Positions 1 to 64,000 of a stretch of 64,000 nucleotides of DNA are shown piece after piece. Origin of the DNA: Treponema sp. Its GTDB lineage: Bacteria; Spirochaetota; Spirochaetia; Treponematales; Treponemataceae. Position 1 is the first letter of the stretch. Each line of letters opens with the position of its first letter. Under the pieces are notes generated by a model, which saw nothing but the letters and a program-made list of their open reading frames with translations, did no database searches and was not told the origin of the DNA. The stretch is taken from NCBI GenBank assembly GCA_045627025.1, contig JAZQMW010000019.1, forward strand, positions 3,047 to 67,046, given 5' to 3'. Made by a program: the position numbers and the translations under genes.

Positions 1-1808
1 ACGTTTCCTCCATGAACACCTGCTCCAGGACCTATGTCAATGATATAGTCTGCGGTAAGGAGAGTCTGTTCATCATGTTCAACGACAATCACGGAATTTC
101 CAAGATCCCTAAGATATGTAAGGGAATCAATTAGACGCTGGTTGTCCCTCTGGTGAAGACCGATCGAAGGCTCATCAAGAATGTACATGACACCGGTAAG
201 ACCTGAGCCAATCTGGGTTGAAAGCCTTATTCGCTGAGCCTCGCCTCCAGAAAGGGTTGCTGCGGAACGCTCAAGCGTAAGATATCCAAGTCCGACATTC
301 TTAAGAAACGAAAGCCTGGCCTTTATCTCTTTCATGACCTGACCGGCAATCTTTTTTTCAGTCTCCGAAAGCTCAAGCGAATCAAAGAAATTTATCGTAT
401 CAAGTACGCTAAGCTCCGTAAGCTCAAATATGTTTTTTCCGCCTACAGTTATGCCAAGAGCTTCCTTTCTAAGCCTTCGCCCCTTGCAGGAATTGCATTC
501 GCAATGTGACATGAATTTTTCCTGCATGCGCTCCTTCTGGGAATCCCCCCATGCTTCAACATAACGGTGCCTCATGTCGGCAAGAACACCAGTCCAGGGA
601 CGCTTGTATTCGCTGTACCCCTCACCGCTTTGCTTCTTGTACGTCCAGTGAAGGATTTTTTCCTCATCTCCGTTCCAGAGATAGTCAAACTGCTTTTTCG
701 TAAGGTTTTCAAGCGGACAATCAAGGTCAAATCCGCCTTCTTTTGAAATAGCCTCAAAAAGAGCCTTGTTCCACTCAGATTCTGGATTATAGTAAGTTAT
801 TCCGCCTTCATTGAATGACTTTGACATGTCAGGAATTATGAGATTCATGTCGAATTCCATTTTTTCACCAAGACCCGTGCAGTCAGGACATGCACCGTAA
901 GGATTATTGAAACTGAAAAGTCTTGGCTGAATCTCAGGAATCGAAATGCCGCAATCAGGACACGCATTCTTCTGGCTGAAAAAAACTTCCTCTTCAATGA
1001 AATCTGCATCCTCATCAAACTTCACGCCTCTAGCCACAAGTGACTTGCAGACAACATCATAAGCACTGTCGGTCTTATAAACGCGCCTCAAGGCAAGAAG
1101 AACACCGTCAGAACTTTCAAGCGCTGTCTCAACGGAGGAAGAAAGTCTCTTTCCAACATCGTCATTGAGAACGATTCTGTCCACTATGATTTCAATCGTA
1201 TGTTTTTTCTGCTTTTCAAGCTTTACGGTATCTTCAAGCTCACACGTGATTCCATCAATTCTCGCACGCACAAAACCTGCTTTTCTCGCATCATCAAGTA
1301 TTTTGGCATGCTCACCCTTTCTGCCCTTAACGACAGGTGAAAGAAGGGTAATCTTTGTTCCCTTGGGCCACGACATAATGGAATCTATAATCTGATCCAC
1401 GGACTGCTCATTTATCTCACGGCCGCAATTCGGACAATGAGGTTTTCCTATTCTTGCAAAAAGAAGCCTGTAATAGTCGTATATCTCGGTAACCGTACCG
1501 ACGGTGGAACGAGGATTTCTATGGGTTGTTTTCTGTTCAATGGAAATTGCAGGAGAAAGGCCTGTTATGAGGTCTACGTCAGGCTTATCCATTCGTCCAA
1601 GAAACTGTCTTGCATAGGAAGAAAGGCTTTCCATGTAACGTCTCTGACCCTCTGCAAACAGTGTGTCAAACGCAAGGGATGATTTTCCGCTTCCAGAAAG
1701 GCCTGAGATAACAACAAGCCTGTTTCGCGGGAAAGTCACGCTTATGTTCTTTAAATTGTGCTCACGGGCACCCTGTATTGTAATCTTGTCATCATTAAAA
1801 ATACTCAT
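1..1808 (-). CDS. uvrA: Excinuclease ABC subunit A, 5' part (runs off window start)
   Basis: Manual translation from ATG 1808: [22 protein letters not shown]...[36 protein letters not shown]; same frame at the window edge gives [18 protein letters not shown]. Confidence 0.97.
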
Positions 1809-1882
1809 AGCAATCCTGTAAACCGATTGGTAAAATTCATATTTTGAAAAAACACCAATTTTCCGAAAATCATAATAAGTTA

Positions 1883-1913
1883 CCTCTAAAAACTGCAATT
1901 TTTAGAAGTTTCC
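1883..1913. repeat. REP-like palindrome (CTCTAAAAA-N-TTTTTAGAG family)
   Basis: CCTCTAAAAACTGCAATTTTTAGAAGTTTCC; related copies at 27918, 28649, 32882, 51640. Confidence 0.6.
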
Positions 1914-2305
1914 ATAAGCTTTCAGCCAAAAACAATGTCTGAAAAGTATATCACAATTTTCATAAAAAGTATATTATGGGAGAAACTAAAAAAAACAGTT
2001 TTTGAAAAGCAAACCGGCACAAGCCTCAAAGCAGGGAAATTTTCAGGCAGAAAAAGACACGAGCACAGGCATCAGGAAAACTTCATGTTCATTCCACTGG
2101 ATAACAAACCAACTTTTGCCGGACCATTCGCAAATCTTTCGAAAAAAATAATTTCAAATGATTTGCCAGGGAAAACCGATTGGTTGCAATTAACCAGCAA
2201 TCTTTTTTAAGGTTTTTGTAAAAGTTTTTTAAGACAGATTTATGATTTTTCAAAACCATGCGCAATTGAATTATGGAAAATCACCAGGACAAACGAGAGA
2301 AAAAA

Positions 2306-3073
2306 ATGTCAGAGAGAAACAAAAAAATTTCAGCACTAATACTTTCCTGCAAAAAACAGGGCGAAAACAACAGGCTCGCAACATACATCACCAGGGACGG
2401 AATATTCCAAAGCGTCCTTTACGGTGGCCCCAAAAGCAAGCTCAAGTCGCTCGTGCAGCAGTTCAACTCGGGAACACTATTTACCTACAGCGACGAATCA
2501 AAGCACACGTCAAAAATAACGGATTTTGACGTAAAGGGATATCATCTCGGAATAAGAAACGACATCTACAAGATATATGCGGCAAACCTTGCATGCGAGA
2601 TAGTAATGAAAACAAAATGCGCTGGAGATTCTGAAAATGCATTCGTGCTCCTAAACGCCATGCTTGACGGAATAGACAGGTCAAGCGAAAAAGAATCAAG
2701 GCTCGGACTTCTAAGATTTCTTTGGCGATATACGGGACTTCTCGGAGTGCAGCCAGATGTAACGCACTGTGCTGAATGCAAAGAATTCCTTCTGTCTTCA
2801 TCAGGCGGAGGATTTTACTCAGAAAGGCATTCAGGCATCATATGCCAGGAGTGCATGTCGGAAAATGATGCGGAAAAATCTTCAGGACTTTTTCTGGACA
2901 TCCATGCACTTACGTACCTTGCGGCAATCAACGAACTGAAGCCTTCAAAAGTAAGAGAGCTGATTGTTCCGGCAGAATCTGCATATGTAATGAAATCGTT
3001 TCTTTTCAGCTTAATGGAAAAATGCGTCGACACAAGACTTGAAAGCCTTGAGGGAGGCCGGGGTATCCTTTAG
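2306..3073 (+). CDS. recO: DNA repair protein RecO
   Basis: N-terminal OB-fold-like GENNRLATYIT...G, C-terminal Zn finger CAEC...ICQEC, LLRFLWRYTGLLGVQPD. Confidence 0.9.
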   Translation: MSERNKKISALILSCKKQGENNRLATYITRDGIFQSVLYGGPKSKLKSLVQQFNSGTLFTYSDESKHTSKITDFDVKGYHLGIRNDIYKIYAANLACEIVMKTKCAGDSENAFVLLNAMLDGIDRSSEKESRLGLLRFLWRYTGLLGVQPDVTHCAECKEFLLSSSGGGFYSERHSGIICQECMSENDAEKSSGLFLDIHALTYLAAINELKPSKVRELIVPAESAYVMKSFLFSLMEKCVDTRLESLEGGRGIL

Positions 3074-3513
3074 TCCAAGCAAAGCCACAGATTTTCGGGA
3101 AAACGTCCAGAATCATGAACAGCATTTGGAAAAGGCAACATGCAGAATTTCCAAAATGGCATTTCCATGCTTTTTTTCAGCTTGATTGACATTTGCCGCT
3201 TATTGCATAATAATTATAAGTAAGGTAAAAAACGCAGTCTTTGGGGCCTGCAAAAAAAAGAAAGGAATCCATAATTTTCATCATGGATTCGAATTACAAA
3301 TTTAAATTATAAAAAATCATGCATGTCTTTCAAAATCCAAAGGCAGCATTTTCTGAAAACGGCATGAAGATGGAGCTTTCTTCAGGAACAATTGCCAGGC
3401 ACGCCTCGGCTTTTTTCTCAGGAATTACAATTCATCGGATTTTCAGCCAATGCCCTTGATTTTTTGCATTGAAAGTCTTAACTTTATATTACGAAAACAA
3501 TTTGAGGATAAAA

Positions 3514-3897
3514 ATGAGCGACGAAACAGAAAGCAACAAAACAAATGAAACAGAAAAGGAATCTACTTCTCAAGGAAATTCGGAATTCGGAAAAAAAGTC
3601 ATGGACTATTTTGACAAGGGATTGAAGGCCTCATACAAGGGTCTCAAAAATGCCGGAGTCGTTCTCAGTGAATTTGGAGACAAGTCTGTAATAAAGATCG
3701 ACATTTCAAAGCTCAGGAGCAAGCTCGAAAAACTCTACAGGGAGATAGGAAAGCTCACGACAGACAAGCTCCTTTCAAACGAAAGCGATGCCATCACAAA
3801 AGACACTGAGGAAATATCCGACAAAATAGCAGAAGTTGCAGAAATCAAAAACAAGATAAGGGCAAAGGAAGAAGAACTGAGTCAGTTCGAGAAATAG
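3514..3897 (+). CDS. Hypothetical coiled-coil protein
   Basis: GAGG SD before ATG 3514; helical K/E-rich product. Confidence 0.75.
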   Translation: MSDETESNKTNETEKESTSQGNSEFGKKVMDYFDKGLKASYKGLKNAGVVLSEFGDKSVIKIDISKLRSKLEKLYREIGKLTTDKLLSNESDAITKDTEEISDKIAEVAEIKNKIRAKEEELSQFEK

Positions 3898-4217
3898 CCT
3901 TCAAGCCTTTCATATGCCGTCTTATGCTCTGAACAAAAAGACTCGTTCAGGGCTTCAAGGTCACCTTCCATCTTGGCACGGAGAACATCTTCAAGCTTCT
4001 GGCCCGCATCTGCAAGTTTTTCAAGAGCAAGCTGCCTTGCGGGTCCCTTTATCGAATGCACGTAATCGGCGGCACTCTTCCTGTCATTTTTTTCAAGACC
4101 ACGAAGCATTTCCATGTCAAGCTTTTTATCACTCAAAAAAGAATTCAAGAGGATTTCAAGCAGTTCACTGTCATTGTCCACCATTTCCAAAGCCAAATTC
4201 AAATTAAAAACTTCCAT
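3882..4217 (-). CDS. Stand-alone Hpt (histidine phosphotransfer) domain protein
   Basis: HSIKG phospho-acceptor motif, ALEMV..D.ELL..LL..F; AAGGA SD. Confidence 0.85.
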   Translation of the reverse strand: MEVFNLNLALEMVDNDSELLEILLNSFLSDKKLDMEMLRGLEKNDRKSAADYVHSIKGPARQLALEKLADAGQKLEDVLRAKMEGDLEALNESFCSEHKTAYERLEGYFSN

Positions 4218-4247
4218 AAAGTGATTCCTTCTGATATAATATTCTAC

Positions 4248-6017
4248 ATGAAAAAATTACAACTTGCAATAAAAATCAACATGATACTGGCGGTCATTTT
4301 CTCGCTGTGTACATTTCCAATCAACGCAGACATTTCAATTCTTGCGCTTCCGATTTCCATGGCATTCACATTCTTTCTTTACAGATACACGTTCGTGCAG
4401 ATCATAAAAAAGAATTCCGTCCAGAAAATAAGTGCCATCAGACGGTATTTCCAATACGAGCCTTTCGTTTACATAACGGCTTTCGTACTCCAAAGGTCAG
4501 GAAAAACGGGTTTTCCATATGCATTCGACCTCATCCTTTCCATACTGTGGATTTTTCTGCTGGCTTTTTCTGTTTACTTCCAGATAGTTCTTTCGGACAA
4601 AAAGATCCACAAAACATCTGAAGAATGGGCAAAATTCATAAAGGAACATCCTGCATCAAAACCTGAAGGCAGCAAAAGAATCGCATACGAAATTCTTGAA
4701 TGGGCAGACGCACTCCTCCAGGCCGTGTTCACCATCATACTTCTGAACATTTTTCTTTTCCAGCTTTATGAAATTCCGTCAGAAAGCATGGTTCCGACAT
4801 TTCTCATAAAAGACCGCGTGATTGTGGGAAAAACACTCGCAGGCCCGAAATTTCCATTAAGCGAAGTGGGACTACCATACCTCCAGAACTACAAGAGGGG
4901 CGACATTGTCGTATTCAGGAATCCACATTACGGTTCCGACAGAAAAAGCGAAGTAAAGACTTTCTTCAGCCAGTTCATATACATGTGCACCCTTACGCTC
5001 GTAAAGACAAACACGGATGAAAACGGAGAGCTCAAGGCTGATCCGCTTGTAAAAAGAGTCACGGCAGTCCCTGGAGAGCAGATATACATGCTTGACGGAA
5101 CATTATATGCAAGGACCAGGGATTCCAAGGATTTCGAGGCAGTAAAGGAAGACTACAAATATGCCGCATGGAACCTGAACGGACTTTCAGGCAAAATGAA
5201 ATCAAGAATCAAGCAGTTCCCGATTTCACAAGACCAGGCGGAACAGACACTGTACATTGAAAAGTCAAGGCGGGAACTTGATTTTTATACAGTGGCTTCA
5301 GAATGCAGGAGCCTTGCAAACCAGTTCAGGCAGTATGCATCGGTAGCCCAGAAATCAGGAAACAACTTTTCCGCATCTGAAAGGGATTTGTTCGCATACA
5401 GCCTTTTCAGCAACATAAACAGCATAACGACATCTCTTTTGACCGCAGAAAACGGCTCAGAATGGTTCGAAAAATTCATGACAAGCTGGATTACGGAGAA
5501 TCCCGCATGCTTTGAAAAAGGAACTATGATAGGCGGTGATGCCTATACGGATTCAAATTTCAGGCTCAACATCATGACAAAACTCATTTTCGGAAGAATT
5601 CTCCTGAGAAACGCGGACCTCATCGTAAGGGAAGTGCCTGTAGGAAAATGGAACGAAGATGAATACAGGCTTGAATGCTTCGCAAAGGCACAATACCTCT
5701 CGGACTACATCCTGAACCTTGACTTGAGAAACCTTCCTGTATTTCCGGAAAGCGATGTTGACGGAACGCCAAACTACATTCCAGAAGACTGCTTCTTCAT
5801 GATGGGAGACAACAGGTACAATTCGCTCGACATGAGGCACAGCTATGAGCAGAAATTCATGGCACTCACCAAAAACGATTCCATGAGCATAACATACTAT
5901 TCAAGCATAGACCCACAGTATGTTCCAAAATCAAGGATTCTCGGAAAGGCAAGCTACAGATTCTGGCCTGTCGACAGAATAGGAATTCCTGGAAGCGGTG
6001 CAAGGGAAAGACGATAG
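4248..6017 (+). CDS. lepB: Signal peptidase I (long spirochaete type with N-terminal TM region and large insertion)
   Basis: YEIPSESMVPT (catalytic Ser), RGDIVVF, LVKRV (catalytic Lys), FMMGDNRYNSLDMR. Confidence 0.92.
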   Translation: MKKLQLAIKINMILAVIFSLCTFPINADISILALPISMAFTFFLYRYTFVQIIKKNSVQKISAIRRYFQYEPFVYITAFVLQRSGKTGFPYAFDLILSILWIFLLAFSVYFQIVLSDKKIHKTSEEWAKFIKEHPASKPEGSKRIAYEILEWADALLQAVFTIILLNIFLFQLYEIPSESMVPTFLIKDRVIVGKTLAGPKFPLSEVGLPYLQNYKRGDIVVFRNPHYGSDRKSEVKTFFSQFIYMCTLTLVKTNTDENGELKADPLVKRVTAVPGEQIYMLDGTLYARTRDSKDFEAVKEDYKYAAWNLNGLSGKMKSRIKQFPISQDQAEQTLYIEKSRRELDFYTVASECRSLANQFRQYASVAQKSGNNFSASERDLFAYSLFSNINSITTSLLTAENGSEWFEKFMTSWITENPACFEKGTMIGGDAYTDSNFRLNIMTKLIFGRILLRNADLIVREVPVGKWNEDEYRLECFAKAQYLSDYILNLDLRNLPVFPESDVDGTPNYIPEDCFFMMGDNRYNSLDMRHSYEQKFMALTKNDSMSITYYSSIDPQYVPKSRILGKASYRFWPVDRIGIPGSGARERR

Positions 6018-6156
6018 GAAAAAACATCTTCTTGGTGTCATGAAGATGCATGAAAAACATATGCCGGTGAATGATTCGGGATTCGTTTTGAACCACGTTT
6101 TCACTCACCGGCATTTTTTTCAATCCAACACATGCTTTGAAAATCACTGCAAAAAT

Positions 6157-7830
6157 TTACGACCAAATCTCTGCGGCTTCGTTTCTCTTTATTTTTCCGC
6201 TTATTGTCTTTGGAAGTGAAGGCGCAAATTCAATCGCGCGGGGACATTTGTAAAGAGCGGTAAGGCCCTTGACAAATCCAAATATCTCCACCTGAAGTTT
6301 CTTTGAAGGCTCAAATCCTTTTTTCAGGACTATTACGGCTTTTACCGACTGCCCCCTCTTCACGTCCGGCACGCCAAACACGATGCATTCAGATACTGCA
6401 GGATGCGTCATGAGTATGCTTTCAACTTCAAAAGGACTTATCCTGTAACCGGAAGACTTTATGACGTCATCCCTTCTGCCCGAATAAAAGACAAACCCAT
6501 CTTCATCCATGAAGGCATTGTCTTTGGTATGGTATATTCCCCCTGAAAATGTCTTTTCAGTAAGTTCATCTTCCCTGTAATATCCTGCAAAAATTCCCGT
6601 CTGAAATCCGGATTCCGGCATCCTGATGACGATTTCCCCAGTCTCTCCTGCCCTGCATGGATTTCCATTTTCATCGGCAATATACGCATCATAAAGGGGG
6701 TTGAATTTTCCGACAGAACCTTTCTTCACTTTTTCATCAAAAAAATTCCCTGCGATAAGCGTCGATTCAGTCTGTCCGTATCCCTCGCGAAGCTCGATTC
6801 CAGTCTGCTCAAGAAACATGTCGAATATCTCATGAGGAAGAGTCTCGCCTGCAGTAGTGCATCTTTTGACTGAAGAAAAATCATAACGCGAAACATCCTG
6901 CCTTACAAGATACCTGTAGACCGTGGGTGGAGCGCAAAATGAAGTCACGTGATATTCGCCAATCTTTTTTAAAACCCTGTCAGGCCTGAATGATTCCATG
7001 TCATATACAAATACCGCGCATCCAGAAAACCACTGTCCGTACAGCTTGCCCCATATGGCCTTTCCCCATCCAGTTTCCGCAATCGTAAAGTGAAGTCCAT
7101 CCTCAACACATCCATGCCAGAATTTTCCGGTAACGATATGGCCCAGAGGATATGATGAAAGATGCACGACCATCTTTGGATTGCCGCTTGTCCCGGACGT
7201 AAAATACAAAAGCATCGGGTCACTGGAAGAAAGATTCTTTTTAAGAGAGGGATCAAGAATTGTCGACTCCTTTTCAAACCTGTCATGAAAATAAATCCAG
7301 TCAGGAGAAAAGTCACTTACATTCTCCTCAACCGTTACAAGTTTCTCAACATATCGGGATTTTTCAGAAGCACGCATTATCTCTTTTTTCAGCTTCTCGT
7401 TTCCATACGTAACTATTGCCTTGACGGAAGCTTTTTCAGTCCTGTAGAAAATATCTTTTTCCAAAAGCTGGTCAGTGCATGGAACCGCAATTGCGCCTAT
7501 TTTTGAAAGGGCCATCATGAAAAACCAGAACTCATAACGCCTCCTCAGAATAAGCATTACGCAGTCACCCTTTTTTATGCCGATGGAAATGAGAAAGTTC
7601 GCAGTTTTGTTGGAAGCGACAGAAATGTCCTTGAATGAAAAAATTTTCTCAGAGCCATTGTCATCAACCCAGACAAGTGCACGCTTGGTCGGCTCATTCA
7701 CCGCATAGTCATCAACAACATCATATGCAAAATTGAAATCAGGAGGAACATTCAGCTTGAAATTCCCCTTAAAATCATCATAACCGACAAAATCCTTTTT
7801 ACCCTGAAGATAATTACCATATAGCGTCAT
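6157..7830 (-). CDS. Acyl-CoA synthetase (AMP-forming)
   Basis: YFTSGTSGNPK, EGYGQTE, GRRDDVIKSSGYRISPFEVES, LPKTISGKIKR. Confidence 0.92.
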   Translation of the reverse strand: MTLYGNYLQGKKDFVGYDDFKGNFKLNVPPDFNFAYDVVDDYAVNEPTKRALVWVDDNGSEKIFSFKDISVASNKTANFLISIGIKKGDCVMLILRRRYEFWFFMMALSKIGAIAVPCTDQLLEKDIFYRTEKASVKAIVTYGNEKLKKEIMRASEKSRYVEKLVTVEENVSDFSPDWIYFHDRFEKESTILDPSLKKNLSSSDPMLLYFTSGTSGNPKMVVHLSSYPLGHIVTGKFWHGCVEDGLHFTIAETGWGKAIWGKLYGQWFSGCAVFVYDMESFRPDRVLKKIGEYHVTSFCAPPTVYRYLVRQDVSRYDFSSVKRCTTAGETLPHEIFDMFLEQTGIELREGYGQTESTLIAGNFFDEKVKKGSVGKFNPLYDAYIADENGNPCRAGETGEIVIRMPESGFQTGIFAGYYREDELTEKTFSGGIYHTKDNAFMDEDGFVFYSGRRDDVIKSSGYRISPFEVESILMTHPAVSECIVFGVPDVKRGQSVKAVIVLKKGFEPSKKLQVEIFGFVKGLTALYKCPRAIEFAPSLPKTISGKIKRNEAAEIWS

Positions 7831-8330
7831 AAATTCCGTCCCGACATGATTTCAAAATGATAAAATCACAATCTTTGTTATTATGTCATAATGACACACA
7901 ACAAAACAATTGTCAAGTAAAAAACTGACAGCTAATCCAAAATCAGGCAAAAACAGATAACCCAACACTGGGTTTGTTGAAAAACACGTAGAGCCTTTGC
8001 GGACAAAGTTTCCTGAAAATGCAGCAATCTCAGGAACAATTCGCAAATCAGAAAAAGCCAATGTTAGGTTTATTTTACATCTCAAGCCATAACAGCAGTA
8101 AAAAAAGAAACATGAATAAAGAACTTCATTATGCTTAAAGACGGAAACCCATAGTTTTTTTGCAGTGAAGAGATTCGTACTTTCGCCTTGAACGTGAAAA
8201 GAGCTAGCAGAGGCGATTGAAGATTTTCATTTTGTGATGCAGAAATGAACGCTGAATGACGGCATGATATTTTTCGAGACATTCAATGCCGCCATTCCGA
8301 TTTGAAAAGACAATTTGATTTTTCTATTCT

Positions 8331-8762
8331 TTATTTTTTTGGACCGAGCATTTCCTGCATGGTGTGCCATCCAAGAACTGCACATTTTACGCGAGCCGGC
8401 ATGGTGCTTATGTTTTTGAGAGACGCAGCCTCATCAAGCATTTCTATATCCTCATCAGAAGCATCACCCTTTATCATTCCCATAAACACGTCTGCCTGAC
8501 GCAGGGCATCTTCCTTTTTGAGTCCAATGATGTTGTCAAGCATCATGTCAACGCTTGCCTGGCTTATCGCACATCCGGAACCTTCAAATGAACCTCCCGT
8601 AATCACTCCGTCATCATCCACATTCAGATGAAGAAGAATATTGTCACCACAGGAAGGATTGACTCCCTGAAGCGATACGGTTGCATTCTCAAGCATCCCC
8701 TTATGAGAAGGATTAAGATTATGCTCGTTGAGTATTTCCTGATAAAGTGCCTTCAAATCCAT
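8331..8762 (-). CDS. sufU: SUF system Fe-S assembly protein SufU (NifU-like)
   Basis: NPSCGD, GCAISQAS, PARVKCAVLGW. Confidence 0.93.
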   Translation of the reverse strand: MDLKALYQEILNEHNLNPSHKGMLENATVSLQGVNPSCGDNILLHLNVDDDGVITGGSFEGSGCAISQASVDMMLDNIIGLKKEDALRQADVFMGMIKGDASDEDIEMLDEAASLKNISTMPARVKCAVLGWHTMQEMLGPKK

Positions 8763-8875
8763 TTTTTTCTCCCTAAAATCAAGCCTGCATGTAAAAATTT
8801 ACGCAGACAAGAAAGATTCTTTTCATAAGCCCATAATTTCAGCCAGACTGTCGAACGGCGCAAAATCATGCACAG

Positions 8876-10120
8876 CTAATCTCTGTATCCCATGAAGGAA
8901 CGTATTTTTGCAAGACTTTCACAGAATCTTGCAACTTCATCTTCAGTGTTGTAAAAATAAACGCTTGCCCTGGCAGTACTTCCGACACCGAGTTTCTGCA
9001 TGAGTGGCTGGGCACAATGATGGCCTGCGCGCACACATATTTTCTCACTGTCAAGAAGTGATGAAATGTCATGCGGATGAACACCGTCAATCGTAAACGT
9101 AATGATTCCACAATGCCTTGAACTGTCAGGATGCCCTATTACGTTGACATGCGGTATTTTTTTCATTTCCTCCATCATGAGGGATGCAAGATGATTGTCG
9201 TTTTCCTCGATATTTGAAAATCCCACATCTGAAAGATATTCAATTGCGGCCCTCAATCCGACAGCACCGCCTGCATTTACGGTACCTGCCTCAAACTTGT
9301 GGGGAACCTCGGCATACGTTGCCCCGTCGCGGGTTACATATTCAATCATCTCACCGCCACGCATAAAAGGCTGCATGGATTCAAGAAAATCCATCTTTCC
9401 ATAAAGAACGCCAATTCCCATCGGTCCAAGAAGCTTGTGCCCTGAAAAAGCCAGAAAATCGGCACCAAGGGCATTTACATCCACCTTAAAATGAGGCGTA
9501 GACTGTGCACCGTCAACAATCACGGCAGCACCTTTTCCCCCGTTTCCGACTTTGTGCGCATAATCTGCAATTTCCCTTACAGGATTCGTAATTCCCAAAA
9601 CATTGCTTACATGTGCGATTGAAACTATCTTTGTCTTGGAATTTATCTTCGATTCATATTCTGCACGCGATATGATTCCGCTTTCGTCACACTCAAGCCA
9701 TACAAGTCTTGCTTTTTTTGCACTGGCAACCATCTGCCACGGAAGTATGTTTGAATGATGCTCCATGCATGATATCACAATCTCATCGCCTTCAGAAACA
9801 TTTTCCATTCCATAGCTGTATGCGACAAGATTCAGGCTTTCGGAAGTATTTCTCGTAAAAACGATTTCAGATGCCTTGTTCGCATTTATGAATTTTGCGA
9901 CAGCCTCACGAGCATTTTCGTAATCATCTGTGGCACGGACACTAAGCCCGTAAAGTCCACGAAGAGGATTCGCATTGTTTCTTCTGTAAAAATCGGCAAC
10001 AGCCTCTATCACGCATTCCGGACGTTGTGAAGTTGCGGCACTGTCAAAATATATGACGCCTTCGTTTTCTTTTTGCTGAAAAATCTTAAAATCTTTTCTG
10101 TATATTGACGTATCCATCAT
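8876..10120 (-). CDS. sufS: Cysteine desulfurase SufS
   Basis: DSAATSQRP, FSGHKLLGP (PLP Lys), RAGHHCAQP. Confidence 0.95.
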   Translation of the reverse strand: MMDTSIYRKDFKIFQQKENEGVIYFDSAATSQRPECVIEAVADFYRRNNANPLRGLYGLSVRATDDYENAREAVAKFINANKASEIVFTRNTSESLNLVAYSYGMENVSEGDEIVISCMEHHSNILPWQMVASAKKARLVWLECDESGIISRAEYESKINSKTKIVSIAHVSNVLGITNPVREIADYAHKVGNGGKGAAVIVDGAQSTPHFKVDVNALGADFLAFSGHKLLGPMGIGVLYGKMDFLESMQPFMRGGEMIEYVTRDGATYAEVPHKFEAGTVNAGGAVGLRAAIEYLSDVGFSNIEENDNHLASLMMEEMKKIPHVNVIGHPDSSRHCGIITFTIDGVHPHDISSLLDSEKICVRAGHHCAQPLMQKLGVGSTARASVYFYNTEDEVARFCESLAKIRSFMGYRD

Positions 10121-10253
10121 TTTTTCCTGATAGCTTTAAGCCCACACTACAGGCTTAAAATCCCCAAATTTAAATCCCGGCCTTAACAATTCCACGACCT
10201 GAAAGCAATCTGCATCTGCATGAATCACAAATCAAAAAACATCATGCAAAATG

Positions 10254-11252
10254 TCATTTTTCAATGAATCCAAGAATATCGGCCACAAGTTTCTCGTCTT
10301 CAATGAAACGAGTCACTTTAATCACCTTTGCCTTTGTAAGAAGTTCTTCTGCAAGAGCTTTGTCTATGCCTCTGCTCTGCATGTAAAAAAGTTTCTCCAT
10401 GTCAAGTTTTCCAATGCTTGATCCATGACGGCCATCAACTGATTCCTCATCACACAAAATGACAGGAAGTGTCTTGTTGGTTACTTCAGGACTTAAAAGA
10501 AGGACATCTTCCTCTTCATCGCCTTTTGATTCAACACATCCTTTTTTAAAATCTATGGTACCGCGCCATGTCTTTTTACCGCAGCCTGAGACAACACCGT
10601 CAGCCCTGTAAAAGCTTTCAGTTTCCCTTCCCTTATGGAAAGCGACATAGTTCATGTCAAGAAATCCGCCATCCATGACTGAATAAGCTGCATTGCCTGC
10701 AAAAGAACTCCTGCATCCGCCAAGAAGGACATAGGAACCCGAATAGACATTTTTTCCGCCAAGCTGAAGTTCCGTAATCCTCACCCTTGCATTGTCCGCA
10801 CAGTATGCACCTGTTCCCGCAAAAAATTTCGAACCGCCGCCGAGCATGTTTACGATTACAACATGTACATCCGCATATTCACCTGCAAGTACGCGTATTC
10901 TTGCACCAGAGACAGGAGAAGCTCCGCATGCAATAAGATAGAATGTTCCCGAAGAGCCTTCGAGAGCCTTTATTCCAATATCAAGCATGTTTTCTCCATC
11001 AGGAGAAATTTCCACCTTCCCTGAAAAATTCTTCTTTCCGCATCCAATTTCATAATACTTCAGAGGAAGCGAAAGTTCGGAATACTTTTCGTCAAACTCT
11101 TTTCCAAGACCTGTAACAATTCCGTCAAATTCGTGTCCAGCCTGACTTTTTTCAGAAGAAACATCAGCGTCAAATTCGAGAGAAGTCCTGTTTATATTCA
11201 GAAAATTCCATGTCAGGCTTGGAAACTGGTTTACATCTACATTTATTTTCAT
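10254..11252 (-). CDS. sufD: Fe-S assembly protein SufD
   Basis: PVILCDEESVDGRHGSSIG, FYMQSRGI; position in suf operon. Confidence 0.88.
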   Translation of the reverse strand: MKINVDVNQFPSLTWNFLNINRTSLEFDADVSSEKSQAGHEFDGIVTGLGKEFDEKYSELSLPLKYYEIGCGKKNFSGKVEISPDGENMLDIGIKALEGSSGTFYLIACGASPVSGARIRVLAGEYADVHVVIVNMLGGGSKFFAGTGAYCADNARVRITELQLGGKNVYSGSYVLLGGCRSSFAGNAAYSVMDGGFLDMNYVAFHKGRETESFYRADGVVSGCGKKTWRGTIDFKKGCVESKGDEEEDVLLLSPEVTNKTLPVILCDEESVDGRHGSSIGKLDMEKLFYMQSRGIDKALAEELLTKAKVIKVTRFIEDEKLVADILGFIEK

Positions 11253-11298
11253 AATCTTACATTCCGCCTTTCATTTCAAGCTGAATGAGATCGTACAA

Positions 11299-12669
11299 CT
11301 ATACCGCATATTCAAGAGGTAACTCTTTGCTTACAGGATTTGCAAATCCAGAAACTATCATGGCACGGGCTTCTTCCTCACTTATTCCCCTGCTCATCAG
11401 ATAAAAGATGGCCTTGTTGGAAATGCGACCGATTTTTGCCTCGTGTCCGATGTCACAGTCATCAGTCATTATGTCCATTGCAGGTACGGTATCGGAAACG
11501 CTCTTGTCATCAAGCATGAGGCTTGAGCAGTCAACGCTTGCCTTCGCACCTTTTGCACTCCTGTTCACGACAATTGCGCTTCTGTAAGTGCACTTTCCGC
11601 CACTTTTGGAAATGGATTTCGTATTTATGACGGTCGACGTATTCTTTCCGATGTGGACAATCTTTGCTCCAGTGTCAAGATCCTGCCCTTCACCTGCAAA
11701 AGTTATTCCCGTAAATTCACAAGTGGCATTGTCACCTTTTAGGATGGTCATTGGATAAAGATAGCTTATGTGGCTTCCAAAGCTTCCTGAAACCCATTCC
11801 ATGCGTCCGTTTTCCTCTACGACTGCACGTTTCGTATTCAGGTTGTACATGTTTTTTGACCAGTTCTCAATCGTCGAATAGCGAAGACGTGCATTTTTCT
11901 TGACATAAAGCTCAACACATCCAGCATGAAGGTTTGCAACATTATATTTCGGTGCAGAACAACCTTCGATAAAATGGAGGTCGGCACCTTCGTCAACGAT
12001 TATGAGGGTATGCTCAAACTGACCGGCACCTGCGGCATTCAGCCTGAAATACGACTGGAGAGGAATGCTTACCTTTACGTTCTTCGGAACATACACGAAA
12101 CTTCCACCGGACCACACGGCACCATGGAGGGCCGCAAACTTATGGTCGGTTGGAGGAACAAGATGCATGAAATATTCCTTTACCATCGGTCCCCACTCTT
12201 CGCTCTTCAATGCACTTTCAAAATCCGTATATATCACGCCCTGCTTTGCAACTTCATCTATAACGTTATGATAGACAACTTCACTGTCATACTGCGCTCC
12301 GACTCCAGCAAGACTTGATCTTTCGGCCTCCGGTATTCCAAGCTTTTCAAACGTGTTCTTTATGTCTTCGGGAACATCCTCCCACTTTTGGGCCATGTCA
12401 GTCTTTGCCTTTACATAGGTGACGATTTTCTGTATGTCGAGATCCCGGATGTCAGGTCCCCACTCAGGCTCCCTGATGCTGTTGAAAAGATGAAGGCTCT
12501 TTTTTCTGAATTCCTTCATCCATTCAGGATCGTTTTTTTCAGCGCTGAGCTTTTCCACGACAGAATCATCAAGACCTGCCCGTATCTTATAGAAATCCTC
12601 ATCCTTTTCCTCATAGCGAAAATCATAGAGGTTTCTGTTTATGTCATTTACAACTGTCTTTTCCGCCAT
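11299..12669 (-). CDS. sufB: Fe-S assembly protein SufB; ends at an in-frame TAG 14 codons before the apparent natural stop (11257)
   Basis: AGVGAQYDSE, AVWSGGSF, GQFEHTLII, YLMSRGISEEEA, ELPLEYAV*. Confidence 0.93.
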   Translation of the reverse strand: MAEKTVVNDINRNLYDFRYEEKDEDFYKIRAGLDDSVVEKLSAEKNDPEWMKEFRKKSLHLFNSIREPEWGPDIRDLDIQKIVTYVKAKTDMAQKWEDVPEDIKNTFEKLGIPEAERSSLAGVGAQYDSEVVYHNVIDEVAKQGVIYTDFESALKSEEWGPMVKEYFMHLVPPTDHKFAALHGAVWSGGSFVYVPKNVKVSIPLQSYFRLNAAGAGQFEHTLIIVDEGADLHFIEGCSAPKYNVANLHAGCVELYVKKNARLRYSTIENWSKNMYNLNTKRAVVEENGRMEWVSGSFGSHISYLYPMTILKGDNATCEFTGITFAGEGQDLDTGAKIVHIGKNTSTVINTKSISKSGGKCTYRSAIVVNRSAKGAKASVDCSSLMLDDKSVSDTVPAMDIMTDDCDIGHEAKIGRISNKAIFYLMSRGISEEEARAMIVSGFANPVSKELPLEYAV

Positions 12670-13505
12670 CAAAGTAACCCGCCGTTTGCAGCATTCATCT
12701 TAACAGCATCCATTGCAGCCTTTGCGGCCAAGGCAAGCTTTTCCTTTCTCTCGGCATCCTTTATTTCCTGAGGAATGAACTGGTCAAAACCATTGTCGTT
12801 TATGTCATTTACAAGAGAGCCGTCACCAGAGTGCACAAGATTTCCCTTAACCATGATGTGCGCATAATCAACATCAAGACTTTCAAGAATTCTCGTGGAA
12901 TGCGTTATGATGAGGAGAGAACCGCCTGTCCTTTCCATATATTCCCTTATGCCGCTGCTTACAATACGGCATGCATCAACGTCAAGTCCAGAATCCGTCT
13001 CGTCAAGAATTGCAAATTTTGGCTTGAGCATCAAAAGCTGAAGTATCTCGCTTTTCTTTTTCTCACCGCCAGAAAACCCAACGTTAAGGTCTCGTTCGGC
13101 ATAGCTGTGGTTCATCTTGAGTATGTCCATTGATTTTTCAAGATCCTTGGCAAACTGCATGAGCTTTACCTTCTGGCCCGTAACCTGCTGGATGCTTGAA
13201 CGTATGAAACTTTCAAGAGAAACACCCGGAACTTCAAGAGGTTCCTGAAAGCTCAAGAACATGCCTTCCTTCGCACGTTTGTCAGCAGAAAAATCAGTTA
13301 TGTCCTTTCCGTTAAAAAAAATTTTTCCATCGGTAATCTTATATTCAGGACTTCCCATCAGCGTAAATCCCAAAGTCGATTTTCCGGCACCGTTTGGACC
13401 CATGAGTACATGAGTCTCACCTGGATTTATCTCAAGGTTAATGTTTTTCAATATCGTTTTTTCGCCTACGCAGGCACAAAGATTCTTTATTTCTACAAGA
13501 GCCAT
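12669..13505 (-). CDS. sufC: Fe-S assembly ATPase SufC
   Basis: MGPNGAGKST, GFSGGEKKKSE, ILDETDSGLDVD. Confidence 0.95.
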   Translation of the reverse strand: MALVEIKNLCACVGEKTILKNINLEINPGETHVLMGPNGAGKSTLGFTLMGSPEYKITDGKIFFNGKDITDFSADKRAKEGMFLSFQEPLEVPGVSLESFIRSSIQQVTGQKVKLMQFAKDLEKSMDILKMNHSYAERDLNVGFSGGEKKKSEILQLLMLKPKFAILDETDSGLDVDACRIVSSGIREYMERTGGSLLIITHSTRILESLDVDYAHIMVKGNLVHSGDGSLVNDINDNGFDQFIPQEIKDAERKEKLALAAKAAMDAVKMNAANGGLL

Positions 13506-13584
13506 ATTTTCCCCTTAAAACACATACTGCAAAAAAGAACTGAGCCAATCGGTTTTGCAAAACAGACCGGCAATTCCTTAACGG

Positions 13585-13613
13585 ATTATACAGTTTTTAT
13601 GAAATGTTTACAA
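13585..13613 (-). promoter_or_regulatory. Sigma70 promoter of the suf operon
   Basis: Minus strand TTGTAA-N17-TATAAT. Confidence 0.75.
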
Positions 13614-13851
13614 GATAGACATAAAATACTGAAAGACGCCACATACTGCAAAAAAGACATCCGGATTGCAATCATGAAAAAAAACGACTTCTTTCGAAAC
13701 ACAATGGCGGCATCAAAAAAGGTAAAAAAATTACAAAATAAAAAAGGATTCATGAGGAAACACAGATTTTCAAAAACGCAGCACAAGCAGGAAAAGACAT
13801 CAAAAACACGGATTTTACCATGTCATGAAAAATTCAGGCACCAAATCTCAT

Positions 13852-14307
13852 TCACTGCCTGATTTTATTGACTTCCTCGATGAATTCCTCAAGGTTGTTG
13901 AACTTTTTGTAAACGCTTGCAAAACGGATATACGCAACCTTGTCCACTTCATGAAGCCTCTTAAGGACAAGTTCACCAAGCTCCTGAGTGGATATCTCCC
14001 TCGACTGCTTTCCAAGCGTATATGCCTGGTCTTCAATTTCTGCGACAATCTGCTCTTTAAGGCCTGTCTGCACGGGACGCTTTTCAAGAGCCCTTTCTAT
14101 TCCCCTCGAAATCTTTTCAATGTCAAAGGGCTGCCTTCTGCCATCATGCTTTATGACCATAAACGGGCATTCCTCTATGCGCTCATAGCTTGTAAATCTT
14201 TTTCCGCAAGAAAGGCATTCACGACGCCTTCTTATGCTTTCTCCGTTCGACATTGTCCTTGACTCTATAACCTTATCGTCAAATGATCCGCAAAATGGAC
14301 ACCTCAT
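13852..14307 (-). CDS. nrdR: Transcriptional repressor NrdR
   Basis: MRCPFC...RRRRECLSCGKRFTSYE, ATP-cone, VAYIRFASVY. Confidence 0.96.
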   Translation of the reverse strand: MRCPFCGSFDDKVIESRTMSNGESIRRRRECLSCGKRFTSYERIEECPFMVIKHDGRRQPFDIEKISRGIERALEKRPVQTGLKEQIVAEIEDQAYTLGKQSREISTQELGELVLKRLHEVDKVAYIRFASVYKKFNNLEEFIEEVNKIRQ

Positions 14308-14453
14308 GGTCTGCTCCTGTAAAACTTATATGAAATGCCTTAAAAATGCAGTTTTCAAGGCAAAAAGCAAGAATCCCCCTATCAGCATTTTGGGGGATTT
14401 TCACAGATGCACCCGAAACGCAATCGAAACGCAAAAGCCGGGTGCAGATTTCA

Positions 14454-16493
14454 TCAGTTAGCCTTTATCTGAAAATGACTGAACGTCATGCCGAAACTTG
14501 CCCTACCCTGAGTAACAGAACGAAGGCTTGTGGTAAAGCCAAACATCTTTGCCATCGGTGCCTGTGCATGAACAATGCTTCCACCAGACTTGTCATCCAT
14601 GCTCTGTATGATGCCGCCACGCTGCGTAATCTGACTCATGGCATCTCCAACAAACTCTGCAGGGCTTTCAATGTCGACATTCATCACAGGCTCAAGAAGC
14701 TCTGGATTTGCAAGGTTACAAGCCTTGTCAAAAGCTTCAGCGGCAGCAGCCGTAAATGCAAACGGAGTTGACGTAAGCTCATCATATTTAATGTCCGTAA
14801 GCGTCACGAGAATATCCGCACAAGGATAACCCATCCTGATTCCGCCTCCAAAACATGCCTCAATGGAATTCTTCACCGCATCATAAATTTCTTCAGGTAT
14901 GAAATTGTCACGCACGTCACAAGCATAAAGATTTCCCTCTCCAGTCTCCCGAGGAGAAACCTTGAGCGTAAGGCAAGCTGCATTTTCCTTTCCAGCAACG
15001 ACACGGCTGTACTCTTCCTTATAAGACGCCTCGGAAGTAACGGACTCCCTGTATGTAACCTGAGGATTTCCAACACGGCACGCAACCTTGAAATCTTCAC
15101 GTATGCGAGTCACAAGAACGTCAAGATGAAGTTCTCCCATTCCGCTTATGACAAGCTGTCCAGTCTCGTCATCATTCTTATGCATAAAAGTCGGATCCTC
15201 ACGGCTAAGTATCTCAAGAGTCTCGTTCAGCTTGTCGCTGTCACTCATTGTCTCAGGTTCAAGAGCCACTGATATTACAGGCTCAGGAAACCTCACGCTT
15301 TCAAGAAGCACAGGAAATCCTTCCGAACCAAGAGTATCTCCAGTCTGTGCAAGTTTTGGACCTACAAAAACGGCTATGTCACCCGCCTCAACAGAATCCA
15401 TCTGCTCCATGCGGTTTGCATTGACCCTCAAAATCCTGTTTACCCTCTCACGCTTTTTCTTCGCAACGTTGTAAACCTGGGAACCAGAATTTATCTTTCC
15501 GGAATACATCCTGACAAAGCAAAGCGCACCGGCTTCCCTGTCATACTGAATCTTGAAAACAAGGCCAGAAGGAAACTTTGCATTCGGATCGCACGGAACT
15601 GATACAGGAAGCTCTTCATTTTTCTTTATCTGCATTCCGGATGCATCAGGAATGTCAGTCGGACACGGAAGATAGTCTATGATGGCATCCACCAACGGCT
15701 GTACACCTTGATTGTGGCGGCTTGAACCGCAAAGAAACGGCAGAAGCTTTCTGGAAATAGTAGCTTTTCTGAGCGCAAGTTTAAGTTTTTCTTCAGAAAT
15801 TTCAACACCCTCAAGATAAAGCTCTCCAAGCTCATCATCAGAAGACGCAATTGCATCGACAAGCTTTTCCCTGTATTCGGCAGCCAAATCCCTGTATTCA
15901 TCACTGATGTCGCTCTCAATGATTTTTTCACCGTCAGACTCAGGATCGAAACGAAGTTCCTTCATCTTGAAAAGGTCTATGATTCCCTCAAATTCGGCAC
16001 CAGCTCCGATAGGAACCTGCAGGGCAACGCACTCGACGTTGAATTTCTCGTGAACATCCTTGATGGCCTCGAAAAAATCTGCACCTACACGATCCATCTT
16101 GTTGATGAAGCATATGCGGGGAACATTGAATTCATCAGCCTGACGCCATACGGTCTCGGTCTGAGGCTGAACATGGCCAACCGCACAAATGACGGCAACA
16201 GCTCCATCAAGGACGCGAAGAGATCGCTCAACTTCCGCAGTAAAGTCCACATGACCCGGTGTGTCTATGATATTGATTTTGTAACCTTTCCATTCTGTCG
16301 TGATTGCGGCAGAAGCAATCGTTATTCCGCGATCCTGCTCCTGCTTCATGAAATCCATTGTCGCAGCACCGTCATCAATCTCGCCAATCTTGTGAATTTT
16401 TCCGCTATAATAAAGAATACGTTCTGTTGTAGTTGTTTTTCCGGCATCAATATGGGCCATGATGCCTATGTTTCTCATTTTTTCCAAAGACAT
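14454..16493 (-). CDS. fusA: Elongation factor G, spirochaete EF-G2-type paralogue
   Basis: AHIDAGKTTTTE, RGITI, DTPGHVDF, NKMD, GMGELHL; divergent domain IV; not in the str operon. Confidence 0.92.
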   Translation of the reverse strand: MSLEKMRNIGIMAHIDAGKTTTTERILYYSGKIHKIGEIDDGAATMDFMKQEQDRGITIASAAITTEWKGYKINIIDTPGHVDFTAEVERSLRVLDGAVAVICAVGHVQPQTETVWRQADEFNVPRICFINKMDRVGADFFEAIKDVHEKFNVECVALQVPIGAGAEFEGIIDLFKMKELRFDPESDGEKIIESDISDEYRDLAAEYREKLVDAIASSDDELGELYLEGVEISEEKLKLALRKATISRKLLPFLCGSSRHNQGVQPLVDAIIDYLPCPTDIPDASGMQIKKNEELPVSVPCDPNAKFPSGLVFKIQYDREAGALCFVRMYSGKINSGSQVYNVAKKKRERVNRILRVNANRMEQMDSVEAGDIAVFVGPKLAQTGDTLGSEGFPVLLESVRFPEPVISVALEPETMSDSDKLNETLEILSREDPTFMHKNDDETGQLVISGMGELHLDVLVTRIREDFKVACRVGNPQVTYRESVTSEASYKEEYSRVVAGKENAACLTLKVSPRETGEGNLYACDVRDNFIPEEIYDAVKNSIEACFGGGIRMGYPCADILVTLTDIKYDELTSTPFAFTAAAAEAFDKACNLANPELLEPVMNVDIESPAEFVGDAMSQITQRGGIIQSMDDKSGGSIVHAQAPMAKMFGFTTSLRSVTQGRASFGMTFSHFQIKAN

Positions 16494-16855
16494 AATTTTC
16501 TCACCATAAAATAAAGTGCAGACATTATGTCATAAAAGTGTTTTTTTATCAATTGTATGCACTGAATTTTGATGTACTTTCAGAAAAAAAACATGACACT
16601 CATTTCAGGTTCATCTTGAAAATTAATTCAGAAAAACAAAAATCATAACGAACGCCATCACGAAGGCTAAAAAAATCCTGCAGGATGGATAAAACCGCAC
16701 CATAAACAGACACCATTTCCCCTGCCCCAAAGACATCATGCAAAACAAAAAGTCGAAAACCGCATTTTTTTTGAACGAAACATGAAAACAGATTCCCAGA
16801 TTTAAGGAATATTTCATGAAAAAAAATTCAATAAATGAAACCTGAGACCATATCT

Positions 16856-16928
16856 TCTGCATGAAAATACATCAAAAATGCATAAATATGCAAAAAAACT
16901 TGACAAAATTACATAATTGTCGTATTTT
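16856..16928 (+). promoter_or_regulatory. Tandem ARG boxes and sigma70 promoter of argF
   Basis: TCTGCATGAAAATACATC-N3-AATGCATAAATATGCAAA, followed by TTGACA(16900)-N17-TATTTT. Confidence 0.8.
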
Positions 16929-17123
16929 TGTTGAATAAGAAAGTTCAGGGGCTTGATTTTTAAAATTCCCTGATTTCAAGGAAAACCTGAAAAGGCACAA
17001 GATTTGCTTTTTTTTTAGGTTTCAGCATGATTTTTAGGAATTCCTGGAAAAATTTCAGCATTCCGCACAGCCTCCAAAACATGACATTACGGAGGTAGAT
17101 TTCATTTTTTTGGGAGCACATTT

Positions 17124-18077
17124 ATGGAAGTAGAAAAATTCGACAGCCCGTTCAAGGGAAGAAGCCTTTTAAACTGGATCGACTGGAAAAAAGAAGAGAT
17201 CGAACAGATTCTGGAATACGCATTTCTTGTAAAAAAACAGTCACATGCAGGAGAAGTGCACCAGCGTTTCCTCGGAAAGTCAATAGCGCTGATTTTTGAA
17301 AAAAGATCGACAAGGACACGTTCGTCATTCGAAACTGCATTCGGAGAAGAAGGCGGTCATCCGGTATTCATGAGCACAGACGACATCCAGCTCGGAGCAA
17401 AGGAAAGCATACAGGACACAGCAAGAGTTTTCGGCAGAATGTTCAACGCCATCGAATTCAGGGGATTCAAGCAGTCTGACGTGGAGGCACTTGCAAAATA
17501 TTCTGGAATTCCTGTAATAAACGGCCTTACCGACGATTTCCACCCGACCCAGGTTCTTGCCGACATAATGACGCTCAAAGAGACATTCGGAACATTAAAG
17601 GGCCTTACGCTCTGTTTCTGCGGTGACGGAAGGAACAACATGGCGAGGTCCCTCATGCTGATATGCTCAAAGTTCGGAATAAACTTCAGCGTATACTGTC
17701 CAAAATCACTTCAGCCTGATCAGAAAATAATAGACATATGTATGCCATTTGCAAAAGAGACAGGTGCAAGAATTTGCATTTCTGATGAAATTTCGGTTGT
17801 CAAAAACGCAGATTGCATTTATACTGATGTATGGGTTTCAATGGGTGAAGAAGCGTTAAAGGATGAGCGCACAAAACTACTTCAGCCATATCAAGTGAAC
17901 AAAGCTCTTATGGATGCGACTGGCAAGCCTAATACCATACTTTTGCATTGTCTCCCTGCCGTAAAAGGACAGGAAGTCACGGAAGATGTCTTTGAAAGTA
18001 GCGCAAGTAAAGTATGGGATGAGGCAGAAAACAGAAAGCATACCATAAAGGCAATAATGCTGGCACTTGTAAAATAA
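17124..18077 (+). CDS. argF: Ornithine carbamoyltransferase
   Basis: STRT, HPTQ, DVWVSMG, HCLP, AENR motifs. Confidence 0.95.
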   Translation: MEVEKFDSPFKGRSLLNWIDWKKEEIEQILEYAFLVKKQSHAGEVHQRFLGKSIALIFEKRSTRTRSSFETAFGEEGGHPVFMSTDDIQLGAKESIQDTARVFGRMFNAIEFRGFKQSDVEALAKYSGIPVINGLTDDFHPTQVLADIMTLKETFGTLKGLTLCFCGDGRNNMARSLMLICSKFGINFSVYCPKSLQPDQKIIDICMPFAKETGARICISDEISVVKNADCIYTDVWVSMGEEALKDERTKLLQPYQVNKALMDATGKPNTILLHCLPAVKGQEVTEDVFESSASKVWDEAENRKHTIKAIMLALVK

Positions 18078-18097
18078 CAAATCCAAGGAAGGTATAC

Positions 18098-18535
18098 ATG
18101 AAAAAAATTTGTTTGATTCTCGCTTTGGCTTGTGTAACACTTTTTCCGTCAGTTGCTCAAGATAACACTGCAAAAAAGGCCGCATGGGATCACGGTGACA
18201 ATGTCTCAAGTCTCACATACCAGACTGTAAGCGTATACAAGATTTATGACACAAAGGATGCATACGTCGTATTGTATGAAATGCAGGGACTGAAGATGGG
18301 ACAGGCTGTACTTCCTAAAAAATGGACAGAAAATACGAACAACGCAAGAAAGATGCTGTTCAGGGATTCTCCAAAAGGTCTCAATCCTTACATGACAGTC
18401 ATCAAGCAGGACGGCAACTTCCTTAAGGTTTGGCTTACAATTCCATCAGACAGAAAACATGCCGTATGGGGAGTATACCCAAGCGGAACTCCTGTTGAAG
18501 GAACAGATGCAGAATCTTTGGAATTAAAGCTGTAA
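18098..18535 (+). CDS. Hypothetical secreted protein
   Basis: Signal peptide MKKICLILALACVTLFPSVA; AAGGAAGG SD. Confidence 0.8.
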   Translation: MKKICLILALACVTLFPSVAQDNTAKKAAWDHGDNVSSLTYQTVSVYKIYDTKDAYVVLYEMQGLKMGQAVLPKKWTENTNNARKMLFRDSPKGLNPYMTVIKQDGNFLKVWLTIPSDRKHAVWGVYPSGTPVEGTDAESLELKL

Positions 18536-18642
18536 GGCAAATTTGATTCTGTAAAAACTTTCAGACTCAACTCAGCTAAAAGCAACTTGGTGCATCAAAT
18601 GTGCCAAGTTAGTTTATTTTTAAACACACTTCGGAGAAATTT

Positions 18643-19626
18643 ATGATTCGCATAACAGAGGAACAGACAAAAACATTCAAAGACTTTCTGGAAAAACACG
18701 AAAGCTTCATAATCATCGGGCACAAGGAACCTGACGGAGACTGTATTTCATCATCGCTCGGAATCTCATACATAATCGAGCACACGGAAAAGCCATTCAT
18801 GCTCATAAACGCAGGACCGTTCAAGCGAAACGAGATAAAAAAATACGCGGGCCTTTTCAGGCAGGAACTGCCATTCATGACGCAGGATGAAATAAACGAG
18901 TGCGGCCTCATCATCGTTGACTGTTCGGAACTTTCAAGACTTGGAGACATAGAGGGTGACTTCAGCGCATTCGACACGTTCGTAATAGACCACCACAAGA
19001 CAGCAGACGTCCAGGGACCAAACAGAATCATAGACCCGACAAGTCCAGCCGCAGCATGCCTTGTACAGCAGCTATGCGAAAACATAATCGGAAAGCTGAC
19101 GGAAGAACAGGCAAACACGCTGTTTTTCGGAATGGCAACCGACACGGGATTTTTCAGATACCTTACGGAAAACTCGAGCGAAGTATTCCTCACGACATCA
19201 AGACTCGTTCAATCAGGCGCAAATCCGAGAAAGATTTACCAGGAAGTAACAAGCGGAAAACCATGGAACACAAGGAAACTCCTTGCAATAGTTCTCGACA
19301 GGGCACAGCGATACTGCGGGGGAAAACTCGTGGCAAGCTTCGAGACGCTGGAAGACACAAAAAGATACGGTCAGGAAGGCCGTGACACAGACGCATACTA
19401 TTCGCTAATGCTTGAGGTAGAAGGAGTAGAGGCAGTCATTTTCCTGAGGCAGGACACGGAGCACACATGCACCATAGGACTGAGGTCAAAGGACAAATGC
19501 GACGTAAGTGAAATCGCGTCAAAATTTGGAGGCGGCGGACACAAAAACGCATCAGGAGCAAGCACGGACGGCAAAATAGACACCCTGCTCCCTCAGATAT
19601 TAAAAGAATTTTCAAAAAAATTATAA
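18643..19626 (+). CDS. nrnA: DHH/DHHA1 phosphoesterase (NrnA-like oligoribonuclease/pAp phosphatase)
   Basis: HKEPDGD, IDHH, DTGFFRY, GLRSK, FGGGGHKNASG. Confidence 0.88.
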   Translation: MIRITEEQTKTFKDFLEKHESFIIIGHKEPDGDCISSSLGISYIIEHTEKPFMLINAGPFKRNEIKKYAGLFRQELPFMTQDEINECGLIIVDCSELSRLGDIEGDFSAFDTFVIDHHKTADVQGPNRIIDPTSPAAACLVQQLCENIIGKLTEEQANTLFFGMATDTGFFRYLTENSSEVFLTTSRLVQSGANPRKIYQEVTSGKPWNTRKLLAIVLDRAQRYCGGKLVASFETLEDTKRYGQEGRDTDAYYSLMLEVEGVEAVIFLRQDTEHTCTIGLRSKDKCDVSEIASKFGGGGHKNASGASTDGKIDTLLPQILKEFSKKL

Positions 19627-19633
19627 AAAACAT

Positions 19634-19661
19634 TAAAGTTTATGAATGACCATGCCGAAAT
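19634..19661 (+). promoter_or_regulatory. Sigma28 (FliA) promoter of the first flagellin
   Basis: TAAA-N16-GCCGAAAT. Confidence 0.75.
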
Positions 19662-19815
19662 AATATGTTGAAGGACTATGGATGTTCAACTTCGTATGAA
19701 GACAGCACCCAGGTCATCGCGTAAAAGATTGCAGATGTAGCCTTGTAATACAGATGTAATCTTTTACAATTGGGTCAAAAGGATTTGACCAATAAAAATC
19801 CACGGAGGAACCACT

Positions 19816-20676
19816 ATGGTCATCAACCACAACATTTCCGCAATGTTTTCAAATCGTTCATTGGGAGTAACACAGAACTCTATCCAGAAAGACATGGAGA
19901 AACTTTCTTCAGGAGCAAAGATCAACCGTGCAGGTGACGACGCATCAGGACTTGCAGTTTCTGAGAAAATGCGCAGCCAGATTCGCGGTTTGAACCAGGC
20001 TTCAAGAAATGCATCAAACGGAATCAGCTTCATCCAGGCAACAGAAGGTTACCTCGAGGAAACAACAGAAATCGTTCAGCGCATTCGTGAACTTGCAGTT
20101 CAGTCTTCAAACGGAATTTACACAGACGAAGACAGAATGCAGATTCAGGTAGAAGTTTCACAGCTCATCGCTGAAGTTGACAGAATTGCTTCAACAGCAC
20201 AGTTCAACGGCATGAACATGCTCACAGGACGTTTTGCAAAGCCTGTAGAAGGCAATGCAAGCTCAGCATCTATGTGGCTCCACATCGGTGCAAACATGGA
20301 TCAGAGAGTTCAGACTTTCATCGGTACAATGACAGCAAAGGCACTTGGTCTTAGCGATCTTGGCAATGACGAAAAGCTTACACTCGGAACACCGGAAGAT
20401 GCCAACCGTGCAATCGGAACTCTTGATGATGCATTGAAAAACATCAACAAGCAGCGTGCAGATCTTGGCGCATATCAGAACCGCCTTGAATTCGCTGTAA
20501 AGGGACTTGATACAGCTGCAGAAAACACACAGGCAAGCGAATCAAGAATCCGCGACACAGACATGGCAAGCGCTATGGTAGAATTCACAAAGAACCAGGT
20601 TCTTACACAGGCAGGAACAGCAATGCTCGCACAGGCTAACAGCCAGTCACAGAGCGTTTTGTCTTTGCTCCGCTAA
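19816..20676 (+). CDS. flaB: Flagellar filament core flagellin FlaB
   Basis: [56 protein letters not shown]. Confidence 0.96.
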
Positions 20677-20691
20677 TTGTTAGGCAATAAG

Positions 20692-20724
20692 AAAAGAGGT
20701 CCACATATTTGTGGACTTCTTTTT
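20692..20724 (+). terminator. Intrinsic terminator after the first flaB
   Basis: AAAAGAGGTCCACA-loop-TGTGGACTTCTTTTT. Confidence 0.8.
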
Positions 20725-20761
20725 GCACGGGTTATTATTTTTAGCCATATTAAAAAAAAAG

Positions 20762-20790
20762 TTGCCATAACAATGTTTATGGTGTAAGAT
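20762..20790 (+). promoter_or_regulatory. Sigma70 promoter of the second flaB/flaG/fliD unit
   Basis: TTGCCA-N17-TAAGAT. Confidence 0.55.
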
Positions 20791-21014
20791 TGTATTATAC
20801 TTATATTCAATCTTGATCTTTGAAAAAGTTTTCTATGATTTGCTCTGAGACAGCATGGACAGTTATTTGAGTTTTACAAGGTAATTTGAATAACAGTTCC
20901 TGCTGTATGGTAAATTTTGGCTGAAAGGCGCAGAAAATCAGTCAAAAAAGAACAGATATACAGGCAGGCAGTAATGCATGATGCATTATGTCAAAAGAAT
21001 CATGGAGGACAAAT

Positions 21015-21866
21015 ATGGTTATTAATCACAACATGAGTTCAATGTTTGCAAACAGATCACTTGGAATGTCAAATGCACAAATGATGGGCAACATTGAAAA
21101 GCTTAGCTCAGGAGAGAAAATCAACCGTGCCGGAGATGACGCATCAGGACTTGCAGTTTCTGAAAAGATGCGCAGCCAGATTCGCGGTCTTAACCAGGCA
21201 AATAGAAATATCCAGAATGGTATTTCATTCATACAGGCTACAGAAGGATATCTTGAAGAGACAACAGACATCCTGCAGCGTGTACGTGAACTCTCTGTTC
21301 AGTCAGCTAACGGAATTTACAGTGAAGAAGACCGAATGCAGATTCAGGTTGAAGTATCTCAGCTTGTTGCTGAGGTAGACAGAATTGCAAGCCATGCTCA
21401 GTTCAACGGAATGAACATCCTTACAGGACGCTTCTCAGAAGGTGCAGAAGCAACTCAGATGGTATTCCAGGTTGGTGCAAACATGGACCAGAGAGTAAAG
21501 GCAGTCATTGGCACAATGACTGCAACAGCTTTGGGACTCAAAGGTGCACAGGGTACAGACGAGCAGCTTAAGATTTCTTCACCGGAAGAAGCAAATACAG
21601 CAATAGGAGCAATTGACGAGGCATTGAAACGAGTTTCAAGACAAAGAGCAGATCTTGGTGCATACCAGAACCGCTTTGAAATGGCATCAAAGGGAATTGC
21701 CGTAGCAGCAGAAAACCTTCAGAGTGCAGAATCAGGAATTCGTGATACAGACATGGCAGCAGAAATGGTTGAATACACAAAAAATTCCATTCTTACACAG
21801 TCTGGAACAGCTATGCTTGGTCAGGCAAATGCAAAGTCACAGAATGTACTTGCATTGCTTCAGTAG
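21015..21866 (+). CDS. flaB: Flagellin FlaB paralogue
   Basis: Same flagellin N/C motifs; GGAGG SD before ATG 21015. Confidence 0.96.
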
Positions 21867-21996
21867 CTCTCAGTTACTGAGAATGTGTTGATTTTAAGAG
21901 AAATCTGGATGTCTTCTTTTAAATGAAACGCATTGGGAGTTGAGGAAGGGTGGCGCCCCCTTTCTCACTCTTTTCTTATTTCAGGAGGAAATAACC

Positions 21997-22401
21997 ATGA
22001 GTACAATAGGTATGATTGGGACGACGACGGCAATGGATGGCCAAAAAGTCTATAATGCTGTAAAAAGCATTAATGCTCTTTCTGTAAAACAAAATGCTTC
22101 AGCTAAGCCGTCCGTAACACAGAAGAATGTTCTTCCAGATTCGGCAGAGGATGTCCTTAAAAACTTGGAAACCTCAAAAAGGCAAACAGAAGAAGCTGCA
22201 CAGGAACTGCAAAGACTTTCGGACATGGTAAATGGCAATAAGCTTCAGTTTTCAGTTAACAAGGAACTTGACAGGGTAATCATATCTGTTGTAGATTCCT
22301 CCACGAACGAAGTCATAAAACAGATACCATCAGAAGACTTGCAGCGAATTCAGATACACATGAAACATGTAATTGGATTGCTCTTTGATGAAATAATTTA
22401 A
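21997..22401 (+). CDS. flaG: Flagellar protein FlaG
   Basis: LQFSVNKELDRVIISVVD...EVIKQIPSE...GLLFD. Confidence 0.9.
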   Translation: MSTIGMIGTTTAMDGQKVYNAVKSINALSVKQNASAKPSVTQKNVLPDSAEDVLKNLETSKRQTEEAAQELQRLSDMVNGNKLQFSVNKELDRVIISVVDSSTNEVIKQIPSEDLQRIQIHMKHVIGLLFDEII

Positions 22402-22411
22402 TGACAGACCG

Positions 22412-24499
22412 ATGGCAGATGGACTTATAATTCCCGGCGTAAGCGACAGGTACAAGACAAACGATATCGTAGAAGCTCTGATGAATGTGGAACGCGTTCC
22501 CCTGGAACGTGAAAAATCAAATTTAGAAAAATATGAAAAGCAGCAGAGTGCATGGCGTGTTCTGAATCAGAAAATGTCAACACTCAGAGACAGCGTAAAG
22601 GCATTATATTCTTTTGAAAATCCCTTCAACAACAAACTGGGTTCTTCTACAGATGAGTTTTCAATCACACTGGATGCAGGCAGGGAAGCTGATTACGGTT
22701 CATTCAAGATTGACGTATTGCAGCCGGCAGAAACAGACAGGTTTTTAAGTGACGAAATCAAAAGTGACAGTCAGGTTCCTGAAGGAAAATATACATTTGT
22801 CATCGGTGACAAAAAAATAGAGTTCAACTGGAAAGGCGGCAAGCTGAATGACTTTGTGAACTCAATGAACAAACGTGGAAACGATACAATCAGGGCAAGC
22901 CTCATAGGCATAAATGATGGACAAAAATCGCTCTTGGTCGAAAGCCTGAAAACAGGTGAAAAAAACAGGCTCGAATTTGAAAACAAGGCATTGGAATATT
23001 TCAAAACCATAGGAATGATAAGGCCTACGGTACCTAAAAACAAAGAAATCACCATAAAACAAAACGATTTGGTTTCTCCTGAAACACCAGATGAATTCAA
23101 AAAAGACGGCATACCTGTCATTTCAAAAAGCAGCGTAACAATAAACGGGGAAAAGATTACCGTCGGAGCACGAGGCGGATTTTCAATAGACATTCCGGCA
23201 GAGGCTCTTGAAGATATAAATTCGAATATAGAATTCCATTTTACGGAAACAGAAATAGAAGACATAACAAGCTCGCAAAGCTCGAAAAAGGATGTACAGG
23301 CATTTTCTCTGCCTGAACCGGACAGCATAACTTACGAAGGAATCACAGTTTTCAACAATCCAAGTGAGACTTCCCTCCCCCCAGACAACGTAAAAAAGGA
23401 AAATCCAAAACCTTTCGTTGCAGACAGCGGAGATTTTTTTTACATCAAGGACAAAGACGGAAAAGAAACAAAAATCAGTCCTGATTATTTCAGCAGGGAT
23501 GATTCAGCAGGAGATATAAAAGTATCCATACCGGTAAAGGATTTTCCGAACGCAGAAAAACTCATTGTCATGAATCCAAACACGGGAAAACAAATCTCGC
23601 TTACAATGCCTACAAGTGCAGACATGTCAAGTTCAATGGGATTTGAGCCGCAGCATGCAATATCCACAGCAAAAGATGCAGTGATTAAATACGAAGGAAT
23701 AACGCTTACAAGGCCGACAAACGATATTGACGATGTTGTTCCGCACGTAACGCTTCACGTACATGACAAAACAGAAAAAACAGCAACGCTAAAGATTGAA
23801 CCAGACAAAGAAGGTGCCAAAAATGCAATAATCACATTTGTCGGAAAATACAATCAGGCGATAGCAGAATTGAACATACTTTCCACAAACAAACCGGAAA
23901 TCATTTCGGAACTTGACTATCTGTCAAAAGACGAACAGGATGAAGCTAAAGAGAGACTCGGAATGTTTCAGGGAGATTTTTCCCTGTCAAACGGAAAGTC
24001 TTCAATACAAAGAATAGTTTCTGCAGACTACAAGTTGATAGACAAATCGGAAGTGACAATGCTTTCACAAGCGGGTATTTCAACAAATGCATCAGGCGGT
24101 ACCAAAGGCTACAATGCATCGCAAATGCGCGGATATCTTGAAGTGGATGAGAAAAAACTTGATTCTGTGATAGACAATCATATTGATGATTTGAGAATCC
24201 TCTTTGGCCATGATACAGATGGAGATTTGATAATTGACAACGGAATCGGTCTAAAACTTGACAAACAGCTTACGGCATGGGTTCAGTCAGGAGGAATAAT
24301 TTCCAACAAAACATCAGTGATTGATGGTCAGATAAAAAACACAAATACAAAAATCACAAAACTTGAGTCCCAGCTTGACAAAAAGGAATCTGAACTTAAG
24401 CGAAAATACGCATCTATGGAAGGTTCATTAAACAACTTGGAAAGCCAGTCAGATTCTATAAATAATTTTGCTAAACAAAACAGTAACAGCCGAAAATAA
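22412..24499 (+). CDS. fliD: Flagellar filament cap FliD
   Basis: IPGVSDRYKTNDIVEALM, AKDAVIKYEGITLTRPTNDIDDVVP, C-terminal coiled coil; follows flaG. Confidence 0.92.
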   Translation: MADGLIIPGVSDRYKTNDIVEALMNVERVPLEREKSNLEKYEKQQSAWRVLNQKMSTLRDSVKALYSFENPFNNKLGSSTDEFSITLDAGREADYGSFKIDVLQPAETDRFLSDEIKSDSQVPEGKYTFVIGDKKIEFNWKGGKLNDFVNSMNKRGNDTIRASLIGINDGQKSLLVESLKTGEKNRLEFENKALEYFKTIGMIRPTVPKNKEITIKQNDLVSPETPDEFKKDGIPVISKSSVTINGEKITVGARGGFSIDIPAEALEDINSNIEFHFTETEIEDITSSQSSKKDVQAFSLPEPDSITYEGITVFNNPSETSLPPDNVKKENPKPFVADSGDFFYIKDKDGKETKISPDYFSRDDSAGDIKVSIPVKDFPNAEKLIVMNPNTGKQISLTMPTSADMSSSMGFEPQHAISTAKDAVIKYEGITLTRPTNDIDDVVPHVTLHVHDKTEKTATLKIEPDKEGAKNAIITFVGKYNQAIAELNILSTNKPEIISELDYLSKDEQDEAKERLGMFQGDFSLSNGKSSIQRIVSADYKLIDKSEVTMLSQAGISTNASGGTKGYNASQMRGYLEVDEKKLDSVIDNHIDDLRILFGHDTDGDLIIDNGIGLKLDKQLTAWVQSGGIISNKTSVIDGQIKNTNTKITKLESQLDKKESELKRKYASMEGSLNNLESQSDSINNFAKQNSNSRK

Positions 24500-24514
24500 A
24501 TACAGGAGTACATA

Positions 24515-25111
24515 ATGGATTTTTTTGTTAATGGCGAAAAAGTGGACATCGCACTTGAAAATGAAAAAACAATAAACGACGTATTAAAGGCATTTGAAGA
24601 AGAAGCCTATAAAAATGAGGCTACAACAATAGGAATAAAAATAAATGGGAAAGATATTCCAGCATCAGAATTTGACGCAGAAGTTTCCAGGGAAATTCAA
24701 GACGACACCCGAATAGACCTCAAGGTTCTTTCAAAATCAAGCGTCATTGAATCGCTAAGGCAGTCAATGAAAAACATGAAGGAACTTTCAAAGCAGATGC
24801 TTGACATACCGTCATCCATCCAAAGCGGCAATGAAAAAAAGGTTTTCGAAACATTTGAAGATCTGGCAAATAAAATTGATGCCTTTTGCCATACAGCAAC
24901 ATTAAGCTCATTGTTTCCTGAGGTCTATAGTGCTATAATAATAGATGGGAAAAACGTTTGTGAGTTTTTTGAAGAATTCGCACCAATAATGGCAGATTTC
25001 GAAACATCATTGAATGACAAAGACTCTGTTACTACCGGTGATTTATGTGAATACGAAATTGCTCCAAGACTTGAAGAAATTTACAAGGCCTTGGAATCAT
25101 GCCTGAATTAG
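24515..25111 (+). CDS. Conserved hypothetical protein downstream of fliD
   Basis: AGGAG SD; C-terminal D.VTTGDLCEYEIAP. Confidence 0.8.
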   Translation: MDFFVNGEKVDIALENEKTINDVLKAFEEEAYKNEATTIGIKINGKDIPASEFDAEVSREIQDDTRIDLKVLSKSSVIESLRQSMKNMKELSKQMLDIPSSIQSGNEKKVFETFEDLANKIDAFCHTATLSSLFPEVYSAIIIDGKNVCEFFEEFAPIMADFETSLNDKDSVTTGDLCEYEIAPRLEEIYKALESCLN

Positions 25112-25125
25112 AGCAATAAGGAGGT

Positions 25126-26214
25126 GTGTTTATGGGAGCAGCAGGTTCTCCTCTTGCGGCACGAACAGGAAGTTTCATCTATATTTTCATTTTGATTTTC
25201 GTCTCCATACTTGTCGTTGTGGCGATATGTTATTTTATTTACCTGAAATACAGGGAGAAGCGAAAGACAAAAGCATGGTATGAAGCTTACAAGAACAGGG
25301 AAACAAAATTTGCCGACGTAAAGCTTGTAGCAAGGGAAGCTCATCTTGACAATGATGAAAAACAGCGTTTATGGCATATATGCAGAAGATATCATGCACC
25401 TAACATAGCATGTCTCTACAGGGATGAAGACAGGCTTAATGAGCTTTTTTCACAGGAATACAATAGAATTAATGAGCAGCAGCCAAGAAATGAGGAAAAA
25501 ATTTCCATTTTCTTCTCATTGAGGTACAAGCTTGAAAAAGCCGTAGAACAAAAGCTGTCCATTTCATCAACAAAAAGCCTCAAGGAAGAACAGATTATCA
25601 CGATTCAGGGACAGGACAAAATTCCTTGGAGCCTTAAAATAGTCAAGACAGACGCACAGGGATTTTATGTTTCAATTCCAGAAGAAATGAAACAAAAAAA
25701 CATACAGCCAAAGCCACTTTCCAGAATGGCATGCAATTTTTCTCTCAAATCTGGAATTGCATATCAGTGCGTGCTTAGAGCCGCCCGTTATGAAAAACAG
25801 ACAAATGGAGAGGAACTTCTTTATTTTGCCCACTCAGCCGACCTGCACATGATGCAGCGAAGAAAGGCAAAAAGAATGAAAGTAAGTTCTGACTGCTATT
25901 TCTCTGCCGTAAAAATGACACAGGTTCAGAAAAAGAAAAAATTTGAGATTCTTGACAAAAGATATACAGGAAAACTCATGGATATTTCTGCGCTCGGATG
26001 TAAAATTTGGTGCGGTTTACCTATTGTACAAGGGCAGTATCTTCAGATATACTTTACGCTTGAAGGCTTTGAAAATGAGCATGAAGCACAGGGATTAATT
26101 GTTGCGACAAAGAAAAATCCTGACAACAAGACGTTTGTACTGCATATTAAATTTACAGATATAAATACGAAGGCTAAAAATAATATTTATGCAAAGATAT
26201 ACGGTTATTTTTAG
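25126..26214 (+). CDS. Membrane-anchored PilZ-domain (YcgR-like) c-di-GMP receptor
   Basis: N-terminal TM; RRKAKR (RxxxR) and DISALG (DxSxxG). Confidence 0.85.
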   Translation: MFMGAAGSPLAARTGSFIYIFILIFVSILVVVAICYFIYLKYREKRKTKAWYEAYKNRETKFADVKLVAREAHLDNDEKQRLWHICRRYHAPNIACLYRDEDRLNELFSQEYNRINEQQPRNEEKISIFFSLRYKLEKAVEQKLSISSTKSLKEEQIITIQGQDKIPWSLKIVKTDAQGFYVSIPEEMKQKNIQPKPLSRMACNFSLKSGIAYQCVLRAARYEKQTNGEELLYFAHSADLHMMQRRKAKRMKVSSDCYFSAVKMTQVQKKKKFEILDKRYTGKLMDISALGCKIWCGLPIVQGQYLQIYFTLEGFENEHEAQGLIVATKKNPDNKTFVLHIKFTDINTKAKNNIYAKIYGYF

Positions 26215-26237
26215 CATTCTGGGATACAATATATATT

Positions 26238-26507
26238 ATGAAGGTTATTGAATTAAACTCCATTACAAAAGAAGACGGATACATTTACTATATTCATCAT
26301 TATAAGGCTACAGCTGTAATTGAAATGATAACAAAGACTTTCAATGTGCCAATAAGCTTTACGGTGGAAATGAACCCACTTGGCATGCGTTCCGTAGATT
26401 TGGACCCGTTACCAAGAGAAATAGATTATCCGGTTTTGCCGTTGTCAAAAGCACTGAAGGATTTCATTGACATAATGGCCAGGGACGGTCTGCTCCCACA
26501 GACTTGA
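26238..26507 (+). CDS. Hypothetical protein
   Basis: 89-aa ORF in gene-dense context; IDYPVLPL motif. Confidence 0.75.
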   Translation: MKVIELNSITKEDGYIYYIHHYKATAVIEMITKTFNVPISFTVEMNPLGMRSVDLDPLPREIDYPVLPLSKALKDFIDIMARDGLLPQT

Positions 26508-26538
26508 TTATAGGGAAATAAAGTGATAGTATTTTCGT

Positions 26539-26985
26539 ATGACTTTTACAACACATACTTCAGAAGAAACTATTGAGCTTGGAAAGGTTATTGGATCTTT
26601 GCTAAAGCCCGGTGACGTGCTTGCAATGACAGGAACACTTGCAGCTGGAAAAACAACAATCACGAAAGGCATTGCGGAAGCCTTGGGTGTCGACGACAAC
26701 ATAACAAGTCCGACTTTTTGCCTGATAAGTGAATATAGCGGTTCAAAAATGCCTCTTTATCATATGGATGTCTACAGGCTTGACGGTGCTGAAGATTTCA
26801 TGAATCTTGGTGTTGAAGAAATGCTTTATGGGAATGGCGTGTGCATCATAGAATGGAGTGAAAAAGTACAAAAAGAGCTTCCCAAAAAAACAGTATTCAT
26901 GACCATAACGCCTCATGATGACGGAACAAGGACAATTGATGTTGAAAACTGGAAAAATGGCGAGATAAATTGGAGTGCAAGATGA
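26539..26985 (+). CDS. tsaE: t6A biosynthesis ATPase TsaE
   Basis: GTLAAGKTT, SPTF, HMDVYRL, IIEW. Confidence 0.95.
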   Translation: MTFTTHTSEETIELGKVIGSLLKPGDVLAMTGTLAAGKTTITKGIAEALGVDDNITSPTFCLISEYSGSKMPLYHMDVYRLDGAEDFMNLGVEEMLYGNGVCIIEWSEKVQKELPKKTVFMTITPHDDGTRTIDVENWKNGEINWSAR

Positions 26986-27677
26986 ACGCATTGGTTATAG
27001 ATTGTGCAGTGTCAAAACTTTCGATTGCAGCAAAAAATGACACAAAAACAGTAAAAATCGTACTTGACATCGGCATCAAACAGTCAGAAAAACTGCTTCC
27101 TGCCATTGATTATGTTCTTAAAGAAGCTGAACTTGAGCCAAAAAATCTTGACTATACAGCGGTAACGCTTGGTCCCGGAACGTTTACAGGATTGAGACTC
27201 GGACTCAGTGCCCTAAAGGCATTGAATCTTTCATATGACATACCAGTGTATGGGATTCCATCACTTGATGCCTATGCGCATCCTTATGATTCTGCAATTG
27301 AAAGCGTTCTTTCTGTTCTTGAAGCAAAAGAAGACGAATTCTTTTATGCATTCTACATAAGGGGACAAAAGCTCCGTGAAGAAGAAGATTCAGAAATCGA
27401 AGAAATTTTAAAACAGATTGATGCAGAAACATCAGTTCTGGTATGTGGACCTGGGGCCAAGACTTTTGTGGACAGAACCCATGAAATCACCTCACTCTAT
27501 TCAATTCATGCTTTCACACCGGAAAATGATGCTTGTGAAAGTCTTTTTGAAATGGCTGAAAAAATGATACGCGAGAAACAGCCTCCCCTTGCAGATTATG
27601 ACGGTCCGCTATACGTCAGAAAAAGTGAAGCGGAACTTGTTCTTGAGAAAAAAACAAGTGAAAATGGCGGAAAGTAA
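26982..27677 (+). CDS. tsaB: t6A biosynthesis protein TsaB
   Basis: GPGTFTGLRLG, PLYVRKSEAE. Confidence 0.93.
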   Translation: MNALVIDCAVSKLSIAAKNDTKTVKIVLDIGIKQSEKLLPAIDYVLKEAELEPKNLDYTAVTLGPGTFTGLRLGLSALKALNLSYDIPVYGIPSLDAYAHPYDSAIESVLSVLEAKEDEFFYAFYIRGQKLREEEDSEIEEILKQIDAETSVLVCGPGAKTFVDRTHEITSLYSIHAFTPENDACESLFEMAEKMIREKQPPLADYDGPLYVRKSEAELVLEKKTSENGGK

Positions 27678-27917
27678 AATTTTCATTTTCAGATAAATAT
27701 TGGGCTGGCATGGATTTATTAAAAATAAAAGCCAGTCCATTTTATTTTAAATTCCAATTCCGCAAAGGAAACATGTCTATTTGCATGGCAAAAAAAAACT
27801 TGAACTGGACATAAAATCACAATTCAAGTATTAAAATCAAACCAACGGGAACTTTCCAAAAATGCAACTATCAGAGGCAGCTTCAAAAAAGCGAAATTTC
27901 ACGACTTGGAACTCGTC

Positions 27918-27949
27918 GGGCAACTCTAGATAGTATTTTTGAGATGCCC
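27918..27949. repeat. REP-like palindrome
   Basis: GGGCAACTCTAGA...TTTTGAGATGCCC between convergent tsaB and csrA. Confidence 0.55.
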
Positions 27950-27954
27950 TTACT

Positions 27955-28170
27955 TCAGTTGAAAAGACTTTTAAGGCTTTCTACAGAAACATTGTTTGCG
28001 GCTTTGTTTTCAGACTGAATTGCATCAAAGACTTCCTGCCTGTAAACTTTTATTGAATTCGGAGCTTCTACTCCAATCTTCACCTGGTCACCCTTTATGT
28101 CTATTATTGTAAGGGTAATGTCATCCCCGATTCGTATTTTCTGGTCAAGTTTTCTGGAAAGGATTAGCAT
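27955..28170 (-). CDS. csrA: Carbon storage regulator CsrA
   Basis: MLILSRK...IRIGDDI...[17 protein letters not shown]. Confidence 0.95.
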
Positions 28171-28613
28171 CCGTGAGCCTCCTTTCGCTTTAAGGCCTCG
28201 AAGATATTATGCTTCGTTGTATACCTTGAATTTTCAAGAATCGCCTGCATGCACTTATGGTTTTTCTTGTTTATGATGAGAGGTCCCTGAAAATTTGCAG
28301 TTACCGCACTTCCATCCCTCGGAACGGTAACAATAGTAAGTACCGATACGTCTGACGGATCGCTAATGCCAATGCTTTCAAGTTCCTTGTCGTCAATATC
28401 AGCTTCATAGTCATCTGCTATAAGGAAAGGATCAATCAAAAGAAAAGCAAGATTAGATTCCTGCAATGACTGGAGCCAAATCAAGGGAGAAAATTCGCTA
28501 TCAACAAGCGCAAAATTCTTATATTCCTCAAATCCAAGAAGACCATCAGGTATTGTTATGAGACAATCATCATCAACAGTAACAGAACCCATCGTTTTTG
28601 TTGCAACTTCCAT
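28164..28613 (-). CDS. fliW: Flagellar assembly factor FliW
   Basis: [30 protein letters not shown]. Confidence 0.93.
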
Positions 28614-28648
28614 AATTTCCACCACCCCGTTAAAAATCATCTTTTTGT

Positions 28649-28683
28649 GGGAAACTCTAAATTTTGCCATTTTAGAGCTTCCC
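28649..28683. repeat. REP-like palindrome
   Basis: GGGAAACTCTAAA-N-TTTAGAGCTTCCC. Confidence 0.6.
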
Positions 28684-28876
28684 TTATTTCAGGATTAATA
28701 ATCCCATTTATCCCCATAATACCTGAGCTGCAGATGTTTTCTCCACAACCCATGCATTGTAAAACCCTTAAAAAATCAAATTCCGCCACTCAAATCCAAT
28801 CAAACCGCATTCTGCATGAAGAACATCAAATCATGCGGATTCCGTGTCACGGTCAGAATGGCTAAAAATGTCCCCA

Positions 28877-30124
28877 TTACCTCATGTAATTTAAAAGTGA
28901 ACTAGAATACATTTTTCCTGCATTGCTGAGAGTAGCCTGGTTTACATATTCCATCATCTTAAGGTCGGTTATTGCCTCCGTAAGATCGATATCACCTTCA
29001 CGGCTTACAAGCTGAGTAACATTAATATTGTTTGTTTCAGAACGCTGAATGTTGTTCATTGCGCGTTCATAATCACTGCCTGACTTTGCAAGGCTTTTTG
29101 TCAGATTGTTTATGCCCAAATCAAGAGTTCCCAAAACACGGCTTCCTATGGATTCCTGGTCTCCTGTAAGCATGGCATTTCTCAAAGATATGACGGCATC
29201 AAAAAGAGAACCACCTGCAACCTTGACGGCAGACGTATTTACGTTGTATGGAGGAAGCTGGCTTCTGTCAAGAATCATTCCCATGTCTGAAAGAGCAGTT
29301 CCCTTCTTGTCCTCAAGCCAAATCTGATGCGAATCTGTGGTAGCAAGTACGAGACCTTTCGAAACAGGGTCTATGGAAGCTTTTACGGCAACTCCAGAAT
29401 CGTTTATTTTTGCAGCAACAGAATAAACATTATCACCAGACTTAAGTGAAATGTCCACGCCATCAACAGAGATGACTGCGTCAGAAACAGCTTGCCATGA
29501 TGTAAGATCCCTCTGGCAGATTAACTGCTGCGGCTCAGCCCAAAATGTCTTGGAACCGATGTTTTCTACAGAAAGATATGCATTCTCGTCAACTTCAATC
29601 TTATTCGTTCCAATATTTCCCTTATAATGAACATTCTCAATGAGTTCTTCACTGCTTCCTGGAATGTTTCCAAGCTCAACATCAAATGCAGTAGTCTTTG
29701 ACCTCGTTCCTGCAAAAAGAGAATTTCCATCAGGACCAACCCCATTTGCATTCTGGATGATTTCCTTCAAAAGCTCATTTACCTCAACAGCCATATTCTT
29801 CAAGTCATCTTTCGTATATGTACCGTTTGCGCCAGAAACTGCAAGCTCACGAACACGCTGCATTATCTGAAGATTCTGATTTATGTAGCCTTCACGCACG
29901 CTCAACTCATCAGAAAGAGTCTGGGCATTTTTTTCAAACTGTCCAACCCTATTCAAAAAAGACTGATAGCGAACCAAATGTCCTGCGGCTATGGGATCGT
30001 CACGAAGAGCGCCAATTTTTGACTGAGTTCCAATCTGATGGCTCTTCATTGCACTTTTGACTTCCTGTCTCCTAAGATTAAACTGCGTATCATTGTTATT
30101 GAACTGTGAACTGATTCTATGCAT
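28877..30124 (-). CDS. flgL: Hook-associated protein 3 FlgL
   Basis: Flagellin-like N-terminus LRDDPIAA, QRVRELAVSGANGTY, C-terminal SLLNYMR. Confidence 0.92.
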   Translation of the reverse strand: MHRISSQFNNNDTQFNLRRQEVKSAMKSHQIGTQSKIGALRDDPIAAGHLVRYQSFLNRVGQFEKNAQTLSDELSVREGYINQNLQIMQRVRELAVSGANGTYTKDDLKNMAVEVNELLKEIIQNANGVGPDGNSLFAGTRSKTTAFDVELGNIPGSSEELIENVHYKGNIGTNKIEVDENAYLSVENIGSKTFWAEPQQLICQRDLTSWQAVSDAVISVDGVDISLKSGDNVYSVAAKINDSGVAVKASIDPVSKGLVLATTDSHQIWLEDKKGTALSDMGMILDRSQLPPYNVNTSAVKVAGGSLFDAVISLRNAMLTGDQESIGSRVLGTLDLGINNLTKSLAKSGSDYERAMNNIQRSETNNINVTQLVSREGDIDLTEAITDLKMMEYVNQATLSNAGKMYSSSLLNYMR

Positions 30125-30158
30125 ATTTTACTCCAATCTGTTACTTAAAAATCTGGCA

Positions 30159-32030
30159 TCAAACCCCAAGACGGTTGATAAGCGTATCCAAAAGTTCATC
30201 CTGTACGGAAATGAATTTTGCGGCAACATTATATCCATGCTGGAATTTTATCATGTCGGCAAGTTCCTCATCGATATTTACTCCGCTTATGCTGTCACGC
30301 AAATCACGAAGATCTCCCATTATTTTATTGTAGCTCAACATCTGAGTCTCTGCCTGCTCTCCCTTGAGGCCCACAGAGGTAACTTTCTCGGCAAAATAAT
30401 CATCGAACGTACGCTCAGAACCAATCATGACCTTTGTGTTTCTTATGGCGGAAAGCTCCACGGCAGCCCTTCCGTCACTAGGATCAGCAAGCCCCTGATT
30501 GTTTACGTAAGCGGCGGCAACATTGGAAATGTCATTTCTGATTATTCCGTTTACCTCAACATATGCTGCAGGATTCATCAACGGGGACACGGCAAACTTT
30601 ATGCCGTCAAGAGAAGCCACTGCATCTGCCTTTGCAAAATCATATGCGTTTTCTTCACCGCTTCCTGAAAGTATTCCGGAATATCCTGTAAGGAACATTC
30701 CGCTGTCCTCTACATGGCGAATGACAAAATCAGGATTTTCCATATTTGCGGAGGCTGTTGCCTTGAGCACAAGGCAGTTGTTTCTGTCAAGATATGCCTT
30801 TACTTCGGCATTGCTGTCGTTAATCCTGTTGACAACATCTTCCACAGTATCCGTAGAATGATACACAACATCAACAGTTCCATTTGCAGAAGAAAGCTTC
30901 ATCGTTCCCTCAAGACCAATCTGCTCCTGGGCACGAAGCGCATTTTTTCCTGTAAAGCGGAATATGTATGAAGTATCTTCAACACCGTCTCCGTCACGGT
31001 CATAATTTCCGTTTACGTTTTCAACAGCATAATGCTGTACAAAAAAATCAAGACCCGTTGTATTGTTTTTGCCGATTGCGTTTTTATGAACGTCATTTAC
31101 AAGATCAGCAAAGTTCAATGACATTGTATTCAAAGTCTGAATTTCATTCCTTATATCCTTGTCACGAAGTTCAAGAAGGGCACCGAGCGATCCTCCTGAA
31201 AAACCTGCATCAAGCTTTGTGTCTTCCCATGTAAGCTTTGCATATCCATTGTTGTTTATCTGACCTTCAGCAACAATTTTTCGTGCCAAATCGCCCTGTA
31301 TGAGGACTTCACCGCCCGTATGAACCATGAACTCGTCAGGGTCACTGTCTACAACAGTAACATTCACGAGGTTTGCAAGCTTTTCAACAAGGAAATCCCT
31401 TCTGTCCAAAAGGTCGTTTGGATTATCTCCAAGTCCCTCTGAACGAACAATTTCTCCATTTATCTTTGCTATCTGCTCAGCAAGATTGTTCACCTGCTTT
31501 ACGGTAGCCTCAATGTCACCGTTTATCTGGTCGCCAATGCCGCGAAGCCCCTTGTACTGCTGCTGTATGGAATCTGCAAGAGTATTTCCACGAGTAACGA
31601 CAACCTGACGTGCTGCATCGCTTTCAGGATTCATGGACAGTTCCTGCCATCCTTCCCAGTATTTGTCCATATTCGTGCGGACAGAAATGTCATTTGGCTC
31701 ATTGTAAATGGATTCTATCATTGAATAGTATTTTTCACGCGTAGTCCAGTATGACTCTGCATTCGTCTGGTCAACAATACGTGTCTCAAGAAGTTCGTCC
31801 TTGATGCGCTGTATGCTTTCAACGCAAACACCCTGCCCTATCTGACCCGGAACATTTGCACGCTCAAGATCAGGCCTGTAGATGGGACTGAAAGTCGTCG
31901 TATTAACACGCTGCCTTGAATAACCGTCTGTGTTGGCATTTGAAATGTTGTGGCCCGCTGTCGAAATCTGAGTTTCATGCGCCATCAGGCTTCTTTTTCC
32001 AATCTCAATTCCTGCAAAAGAACTTGCCAT
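30159..32030 (-). CDS. flgK: Hook-associated protein 1 FlgK
   Basis: GHNISNANTDGYSRQRV, PNDLLDRRD, SISGVNIDEE. Confidence 0.95.
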   Translation of the reverse strand: MASSFAGIEIGKRSLMAHETQISTAGHNISNANTDGYSRQRVNTTTFSPIYRPDLERANVPGQIGQGVCVESIQRIKDELLETRIVDQTNAESYWTTREKYYSMIESIYNEPNDISVRTNMDKYWEGWQELSMNPESDAARQVVVTRGNTLADSIQQQYKGLRGIGDQINGDIEATVKQVNNLAEQIAKINGEIVRSEGLGDNPNDLLDRRDFLVEKLANLVNVTVVDSDPDEFMVHTGGEVLIQGDLARKIVAEGQINNNGYAKLTWEDTKLDAGFSGGSLGALLELRDKDIRNEIQTLNTMSLNFADLVNDVHKNAIGKNNTTGLDFFVQHYAVENVNGNYDRDGDGVEDTSYIFRFTGKNALRAQEQIGLEGTMKLSSANGTVDVVYHSTDTVEDVVNRINDSNAEVKAYLDRNNCLVLKATASANMENPDFVIRHVEDSGMFLTGYSGILSGSGEENAYDFAKADAVASLDGIKFAVSPLMNPAAYVEVNGIIRNDISNVAAAYVNNQGLADPSDGRAAVELSAIRNTKVMIGSERTFDDYFAEKVTSVGLKGEQAETQMLSYNKIMGDLRDLRDSISGVNIDEELADMIKFQHGYNVAAKFISVQDELLDTLINRLGV

Positions 32031-32106
32031 TTTTTTATCTCCTATTTTCTACTCACAGCACATCTTGTGTCGTGCAAATTTTATACATCAGCCGTTTTAA
32101 ACAAAA

Positions 32107-32562
32107 TCAGCAGGAAGCATTTATTACAATGCTGTTTCCGTAATTGCGCCTCATGGAACCATTTGACGTATAGACATCATTTCTCTGACTTGCTATGCAT
32201 TCTTCCATGACGGCAGTTATGAAGTTTTTTGTAGCTCCGACATATTTCGAAAGAGCCTCATTTTCAACCTTGCTCTTGGAAAGCTTTGATTTCACCCTCA
32301 AAAAAACATCCCTGATTTCACTGCTGAAATATATGTCATCAGAAACCGAAGCGAGCTTTTCCCTATATGCATCTATTTTTGAAAACTCGGAACCAAGCAC
32401 ACTCATGTTGTGTATGTATTTTTCAAGACCGTCCCATACCCTCTTGACGACACATTCATGTATTTTATCCTGTTCCTTGAGCATTGAATCAAGAATGCGT
32501 TCCTGTTCGTTCAATATGCTCTCAAGTTCAATAAGCTTCATTGAATCTGTTTCTTCCGACAT
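32107..32562 (-). CDS. flgN: Flagellar export chaperone FlgN-like
   Basis: Helical protein directly upstream of flgK with C-terminal YTSNG. Confidence 0.7.
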   Translation of the reverse strand: MSEETDSMKLIELESILNEQERILDSMLKEQDKIHECVVKRVWDGLEKYIHNMSVLGSEFSKIDAYREKLASVSDDIYFSSEIRDVFLRVKSKLSKSKVENEALSKYVGATKNFITAVMEECIASQRNDVYTSNGSMRRNYGNSIVINASC

Positions 32563-32595
32563 AATAAAACCTCTTAAAATAGATACTCTTATATA

Positions 32596-32622
32596 AAATC
32601 GGCATTTTTTGAGGGTAATTTA
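32596..32622 (-). promoter_or_regulatory. Sigma28 promoter of flgN-flgK-flgL-fliW-csrA
   Basis: Minus strand TAAA-N15-GCCGATTT. Confidence 0.8.
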
Positions 32623-32881
32623 ACATTTTTATTTCATAATGGACAATTTTTGGCAAAAAAAAGGATTAAAGGCACATCGTAAGGAAAAGGAAAGACAAAA
32701 ACAGAAAAATGGGACACGACAGGGATAAAAATCTGGCAAAGAGCTTTTCTCTAAACAAGAAAAAACCCAACAATGGCTTTTATGGAAAAAACGGAAAAAG
32801 GTGCATTACAGGGCACAAAGAATCATGAATCAAAATCGAGATGAAAAAAACATGACGGAAAATGCATAAAATGCTTACAAA

Positions 32882-32916
32882 GGACATCTCTAAAAAAACA
32901 AATTTCAGAGGTTTCC
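32882..32916. repeat. REP-like palindrome (degenerate)
   Basis: GGACATCTCTAAAAA...TTTCAGAGGTTTCC. Confidence 0.5.
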
Positions 32917-33002
32917 GTAATAATGATGACTGCAATGAACGCCAGCAGGATGCAAAAAAAAGGACATATCATTGCAATCATTGAAAAAAAAATGCAGTGA
33001 AC

Positions 33003-34592
33003 TTACTTTCCGCCACGGGCAAAAAGATTTTTCAACTTGGAGAATATTCCCTGCTTCTTTTGAACCTTTTTTGAAGAAGAAACCCTGGCATTGTTTTTTG
33101 CAGAAGAAGGATTTTTCCTGTACGAAGGATTTTTCTTATACGAAGCGTTTCTTGTCTTTTTTCCTGACGGTTTTGAAGGAGAACCGGAAGACTTTGAATG
33201 AGCCCCCGCATATCTTTCCCTGTAAAGTTTCATCCTCTCATCAGTAGGAAGGGTCGCAAGTTTTTCTTCTTCCTCCCTGCTGAACACGCGACGATCACGC
33301 TTGTATTCAGATTTTGCCTTCTCGTTTCTGGAAGAATAGGAACCATTGCCCCTCTTTCGCTTCTTGAATTCCTTATTTCGCCTGCGTCCGAATTCACTTT
33401 TGTCATTTCTATCCTGGGAATAACGCTCAAGCTTGATATACGTATCCTTTGATTTGTCTTCCGCAAAAAGCTCTTCAGTGGCAACTTCTGCCGGTATGCT
33501 TTTTTCGATATAACGCTCAATTGCAGGAAGGCTGTATACATCCTGCTCACTGCAGAACGTGTATGCGATTCCTGATTTTCCAGCCCTTGCAGTACGACCT
33601 ATTCTATGCACATAGTTTTCAGCTTCATTCGGAAGATCATAGTTTATGACCATCTGGAGATCATTGACATCAATTCCACGGGCGGCAACATCTGTCGCAA
33701 CAAGGCATTTCACCTTGCCGGCCTTGAAATCGTCAATTATCGCAAGCCGTTTTTTCTGAGGAAGATCACCTATGAGATACTCATTTTGGATTCCGTTTAT
33801 TGCAAGACGCTTTGACACTATTTCGCAAGATTTTTTCGTATTGGCAAAAATAATAAGGCTTTCAGGTGTCTTTTTCTGAATTATTCCAAGCAGAAGCTTC
33901 ATTTTGTCACCGCTTGAAACATGGAAAAGAAGCTGCTCTATTTCATCAACAGTTATGTTGTCGGCAGCAATCGTTATCTCTTCAGGATTTCTTGTATATT
34001 CCCACGCAAGATTCTTTACGTATGAATTGAGTGTTGCACTGAAAAGATATGTCTGGCGCTTCTCTGAAGGTGGAAGAAGCTTTATCAAAGTCCGCAAGTC
34101 AGGATAGAATCCCATGTCAAACATGCGGTCAGCCTCGTCAATCACAAGGAAACCGACATTTGAAAAATCCATCTGGTTTCCCTGGCAGAGATCTATCACG
34201 CGTCCTGGAGTTCCGACTATAATGTCAAGCCCCTTCTTGATGGATGATATCTGCCTGTCATATCCGACTCCGCCATAGAATGAATCACACCTTAAATTTG
34301 AAAAGGCACACAATTTTTCTGCCTCTTCCTGAACCTGAACCGCAAGCTCCCTTGTAGGAACAAGAATCAAGGCCTGCTTTCTGTCCTCACCGTCATTTAA
34401 AAGCTGGTTTATTATGCTTACAAGATATGCGGCCGTTTTTCCAGTACCAGTCTGCGACTGAACATACAAATCCCTTTTCTGCTCGCTGGAAGCAATTACT
34501 TTCTCCTGTACCGAAGTGCATTCCACATATCCTGCACCAGCTATTCCTTTCAACAAACTCTCATTCAAACTGAATTCCGTAAATTTCATCAC
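33003..34592 (-). CDS. DEAD-box RNA helicase
   Basis: QTGTGKT, PTRELA, TPGR, DEAD, SAT, ARGID, HRIGRTAR; basic C-terminal tail. Confidence 0.95.
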   Translation of the reverse strand: MMKFTEFSLNESLLKGIAGAGYVECTSVQEKVIASSEQKRDLYVQSQTGTGKTAAYLVSIINQLLNDGEDRKQALILVPTRELAVQVQEEAEKLCAFSNLRCDSFYGGVGYDRQISSIKKGLDIIVGTPGRVIDLCQGNQMDFSNVGFLVIDEADRMFDMGFYPDLRTLIKLLPPSEKRQTYLFSATLNSYVKNLAWEYTRNPEEITIAADNITVDEIEQLLFHVSSGDKMKLLLGIIQKKTPESLIIFANTKKSCEIVSKRLAINGIQNEYLIGDLPQKKRLAIIDDFKAGKVKCLVATDVAARGIDVNDLQMVINYDLPNEAENYVHRIGRTARAGKSGIAYTFCSEQDVYSLPAIERYIEKSIPAEVATEELFAEDKSKDTYIKLERYSQDRNDKSEFGRRRNKEFKKRKRGNGSYSSRNEKAKSEYKRDRRVFSREEEEKLATLPTDERMKLYRERYAGAHSKSSGSPSKPSGKKTRNASYKKNPSYRKNPSSAKNNARVSSSKKVQKKQGIFSKLKNLFARGGK

Positions 34593-34817
34593 ATCTCCAA
34601 AAAATGTCAGAACAAATAATCATCAATATCCATTATTATACATGATGTTGGATAAATATTCTATGGGAAGTTAGCAGAATCTCCTGATGCATGCCTTATC
34701 ATGCAGCTGACATAGAAATCCCCACAATTCCAGAAAAACACAAAGGCCACAAAATATCTTGAATGCCGGATTCTCACGAACATGCATAATGAACAAAACA
34801 ATTTCCACTCATCATAT

Positions 34818-34852
34818 AAAAAGCCGGATAAACGAGGGCTCATTTATCCGGC
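34818..34852 (-). terminator. Intrinsic terminator after flgE
   Basis: GCCGGATAAA-loop-TTTATCCGGC followed by a T run on the minus strand. Confidence 0.75.
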
Positions 34853-34893
34853 AATGTTGGGAAAAAATATTTTACGTATTTTCTATCTCAATT

Positions 34894-36285
34894 TTAGCGC
34901 TTCAAGCCTAATACAGTCTCAAGCATGCTGTCGCCTGTCTGAATTGTCTTTGCATTTGACTCAAATCCGCGCTGTGTGACAATCATGTCCGTAAGCTGCT
35001 CTGTAAGGTCAACGTTAGACATTTCAAGAGTACCGGAAAGAAGAGTTCCCTTACCCTGAGTACCGCTTTCGCCGACATTTGCCATTCCAGAGTTGATTGA
35101 CTCAGCATATGTGTTGTTGCCTTTCTTTTCAAGACCGCCCTGGTTTGTGAAGGAAGCCATTGCAACCTGTCCGATAGTTCTTACGGAACCGTTTGAATAA
35201 ACGCCTGTAATCACGCCGCTCTGGTCAATCTTAAAGTTGTCAAGGTAACCGAGTTTGTATCCGTCCTGATAGTTTGCCTTTGTAGTAGACTTTGATGCAG
35301 CCTGAGTAATCGTGTTTTCCATTGAACCGATAACACCAAGATTAAGGTTGAATGTCTGTCGGTATGGGTTTCCGTTTGCATCAGGATTGCTGTCTGCTAC
35401 CTGATAAGATGCCTGAAGGACTATTTCACCTTCTGGATTTGACTGATTTCCGGCACTGTCTGCTACAGACTGAAGTTTTCCGGTATTGTCAAAATTCAAT
35501 GTATATGTATTTGCCTGACCGTCTGTTCCGCCGAAACCTACGCGTGTCTGCGTAAAGTCTGCGTTGTCAGGATCAACATTTACGGTAACGCTCCACTGGT
35601 TTGGATTTCCAGGAACTTTCTTGAAGCTCATCTGAACCTGATGTGCATTGCCATAATCGTCATAGATATTGATTTCTGTTTCCCAAGTACCCTCAATTAC
35701 CTGATCTGGAGTTGCATTTTCAGGAATCTCAGGAGTATTCTTGTTTAAGTTGCAGAAATATTTTACGTTTTCAGTTGCCTTTGGAGGATCCTTCTGCCCA
35801 ACAGGAATTACAAGGTCTGTAGGAGTTGCAGATGTGCGGACAATCTGGCGTCCGTTTACATTTTCTGCCATCCAGCCCTGAACCCTCATTCCCGTAGCAG
35901 GATTTACCAATGTTCCGTTTGAATCAGTACCGAACACACCGGCACGTGAATAATAAGTCTGGTCTCCGTTCTTCAATACAAAGAAACCGTTTCCCTGAAT
36001 TGCAAGATCCGTAGTGTTTCCAGTTGTCTGGAGATTACCCTGTGTAAAAATAGTGTCAATTGTTGCAACACTCATTCCAAGTCCTACTTCCTTAGGATTC
36101 ACACCGCCGACTTCTTCTGTAGGACGTGCAGCACCTGTAACCTGCTGGCTTATCATGTCCTGGAAAGTTGCCCTTCCCTTCTTGAAACCGTAAGTATTGA
36201 CATTGGAAATATTGTTTCCGATAACATCCATTCTTGTCTGGTGATTCTGCAAGCCTGAAACACCTGCATATAATGATCTCATCAT
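34894..36285 (-). CDS. flgE: Flagellar hook protein FlgE
   Basis: [53 protein letters not shown]. Confidence 0.97.
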
Positions 36286-36333
36286 AATACTACCCTCTTA
36301 TGATAACTAGATTTTCTGCTCCCCAACTCGAGC

Positions 36334-36783
36334 CTATTCTCCGTAAACTGCGGAAATCTGCTTAAGGTCATAAAACATGTTGCCGATTTTAACCTGCGGA
36401 TTCGTGCCGCATGTAACAGCTTCCACAACACCAGTCGTAGAAGTATCACCCAAGGAAACTTCAACAGTTTTACCAATTGTACTTATTGCGTTGTTTGAAG
36501 TAAGCATAGTATTCAATTTTGCAAACTCTTGGTTCATGTTTGTCATCTGCTCAAGAGAACTGAACTGAGCCATCTGCGCAACCATCTGTGTATTGTCTGT
36601 AGGTTTTGTAGGATCTTGATGTGAAAGCTGTGTAATGAGAAGCTTAAGAAAATCATCCTTACCAAGCTCATGTGAAACCTTGCGTCCCTCAACAACAAGC
36701 GACTTGTTGAATGAATCAACCTGCATGCCGAGCTTTGCCATTTCCTGTGCATCAAGTTTAGAATTTAATTGAATACCATCCAT
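36334..36783 (-). CDS. flgD: Hook capping protein FlgD
   Basis: [31 protein letters not shown]. Confidence 0.95.
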
Positions 36784-36812
36784 TTTATTCCCCTTCAAAA
36801 GGCCGCATGTCA

Positions 36813-38291
36813 TCATGCAACCACACTAATTCTTTTATCGGAAACTGAATCAAAAACTGTAGAAGAATTTACAGCATCCACGCCCCTTGAATTCTCATCT
36901 GACGCATAGTCGCCATAAACTTGGTTCGAAAGGAACTGCTCTCCGCTTTTCTGCTGATTCTGCGCAAAAGCCTGATTTGAAGAACTGTCCTGATAGCTCA
37001 GCGTGAGTTCGGCATTATTGAAACCGCTGTCCTGAAATGCCTGCCTTAAAGTGTCCATGTTCTGCTTGAAAGCATCGAAAGCTTCCTTGCTGTGTACAAC
37101 AATCTGTCCTGAAATTACGTTGTCGGTAAGCTTCAGTGAAACCTTTACGTTTCCAAGAGACTCAGGCTTCAATATCATGTTTATTGAACCCGTGTCATTA
37201 TCCTTAAGCACGATTGTTCCAGCCTTTACGATATCGCCGGCATTATTTGCAATCTGCTCCGAAAGCATATGCTCGAACACTGATCCCTGGGCACCTGCAC
37301 TCTGGGAATTCGAAGAAAGAATATTCTGCGTAGAGGTGTTCTTCAAGGAAAGCTGAAGATCAAGACTTGGATTCTCGCCAGAAGTGTCAGAATCTGCCAT
37401 CATCTCTTCAAAATCTGATTTTTTCTGAACGGCAGAACGCTCATCAACAACATTGAACCTGTTTTCCACAAAAGACTTGAAATCAACAGCCTCACCAGTC
37501 TTACTGTCAATGGCCTCAAGCTTGAATTCAGAATCTTTCTTTCCCCTGAAATCTGCATCAGATGCGGCACCCAAATTCCTTGGAGTACTGTCCATAAAAA
37601 CAAGTCCTGCATTCTCGGATTCTTCAACATCTGAAGTATCAATTTCAGAAATTCCCACATCTTCCATGTCAAGTGAAACTTTTCTTTCACCATCAAGGAG
37701 AAGATCTTTTTCAGCTGCCATCTCAAGAAATTTCTCAGGCTCATCCACAGAAAGATTCTGTGCCTGGCTGACAATTTCAGAAAGCTGCTCATCACCGGAA
37801 TACTCTGTCGCATTTTCGATAAGCATGTCAAAAGCACTCTGTCTTGATTCTGTATTCTTAAGATACGTAAACTCACTTTCAGTAATTACGGTATTTTCAG
37901 GAGCACAGTTTTCTGCTGCATACTGCTGTGGCTGAACGGCAGCCAAAATTGCATTTTGCGACTCAAGGACATTGCTTTCCTGTCCACATTCCAGCATTTC
38001 ATCGATATTTATTTTTGCTTTGGGATTTAAATTTTTTCTGAAACCAAGATCAGCTTTTTTATCATCCACACCTTCTGTCCTTGGAGAACAGTTTTCATTT
38101 TCCGTCTTGCAGGACACTCTCTCAGCCTTTTTTGAAGGATTTTCACAATTAGTTTTTCTTGAAGTATTTTCCTGTGACATGGAATCAACCATATCCCTGA
38201 AAGATGCCTTACTGGTGTGCCTTTCGCTCTTCGGGGAAGAGTTTTTTGCCTCAACCTGAGGCTTTAACATCTGTACATTCAAGGTTTGCAT
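36813..38291 (-). CDS. fliK: Hook-length control protein FliK
   Basis: Low-complexity N-terminus; C-terminal [11 protein letters not shown]...[10 protein letters not shown]; upstream of flgD. Confidence 0.88.
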
Positions 38292-38337
38292 TTTTACCTC
38301 CGAAACATAACATCAGCCTAAACGCAAACCTTATTTT

Positions 38338-38967
38338 CTATTCGATTGACAGCGGCTTGTTTGCCATTTTTCTGTTTATTTCTGCAGCACGGTCACTTGG
38401 CATCAAGGAAAGCCAATATGCTACAGTCGATGCGGTGCCTGACTTGCGTGCGACTTCCTCAGCACAACGAAGAACGTCAATAACGTCCTGGTCGTTCATT
38501 TCTGTAAGAATGCCAACAGCACTTTTTGGCGGCATACCGTTAAGATTTGCAACAATCTGCTCGATGTTTACATTTCTATCATCGTACTTTTTGACTAAAT
38601 TATTAAATGTTTTTTCCCTTTCAGCCTGACTTTTTTCCTTATCCTCAAGTTCCTGCGCAATCTGGACGTTCGATTCCTCGGCAAGCTTCAAGTCAGCCTC
38701 CCTCTTTGCAAGTTCCTCTGACTGAATTTCAAGAGCCTCAAGCCTCTTTGCAAAACGGTCATTGTCAAGGTCTGCCTCAACAAGAGCTTTTGACGATGCA
38801 GAAACAGATGTCTGCGGCGCAAGGCCAACAAGCTTAAAAAGAGGTGCAAATGCTTTTTTTGCCTGAATGATTCCAAGATAGTCAAACCAAAGAAGACCTG
38901 CAAGAGCAAGTATTACTATAAGAATTATAAGAAGAAGCGACTTACCTAATGTTTTTCCACGTGCCAT
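38338..38967 (-). CDS. flbB: Periplasmic flagellar collar protein FlbB
   Basis: N-terminal TM WFDYLG, coiled coil, LNGMPPKSAV, VAYWLSLM. Confidence 0.85.
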   Translation of the reverse strand: MARGKTLGKSLLLIILIVILALAGLLWFDYLGIIQAKKAFAPLFKLVGLAPQTSVSASSKALVEADLDNDRFAKRLEALEIQSEELAKREADLKLAEESNVQIAQELEDKEKSQAEREKTFNNLVKKYDDRNVNIEQIVANLNGMPPKSAVGILTEMNDQDVIDVLRCAEEVARKSGTASTVAYWLSLMPSDRAAEINRKMANKPLSIE

Positions 38968-39029
38968 GTGTTTTACCCCACCTTAAACTTGGAATCCCAT
39001 ACAAAATGAATTTAGAGATTCTAGACATT

Positions 39030-39057
39030 ATGTCGGCCTTTTATCATTGTTACTTTA
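39030..39057 (-). promoter_or_regulatory. Sigma28 promoter of flbB-fliK-flgD-flgE
   Basis: Minus strand TAAA-N16-GCCGACAT. Confidence 0.75.
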
Positions 39058-39077
39058 TAGAAATCTAAAAAGAAGTT

Positions 39078-39122
39078 AAAAAAGCCCCGGATTCTGCCAT
39101 GAAGACAATTTCCGGGGACTTT
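39078..39122 (-). terminator. Intrinsic terminator after hexokinase
   Basis: CCCCGGA...TCCGGGG followed by CTTTTTT on the minus strand. Confidence 0.7.
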
Positions 39123-39155
39123 AAATTGAAACAAAATGCGTTAAGAACTTTTCGT

Positions 39156-40451
39156 TTATTTTATGAGGCCTGCAATTGCGGCACCAAGAGTAATGTCATT
39201 GTCACGGCTTATGATGTCAAAGAAAATTCCCCTTTCTTCAGTAAGGCATTTCTCAAGATATGCAAATACGCGTCCATGCACCTTGTAAGCCTTGTAGAAT
39301 GTGGTTCCGTCGCAAAGCATGCATACAGGTTTTCCTGCACACTTGCCTTCTCCGCTCTTTATTGCACATGCAGAAAGGATTGCGGCTGCCATGCGTGCGC
39401 TCCTGTCCATGAAGGCATCCAAAAGCTGTATGATTCTGTCATAGTCCTGGCATGAGGCTCCGTTTGAAATCAAGAGGGAACCGAGCATGCTGGAAGCTAA
39501 ATGAGGCGCATGAAGGAAAGAATTTGCCTCAATGAGGGTAAGGCCTTCAAGCTTTGAAAGCGCATCACAAACCTTGTCAGAAAAAATTCCTTCCTTTGCT
39601 GCAAGAATGAGTGCCTCATAGCATACAGGACCAAGATATGCACCTGAACAAAGCTTTTCCATGAGTCCTGTTCCAGGATTCACGCTCTTTTTGTCAAAGG
39701 CAACATCAAAGTCGCTCTGAAGGACATCCTTGAATTTTCCATTTTCGCAAACGATGATCTGCTTCTTGAGTCCAGGATACTTCTCGTCTTCACTCTGGAT
39801 GTATGCACCGTTCATTCCCGTACCGAGGATGAAACCGATGTATGAAGAATATTCCATTCCCTCATCAGGGTCTGCAGCGCCTGCAAGAAGGGCCGCAACA
39901 GTATCGTTAAGGAGTGAAACTTTCACATCCTTTTTCCAACCGTGTTCCTTGAGGGCTTTTGAAAGCTCTTTTCCGATATGGCTTCCAACAACTTCAGGAG
40001 CCTTCACTTCTTTCGTAAAATTGATGAGGACACCGTCACCGTCTTCCGTAATTGTCATTGGATATGAAAAACAGAATCCAATGCAGTCGGCCTTGTCCTT
40101 CAAATGCTCGAGATTTGACGCAAACTGGTCAAAGAACTCCTTCTTTGAAAGTTCCTTTGCAACACCCGGCATGCATGTCTTTTCCATGTCAGAAATGGCA
40201 GGCTTTCCGTTTTCATCAAAAGTAACAAGGCAAGACCTGAAATTGGTTCCGCCTGCATCAATGACGATTACAGACTTATTCCTGGCCTTTGACTCAGGTG
40301 GGTTTGTATAAGTCCTTATCATGTCCTGGCATGCTTTTCGTCCGGAAAGTCCTTCGTTCATGTCATAGAGAAGACCGTCAATCACAGAATTTATATCCTG
40401 GCGGACACTGAAATTGTGCCTTGTCAAAAATGATGCTATGCACTGATTCAT
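39156..40451 (-). CDS. Hexokinase (eukaryote-like family)
   Basis: IDAGGTNFR, GFCFSYP, NFTKE, LLNDTVA, ILGTGMNGAY, MEKLCSGAYLG. Confidence 0.92.
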   Translation of the reverse strand: MNQCIASFLTRHNFSVRQDINSVIDGLLYDMNEGLSGRKACQDMIRTYTNPPESKARNKSVIVIDAGGTNFRSCLVTFDENGKPAISDMEKTCMPGVAKELSKKEFFDQFASNLEHLKDKADCIGFCFSYPMTITEDGDGVLINFTKEVKAPEVVGSHIGKELSKALKEHGWKKDVKVSLLNDTVAALLAGAADPDEGMEYSSYIGFILGTGMNGAYIQSEDEKYPGLKKQIIVCENGKFKDVLQSDFDVAFDKKSVNPGTGLMEKLCSGAYLGPVCYEALILAAKEGIFSDKVCDALSKLEGLTLIEANSFLHAPHLASSMLGSLLISNGASCQDYDRIIQLLDAFMDRSARMAAAILSACAIKSGEGKCAGKPVCMLCDGTTFYKAYKVHGRVFAYLEKCLTEERGIFFDIISRDNDITLGAAIAGLIK

Positions 40452-40732
40452 TTTATTACTCCGAAATACTATAAAGTCTAGAATTCCCCAAAACCCAATT
40501 TACAGAAACAGCGATGAAGATGCGCCGTAAGACAGCCCCTGCAGGTCGTCCCCTTTACATTTTCACAAAATGCATTTTCTTTGCGTTGAGGAATGGCTTA
40601 TTATATCATAAAAGGATTTTGTTGTGAATAGAAAATCTTGCAGTGTAGAATAATGCAGAAAATTAGATTTTTTCACATGAAGAAAAATAAGATATCAGGT
40701 TCTGTTTCGAGTTTGATTGAAATCAGAGTTTT

Positions 40733-41238
40733 CGCACCAAACGCATGCCGTTGCATGCCTCTACGCAAGTTTGCAGTCGAGACCTTTCCAACTGCAAATA
40801 CGCCCCAAAAACATTCCGATGAACTGAATGCAAAACGTGTATCGACATGCATACTGACACAAGGAGCAAACCGTGTATCAGCACGCAAACCGATACTCTG
40901 AAGCCTAACCGTGAGCTGGAATGCAGACCGTCGAAAGGGGGCGCCCCCAAACGCATGCCGATGCATATCTTCACGCAAATCCACAATCAAAACCTTTCCA
41001 ACTGCAAATACGCCCCAAAAACATTCCGATGTTTACCTTACGGCAAATTTGCAATCGAACCCCACCATGTTGCAAATCGTCTGGCAAAAACATGCCAGTG
41101 CATACTCTTCCGACAAATTCGCAGACAAAACCCATCCCAATCGCAAATCGGCCGCCCCAAATGCATGCCGATGCATATCTTCACGCAAATCTGCAATCAA
41201 ACCCAATCCAGTCGCAAACCGCCGCCCAATCGCAACCC
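40733..41238 (+). repeat. Degenerate tandem array of a ~68-73 bp unit
   Basis: Units begin near 40733, 40801 (partial), 40942, 41011, 41080 and 41153; consensus CGCCCCAAAnGCATGCCGATGCATATCTTCACGCAAATCTGCAATCAAAACCnnTCCAAnTGCAAAT. Confidence 0.85.
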
Positions 41239-41294
41239 CACCCTAAAAAAGTACCGTTTGAAACAATTTTCTTTTTCTGCTAGAATCTCAAGTC

Positions 41295-44200
41295 ATGAAA
41301 AAGGCGTTGAGATTAGGTATTGACATTGGTTCCACAACAGTAAAGGTTGTAGTATATGACAAAGACGGAGACAAGGTTCTTTTCCAGAAATATACGAGAC
41401 ATCATGCGGAACAGAAAAAGACTGTGCAAAAGCTTCTTTTGGAAGTAAGGGAAAAATTCGGAAGCGTGGACTTCAAGATGGGAGTCTGCGGCTCAGGCGG
41501 AAAACACATTGCAGAATTCATAGGCGCACATTACATACAGGAAGTCGTTGCAAACTCGTGTGCGGTAAGGGCAAAGTACAGTCAGGCAAGGACAGCGATA
41601 GAACTTGGCGGACAGGATGCAAAAATCATATTTTTCTATTACGATGAAAAGCAAAACAGGCTCATGACATCCGACATGCGCATGAACGGAAGCTGTGCCG
41701 GAGGAACGGGTGCATTCATAGACGAAATAGCGGCACTCCTCAAGGTTCCTGTAGAACAATTCGAATCCCTTGCATCAAAAGGAAAGACAGTGCATTCCAT
41801 ATCAGGAAGATGCGGAGTTTTTGCAAAAACAGACATACAGGGACTTTTAAACCAGAACGTAAGCCGCGAAGACATAGCACTTTCCGCATTCCATGCGATA
41901 GTAAAGCAGACAATCGGAGGACTTGCGCAGGGACTTGAACTCAAATCCCCTGTCATATTCGAGGGCGGTCCCCTCAATTTCAATCCGACACTCATAAAAG
42001 CATTCTGCGAACGTCTGAATCTTGCAGAAAGCGACATGATATTCCCGGAAAACCCGGACACGATAGTAGCTCTTGGATGTGCGCTTGCAGTAGACGAACT
42101 TTTTCCTTCAGAAGAAGAAACTCTGTCCCTTGAAAAGACGATAGAATCGCTCAATGTGGAAAAAATCCCAGTTTCAGAAGATGACGAAACGGCCCATGTC
42201 CAGACAAAATATTTTGAAACGGAAGAAGAATGCCAGAAATGGCGTGAAGAGCACATAATACGGAAAATAGAGCCTCCAGCATTAAAAGAAGGCGACACGC
42301 TCGGCATATACATAGGCATAGACGCAGGCTCCACAACGTCAAAGCTTGTATTCATGGACAAAGACGAAAACATGATAGACAGCTTTTACGCAAACAACGA
42401 AGGAGACCCCATACGCGTACTCAAGGAAGGACTCTACTCTCTTTACAGAAAATATTCAGAAAAAGGCGTAAAGCTTGAAGTGCTCGGACTTGGAACTACA
42501 GGATACGGAGAACTCCTCATAGGAACCGCATTCGGAGCAGACTATCATACGGTGGAAACCGTAGCCCATGCAGAGGCCGCAAGAAAATACATGAAAGACG
42601 TAAGCTTCATACTTGACATAGGCGGCCAGGACATGAAGGGCATCTGGATAAAAAACAACATAGTGACGAACATAACGCTAAACGAAGCATGCTCTTCAGG
42701 ATGCGGATCATTTCTCCAGAACTTTGCCACATCGCTTGGAATTCCGCTTGAAAAAATAGCAGATGCCGCATTCAGCTCAAAAAATCCTGCAAACCTTGGA
42801 AGCCGCTGTACGGTTTTCATGAACAGCACGATAATAACGGAACAGAAAAACGGCAAGAACGCCGAAGACATCATGGCAGGACTCTGCCGCTCAATCATAG
42901 AAAACGTATTCACGAAGGTCGTACGCATAGCAGACACGTCAGTCCTTGGAAAAAACATCATGGTACAGGGAGGAACGTTCAAAAACGACGCCGTACTCAG
43001 GGCATTGGAGCAATACCTGAAGGTAAACGTAAACCGAGCCCCGTATCCTGGGGAAATGGGAGCGATAGGAGCCGCCCTCCTCACAAAAAAACATGCGGAA
43101 AGCTGCAAAACGAATTTCATTGGATTCGAAAACCTTGGTTCCTTTTCATACGAACAGACAGAAAACCAGCTTTGCCCGCACTGCGCAAACCACTGTTCAA
43201 GGACAATAGTAAAATTCCCGAACGGAAGATCATACATAACGGGAAACAAATGTCCAAAGGGAGAATCAGAGCAAAAAGATGCGCCTAAAATAAAGAACGT
43301 ACCGGATCTTTTCCTCGTAAGGGAATCGCTCATAACCAAAATGTATGACGTCACACCGCTTTCAGAAAAAAGAAACTTGACGATCGGCCTTCCACGGGTA
43401 CTAGAATTCTGGGACAGCATGCCATTCTGGACCACATTCTTCCGCTCGCTCGGATTTGACGTCGCAATATCAGACGCAAGCTCAAGGCCACAATTTGAAA
43501 AAGGACTGCCTTTCATAGCGTCAGACACGGTATGCTTCCCGGCAAAACTTGTGCACGGACACATACAGAACCTCGTATCAAAGAAAGTCGACATAATCTT
43601 CATGCCAATGATCATGAACATGCCGCCAAAAGACACGGAAAACAAAAGCAGCTACGTATGCGCCGTCGTAAAAGGATATCCGCTCATCATATACAATCAG
43701 GAAAACCCTGAGAAAAGATGGAAGATAAGGTATGAAAACCCAATGTTCCACTGGTACCGCGAAGAAGACAGGCTCATACAGCTTTCAGAATACATGGAAA
43801 AAGCATTCGGCATAGGAAAACCGCTCGTGAAAAAAGCATTCAGGCAGGGAGCCGATGCCCTTTCATCATTCAGGAAAACACTCGTATCGCTTGGAGACAA
43901 GATAAGGAATGACATGAAGGCGGAAGGCAAATTTGCAGTCGTACTTGCAGGAAGGCCATACCACACGGATCCGCTTGTAAGCCATGACCTTTCAAGGGTA
44001 TTCACAAGAGAAGGAATACCAGTGCTCACAGTAGACTCCATTTCAAATCTTGAAAAAGAAGACTTGACCCACACAAGGGCAGAACTCACGAACAACTTCC
44101 ACACAAGGATGCTTGCAGGCGCCAGCATAGCCGCAAAATCGGAAGAACTTGAATATGCTCAGATAGTAAGTTTCGGATGCGGACACGATGCAATCCTTTC

Positions 44201-45632
44201 AGACGAAATCATAAGGATTACAGGCGAAATATCAGGAAAATCACCGCTCATCCTCAAAATGGACGAAGGCGGAGCAAGCAATTCGCTGGGAATCCGCGTA
44301 AAGTCATTCATAGAAACAATACAGGAAAGAAGAAGCAAAAAGGGCAATTCCCTTGAAATAAAGCCACTTCCAGACGCATACAACGTAAAGTTCTACAAGG
44401 AAGACAGAAAAATACGCACGGTTCTCGTACCGAACGTATCAGTTGCATTCTGCAAGCTTTTAAGCGCAACCCTTTCCAAATCTGGACTCAAGGCAGTACC
44501 GATGAAACTTGGAAGCATCAACGAAATAAGGCTCGGAAAAAAATACGTACACAACGACACGTGTTTCCCGGCACAGATGGTAATCGGAGAAGCCATATCA
44601 GAACTGCAGAGCGGAAAATACAAGATTGATGAAGTCGCAATAGGAATGGCAAAATACCAGGGAGACTGCCGACTCACGCACTACTCAGCACTCTTGAGGC
44701 GCGCCCTAAATGCGGCAGGATTCGAAAAAGTGCCAATCATCTCAACAGACCCTGCAGACTACAAGAACATGCATCCTGGAATCAAGCTCGGAAACATGTT
44801 CAACATAGCAACAGTATGGGCAGTCGTATTCCTCGACATCCTTGAAGAACTCAGAAGAAAAATAAGGCCTTATGAAATAGAAAAAGGCGAAACCGACAGA
44901 GTATTCGACTCAATCACAGACAGACTTGCCGAAGCGCTCAAGCACGGAACCGAAAAGGCATTCAAAGTCTTCAAGGAAGGCATGGACGAATTCTGCAAGA
45001 TAAAATACGACAGGACACACTTAAAGCCAAGGGTATTCATCACGGGAGAATATCTCGTCACATTCCACCCAGGCTCAAATTTCCATGTAGAAGAATACCT
45101 TGAAAAAAACGGAATGGAAGTAATATTCCCAAGAATGATGAACGTATTCTGGAAAGACTTCCACTCAAGAATATGCGAAATGAAAGACTATCACGTAAAA
45201 TTCCCACTTGACACGGGACCATTTTCATATGTTGCGGAAGGACTCATACAGTTTGCAATGACCAGGGCAGAAAAAATTGCGGAAAAACACCCACTCTACA
45301 AGCGAACCATAAGACTCCCAAAACTAGCTCTTGAAACAAACCCTGTAATGGAGCGTACGTTCCTTTCAGGCGAAGGATGGCTCATACCGGGAGAAATAAG
45401 GGAATTTGCACGTGACGGAGTATCTTCTTTCGTAATACTTCAGCCATTCGGATGCCTTCCAAACCACATCACGGGACGTGGCACAATGAAAAAAATCAAG
45501 GAAGAATTCCCTGCAATCCAGATACTTCCACTCGACCTTGACCCTGACACAAGCTTTGCAAACGTGGAAAACAGGCTACAGATGCTCATAATGAATGAAA
45601 AAAACAGGCATTCACTTGCAAAAAGTTCTTGA
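41295..45632 (+). CDS. 2-hydroxyacyl-CoA dehydratase activase-related fusion protein (two ASKHA activase domains plus DUF2229-like region)
   Basis: GIDIGSTT, ELGGQDAK, MNGSCAGGTG, GIDAGSTT, DIGGQDMK, NEACSSGCGSF, QPFGCLPNH. Confidence 0.9.
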   Translation: MKKALRLGIDIGSTTVKVVVYDKDGDKVLFQKYTRHHAEQKKTVQKLLLEVREKFGSVDFKMGVCGSGGKHIAEFIGAHYIQEVVANSCAVRAKYSQARTAIELGGQDAKIIFFYYDEKQNRLMTSDMRMNGSCAGGTGAFIDEIAALLKVPVEQFESLASKGKTVHSISGRCGVFAKTDIQGLLNQNVSREDIALSAFHAIVKQTIGGLAQGLELKSPVIFEGGPLNFNPTLIKAFCERLNLAESDMIFPENPDTIVALGCALAVDELFPSEEETLSLEKTIESLNVEKIPVSEDDETAHVQTKYFETEEECQKWREEHIIRKIEPPALKEGDTLGIYIGIDAGSTTSKLVFMDKDENMIDSFYANNEGDPIRVLKEGLYSLYRKYSEKGVKLEVLGLGTTGYGELLIGTAFGADYHTVETVAHAEAARKYMKDVSFILDIGGQDMKGIWIKNNIVTNITLNEACSSGCGSFLQNFATSLGIPLEKIADAAFSSKNPANLGSRCTVFMNSTIITEQKNGKNAEDIMAGLCRSIIENVFTKVVRIADTSVLGKNIMVQGGTFKNDAVLRALEQYLKVNVNRAPYPGEMGAIGAALLTKKHAESCKTNFIGFENLGSFSYEQTENQLCPHCANHCSRTIVKFPNGRSYITGNKCPKGESEQKDAPKIKNVPDLFLVRESLITKMYDVTPLSEKRNLTIGLPRVLEFWDSMPFWTTFFRSLGFDVAISDASSRPQFEKGLPFIASDTVCFPAKLVHGHIQNLVSKKVDIIFMPMIMNMPPKDTENKSSYVCAVVKGYPLIIYNQENPEKRWKIRYENPMFHWYREEDRLIQLSEYMEKAFGIGKPLVKKAFRQGADALSSFRKTLVSLGDKIRNDMKAEGKFAVVLAGRPYHTDPLVSHDLSRVFTREGIPVLTVDSISNLEKEDLTHTRAELTNNFHTRMLAGASIAAKSEELEYAQIVSFGCGHDAILSDEIIRITGEISGKSPLILKMDEGGASNSLGIRVKSFIETIQERRSKKGNSLEIKPLPDAYNVKFYKEDRKIRTVLVPNVSVAFCKLLSATLSKSGLKAVPMKLGSINEIRLGKKYVHNDTCFPAQMVIGEAISELQSGKYKIDEVAIGMAKYQGDCRLTHYSALLRRALNAAGFEKVPIISTDPADYKNMHPGIKLGNMFNIATVWAVVFLDILEELRRKIRPYEIEKGETDRVFDSITDRLAEALKHGTEKAFKVFKEGMDEFCKIKYDRTHLKPRVFITGEYLVTFHPGSNFHVEEYLEKNGMEVIFPRMMNVFWKDFHSRICEMKDYHVKFPLDTGPFSYVAEGLIQFAMTRAEKIAEKHPLYKRTIRLPKLALETNPVMERTFLSGEGWLIPGEIREFARDGVSSFVILQPFGCLPNHITGRGTMKKIKEEFPAIQILPLDLDPDTSFANVENRLQMLIMNEKNRHSLAKSS

Positions 45633-45738
45633 AAAATTTAAATCTGAGCGATTAACTCAATCACTTCGATTCTAAAAAAAAAGCCCCTGAAATTTGGAAA
45701 AAACATGTTTTGTAAAAATATGCTCATTTCCATTTTCA

Positions 45739-45852
45739 GGGCGTTCCCCTCCGCTTACGCTACGGGTCAGGCTTTCCGCGGCTCCGGCATTCGCCTCCGA
45801 CCAAACGCATCCGCGTTTGTTTGCTTCGCACCGCTACAATCCTTAACGCGGG
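45739..45852 (-). ncRNA. Flavo-1-like structured element, copy 1
   Basis: Minus strand GCGTTAAGGATTGTAGCGG...CCGCGGAAAGCCTGACCC...GGGGAACGCCC; homologous to 62662-62800; family assignment from recalled consensus only. Confidence 0.65.
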
Positions 45853-46015
45853 AAAAAACAAAACTCCCCAAACATGCATCATCAATGTTATTTGACAATC
45901 TGCATTCAAAGCCTCTTCCAGCGTTCTGCATGCCGGTTTGCATGCCAATTCTCGATTTGCTTACATTGCATAACTTGATAATTCTAGTTTTGTCATAATA
46001 GATTTCCTTTATTCA

Positions 46016-46404
46016 TTAGTTAGACCAATCACTTGGGATATAGCTAAAATAATCTTCAAAAGATGCACACAGTAATTTTCTGCTTTCAAAGTCAGATGTT
46101 TTTCTGTAATCGATTCTGTAAATTGGAGTATTTTGCTGATTCAAATCTGCAAAGAGAATGAAATTTCGCTTAAAACCAAATGAAACACAATTTTACACTA
46201 TCCATCTTTTCCAAAAATAAAACCTTTTTCATACATATACTGTTTAAATTCGTTTGTTACATCAGTATTTGTATTTGCATCTAAAATCTTAAAAGATTTA
46301 AAAATAAAACTTTTCTCTAATTTTTTAAAAACTTCATCAAAATTCTTTGCAGAACCGTTTTTTTCGTAGCCATTTGAATCATAGATTTTGTATTTTGTTG
46401 TCAT
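46016..46404 (-). pseudogene. Disrupted SMI1/KNR4 (SUKH)-like gene
   Basis: 68-aa ORF 46404-46198 followed, in another frame, by NCVSFGFKRNFILFADLNQQNTPIYRIDY...LLCASFEDYFSYIPSDWSN*. Confidence 0.5.
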
Positions 46405-46506
46405 TTTGTGTTTTGCTCCTGATTCTTATAATTCTAGTGCGATTTTCAATTTTGCACAAAAAAAACTTCACAAATTGCGGTTTGCAAAATGGGAAGTTTG
46501 TAAAAT

Positions 46507-48075
46507 CTATTCTTCCTGAATGATCCATTCTGAAAGTTGTCTTTTTTCGCTTGAGTAGTTGATTCCGACTTTTATGATTTTTCTGCCGTCGTATTTGTAA
46601 GGAATCGGATAATTTTGAGAATTTATCTGGTCGATTGCTTCCTGCGCAGTTCCGTCCATTTTGAACTCGAAGATGTAGATTTTCTCTTTTTCCCAGATTA
46701 CGGCATCACTTCTGCCTTCTCCGTTTTGAACTTCGCAGATTATGAATTCGCCCATAAGTTTGAAGATGAGCCACACGAAAGCCTGGCAGTTAAGTTCGTA
46801 TTGCTTTTGATTCGTTGGTTTTGGTGCGGAGGCAAAAATGTTATTGATTCGTTTCATGAAATCGTCGACCTTGCCTTTTTGGATTTCACGAATAAAATTA
46901 AGGACTTCGATTTTGTTTGTTTTTTCTGTATAACCTGCGTACAAAGGAACAAGGTTTTCATAAAGTCCGTAGCGAACTTCATCGTTTGGAAGACCTAAAA
47001 TAAAACTGTTGAAAGTTTTGTCATAAGATTTAATCGTTATGTAGCCTGTTTGATAAAGCATTGGAACTGGATCTGTTGATGTTAATCTATAATTTTCAAG
47101 CGAGCGGGATCCGACTTCAATTTCGTCTTCAAGTAAGTTGTAGTCAAAATCACCATTTCTTATCATCAGCGTCAAAAATGTCGGCGTGCCAGTTGAAAAC
47201 CAGTAACTAGAAAATTTCATATCTGAAAAAGCATTTAAAAGGCTGAATGGGTTGTAAATGTCTGTTTTTACATTTTCAGAAAAATGATAACCGTCATAAT
47301 TTTTTTTGAGCTTTTCTAAACATTCTTCTTTTGTGATTTCATTTTTTTCTGCCATATTTTCAATTTCCGGAATGAAATTTGCTTCCATTTCTTCCTGTGT
47401 TATTCCACAAATTGCAGAAAAATCTTCACTCATTGAAATATCTTTTAAATTATTCAAATCAGAGAAAATGCTTACTTTGTCAAAGCGGGTAACACCTGTG
47501 ATGAAAACAAAACGAATGTAAGCATCTTCGCTTTTTAGATTTCCGTAAAAACCTTTCAGGATATTTCTGATATTGTCTTCAAGTTCTTTGTTTTCGATAT
47601 TTTGCAAAAGCGGTTTGTCGTATTCATCAACGAGAACCACAACTTGCTCTCCAGTTTTTTCAAAAGCAGATTTTATGAGATTTTTGAAACGGATTGAAAT
47701 TGAATCTTCTATTTTTTCGATTTCATAAAGCTTTTCATATTCACCTAAACGATATGAAATTACTTGATTCAAGCTTTTTTCATCAATGTAGTTCTGCCCG
47801 TTAAAATCAAAATGAAAGACCGGATATTTTTTCCATTCTTTTTCTGTTTTTGAAATTGCGAGTCCTTCAAATAAATCAGAGCGGCCTTCAAAATAGCTTT
47901 TGAGAGTTGTAAGAAAAAGCGACTTTCCAAAACGGCGTGGACGGCTTAAAAAATATGGCTTTCCGACACTTGTTAATTTCTCGATAAATTGAGTTTTATC
48001 AACATAAACACATTTTTTTTGTCTGATTTCTTCAAATGTCTGGATGCCGATTGGCAAGTTGCGTTTTTCGTTCAT
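46507..48075 (-). CDS. AAA-like ATPase with C-terminal PD-(D/E)XK nuclease domain
   Basis: LPIGIQTF, YVDKT, LSRPRRFGKSL, LVDEYDKP, FITGV, YNPFS, GRSDAVI...IFEFK; AT-rich. Confidence 0.92.
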   Translation of the reverse strand: MNEKRNLPIGIQTFEEIRQKKCVYVDKTQFIEKLTSVGKPYFLSRPRRFGKSLFLTTLKSYFEGRSDLFEGLAISKTEKEWKKYPVFHFDFNGQNYIDEKSLNQVISYRLGEYEKLYEIEKIEDSISIRFKNLIKSAFEKTGEQVVVLVDEYDKPLLQNIENKELEDNIRNILKGFYGNLKSEDAYIRFVFITGVTRFDKVSIFSDLNNLKDISMSEDFSAICGITQEEMEANFIPEIENMAEKNEITKEECLEKLKKNYDGYHFSENVKTDIYNPFSLLNAFSDMKFSSYWFSTGTPTFLTLMIRNGDFDYNLLEDEIEVGSRSLENYRLTSTDPVPMLYQTGYITIKSYDKTFNSFILGLPNDEVRYGLYENLVPLYAGYTEKTNKIEVLNFIREIQKGKVDDFMKRINNIFASAPKPTNQKQYELNCQAFVWLIFKLMGEFIICEVQNGEGRSDAVIWEKEKIYIFEFKMDGTAQEAIDQINSQNYPIPYKYDGRKIIKVGINYSSEKRQLSEWIIQEE

Positions 48076-48242
48076 ATTTTCCTCCGTTCATGCCTTCTCT
48101 AACCTCTAATTTTAGCATAATTTTAAAAAACTGAAAACCTTAATAAAGCATGTTAAAAACTTACGCTTTTCTGTTTTTTTTCATCATAAAAATCAAGCCA
48201 TCGAGAAAAAAGCCTAGCTTAAACATCAAGACTAGGTCACTA

Positions 48243-48475
48243 TGAATTTGCGGCAGTGTGTTTTTTGGTGCACCTTTGCGTGAAGATAAACATCATCATG
48301 CTTTTGGCGGCAGTTTTGCGATTAAGTGGGTTTTGATTGCAAATTTTCTGGAAGAATAATCATCATCATGCCTTTGGGGTGCCCCTGCGACGGTTTGCTT
48401 CCAAGGCATCTATCTGGAAAACGGCACACGGTCTGCGTTCTGCATGTCATTTTGCTTTCCAATGCCGTTTTGCAG
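48243..48475 (-). repeat. Inverted, more decayed copy of the 40.8-41.2 kb repeat
   Basis: Reverse complement contains GCAAACCGTCG..GGGGCACCCCAAAGGCATG, TTTGCAATCAAAACCCA and exact TATCTTCACGCAAA; CATCATCATG recurs at 70-bp spacing (48291, 48361). Confidence 0.75.
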
Positions 48476-48574
48476 ATGCAAGAAACCCATGCATACCAAA
48501 ATAACGGCATGCAGAGTTGCTTTATGCACCACATAGAGATTGATTTCATGCATTTTAAGGCAGATTTAAGAAAA

Positions 48575-49474
48575 TTACTTGCAGTGCTTTATCCTGAAAA
48601 GTGATGCACAGTTTTCATCGACGGTCTTTGAAAGCTTGTCTACGCTCATGCCGATTTTTCCGGCTATGAAATCATATGTATATTTCACGTTGAGGGGATT
48701 GTTTTCAGTTCCGCGAAGAGGTACTGGTGCAAGATACGGAGAGTCTGTCTCAAGAAGGATTCTGTCTTTCGGCACGTAATTTAGAAGCGATATCATGTCG
48801 TCAAGTTTGTCTTTCTTTGCATAAGTCACGGCACCGCCAAACGCAAGATACCATCCCCTGTCAAGGAATGATTTTGCCTCATCGATTCCGTAAGAATAGC
48901 AGTGGACGATTCCCCTGTCGTATCCGACGCTTTTTATGACGTCCAGAGTGTCTTCAAATGCTTCCCTTGAATGAATGATGAAAGGAAGGTCAAGTTCCCT
49001 CGCATATTCAAGCTGCATTGCAAAAAGCTCTTTCTCGCCCATGAACATTTCCTTGTTGAAATCCTCACGGCATCTTCCGTCTGTTCCTGACGGATTCCAA
49101 TGATGGTCTATTCCGCCCTCGCCTATGGCCGCAAGATGGTCACGGAACATGCTGTCGCTTTCAAGAAAATCGTCGACCATATCGCGAAGAGTCTCCATGC
49201 ACGATTCCCTTTCCCTTATGGAATCCACATCAGGCCAAATTCCTGCCGAAAGGTAAATTGACTTTTTGAGCTTGCTCTGCATGTTTACGTCTGAAAGGTT
49301 TTCAATGCATTCCTGGAGACAAAAAGCCCTGTCCATAAGGTCATCCGCACGTGTTCCCACATCAAGGCCAAATGCAATTTTGTTTTTTGCCATCTGCTCC
49401 AAAAGCTCGGTACCGTATTCCGTGCTGTTGTTCTCCACAAGATTATGAAAATGAAAATGAGTGTCGCTGAACAT
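48575..49474 (-). CDS. TatD-family hydrolase
   Basis: DTHFH, AIGEGGID, IIHSREA, GIVHCYS, ILLETDSPYLAP; GAGG SD before ATG 49474. Confidence 0.92.
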   Translation of the reverse strand: MFSDTHFHFHNLVENNSTEYGTELLEQMAKNKIAFGLDVGTRADDLMDRAFCLQECIENLSDVNMQSKLKKSIYLSAGIWPDVDSIRERESCMETLRDMVDDFLESDSMFRDHLAAIGEGGIDHHWNPSGTDGRCREDFNKEMFMGEKELFAMQLEYARELDLPFIIHSREAFEDTLDVIKSVGYDRGIVHCYSYGIDEAKSFLDRGWYLAFGGAVTYAKKDKLDDMISLLNYVPKDRILLETDSPYLAPVPLRGTENNPLNVKYTYDFIAGKIGMSVDKLSKTVDENCASLFRIKHCK

Positions 49475-49615
49475 AAATTCCTCTTCCAAAATATCTGAAA
49501 CTCCTGAATTCGGGGTAAAATGCACCGCACTTCCCATGAAAAGCATCTTGAGATGACCGGGAAAGCGAAGTCTGAAACCATGTCGCAAATCCTGCATCTT
49601 TTCCAAAATCAAGTT

Positions 49616-49645
49616 AAAAAAAAAGACAGCCAAAAGACTGTCTGT
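49616..49645 (-). terminator. Terminator after tRNA-Leu
   Basis: AGACAGTC-TTTT-GGCTGTCT followed by a T run on the minus strand. Confidence 0.75.
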
Positions 49646-49648
49646 TTG

Positions 49649-49736
49649 TGCCGGGAACCAGAATCGAACTGGCACGGCAGGTTAAATTGCCGAGGGATTT
49701 TAAGTCCCTTGTGTCTACCTATTCCACCATCCCGGC
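49649..49736 (-). tRNA. tRNA-Leu (anticodon TAA), CCA not encoded
   Basis: GCCGGGA acceptor stem, TGGTGGAATAGGTAGAC D arm, GGGA-CTTAAAA-TCCC, long variable arm, GTTCGATT; upstream TTGAAT-N17-TATAGT. Confidence 0.95.
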
Positions 49737-49796
49737 GACATATAGTACTATACACCATATGCTTTTTTTATTCAAGTAGCTGACCCAATTTAGACA

Positions 49797-50285
49797 TCAG
49801 CGAACCTTGCTGTACAAATCAACCATTTCCTCACGCCACGGAAGCTTCTTTTCCTTTGACTCGAAATCAATGATTTTCTTTATCTTGAAATGCTTCGTAT
49901 CGTGAATATTCTCATAATAAATTACGCCAAACCGCCCCTGGCCTATGTATGCAATCTTGTCATTCGGACCAAGCGATTCCTGCTTTTGAAGGCTTTCTAC
50001 GACACAGTCAAAATGCATCACCTTTTCTGCTTCAGAATCAGTAATGGCCGTGGTTATCTCCGAGATTGGCTTTCCGCATATGGCACAGACATGATTCTGC
50101 TCTTCCTTGAAATGCTTTATGGCCATCTCGTTTTCCTTTATCATTTCCTGCGTCACGGATTGAATTGTCGGTCGGAAAACAGGCTTTGAGGCAGCATATC
50201 CTTTGGAATTCTCACGATATTCCTTTCTGCCGCCTTCGTTGTTTTTCCAATTATTATGACGTTTACTGTATCTGTCTTTTTTCAT
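49797..50285 (-). CDS. Conserved hypothetical protein with Cys/His motif
   Basis: CAICGKPI...HFDC, YIGQGRFGVI. Confidence 0.8.
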   Translation of the reverse strand: MKKDRYSKRHNNWKNNEGGRKEYRENSKGYAASKPVFRPTIQSVTQEMIKENEMAIKHFKEEQNHVCAICGKPISEITTAITDSEAEKVMHFDCVVESLQKQESLGPNDKIAYIGQGRFGVIYYENIHDTKHFKIKKIIDFESKEKKLPWREEMVDLYSKVR

Positions 50286-50460
50286 GCGTATATTATAACG
50301 TTTTCTCTACATTAAAATCAACAATATGCCTGCTCATTATTACAGCAATCCTGTCTATTGCAAAATTAATGTAATTTTCATCCTGGATTTTCTTCTGCAA
50401 TTCCGCTATTTTTGGCGAAACCGTACTCTTTGATGCAACATTGTCCACTGTCTGCATTTA

Positions 50461-50838
50461 TCACTCCGAAAAAGCATTGACAATATGATATTCCGTATCC
50501 AGCCCCGGCACATCAATTGCCAGCACATCAAATCTGATGTACCTGTTACTATATTCTCGATGTTTTTCAAGGTAACATTTAGATGTTTTGATTATGTTTT
50601 TGATTTTTTTCCGATTAAGTTCTGACTGCAGGATGTCAACATTTCCATGGGGAAGATACTTGACCTCAACAAAGACAATGAATTCCCCGTAAAGCGCCAC
50701 TATGTCAATCTCACCGCCACGGATGTAGTAATTCCTGTCTACAATCTGATATCCGTTTTTCAAAAGAAACGAGACAGCCCTCTCCTCTCCAATATTTCCC
50801 ATTTTTCTGGTAGAAATCTTATTTTCCACCATCAGCAC
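50461..50838 (-). CDS. YraN family protein
   Basis: GNIGEERAVSFL, RNY, GEIDIVA, IVFVEVK, RFDVLAI. Confidence 0.9.
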   Translation of the reverse strand: MLMVENKISTRKMGNIGEERAVSFLLKNGYQIVDRNYYIRGGEIDIVALYGEFIVFVEVKYLPHGNVDILQSELNRKKIKNIIKTSKCYLEKHREYSNRYIRFDVLAIDVPGLDTEYHIVNAFSE

Positions 50839-51098
50839 TAATCCTCATCAAGCGGTTCAAGTTCTTCCAGTTCTTCAAATTCTTCTTCATCTTTTTCCAT
50901 GTTCATCAGTATCTGTTCCTCGGTAAGCTGTTCACCATCGGAAAGAAGATACGGCACGGACCATCTTTTCAAAGCAGACATGTGAAATGCCTTGGCACTT
51001 TTATAAGCTCCAAGAAACATGCAAATTCCATCATCAAAAAAAACAGGTTTTGAAAACTGCACTCCTATCTTGATTCTGGATATATCAATCTGATTCAT
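50838..51098 (-). CDS. Hypothetical protein with acidic tail
   Basis: AAGGA SD; abuts yraN; FSKPVFFDDG. Confidence 0.7.
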   Translation of the reverse strand: MNQIDISRIKIGVQFSKPVFFDDGICMFLGAYKSAKAFHMSALKRWSVPYLLSDGEQLTEEQILMNMEKDEEEFEELEELEPLDED

Positions 51099-51639
51099 TT
51101 CAATTTCCTTAACTTTTTTATCTAAAAATCCAAATGCATGACTTGCAAATTTCCAGGCAAAGAAAAATCTCCGCAAGGAAAAATGAGCCGCAAAGAACAT
51201 CAACATGGCAAAATACCCGCATTAATGCACTGCGACATGCCCAAACACGCAGCATTCACATGAATTCCCAGGCAATCAAGAATCCCAAAAAAACATTCCG
51301 GACTCCAGAAACCACCTACCAAAATACAGATAAAAAGCCTTAAAAAATACCTTATTTTGTAAATATAATGCAAAATACCATTTTTTCAAGCCCATGCCAA
51401 AACAAACATAATTTTTTGCACTTATGGCAGTCAAAAAAACTGCAGCCTGAATTCCAGCCAAGGAACATTCTTTGGAAACACATTATGCCATTCCGGGAGA
51501 CTGTGTCCAATAAAGATGAAACCATACGAGTTCCATTGCAAATCGCCCCAAGGATATCTCACGATGCCATGCATTCATTTTTTCAATAAAAATACTTTTG
51601 AAATTTTCCCTTGTTTTTTAATTTTACAAACACCATAAC

Positions 51640-51673
51640 GGAATCTCTGAAAATTGCAATTTTTAAAGGTTCC
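51640..51673. repeat. REP-like palindrome
   Basis: GGAATCTCTGAAAATTGCAATTTTTAAAGGTTCC. Confidence 0.6.
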
Positions 51674-51676
51674 CAT

Positions 51677-51728
51677 AAAAAAGGCAGTCCGCAAGAAAAC
51701 ATTTGCATGTACCTTACAGGACTGCCAA
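51677..51728 (-). terminator. Terminator after rplS
   Basis: GGCAGTCC...GGACTGCC followed by T6 on the minus strand. Confidence 0.6.
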
Positions 51729-51778
51729 TATCAGGCATTCTCCAGCCGAATTTCGTTCAAAAACCCGACTGAATCAAA

Positions 51779-52225
51779 TTATTTTGCGTTTCCAGCCTTT
51801 GCTTCAGCACGAATAGCTGCTTCTGCTGCATCAGCTGCCTTTGCTGCCTCACGAGAAGCTGCCATCTCAGCATTTGCCTTTGCTCCGATAAGTTCCTTAA
51901 TCTTTGATGCCTTACCAATCTTATCGCGAACATAGTAAATCTTTGAACGGCGAACCTTACCTGGGCGAACAAGTTCAACCTTGATAACGCGTGGGCTGTA
52001 TACTGGGAATACGCGCTCTACACCAACACCGTAGCTGATCTTGCGAACAGTAAATGTCTTGCGTACGCCAGAATTCTTAAAACAAAGAACAAGTCCTTCA
52101 AAAACCTGAATTCGCTTTGTTTTACCTTCAATAATTTCGAAGTGAACCTTTACAGTGTCTCCAACCTTGAAACAGCCTGCATTTGGTTTCTTCTGCTTTT
52201 CTTCAATAGTCTTAATAAGATCCAT
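51779..52225 (-). CDS. rplS: 50S ribosomal protein L19
   Basis: [44 protein letters not shown]. Confidence 0.97.
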
Positions 52226-52235
52226 CTTTTAGCTC

Positions 52236-53006
52236 CTATTTCTTTTTCTTACGGCTATTCTTTAATTTGACAAATTCCGTAAGTTCTTCGATCATTTTTT
52301 CGGCCTCAGAAGTAAGAGTTCCAGAATTTCTTGCCCTGCAGATAAGATCAGGTCTGTTCCGCAAAGTCTTTTCTATACTCTTTTTCAGACGCCACTTTCG
52401 GATTTCTTCGTGGTTGCCGCTGCAAAGAACAGCAGGAACTTCCATGCCTTTGTATACATTCGGCCTTGTATACTGGGGATATTCCAAAAGATTGCCAGAA
52501 AAACTTTCCTCATCCAATGATTCATGCGTTATGACACCATCTACAAGACGATAGACTGTATCTACAATCACAGTAGCTGCGACTTCACCGCTCGACATTA
52601 CATAGTCGCCGATTGAAATCTCTTCATCCACATAAGAATCAATTATCCGCTGGTCAATACCTTCATATCTTCCGCAGACAAGGACAAGCTCGTCCTTTTG
52701 GCTTAATTCCTGGGCTTTGGCCTGAGTAAGCGGCTTACCGCTCGGAGTAACATAAATGACATGTTTGCTCTTTTTGTATGCCTCAACACTATCCAAAGCC
52801 TTTCCAAGAGGTTCAGCAAGCAAAAGCTGCCCAGCCCCTCCGCCGTAAGGTGCGTCATCACAAGTGTGGTGTCTATCAAGGGCAAAATCCCTGATATTTA
52901 CCAAATCGTAAGCAATAATTCCCTTTTGAACCGCCTTTGCCATGATCGAACTTTCAAAAAAAGCACGCGGAATCTCAGGAAACAAGGTCAGCACAGTAAA
53001 TTTCAT
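52236..53006 (-). CDS. trmD: tRNA (guanine-N1)-methyltransferase
   Basis: LTLFPE, DDAPYGGGAG, CGRYEGIDQR, SIGDYV, LLEYPQYTRP. Confidence 0.97.
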   Translation of the reverse strand: MKFTVLTLFPEIPRAFFESSIMAKAVQKGIIAYDLVNIRDFALDRHHTCDDAPYGGGAGQLLLAEPLGKALDSVEAYKKSKHVIYVTPSGKPLTQAKAQELSQKDELVLVCGRYEGIDQRIIDSYVDEEISIGDYVMSSGEVAATVIVDTVYRLVDGVITHESLDEESFSGNLLEYPQYTRPNVYKGMEVPAVLCSGNHEEIRKWRLKKSIEKTLRNRPDLICRARNSGTLTSEAEKMIEELTEFVKLKNSRKKKK

Positions 53007-53010
53007 AGAA

Positions 53011-53580
53011 TTACTCCAGAATCCAGAGGTGCATCAGCTGAATCAATCCTTTTTCGACATCCACTTCGCCAATAAATTCTTTATTGAACGGAACGAATAC
53101 CTTTTTTCCGGATTTATCCAGACTCTCGGACAGTTCTATCTCAACGAGATAGCCAGATCCGCCTTCCAATACGTTTGTGACTGTTCCAACAACAGGCTTT
53201 TCACCTTTTGCCGGTGCGGTACTACCCGCCACATCCTCATACCATAATGAGCAACCCTTCAGGTCCTCAAAATACCACTCATTTTTCTGCAGTTTATGAG
53301 CTTTGTCGCGCGGAACCACAATCTGATACCTGTTGAACTCTGCAGCTTTCTCAGGGGTATCGATTCCCGCTAGTTTCATGTACAAAGTATTGCCGCCATC
53401 CTTTACGTATTCAACACGGAATACCTTGGAAACGACATCATTTGTCAAAGTAACTTCCTTCATGTCAAAAAAATGCTCAAACACGCCTGAAGTACTTTCC
53501 ACTTTAAATTCACCCGTAATTCCATGGGAACCACGAACAATTCCAACTACAAACTGCTCTTTCAAAGATTTCTCTGCCAT
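53011..53580 (-). CDS. rimM: Ribosome maturation factor RimM
   Basis: VGIVRGSHGITGEFKV, WYFEDLKGC, VPFNKEFI. Confidence 0.93.
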   Translation of the reverse strand: MAEKSLKEQFVVGIVRGSHGITGEFKVESTSGVFEHFFDMKEVTLTNDVVSKVFRVEYVKDGGNTLYMKLAGIDTPEKAAEFNRYQIVVPRDKAHKLQKNEWYFEDLKGCSLWYEDVAGSTAPAKGEKPVVGTVTNVLEGGSGYLVEIELSESLDKSGKKVFVPFNKEFIGEVDVEKGLIQLMHLWILE

Positions 53581-53813
53581 CAGTCCAAGATTTCCAAACT
53601 GTAGCGCAATCCGTCTTTGTTTGCTGAAGCACTCAATACAGTGCGTAGAGCCTTTGCAATGCGACCATACTTGCCAATAACCTTGCCTATGTCACTCTGT
53701 GCCACGCGTAACTGCAATACAGGTCCACGTTCACCTTGTGTTTCCGTTACAGAGACTGAAGCTGGATCATCGACCAATGATTTTGCGATATATTCAATCA
53801 GGTCTTTTTCCAT
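53580..53813 (-). CDS. khpA: KH-domain RNA-binding protein KhpA
   Basis: LVDDP, DIGKVIGKYGRIAKALR. Confidence 0.92.
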   Translation of the reverse strand: MEKDLIEYIAKSLVDDPASVSVTETQGERGPVLQLRVAQSDIGKVIGKYGRIAKALRTVLSASANKDGLRYSLEILD

Positions 53814-53832
53814 TCTTTACTCCTTCTCAAGG

Positions 53833-54096
53833 TTATTTTGCGATAGATGTTCCCTTTGCTGACAAACCGTTCATGTTAAGGATTTTCTTAACGATGGCTG
53901 TTGGCTGAGCTCCTACGCTGATCCAATACTTTGCCCTTTCTACATCTACAACTGTCTGGTTTCCAGAAGCAATTGGATGATACTGTCCGATTTCCTCAAT
54001 TGACGTACCATCACGAGGTTTGCGTGAATCTTGTACTACAATACGATAATCAGGACGAGCTTTTGTACCCATTTTCTTAAGTCTGATTTTGACCAC
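53833..54096 (-). CDS. rpsP: 30S ribosomal protein S16
   Basis: VKIRLKKMG, YRIVVQDSRKPRDG, WISVGAQPT. Confidence 0.97.
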   Translation of the reverse strand: MVKIRLKKMGTKARPDYRIVVQDSRKPRDGTSIEEIGQYHPIASGNQTVVDVERAKYWISVGAQPTAIVKKILNMNGLSAKGTSIAK

Positions 54097-54456
54097 TTTG
54101 GTCCTCCAAAAAAGAATTTAAACCATTCCGAAGAACAGTTTGAATAGATATTTTATTGAAATTCGACAACATAGTCAATGTTTTATGACGCAAATGTTGA
54201 ATATATTCTGGAATTTCTGCATGAAGATGTGGACAGGCCGCATTTTTACGGAGAAACATGACTGCCGAATGATTTTTGATTTCTTTCAGCATGCACAACC
54301 GTTGCCCAAAAAACACCACAAAAAGTTGATGACTTGCAATGTTGATGATATAGTTTAAAACAAAGATTCTTCATGCACCTCGAGGCATCTGCATTTTGCA
54401 AAATAAGATGCACTGCACACAATGCTTTTTTACGTGAAGTTTCAAAGGAGATTTTT

Positions 54457-55635
54457 ATGTATACACCAGAATACTTGGCTGAAAAATTCATTGAACTGTA
54501 CGGCGGAAACAGGAATGACGTCAAACTATACTCGTCACCGGCAAGAATCAACATCATAGGCGAACACATTGATTACAACGGGGGATTCGTCTTGCCATGC
54601 GCCATAGACAGATACCTTTACATTGCCATAAGAAAGAGAAACGATTCTTCCATAATATACAACGACATCGATTTTCCCGGGGAATTCAGGTTCAGCACCG
54701 ACATGGATTTCGAATACAAAAAGGAAAACGGATATGCGAATTTCTTAAACGGAATACTTTTCGAGCTGAAGAAAAAGCACCGCCTGGAAAACGGATTTGA
54801 AATCCTCATGGCAAGCAACGTCTCGTCAGCAGGAGGAATATCTTCGTCATCGGCGCTTGAATGCGGATTTGCATATGCCGTAAGCGAAACCTTCGGCTTA
54901 AACCTTTCAAGGACTGAAATCGCAAAACTCGGGCAGATGAGCGAGCACAACTTCATGAACGTCAAATGCGGAATAATGGACCAGTTCATCATAAGCACGG
55001 CAAAAAAGGACACTGCGGAACTTCTTGACTGCAATACGCTTGAATACAGCTACCTGCCGCTCAATCTTGGAGAATGCGAATTTGTCGTCATGAACACGAA
55101 CAAACAGAGAAAGCTTTGCGACAGCAAGTACAACGAACGCCGTTCCCAATGCGAAAAAGCTCTCGGCATGCTGAACGAAAAGGGAATCAACATAAAAAAC
55201 CTTTGCGACCTGACGGCTGCAGAATTTGGACAGTGCATGGAATTCATAACAGACGACATACTCAAGGACAGGGCATTTCACTGCGTCCACGAAAATGAGC
55301 GCGTGAAGAAAGCTGCGGAAGCCTTGGGGAAAGGAGACCTTGAAAAGCTCGGAAAGCTTCTTTATGAAAGCCATGAGTCGCTCAGGGACAAATATGAAGT
55401 TACAGGCATTGAGCTTGACACGCTTGCAGAGGCCGCAATTTCCTTTGACGGATGCATTGGAGCAAGAATGACAGGTGCAGGGTTCGGAGGATGTGCAATT
55501 GCAATCGTAAGGAAAGACTGTGCAAAAAGCTTTACCAAAAGAGTCGGTGAAATCTACAGGGAAAAAATCGGATACGAGGCGTCATTCTTTGAATGCAAAA
55601 GCGGCGACGGCGTGATGGAAATAAAGAACGCATAA
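54457..55635 (+). CDS. galK: Galactokinase
   Basis: PARINIIGEHIDYNGG, GISSSSALE, CGIMDQF, GARMTGAGFGGC. Confidence 0.95.
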   Translation: MYTPEYLAEKFIELYGGNRNDVKLYSSPARINIIGEHIDYNGGFVLPCAIDRYLYIAIRKRNDSSIIYNDIDFPGEFRFSTDMDFEYKKENGYANFLNGILFELKKKHRLENGFEILMASNVSSAGGISSSSALECGFAYAVSETFGLNLSRTEIAKLGQMSEHNFMNVKCGIMDQFIISTAKKDTAELLDCNTLEYSYLPLNLGECEFVVMNTNKQRKLCDSKYNERRSQCEKALGMLNEKGINIKNLCDLTAAEFGQCMEFITDDILKDRAFHCVHENERVKKAAEALGKGDLEKLGKLLYESHESLRDKYEVTGIELDTLAEAAISFDGCIGARMTGAGFGGCAIAIVRKDCAKSFTKRVGEIYREKIGYEASFFECKSGDGVMEIKNA

Positions 55636-55738
55636 ATTCCCATGCAAGCAAAAAACGGGGAAAACACTCTTCGCGGATGATGATGAAAAACCTTCATTTC
55701 CATGATCAAAGCACGGCATGTCTTCCCCAAGACGAAAG

Positions 55739-56176
55739 TCAGTCCTCGCCTTCAAGAACAGCACATGAGCGGGATATGTACCAGAGAGTCTTTTTCCAGT
55801 CCTCCACCTCATCGGTTGTCTTTTTTTTGCCAAGCCTCGTAAGGTACTTTATTGCGGTTCCTATGTTGAAGGCAAGATCGCCCCTCATGTTCCTGACTGC
55901 AAACTCGATTATCTCAATGGCCTCGACACCGGATTTTCCAAGATACCTTTTCGGATGGTTGGTGACTTTCGTATCTTCCTCATCAGCAAAACAGGAAAGG
56001 TTTTCCGAATGGTTTTCTATAATATGCTCACATTCAGCTTCCATTTTCCTTAAAAAATCATGATATTCCGAACAATCGAGGTTCACTATCTTCAAAAGCT
56101 TTCTCAAAACATCCTGTGCCTTTTCAGAAGGCATGTCAGTCCTTATAAAATCTTCAATTCTTTCCACAGAAATCAT
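55739..56176 (-). CDS. DUF3310-domain protein
   Basis: NHPKRY..GVEAIEII...F.IGTAIKYLTRLGKK...EDWKKTLWY. Confidence 0.8.
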   Translation of the reverse strand: MISVERIEDFIRTDMPSEKAQDVLRKLLKIVNLDCSEYHDFLRKMEAECEHIIENHSENLSCFADEEDTKVTNHPKRYLGKSGVEAIEIIEFAVRNMRGDLAFNIGTAIKYLTRLGKKKTTDEVEDWKKTLWYISRSCAVLEGED

Positions 56177-56209
56177 ATCAAACACTCCACGCAAAACGAT
56201 TTTCGCTCA

Positions 56210-57097
56210 TCATTTTCTCACTTTAACATACTGCTCCGGATCAAAAGCCTCGCCGTTCACCTTTATCTCAAAATGAAGATGCGGTCCAGTCGTAAGCCCC
56301 GTAACGCCGACGCACCCTATGACCTGCCCCGTATCAACATGGTCGTTTTCAGCGACACTTATGTCACGAAGATGCGCATAAAGGCTTTCCATTCCATTCG
56401 AATGCCTGATGACAATGTAGTTTCCATACACGGCATCATTTCTGACGGTTTTTCTTACGGAGCCGCTCCTGCAGGCAAAAACGGAAGAACCTATGGGAGC
56501 CGCAAGATCGATTCCCTTGTGGAATTTCCATTTTCCGGTAATTGGGCTTATCCTGTTTCCGAATGCAGATGTCAGAACCGATTTTTCAAGAGGCAAAACC
56601 ATGCCGACGGTAAGGAAAAAGGCCCTGACGGAACCGCTGAATCTCCTGCCCGGAAGAAAATAGAATTTTTCACCCCTTATGGTATACATCCTTGTGTTTT
56701 CATCATCAAGGTCATTGCGATATTCCCCGTGAAGAAGAATCTCAACGGGATTCCTTGGTTTTTCCGGTATGAAAACCCCATTCACGGTTGGTACAAGAAG
56801 ATTTCTGCCGCCAAGAAAATCCCTGCTTTCAGAAATCCTGTTGATGGTGGCAAAAGTTTCCTGCCAGATGCTGCATCTTGAGACAATCGTAAAAAACGTA
56901 TCATCATCCACTGCCGTATAGCTGTAGATTGAAAGATCACTTTCGACATTTTTCTTTGCATTCCTTTCAGAAACCTGCACTTCCTGGATGAACTGATCAA
57001 ACATAAAATCCCTGGACTTGAGCTCCGGAATCTCCGGATAACGCTGAGAATATGCATATGTCGACAAAATGCAGAGCAGTATCGGGAAAATTTTCAT
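56210..57097 (-). CDS. M23 family peptidase with LysM-like region
   Basis: HKGIDLAAP, YGNYIVIRH, YAHL, TGPHLHFE; signal peptide. Confidence 0.92.
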   Translation of the reverse strand: MKIFPILLCILSTYAYSQRYPEIPELKSRDFMFDQFIQEVQVSERNAKKNVESDLSIYSYTAVDDDTFFTIVSRCSIWQETFATINRISESRDFLGGRNLLVPTVNGVFIPEKPRNPVEILLHGEYRNDLDDENTRMYTIRGEKFYFLPGRRFSGSVRAFFLTVGMVLPLEKSVLTSAFGNRISPITGKWKFHKGIDLAAPIGSSVFACRSGSVRKTVRNDAVYGNYIVIRHSNGMESLYAHLRDISVAENDHVDTGQVIGCVGVTGLTTGPHLHFEIKVNGEAFDPEQYVKVRK

Positions 57098-57104
57098 TTC
57101 AGTA

Positions 57105-57136
57105 AAAAAAAACGGTCTCCAAAAATGGAAACCGCC
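57105..57136 (-). terminator. Terminator after ferredoxin
   Basis: GCGGTTTCCA-TTT-TGGAGACCG followed by a T run on the minus strand. Confidence 0.7.
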
Positions 57137-57151
57137 ATTCCAGAACAGAAA

Positions 57152-57322
57152 TTACTCTTCAGCAATAGCTTCTGTTGGACATGCACCTGCACAAGCACCG
57201 CAGCTTACGCAAGTATTTGCATCAATAACACGCTTTCCGTCTGCTTCGCTGATAGCTCCTGAAGGACATTCGCTTTCACAAGCACCACAGTTTACGCAAG
57301 CGTCAGAAATTTTGTATGCCAT
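57152..57322 (-). CDS. 2[4Fe-4S] ferredoxin
   Basis: Two CxxCxxCxxxCP motifs; GAGG SD. Confidence 0.93.
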   Translation of the reverse strand: MAYKISDACVNCGACESECPSGAISEADGKRVIDANTCVSCGACAGACPTEAIAEE

Positions 57323-57436
57323 AATATACCTCTGATTTTTTTTTGTACCGAAAAGGCACATCTATAATATACAATAATATCATGTTTTTTTCAATTGATT
57401 TTTTCCATGGGAAAACATGCCTGCAAACCTCAATTT

Positions 57437-58222
57437 TCAGCAGCCTGAATATTCCGTATAGGCATATGCATTGTGGTTGTGGATGCTTTCAAAATTCTTG
57501 CATTCCACGCTAAACCATGAAAAAGGTTTTTCGGCGCCCTTGAAGTTCCTGAGCGCAATATACACCTCGCGGACAACATCCTCCACAAAACGCGGATTTT
57601 CATATGCATGCTCGGTGACGTATTTTTCATCTGGACGCTTGAGGATTGAATAAAGGCCACCTGACGCGTTCTTCTCTATCACCTCAATCACATCCTCGAC
57701 CCAGAAAAGGGACGAATTCCTAAGCTTCACGCACACGATTCCCCTCTGATTGTGGGCACCGTACTCGCTTATGGCCTTGGAACAGGGACAAAGTGTGGTT
57801 ACGGGAATCCTTATTTCAAGGAAAAAACAGTGGCCGCTTTCGGTAACTTCACCCTCATACGTGCACTCGTAACGCATTATGCTCTCGCTTTTGGAAACCG
57901 GAGCTTCCTTTGTCATGAAAAACGGAAAAGTCATTGTTCCGTACGATTTCTCGGCTGAAAGGGAAACCCTTATCTCGGAAAGCATTTCCAGAAACTGCTT
58001 CATGCCGAGATTATCCTTGTGCTTGTGGAATATCTCGATGAACCGGCTCATGTGCGTTCCCTTGTAGTTGTGCGGAAGGTTCACGAAAAGATCGACTTTC
58101 GCACACGTATTCTGGGAGCCGTTTCTCTTGTCAAGGACTTTTACGGGATATTCAAGATCCGTCACGCCAACTTTCTTAAGCGGAACATTCCTCGTATCAT
58201 TAGAATTCTGTACATCAAGCAT
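57437..58222 (-). CDS. folE2: GTP cyclohydrolase IB
   Basis: KGTHMSRF, TTLCPCSK, GAHNQRG, KRPDEK, NPRFVEDVVR, ESIHNHNA. Confidence 0.95.
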   Translation of the reverse strand: MLDVQNSNDTRNVPLKKVGVTDLEYPVKVLDKRNGSQNTCAKVDLFVNLPHNYKGTHMSRFIEIFHKHKDNLGMKQFLEMLSEIRVSLSAEKSYGTMTFPFFMTKEAPVSKSESIMRYECTYEGEVTESGHCFFLEIRIPVTTLCPCSKAISEYGAHNQRGIVCVKLRNSSLFWVEDVIEVIEKNASGGLYSILKRPDEKYVTEHAYENPRFVEDVVREVYIALRNFKGAEKPFSWFSVECKNFESIHNHNAYAYTEYSGC

Positions 58223-58317
58223 ACCAAATACACCTTTTCAATCTATCTATTTTAATTTTTTAAATACGCATTTTCAATTAGGTCGAATGCCAAGTTTTGA
58301 AAAATAACAATTTTTAT

Positions 58318-58406
58318 GGTCATTGAGACTATCGAAATGACAAATTTATTAATTATTGTGATTTCGACAAGTGGTATCCTGAGCTTGCAGAAGGACTCAA
58401 TCACCG
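58318..58406. repeat. REP/REPIN-like element (TGAGCTTGTCGAA family) with a nested copy
   Basis: GGTCATTGAGACTATCGAAATGAC ... GTGATTTCGACAAG[TGGTATCCTGAGCTTGCAGAAGGA]CTCAATCACC. Confidence 0.6.
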
Positions 58407-58598
58407 CAATATTAGAGTTCTTTCATAAAAAATTAAAAACTCGAAATTGAACCAATTAATTATCAAATGCAAAAACTTAGAAAAAAAACAAGGATTCACA
58501 TTCAAAAAAGCTTCTTAAAAAAAACGCAAGACTGGAACCGACTCACATGCAATTCCAATCCTGCATCATCAAAAAGCCCTATTGCAAGGGACAGTTTC

Positions 58599-60188
58599 TT
58601 ATTTTATGAGCAAATCAGCAAAAGCCTTGAGTGCTCCGTCCATCTTTCCTGCAAGAACAGTCTTTGCAAGTACCTTTCCAAGCTGAACGCCTTCCTGGTC
58701 AAAGCTGTTTACATTCCAGAGGAATCCCTGGAACATAACCTTGTTCTCGAAGTGTGCAAGAAGGGCACCGATTGTCTTTGGATTTACCTGATCTGCGTGG
58801 ATGAGGCTTGAAGGACGCTCACCTTTGAAGAACTTGTTTGGATTCTCGTTGTCCTTACCGCATGCGAATGCAATAATCTGTGCAGTAACGTTTGCGCAGA
58901 GTTTTTTCTGGCTTGTGGAATCCTCGATTACGACATCCTTTCCAGTCTGGTTTTCGCGGAATGCAATGAACTGGAGAGGAATGATGTCTGTTCCCTGGTG
59001 GAGAAGCTGATAGAATGAGTGCTGCCCGTTTGTTCCAGGCTCACCGAAAATAACAGGTCCCGTAACGTAGTTGATTTTCTCGCCAAAGCGGTTTACGCTC
59101 TTTCCGTTTGACTCCATGTCAAGCTGCTGGAGATGTGCCGGGAAGCGTGAAAGTGCTTGTGAATATGGAAGGACTGCCGTTGAAGGATAGCCCTGAACGT
59201 TTCTTTCGTATACGCCGATGAGTGCATCCATCAAAGATGAGTTCTTTGTGATGTCCTTTTCTGTTGCGTTCTTGTCCTGCTCTGCGGCACCGTCAAGGAA
59301 GTCTGCGAAAACCTTTGGTCCGAAAGCAAGAGAAAGGATTGCCCCACCGACACCTGAAGATGAAGAATAGCGTCCGCCGATGTAGTCATCCATGAAGAAT
59401 GCCGCAAGATAATCAGGACTTTTTGCAAGAGGTGATGTCTCGGAAGTAACCGCAATCATGTGCTTTGAAGGGTTGCATCCGGCCTTCTTTATGAAATCTT
59501 TTACGAAAGACTCGTTTGTAAGTGTCTCGAGAGTTGTTCCAGACTTTGAAACAAGGATGAAGATTGTTTTCGAAATGTCGATTGAAGAACAAACTGCTGC
59601 GGCATCATCAGGATCTACGTTAGAGATGAACTTTGTGTCCATCTTGAATGTATTGTTTGCCTTTGCCCAGTTCTCAAGGGCAAGATAGATTGCACGAGGA
59701 CCGAGGTCTGAACCGCCGATGCCGATCTGGCATACAGTCGTGAACTTCTCGCCCTTCTCGTTTAAGATTTCACCGCCATGAACCTTATTTGCAAAGTCAG
59801 CCATTTTTTTCTGCTCGTTGATGTAGAACTCGCGCTTGTTTACGCCGTCGGCAACAACATCCTTTCCAAGTTGACCGCGGAGAAGCTGATGCAATACCAT
59901 GCGCTTTTCTCCGGTATTTACGACCTCACCGTTATAAAGGGCCTCGAATTTTTCCAAAAGCTGGCTTTCTTCTGCAAGCTCCTTGAGCACGGAAACAACC
60001 TGTGCATTCACCTGCTTTGCGGCATAATTGTATTTGAGTCCCGCACCCATGGAAATTGAATAGTCTGCAACACGTTTTGCAGCATCCGCACTAGAAAGTT
60101 CCTTTGCAACAGATACGGAACCCTTCAAAGACTGAAGTTTCTTGAAAGATTCAAGAGTATCAAGATTGCTCCATGAAATAGATGACAT
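58599..60188 (-). CDS. pgi: Glucose-6-phosphate isomerase
   Basis: IGIGGSDLGP, SKSGTTLET, GGRYS, QQLDMESNGK, GTNGQHSFYQL, FDQEGVQLGK. Confidence 0.97.
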   Translation of the reverse strand: MSSISWSNLDTLESFKKLQSLKGSVSVAKELSSADAAKRVADYSISMGAGLKYNYAAKQVNAQVVSVLKELAEESQLLEKFEALYNGEVVNTGEKRMVLHQLLRGQLGKDVVADGVNKREFYINEQKKMADFANKVHGGEILNEKGEKFTTVCQIGIGGSDLGPRAIYLALENWAKANNTFKMDTKFISNVDPDDAAAVCSSIDISKTIFILVSKSGTTLETLTNESFVKDFIKKAGCNPSKHMIAVTSETSPLAKSPDYLAAFFMDDYIGGRYSSSSGVGGAILSLAFGPKVFADFLDGAAEQDKNATEKDITKNSSLMDALIGVYERNVQGYPSTAVLPYSQALSRFPAHLQQLDMESNGKSVNRFGEKINYVTGPVIFGEPGTNGQHSFYQLLHQGTDIIPLQFIAFRENQTGKDVVIEDSTSQKKLCANVTAQIIAFACGKDNENPNKFFKGERPSSLIHADQVNPKTIGALLAHFENKVMFQGFLWNVNSFDQEGVQLGKVLAKTVLAGKMDGALKAFADLLIK

Positions 60189-60345
60189 AATTTTCTCCTG
60201 GTCTGAAAATGTATTCGCTAAGTATACCAAATAATGATTTATTATTCTAGGTACATTTTGCGGGTTTTGGGTCCATCATGACATGACATGCGACCCATAA
60301 GGATATTCTAACACAATTTTGGGATTTTTACCGACAACTTGAATA

Positions 60346-60374
60346 TTGACAATTTATGCATATTTATACATAAT
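60346..60374 (+). promoter_or_regulatory. argR promoter with overlapping ARG box
   Basis: TTGACA-N17-CATAAT; TATGCATATTTATACATA at 60355-60372. Confidence 0.8.
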
Positions 60375-60382
60375 TTTCTGAT

Positions 60383-60853
60383 ATGAAAGACAGATATTTG
60401 CGCTTAAAGACAATCCGTAAGCTGATAAAGAACAACAAGATAGAAAGTCAGGAAGACCTTCTGAGCCTTCTGCAGAAAGAAAAGTTTGAAGTGACGCAGG
60501 CAACGCTTTCAAGAGACTTGAAGCTCATGAAAGTAGGCAAGATAAGTGACGGAAACTCAGGATATGTATACACGATTCCGGAAGACGAGGATGCAAAGGA
60601 AAGCGACCAGATTTACGTGCAGGATTTCCTTCGGGGATACTTGAGCATTGACACAAGCGGAAACATCGTGGTCATAAAGACACTCGGAGGCTATGCACAC
60701 AGCGTCACGAACGCACTTGATTCCATGAACATGGAAGACATTCTCGGAACAATTGCCGGTGAAAACTGCATTTTCGCATGCCTGAAGGAAGGCGTCACGG
60801 GCAGACAGTTCCTTGAAAAACTCAAGGAAAAAATTCCAGAACTTGAAATATGA
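60383..60853 (+). CDS. argR: Arginine repressor
   Basis: SQEDLL, VTQATLSRDL, ILGTIAGEN. Confidence 0.94.
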   Translation: MKDRYLRLKTIRKLIKNNKIESQEDLLSLLQKEKFEVTQATLSRDLKLMKVGKISDGNSGYVYTIPEDEDAKESDQIYVQDFLRGYLSIDTSGNIVVIKTLGGYAHSVTNALDSMNMEDILGTIAGENCIFACLKEGVTGRQFLEKLKEKIPELEI

Positions 60854-61022
60854 CAGGAATTCCAGGAATTCAATTCCAGAAGTAAAATCGAAAGCTGACG
60901 CATTCATGAAAAAGCCAGGATTTTTTTGGTTACATGGCTTTTGTGATTGGGCAAAATGCAAAAGCCGTTACATGCGGCCAAAGCGGAATGCCCAGCTCAG
61001 GATAACAGGACGGAGAGAAATA

Positions 61023-62030
61023 GTGGTTACCATCAAAGACATAGCAAGAGAATGCAATGTTTCTTTTTCTACAGTCAGCAAGGCATTGAAAAATTCAAGC
61101 GAAATAAGCAGCGAAACGAAAAAATTCATACATGACAAGGCGACCCAGATGGGCTACCATCCGAATCTTGCGGCCCATGCCCTGCGAACGAACAGAACTT
61201 ACGACATCGGCATCATTTTTGAAGACAGAACCGGTTCCGGATTCATGCACCAGTATTTTGCGACAATCATAAGCGGCATACAGAAGGCAGCCCAGGAAAA
61301 AGGCTACGAAATCACATTCATAGGAAGAAGCAGGGAATCTTCTTTCGATTACCTGAACCATGCCAGAACAAGAAACTATGACGGAATCGCAATCCTCTCA
61401 TGCGACTTCAATTCAGATGAAATCAAAAAACTTGTGCAAAGCGAAATTCCGACAGTTACCCTCGACTATTTTTATGACGGCAGCCATTCGGCAATAATGA
61501 GCGACTACAAGACAGGAATCAGGGAACTTCTTGAACATGCAATAAGACGCGGCCACAAAAAAATTGCAATGATTCACGGGGAAGACACCCTTGTCACGAA
61601 GGAACGCATGAACGCATTCAATGAAACATGCATGAAAAATGAAATCACCATACCGCCTGAATATTTCGAGGAAGCGCTTTACCATGACCCGATTTCAAGC
61701 GAAAAGGCAACAAAAAAACTCATGGCACTTGAAAATCCCCCGACATGCATTTTTTACCCAGACGACTATTCGGCCATCGGAGGGATACGCGAGCTTGGAC
61801 GGAGAAACCTTGTGCCCGGAAAAGACATAAGCATTGCAGGATATGACGGAATAATGCTTGCATCAATGCTTAACCCGCCCCTCACGACATACGAGCAAAA
61901 CGGTCTTGAAATCGGAACCCAGATTGCGGGGCTTCTCATTTCAAACATTGAAAATGCATCTTCATTTGAATGCAAGCATCTTCTTGTGGGCGGAAAATTA
62001 ATCAAAGGCGGCACAGTGGCACGAATTTAG
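61023..62030 (+). CDS. LacI-family transcriptional regulator
   Basis: TIKDIARECNVSFSTVSKAL, GYHPNLAAHAL, PGKDISIAGYDG, PPLTT; GTG start after GGAGAG. Confidence 0.93.
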   Translation: MVTIKDIARECNVSFSTVSKALKNSSEISSETKKFIHDKATQMGYHPNLAAHALRTNRTYDIGIIFEDRTGSGFMHQYFATIISGIQKAAQEKGYEITFIGRSRESSFDYLNHARTRNYDGIAILSCDFNSDEIKKLVQSEIPTVTLDYFYDGSHSAIMSDYKTGIRELLEHAIRRGHKKIAMIHGEDTLVTKERMNAFNETCMKNEITIPPEYFEEALYHDPISSEKATKKLMALENPPTCIFYPDDYSAIGGIRELGRRNLVPGKDISIAGYDGIMLASMLNPPLTTYEQNGLEIGTQIAGLLISNIENASSFECKHLLVGGKLIKGGTVARI

Positions 62031-62191
62031 AATGAAGAAGAAACTTTTGGGATGGAGGATGTCAGGATTTTGTGCTATACTTTTCATGGAAACATTTCCA
62101 TTTCAGAAAGCAAATTGACAGGATGCAAAACTCAACAAGATTTTTTTGAACAAAGTTCCCAACCAAAAGATTTGCATTTCCAGGAGAGCAT

Positions 62192-62636
62192 ATGAAAAAC
62201 ATAAAATTACTAAACAAAAGTATACGAGGGGGGGGTATAAACAAGCCATAAGGCTTTTTTCATCCCTTGCATGCAAAGTTCTATTTTCTTCCATAATATT
62301 TACATCATGTGAAAACTTCATGGACGACGGTCTCATCAAGGCAGAACCTACTTATACCTTGAACTGCATGACAAATGTTCCGGGATAAGCAAGATTGAAA
62401 CAAGAATTGCATCTGGTGGAAATGTATGTGAAATTTCAAACATATTCGTAATGTTTAACAAGACTTTCGGGGCAGCATATGCCAATGACACAAAGACAGG
62501 CATCAAAGACAGCTGGTATGACGGAGATAATGTGGGCATTATTGTGGAAAAAAAGCTCAGCAGTTTTACCGCAGAAATATGGGTGACAGACGGTGCCGGT
62601 AATGTCAGTGATAAAATTACCTATAAATATCCGTAA
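62192..62636 (+). pseudogene. Frameshifted remnant of a surface lipoprotein with a poly-G tract in the signal peptide
   Basis: AGGAG SD, ATG 62192, G8 tract 62228-62235, lipobox IFTS-C in a second frame, D..SGI and VTDGAGNVS in a third frame ending at TAA 62636. Confidence 0.7.
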
Positions 62637-62661
62637 AATAGCGTGAAGAGGTGCTGTTTTC

Positions 62662-62800
62662 CCCGCGTAAGGGATTGGAAGGGTGCCTTTGGCAAACGAA
62701 AGTTTCTGCGCAAGAAGAAACTTTTGTTCGGAGGCGAATGCCGGAGCCCTGAAAAGCCCGACGGTGGAACGAACGAAAGAGAGTGGAACCGGTACGCCCC
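62662..62800 (+). ncRNA. Flavo-1-like structured element, copy 2
   Basis: GCGTAAGGGATTGGAAGGG...CCCTGAAAAGCCCGAC...GGTACGCCC; 21-nt identity with copy 1. Confidence 0.65.
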
Positions 62801-62823
62801 CATAAAATTCCATTCAAAAAATA

Positions 62824-62887
62824 TTGCAAAAACGAGAGCGTTATTGTATACTCAAAACTACAACGTTTTCGTAATTCTAACGTTGAT
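62824..62887 (+). promoter_or_regulatory. Sigma70 promoter and tandem LacI-type operators of cellobiose phosphorylase
   Basis: TTGCAA-N17-TATACT; TACAACGTTTTC and TCTAACGTTGAT (AACGTT cores) just downstream. Confidence 0.65.
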
Positions 62888-62914
62888 ACAAAAAGCTTAT
62901 TTTAGGAGAATCAA

Positions 62915-64000
62915 ATGAAATTCGGACATTTTGATGATGCCAATCGTGAGTATGTTATTACTACTCCTCGCACTCCGTATCCTTGGATTAACTACCTTGG
63001 AACACAGGGATTTTTTTCGTTAATTTCTAACACAGCAGGTGGATACAGTTTCTACAAGGATGCCCGTCTCCGACGCATTACACGCTACCGCTACAACAAC
63101 GTGCCTATCGACATGGGCGGAAGATATTTCTACATCAACGACAACGGTACAATCTGGAACCCAGGCTGGTCTCCAGTAAAAACAGAACTCGATGCTTACG
63201 AATGCCGTCACGGTATGGGTTACACGGTAATCACAGGTAAGAAAAACGACCTCAAGGCAGAAGTTACATTCTTCGTTCCACAGGATTACGATGGTGAAGT
63301 TCAGCAGGTTGTTCTTACAAACGAAGGCAAAACAGACAAGACTTTCAAATTCTGGTCATTTGCAGAATGGTGTTTGTGGGATGCTCAGGATGACAGCAAC
63401 AACTTCCAGAGAAACTTCTCAACAGGACGTGTAGAGGTAAAAGATTCTGTAATTTACCACAAGACAGAATACCGCGACCGCCGCAACCACTACGCTTTCT
63501 ACTCAGTAAACGACAAAATTGACGGATACGACACAGAAAGAGATTCATTCATCGGCCTTTACAATGGATTTGGTGATCCACAGGCTGTAAAAGAAGGAAA
63601 AGCTTACAACTCATTTGCAGACGGTTGGGCTCCAATCGCTTCTCACTATAAGGAAATCACTCTCAAAGCCGGCGAAACAAAGACTCTTGTTTTCGTTCTC
63701 GGTTATGTTGAAATGCCACAGGATCAGAAATTTGAAGCTGACGGCAAGACTATCAACAAGGTAAAGGCTCTCGAGATGATTGAAAAGTTCAACACTCCAG
63801 AAAAATTTGCCGCAGGAATGAAAGAACTCCGTGCATACTGGGACAAACTTCTTGGAATCCTTACAGTTGATACACCAGAAGACAAAGTTAACCGCATGGT
63901 TAACATCTGGAACCAGTATCAGTGTATGGTTACATTCAACCTTTCACGTTCTGCTTCATACTTTGAATCAGGAATTGGTCGTGGTATGGGATTCCGCGAT
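62915..64000 (+). CDS. Cellobiose phosphorylase (GH94), 5' part
   Basis: Manual translation [29 protein letters not shown]...[21 protein letters not shown]...[33 protein letters not shown]; AGGAG SD. Confidence 0.93.

Follow-up and report, generated by a model that had tools for sequence, protein, structure and literature searches.

The window, a 64,000-nucleotide stretch of a Treponema sp. contig, contains two copies of a branched folded element that we interpret as a candidate single-strand initiation signal, i.e. a fold in single-stranded DNA recognised by the host, a reading to which we assign a probability of about 0.55. On this reading, host replication proteins would load at the fold and prime complementary-strand synthesis, and phages and conjugative plasmids would carry the fold to turn incoming single strands into duplex. 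If this is true, a motif unexplained since 2010, Flavo-1, would gain a testable function and shift from RNA to DNA, gut microviruses and Bacteroidales plasmids would have a candidate second-strand origin, negative-sense microviruses would be predicted, and a 110-base element would alter local strand-specific mutation in chromosomes. A search of titles and abstracts, outside subscription papers and bioRxiv supplements, returned no paper linking Flavo-1 to these roles, and no prose commentary on Flavo-1 was found in the accessible part of the supplement of the 2010 Flavo-1 paper (PMC2864571).

Both copies are genuine elements (see the table). The 21-mer that the original prediction described as identical in the two was located in each, and every stem pair that it named is present in both. 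Copy 1 is built of P1 (GCGT/ACGC), P2 (AGG/CCT), A.G, TT/AA, a GTA/GGA 3x3 loop and P3 (GCGG/CCGC), with three inner arms inside P3 and an additional 3' hairpin. Copy 2 has the same frame, with GGG/CCC, a GGA/GAA loop and AGGG/CCCT, and different arms. In copy 1, the shared 21-mer corresponds to the third arm, with a second 3x3 loop (GGA/GGA), and the start of the 3' strand of P3.

Features of the window, with coordinates counted from its first nucleotide
Feature	Coordinates	Strand	Basis or remark
Copy 1, branched Flavo-1-type element	45739..45849	-	alignment and pairing counts
Copy 2, branched Flavo-1-type element	62665..62799	+	alignment and pairing counts
Shared 21-mer, copy 1	45780..45800	-	exact match
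Shared 21-mer, copy 2	62728..62748	+	exact match
AAA-ATPase-like + PD-(D/E)XK gene, 5' of copy 1	46507..48075	-	neighbour; cargo role only a candidate
Pair of short ORFs (68 and 42 aa), separating the AAA gene from copy 1	46016..46404	-	
Lipoprotein gene, probably broken, on the 5' side of copy 2	62146..62636	+	two frames, by eye
CoA-activase-family gene, 3' of copy 1	41295..45632	+	opposite strand to copy 1
GH94 glycoside phosphorylase gene, on the 3' side of copy 2	62915..64000	+	

The two copies belong to a dispersed family with 13 members in the source genome, and the element pattern was found in 87 of 100 same-genus genomes, at 0-83 matches per genome. When nine genome copies were aligned, all 117 cells of 13 frame pairs were paired and seven pairs changed on both sides, which bears out the compensatory stem changes proposed originally; this pairing was matched by none of 500 shuffles, and slid controls reached 27-56%. 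Of 96 distinct relatives, 85 have an inner 4-bp stem made up entirely of Watson-Crick pairs, and 18 different 5' 4-mers are represented; 367 of the 384 cells of this stem are paired versus 89-159 in slid controls. The retrieval filter had asked for only two of the four inner-stem pairs in most of these relatives, and for no pair in the GTDB spirochaete rows. On the 3' side of copy 2 is a GH94 gene, whose homologues had no element pattern beside them at any of 19 relative loci, a single loose match (L161) being due to chance.

The Flavo-1 core GAUUGNAG...CGNAAAGC and its closing helix are present in the nine-copy alignment, and comparison of this alignment with the consensus line and the Rfam seed rows supported the Flavo-1-like frame that had been proposed for the two copies. 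In the accessible parts of its records, Flavo-1 (RF01705) shows, like the copies analysed here, a GAT(T/A)GNAG ... CGNA(A/T)AGC core with a flanking helix, and is multicopy; in its seed (PMC2864571) many rows have the same outer ends and some already contain long or branched inserts; its range, Bacteroidota and spirochaetes, is also that of our elements. Unlike Flavo-1 as filed by Rfam, the elements are interpreted here as DNA and have two to four short arms instead of a single hairpin, as well as a second GNA/GNA loop. The extra junction arms were indeed recovered, since 70 of 96 Treponema-type copies, versus 12 of 65 others, have 2-4 hairpins inside the stem (DNA parameters, with a program that under-counts non-canonical arms), and 48 of 96 relatives have the second GNA/GNA loop, again 3x3 and variable at its middle position. 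The Rfam Flavo-1 model, for which membership requires a score of at least 42 bits, gave no match in the window or in either copy even at E<=10, only two unrelated matches of 18-20 bits in the whole genome and none in four type-B copies, and its threshold was passed by 1 of 17 loci scored. We place the elements in the Flavo-1 family, as branched members missed by the Rfam model. The pattern matches in GTDB (80 named of at least 121) are mostly from Bacteroidota, with 14 from spirochaetes, and the type-B pattern had no match among viruses or in the 100 relatives.

A first pattern applied to viral sequences was too loose, the 120 matches considered being mostly due to chance. With a strict pattern, 28 matches were obtained in IMG/VR, 20 of them in microviruses with one intergenic copy each. 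When four IMG/VR scans were pooled, all 29 microvirus elements (9 gene-sense and 20 gene-antisense) were on the strand that is T-rich at fourfold sites, and only 24 of 42 other viral elements were so placed. The T-rich strand also harbours the element in six of six microviruses fetched from GenBank and in viral elements that fall below the pair filter and are not counted in the 29 (e.g. L235 and L240). The gene-antisense elements form a single clade which keeps the element on the T-rich strand, indicating that strand richness follows the element and not the genes, although the microviruses with an element represent only about four lineages, with a single inversion event among them. According to the accessible text of two studies, ssDNA phages favour NNT codons (PMC3278643) and microviruses require a hairpin priming site (PMC9865509); the T-rich strand is probably the packaged one. 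A branched junction was observed in three microviruses. Pattern and sequence searches detected no branched Treponema-type copy in ssDNA phages or plasmids; the link to both is by way of the shared frame.

Matches were also present in 83 Bacteroidales plasmids, 48 of them conjugative. Of five examined in detail, three (pBF9343, p5482 with two copies, and NZ_CP102939) have the copy on the putative transferred strand, deduced from relaxase position by the rule given in the accessible part of PMC11541004 with no oriT located, and ardC adjoins the copy twice; in NZ_OY725773 the strand of the copy is, going by the annotated relaxase, the non-transferred one, and NZ_CP103198 has no relaxase within the stretch examined. 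When copy 1 and two further variants were searched against plasmids, only short or weak matches resulted.

The phiX174 primosome assembly site and the ssi signals are recognised by the host and needed for complementary-strand start, with priming through PriA, DnaG or RNA polymerase, and the hexamer of the phiX-type site is AAGCGG. As far as the available text of the sources goes, each is a single intergenic hairpin on the viral or transferred strand (PMC9865509, PMC11541004), and the relatives described here are likewise single and intergenic, on the inferred viral strand (29/29 and 6/6) or transferred strand (3/5). Unlike these signals, the elements occur in other host phyla, are dispersed in chromosomes, where they number up to tens and are accompanied by a composition halo, have a predicted activity, show no evident sequence likeness and mostly lack AAGCGG, which was found in 1/29 copies from microviruses, 17/83 from the genus set and 13/80 from GTDB.

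A reading that overlaps with the initiation signal and differs from it in enzyme and direction is an ssDNA promoter of the Frpo kind, in which RNA polymerase would bind -35 and -10 boxes rebuilt in the fold and transcribe the element strand 5'-ward from ssDNA, so that early genes would be expressed and a primer left behind. The Frpo promoters of plasmid leading regions are, in the accessible text of PMC11541004, folded ssDNA on the transferred strand near ardC and ssb, and in agreement with such an arrangement opposite-strand genes beside the copy point away from it in pBF9343, p5482 and NZ_CP103198 (ardC; pcfK/pcfJ/ssb), opposite-strand rep or small genes adjoin the element in the same way in gene-antisense microviruses, and the 5' neighbour is on the opposite strand in 21 of the 31 other viral contigs possessing one. 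Nevertheless, the elements are much shorter than Frpo, with which they were compared by gene geometry alone, and they are found also in chromosomes and in gene-sense microviruses that lack such a gene; moreover, the halo in the genus lies on the 3' and not the 5' side. Bacteroidota and spirochaetes share one element frame although their promoter consensus differs, and we consider a promoter of this kind unlikely.

Less probable still is the attC- or REP-like site put forward in the original prediction, where a tyrosine recombinase or HUH transposase would process the folded ssDNA for recombination or insertion in the turnover of decayed cargo genes. The AAA-nuclease gene by copy 1, held to be decayed, is an intact 522-aa ORF located 657 bases away, and the 42- and 68-aa ORFs taken for an SMI1 remnant had no Pfam match at E<=0.1; the lipoprotein remnant looks plausible on inspection, with a lipobox-like FTSC and two reading frames, but had no significant Pfam match. 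The supposed co-orientation with upstream cargo did not hold either, the upstream gene being on the same strand in 45 cases, on the opposite strand in 30 and absent in 22 (n=97). Element neighbours are diverse and often housekeeping genes, with no family recurring in more than four loci (1426 proteins around 163 elements). The positions appeared fixed rather than strain-variable, with 0 of 26 presence/absence differences between two genomes 4.3% divergent, and the anticipated HUH co-occurrence was not observed, because Y1_Tnp (PF01797), present in 30 of 101 genomes, was detected in 4 of 11 highest-copy and 4 of 13 zero-copy genomes and, at E<=1e-8, not in the source genome. In favour of such a site are the patchy copy numbers, the modular arms, an AAA-nuclease paralogue that precedes three of nine own-genome copies, the need of the copies to spread somehow, and the C7/C71 pair, which has the AAA-nuclease gene end and the outer frame in common and diverges inside the junction and exactly past the element 3' end. 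In a set of 124 elements, however, no second one-sided pair of gene length was found, all further matches confined to the upstream side being modules of 82-115 bases, one inverted element pair examined flanks a flavodoxin-like ORF, and the single microvirus copies would be left without explanation. Integron attC has the core boxes RYYYAAC/GTTRRRY and a linked IntI, and the element ends are, by inspection, GCGT/ACGC. REP/RAYT and Ssn/NTS repeats, as presented in the available text of PMC11893778, and integron attC resemble the elements in being dispersed one-strand folds, modular and patchy in copy number, and in Ssn/NTS the repeats flank ssnA; unlike them, the elements showed no arrays, strain-level turnover or adjacent partner gene, and neither linkage to nor tracking of a Y1 HUH transposase, and their consensus is different, also from that of Ssn NTS, with no recurrent neighbour among ORFs of at least 70 aa. 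Integron arrays repeat an ORF plus site in one orientation, whereas the elements are single, dispersed and in either orientation. Neighbourhood analysis and the Y1 profile disclosed no partner gene, and neither a host protein nor a spreading route was found.

The chromosomal copies are accompanied by a composition halo. On the element strand, the G-versus-A log odds are about 0 upstream and +0.38, +0.44, +0.31 and +0.26 over 0-1 kb 3' (83 elements), and this G enrichment at silent sites is seen with genes on either strand. Of 65 elements, 52 have a higher value on the 3' than on the 5' side, as do 18 of 19 genomes, versus 139 of 252 control intergenic sites. Rows L228 (no element matched) and L284 (unpaired) and 41 GTDB loci without flanks were left out of the analysis. 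Copy 1 has a strong halo, and copy 2, C7 and two of four type-B copies have none. In the CoA-activase-family gene, which carries the halo of copy 1, silent C/(C+T) is 0.69 and G+T is the 8th lowest of 1469 genes; along the gene the former ranges from 0.57 to 0.75, versus 0.28-0.60 in six orthologues after which no element was found. Starting blind from the gene with the strongest skew in the genome, we arrived at an element of divergent sequence and the same fold. Among the 14 GTDB spirochaete loci the halo appeared in only 5 of 8, and in 66 mostly Bacteroidota elements, of which two come from Treponema-type records and one is probably a chance match, it was two-sided (38/49 up, 41/57 down), whereas the genus set is 3'-only.

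Comparison of genomes G031 and G080 (28 elements) revealed that on the element strand 3' of the element G-to-A changes are 0.71 (0.59-0.84) of expectation, C-to-T 1.19 (0.98-1.43) and A-to-G 0.99, the direction depending on G080 having drifted 2:1 towards AT, since the closest other match, 82% on one gene, provided no outgroup. These values point to a halo that arises from reduced G-to-A loss rather than A-to-G gain; selection is another possible cause. According to the initiation-signal reading, the element strand would be transiently exposed in the chromosome and a primosome, perhaps of the PriA/DnaB/DnaG type, might load on it and proceed 3'-ward with the element strand as template, so that cytosine deamination might move from the opposite strand onto the element strand and G might consequently be preserved there for about 1 kb. 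A PriA gene is present in the source genome, and 9 of 14 control genomes have one too. A strand switch of this sort should raise T, yet over the pooled elements T-versus-C is flat (29/64) and goes up only in G031 (+0.27), which counts against it. More broadly, and tentatively, Flavo-1 may be a portable ssDNA replication start of Bacteroidota and spirochaetes, acting as complementary-strand origin in microviruses, being carried on the transferred strand of conjugative plasmids and, by local loading of that machinery at dispersed chromosomal copies, rewriting strand-specific mutation bias across the kilobase that follows. The microviruses using it would include one clade whose packaged strand is gene-antisense.

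Several other origins of the halo were considered. Phased Okazaki priming was rejected, as the halo occurs in both replication orientations (11/15 and 6/7 elements classed by a split-sample classifier, with 34 ambiguous and two biased classifiers disagreeing). A/G divergence 3' of the elements is 0.066 +- 0.005, which rules out A-to-G hypermutation (DGR-like, by deaminase or by error-prone resynthesis), for which 0.089-0.105 is predicted, and disfavours a single past burst (0.078-0.081 expected); no clear sequence context emerged in the genus set. The same divergence, together with the observed A-to-G ratio, argues against nicking of the element by a phage Rep or by an Ssn-like host ssDNA nuclease, after which resynthesis of the nicked strand would raise A-to-G 3', even though the 3' geometry and the lack of fork-direction dependence would fit and Ssn enzymes, in the accessible text of PMC11893778, cut next to one-strand hairpin repeats. 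The element frame is constant across Reps of only about 26-32% identity and no nuclease neighbour recurs, making a nick site quite improbable.

The working form of the element is most likely single-stranded DNA, as the original prediction had favoured. The cGNAg loops and GNA/GNA zippers are stabilised in DNA, and 195 hairpins with stems of at least 4 bp from 82 elements contain 50 GNA triloops, with only two in the reverse complement. Folding z scores of the single copies were unremarkable with DNA parameters, at -1.68 and -1.23 for the element strand of the two copies and -0.30 and -0.26 for the other strand. A structured non-coding or cis-acting RNA, under which Rfam files Flavo-1, is the least probable reading: covariation fits it equally well, GNRA loops number 20 of the 195 and a Flavo-1 transcript is listed in the accessible part of a Leptospira study (bioRxiv 2023.03.29.534852), but TTCG is nearly absent (1 of 195), the RNA folding z scores are unremarkable (0.36 and -0.83), and orientation is random relative to genes and, in the available text on F. 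psychrophilum, to transcripts, Flavo-1 matches there being sense and antisense alike and many without transcription (PMC9723704). The phage strand placement and the chromosomal one-strand halo together make a folded-DNA signal likelier than RNA. The commonest 3x3 loop, GTA/GAA, found in 31 of the 82 elements, resembles the RNA E-loop and would be in keeping with an RNA.

Both elements of the window (copy 1, 45739..45849, minus strand; copy 2, 62665..62799, plus strand), their identical 21-mer and all of the stem pairs named in the original prediction were present in the sequence, and nine copies of this type were found in the source genome (2.53 Mb, 85% complete). A descriptor built on structure only gave 11 matches in this genome, all of them intergenic, and none in the reversed genome; four of these belonged to a second sequence type (type-B), which therefore brings the source genome to 13 elements. 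The type-B elements share the architecture and differ from the main type in the second helix; they had no Rfam match, and their exact pattern was absent from 100 relatives and from IMG/VR. With a looser pattern, 87 of the 100 genomes examined from the same genus gave matches, counts per genome running from 0 to 83; a few of the low counts are due to chance, and controls gave almost nothing. Among the matches listed, the named GTDB records carrying the branched type were for the most part assemblies of Treponema and other spirochaetes.

Features located in the window and in the source genome (G000; C numbers are its contigs)
Feature	Location	Strand	Remark
Type-B element	G000:C5:825-886	+	
Type-B element	G000:C41:34483-34555	-	
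Type-B element	G000:C68:7855-7927	-	
Type-B element	G000:C72:35267-35339	+	
tRNA gene	window 49649-49736	-	overlaps mechanical start of TatD ORF (48575-49675)
Degenerate repeat	window 40847-41283		low complexity, intergenic
Degenerate repeat	window 48326-48604		low complexity, intergenic

The element consists, in order, of an outer 4-bp helix and a second one 3 bp long, then an A.G mismatch followed by TT/AA, a 3x3 GNA/GNA loop and a 4-bp helix; after these come, as a rule, two to four short arms, and last a 3' hairpin. In agreement with the predicted conservation of structure, all 117 of 117 cells were paired in the nine genome copies and 7 of the 13 pairs were altered on both sides, and the 4-bp helix was wholly Watson-Crick in 85 of 96 relatives. 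The core is that of the Flavo-1 consensus and seed rows (Rfam RF01705), and the elements are a new branched variant of this already known, unexplained motif; the Rfam model itself, proposed earlier as a check, failed to detect these copies. Arms are exchanged among copies, as seen in C7 and C71 of the source genome, which have a common flank and frame and a differing interior. On the 5' side of many relatives' copies (L494, L507, L500, L491, L217, L222, L200 and L218) there were stacked multi-hairpin modules of 80-115 bases, some in tandem and some beginning with the elements' outer frame, and a few copies had 3' modules; no such modules were found in the source genome.

Flavo-1 is filed as RNA. 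GNA triloops, mostly closed by C-G, accounted for 50 of 195 hairpins on the element strand compared with 2 on the other strand, and the same 195 hairpins included 20 GNRA loops and one TTCG loop. The middle position of the 3x3 loop varied freely, and in 48 of 96 copies the last arm was closed by a second loop of the 3x3 GNA/GNA type. Both GNA triloops and 3x3 GNA/GNA loops are motifs stabilised in DNA. Flavo-1 matches in F. psychrophilum are independent of transcript direction (PMC9723704). The element very probably works as a fold at the DNA level, and the evidence as a whole recasts the Flavo-1 family as a single-stranded DNA signal.

A strict pattern of the Flavo-1 frame matched 28 IMG/VR contigs, 20 of which were microviruses with a single intergenic copy each. 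When four scans were pooled, each of the 29 elements from microviruses, one contig of which supplied two, was on the strand richer in T at fourfold sites, compared with 24 of 42 other viral elements; the genes were on the element strand in 9 of the 29 and on the opposite strand in 20. All of the antisense cases belong to one clade and the sense cases to three lineages, so that these amount to about four independent cases and one informative inversion. The GenBank microviruses agreed in all six examined of 10 matched records, one of them narrowly. T-rich third codon positions characterise ssDNA phage genomes (PMC3278643), and we infer that the T-rich strand is the packaged one. In one microvirus clade (L232, L236, L242, L243, L245, L249, L250, L254, L256, L259, L263, L266, L267, L435, L441, L442, L446, L454, L455, L475, L489 and L490) all genes were on the A-rich strand, which suggests that this clade may package the gene-antisense strand; no literature title or abstract describing such packaging was found. 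Two microviruses of opposite gene sense, L486 and L490, had a near-identical element, each on its own T-rich strand, a likeness that suggests exchange of the module. Two contigs of 9-10 kb, inovirus-like by eye (L233 and L253), had the element close to one of their ends, again on the T-rich strand, and the two proteins checked had no PHROG match. In tailed-phage and prophage contigs (L237, L241, L246, L260, L261, L264, L269, L271 and others) the element was often placed, in antisense orientation, where an ORF that by eye is terminase-like has its 3' end; the 3' neighbour was on the opposite strand in 36 of 42. Matches to the Flavo-1 frame were also found in 83 Bacteroidales plasmids. Five were read, with the transferred strand inferred by a rule from PMC11541004: the copy was on that strand in three, two of them adjoining ardC, one was contrary and one had no strand call.

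The fold, its strand specificity, its placement and the halo described below are direct observations. As to function, these elements may be a host-recognised single-strand initiation signal for priming, to which we assign a probability of 0.55, because unrelated Reps, plasmids and chromosomes are all served by one constant frame and because its position is one at which ssDNA elements require priming, a requirement described in PMC9865509. By its placement the element would be a candidate counterpart of the plasmid and phiX174-type initiation sites (ssi/PAS), and a PriA-type route is less likely than priming as such. More tentatively, on the chromosome a primosome might load on the element strand, so that on the 3' side this strand would become the template and be exposed.

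Chromosomal elements are accompanied by a one-strand composition shift, or halo. Among 1469 genes, the eight with the least silent G+T on their coding strand include three, one of them the gene beside copy 1, that immediately adjoin the 3' side of known copies and are encoded on the opposite strand; the most extreme gene pointed to a previously unrecognised type-B element. In a fit over 83 elements that took locus, strand and codon effects into account, the G-versus-A log odds of the element strand were about 0 until the 3' end, stepped up there to +0.4 and had faded 1-1.5 kb further on, whichever strand the genes were on, and T-versus-C was flat. The shift was larger 3' than 5' at 52 of 65 elements and in 18 of 19 genomes, compared with 139 of 252 control intergenic sites; no halo was seen at copy 2, C7 and two type-B copies, and the G excess was two-sided in 66 mostly Bacteroidota elements. 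The halo was independent of inferred fork direction, two other fork-direction classifications being biased and mutually discordant. A very strong one-strand G+T bias also extended across 8 kb of G000:C14:30100-38400, where no element was found and the contig ends 600 bases on.

The substitutions were compared between two close relatives, G031 and G080, their direction being a rough polarity from the AT drift of G080 in one genome pair with no outgroup. Over the first 750 bases 3', G-to-A on the element strand was 0.71 [0.59-0.84] of expectation; on that strand C-to-T was 1.19 [0.98-1.43] 3' and 1.26 [1.05-1.52] 5', and A-to-G was 0.99. C-to-T therefore seems to shift to the element strand from the opposite one. 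A raised A-to-G rate was rejected as the cause, since it predicts an A/G divergence 3' of 0.089-0.105, and the observed 0.066 ± 0.005 fits a lowered G-to-A (0.058-0.066). At silent sites of this pair, G/C-to-A/T differences in G080, the smaller genome, were about twice the reverse.

The proposal that the elements are recombination sites for cargo turnover was not supported, as neighbour families recurred in at most four loci each and in either orientation (163 chromosomal elements), all 26 of 26 elements with alignable flanks, counted from G031 over the stretches compared, were shared with G080 at 4.3% divergence, Y1 transposases (the HUH link) did not track copy number, and the supposedly decayed AAA-nuclease gene beside copy 1 is intact. 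C7 and C71 were the sole pair suggesting joint movement of gene and element.

The overlapping tRNA gene places the true start of TatD further in than the mechanical one. The degenerate repeats of the window span several hundred bases; comparable ones occurred in intergenic regions of C92, C87, C71, C68 and C90 of the source genome, some just 5' of elements, and sequencing reads joined two such stretches across strands.
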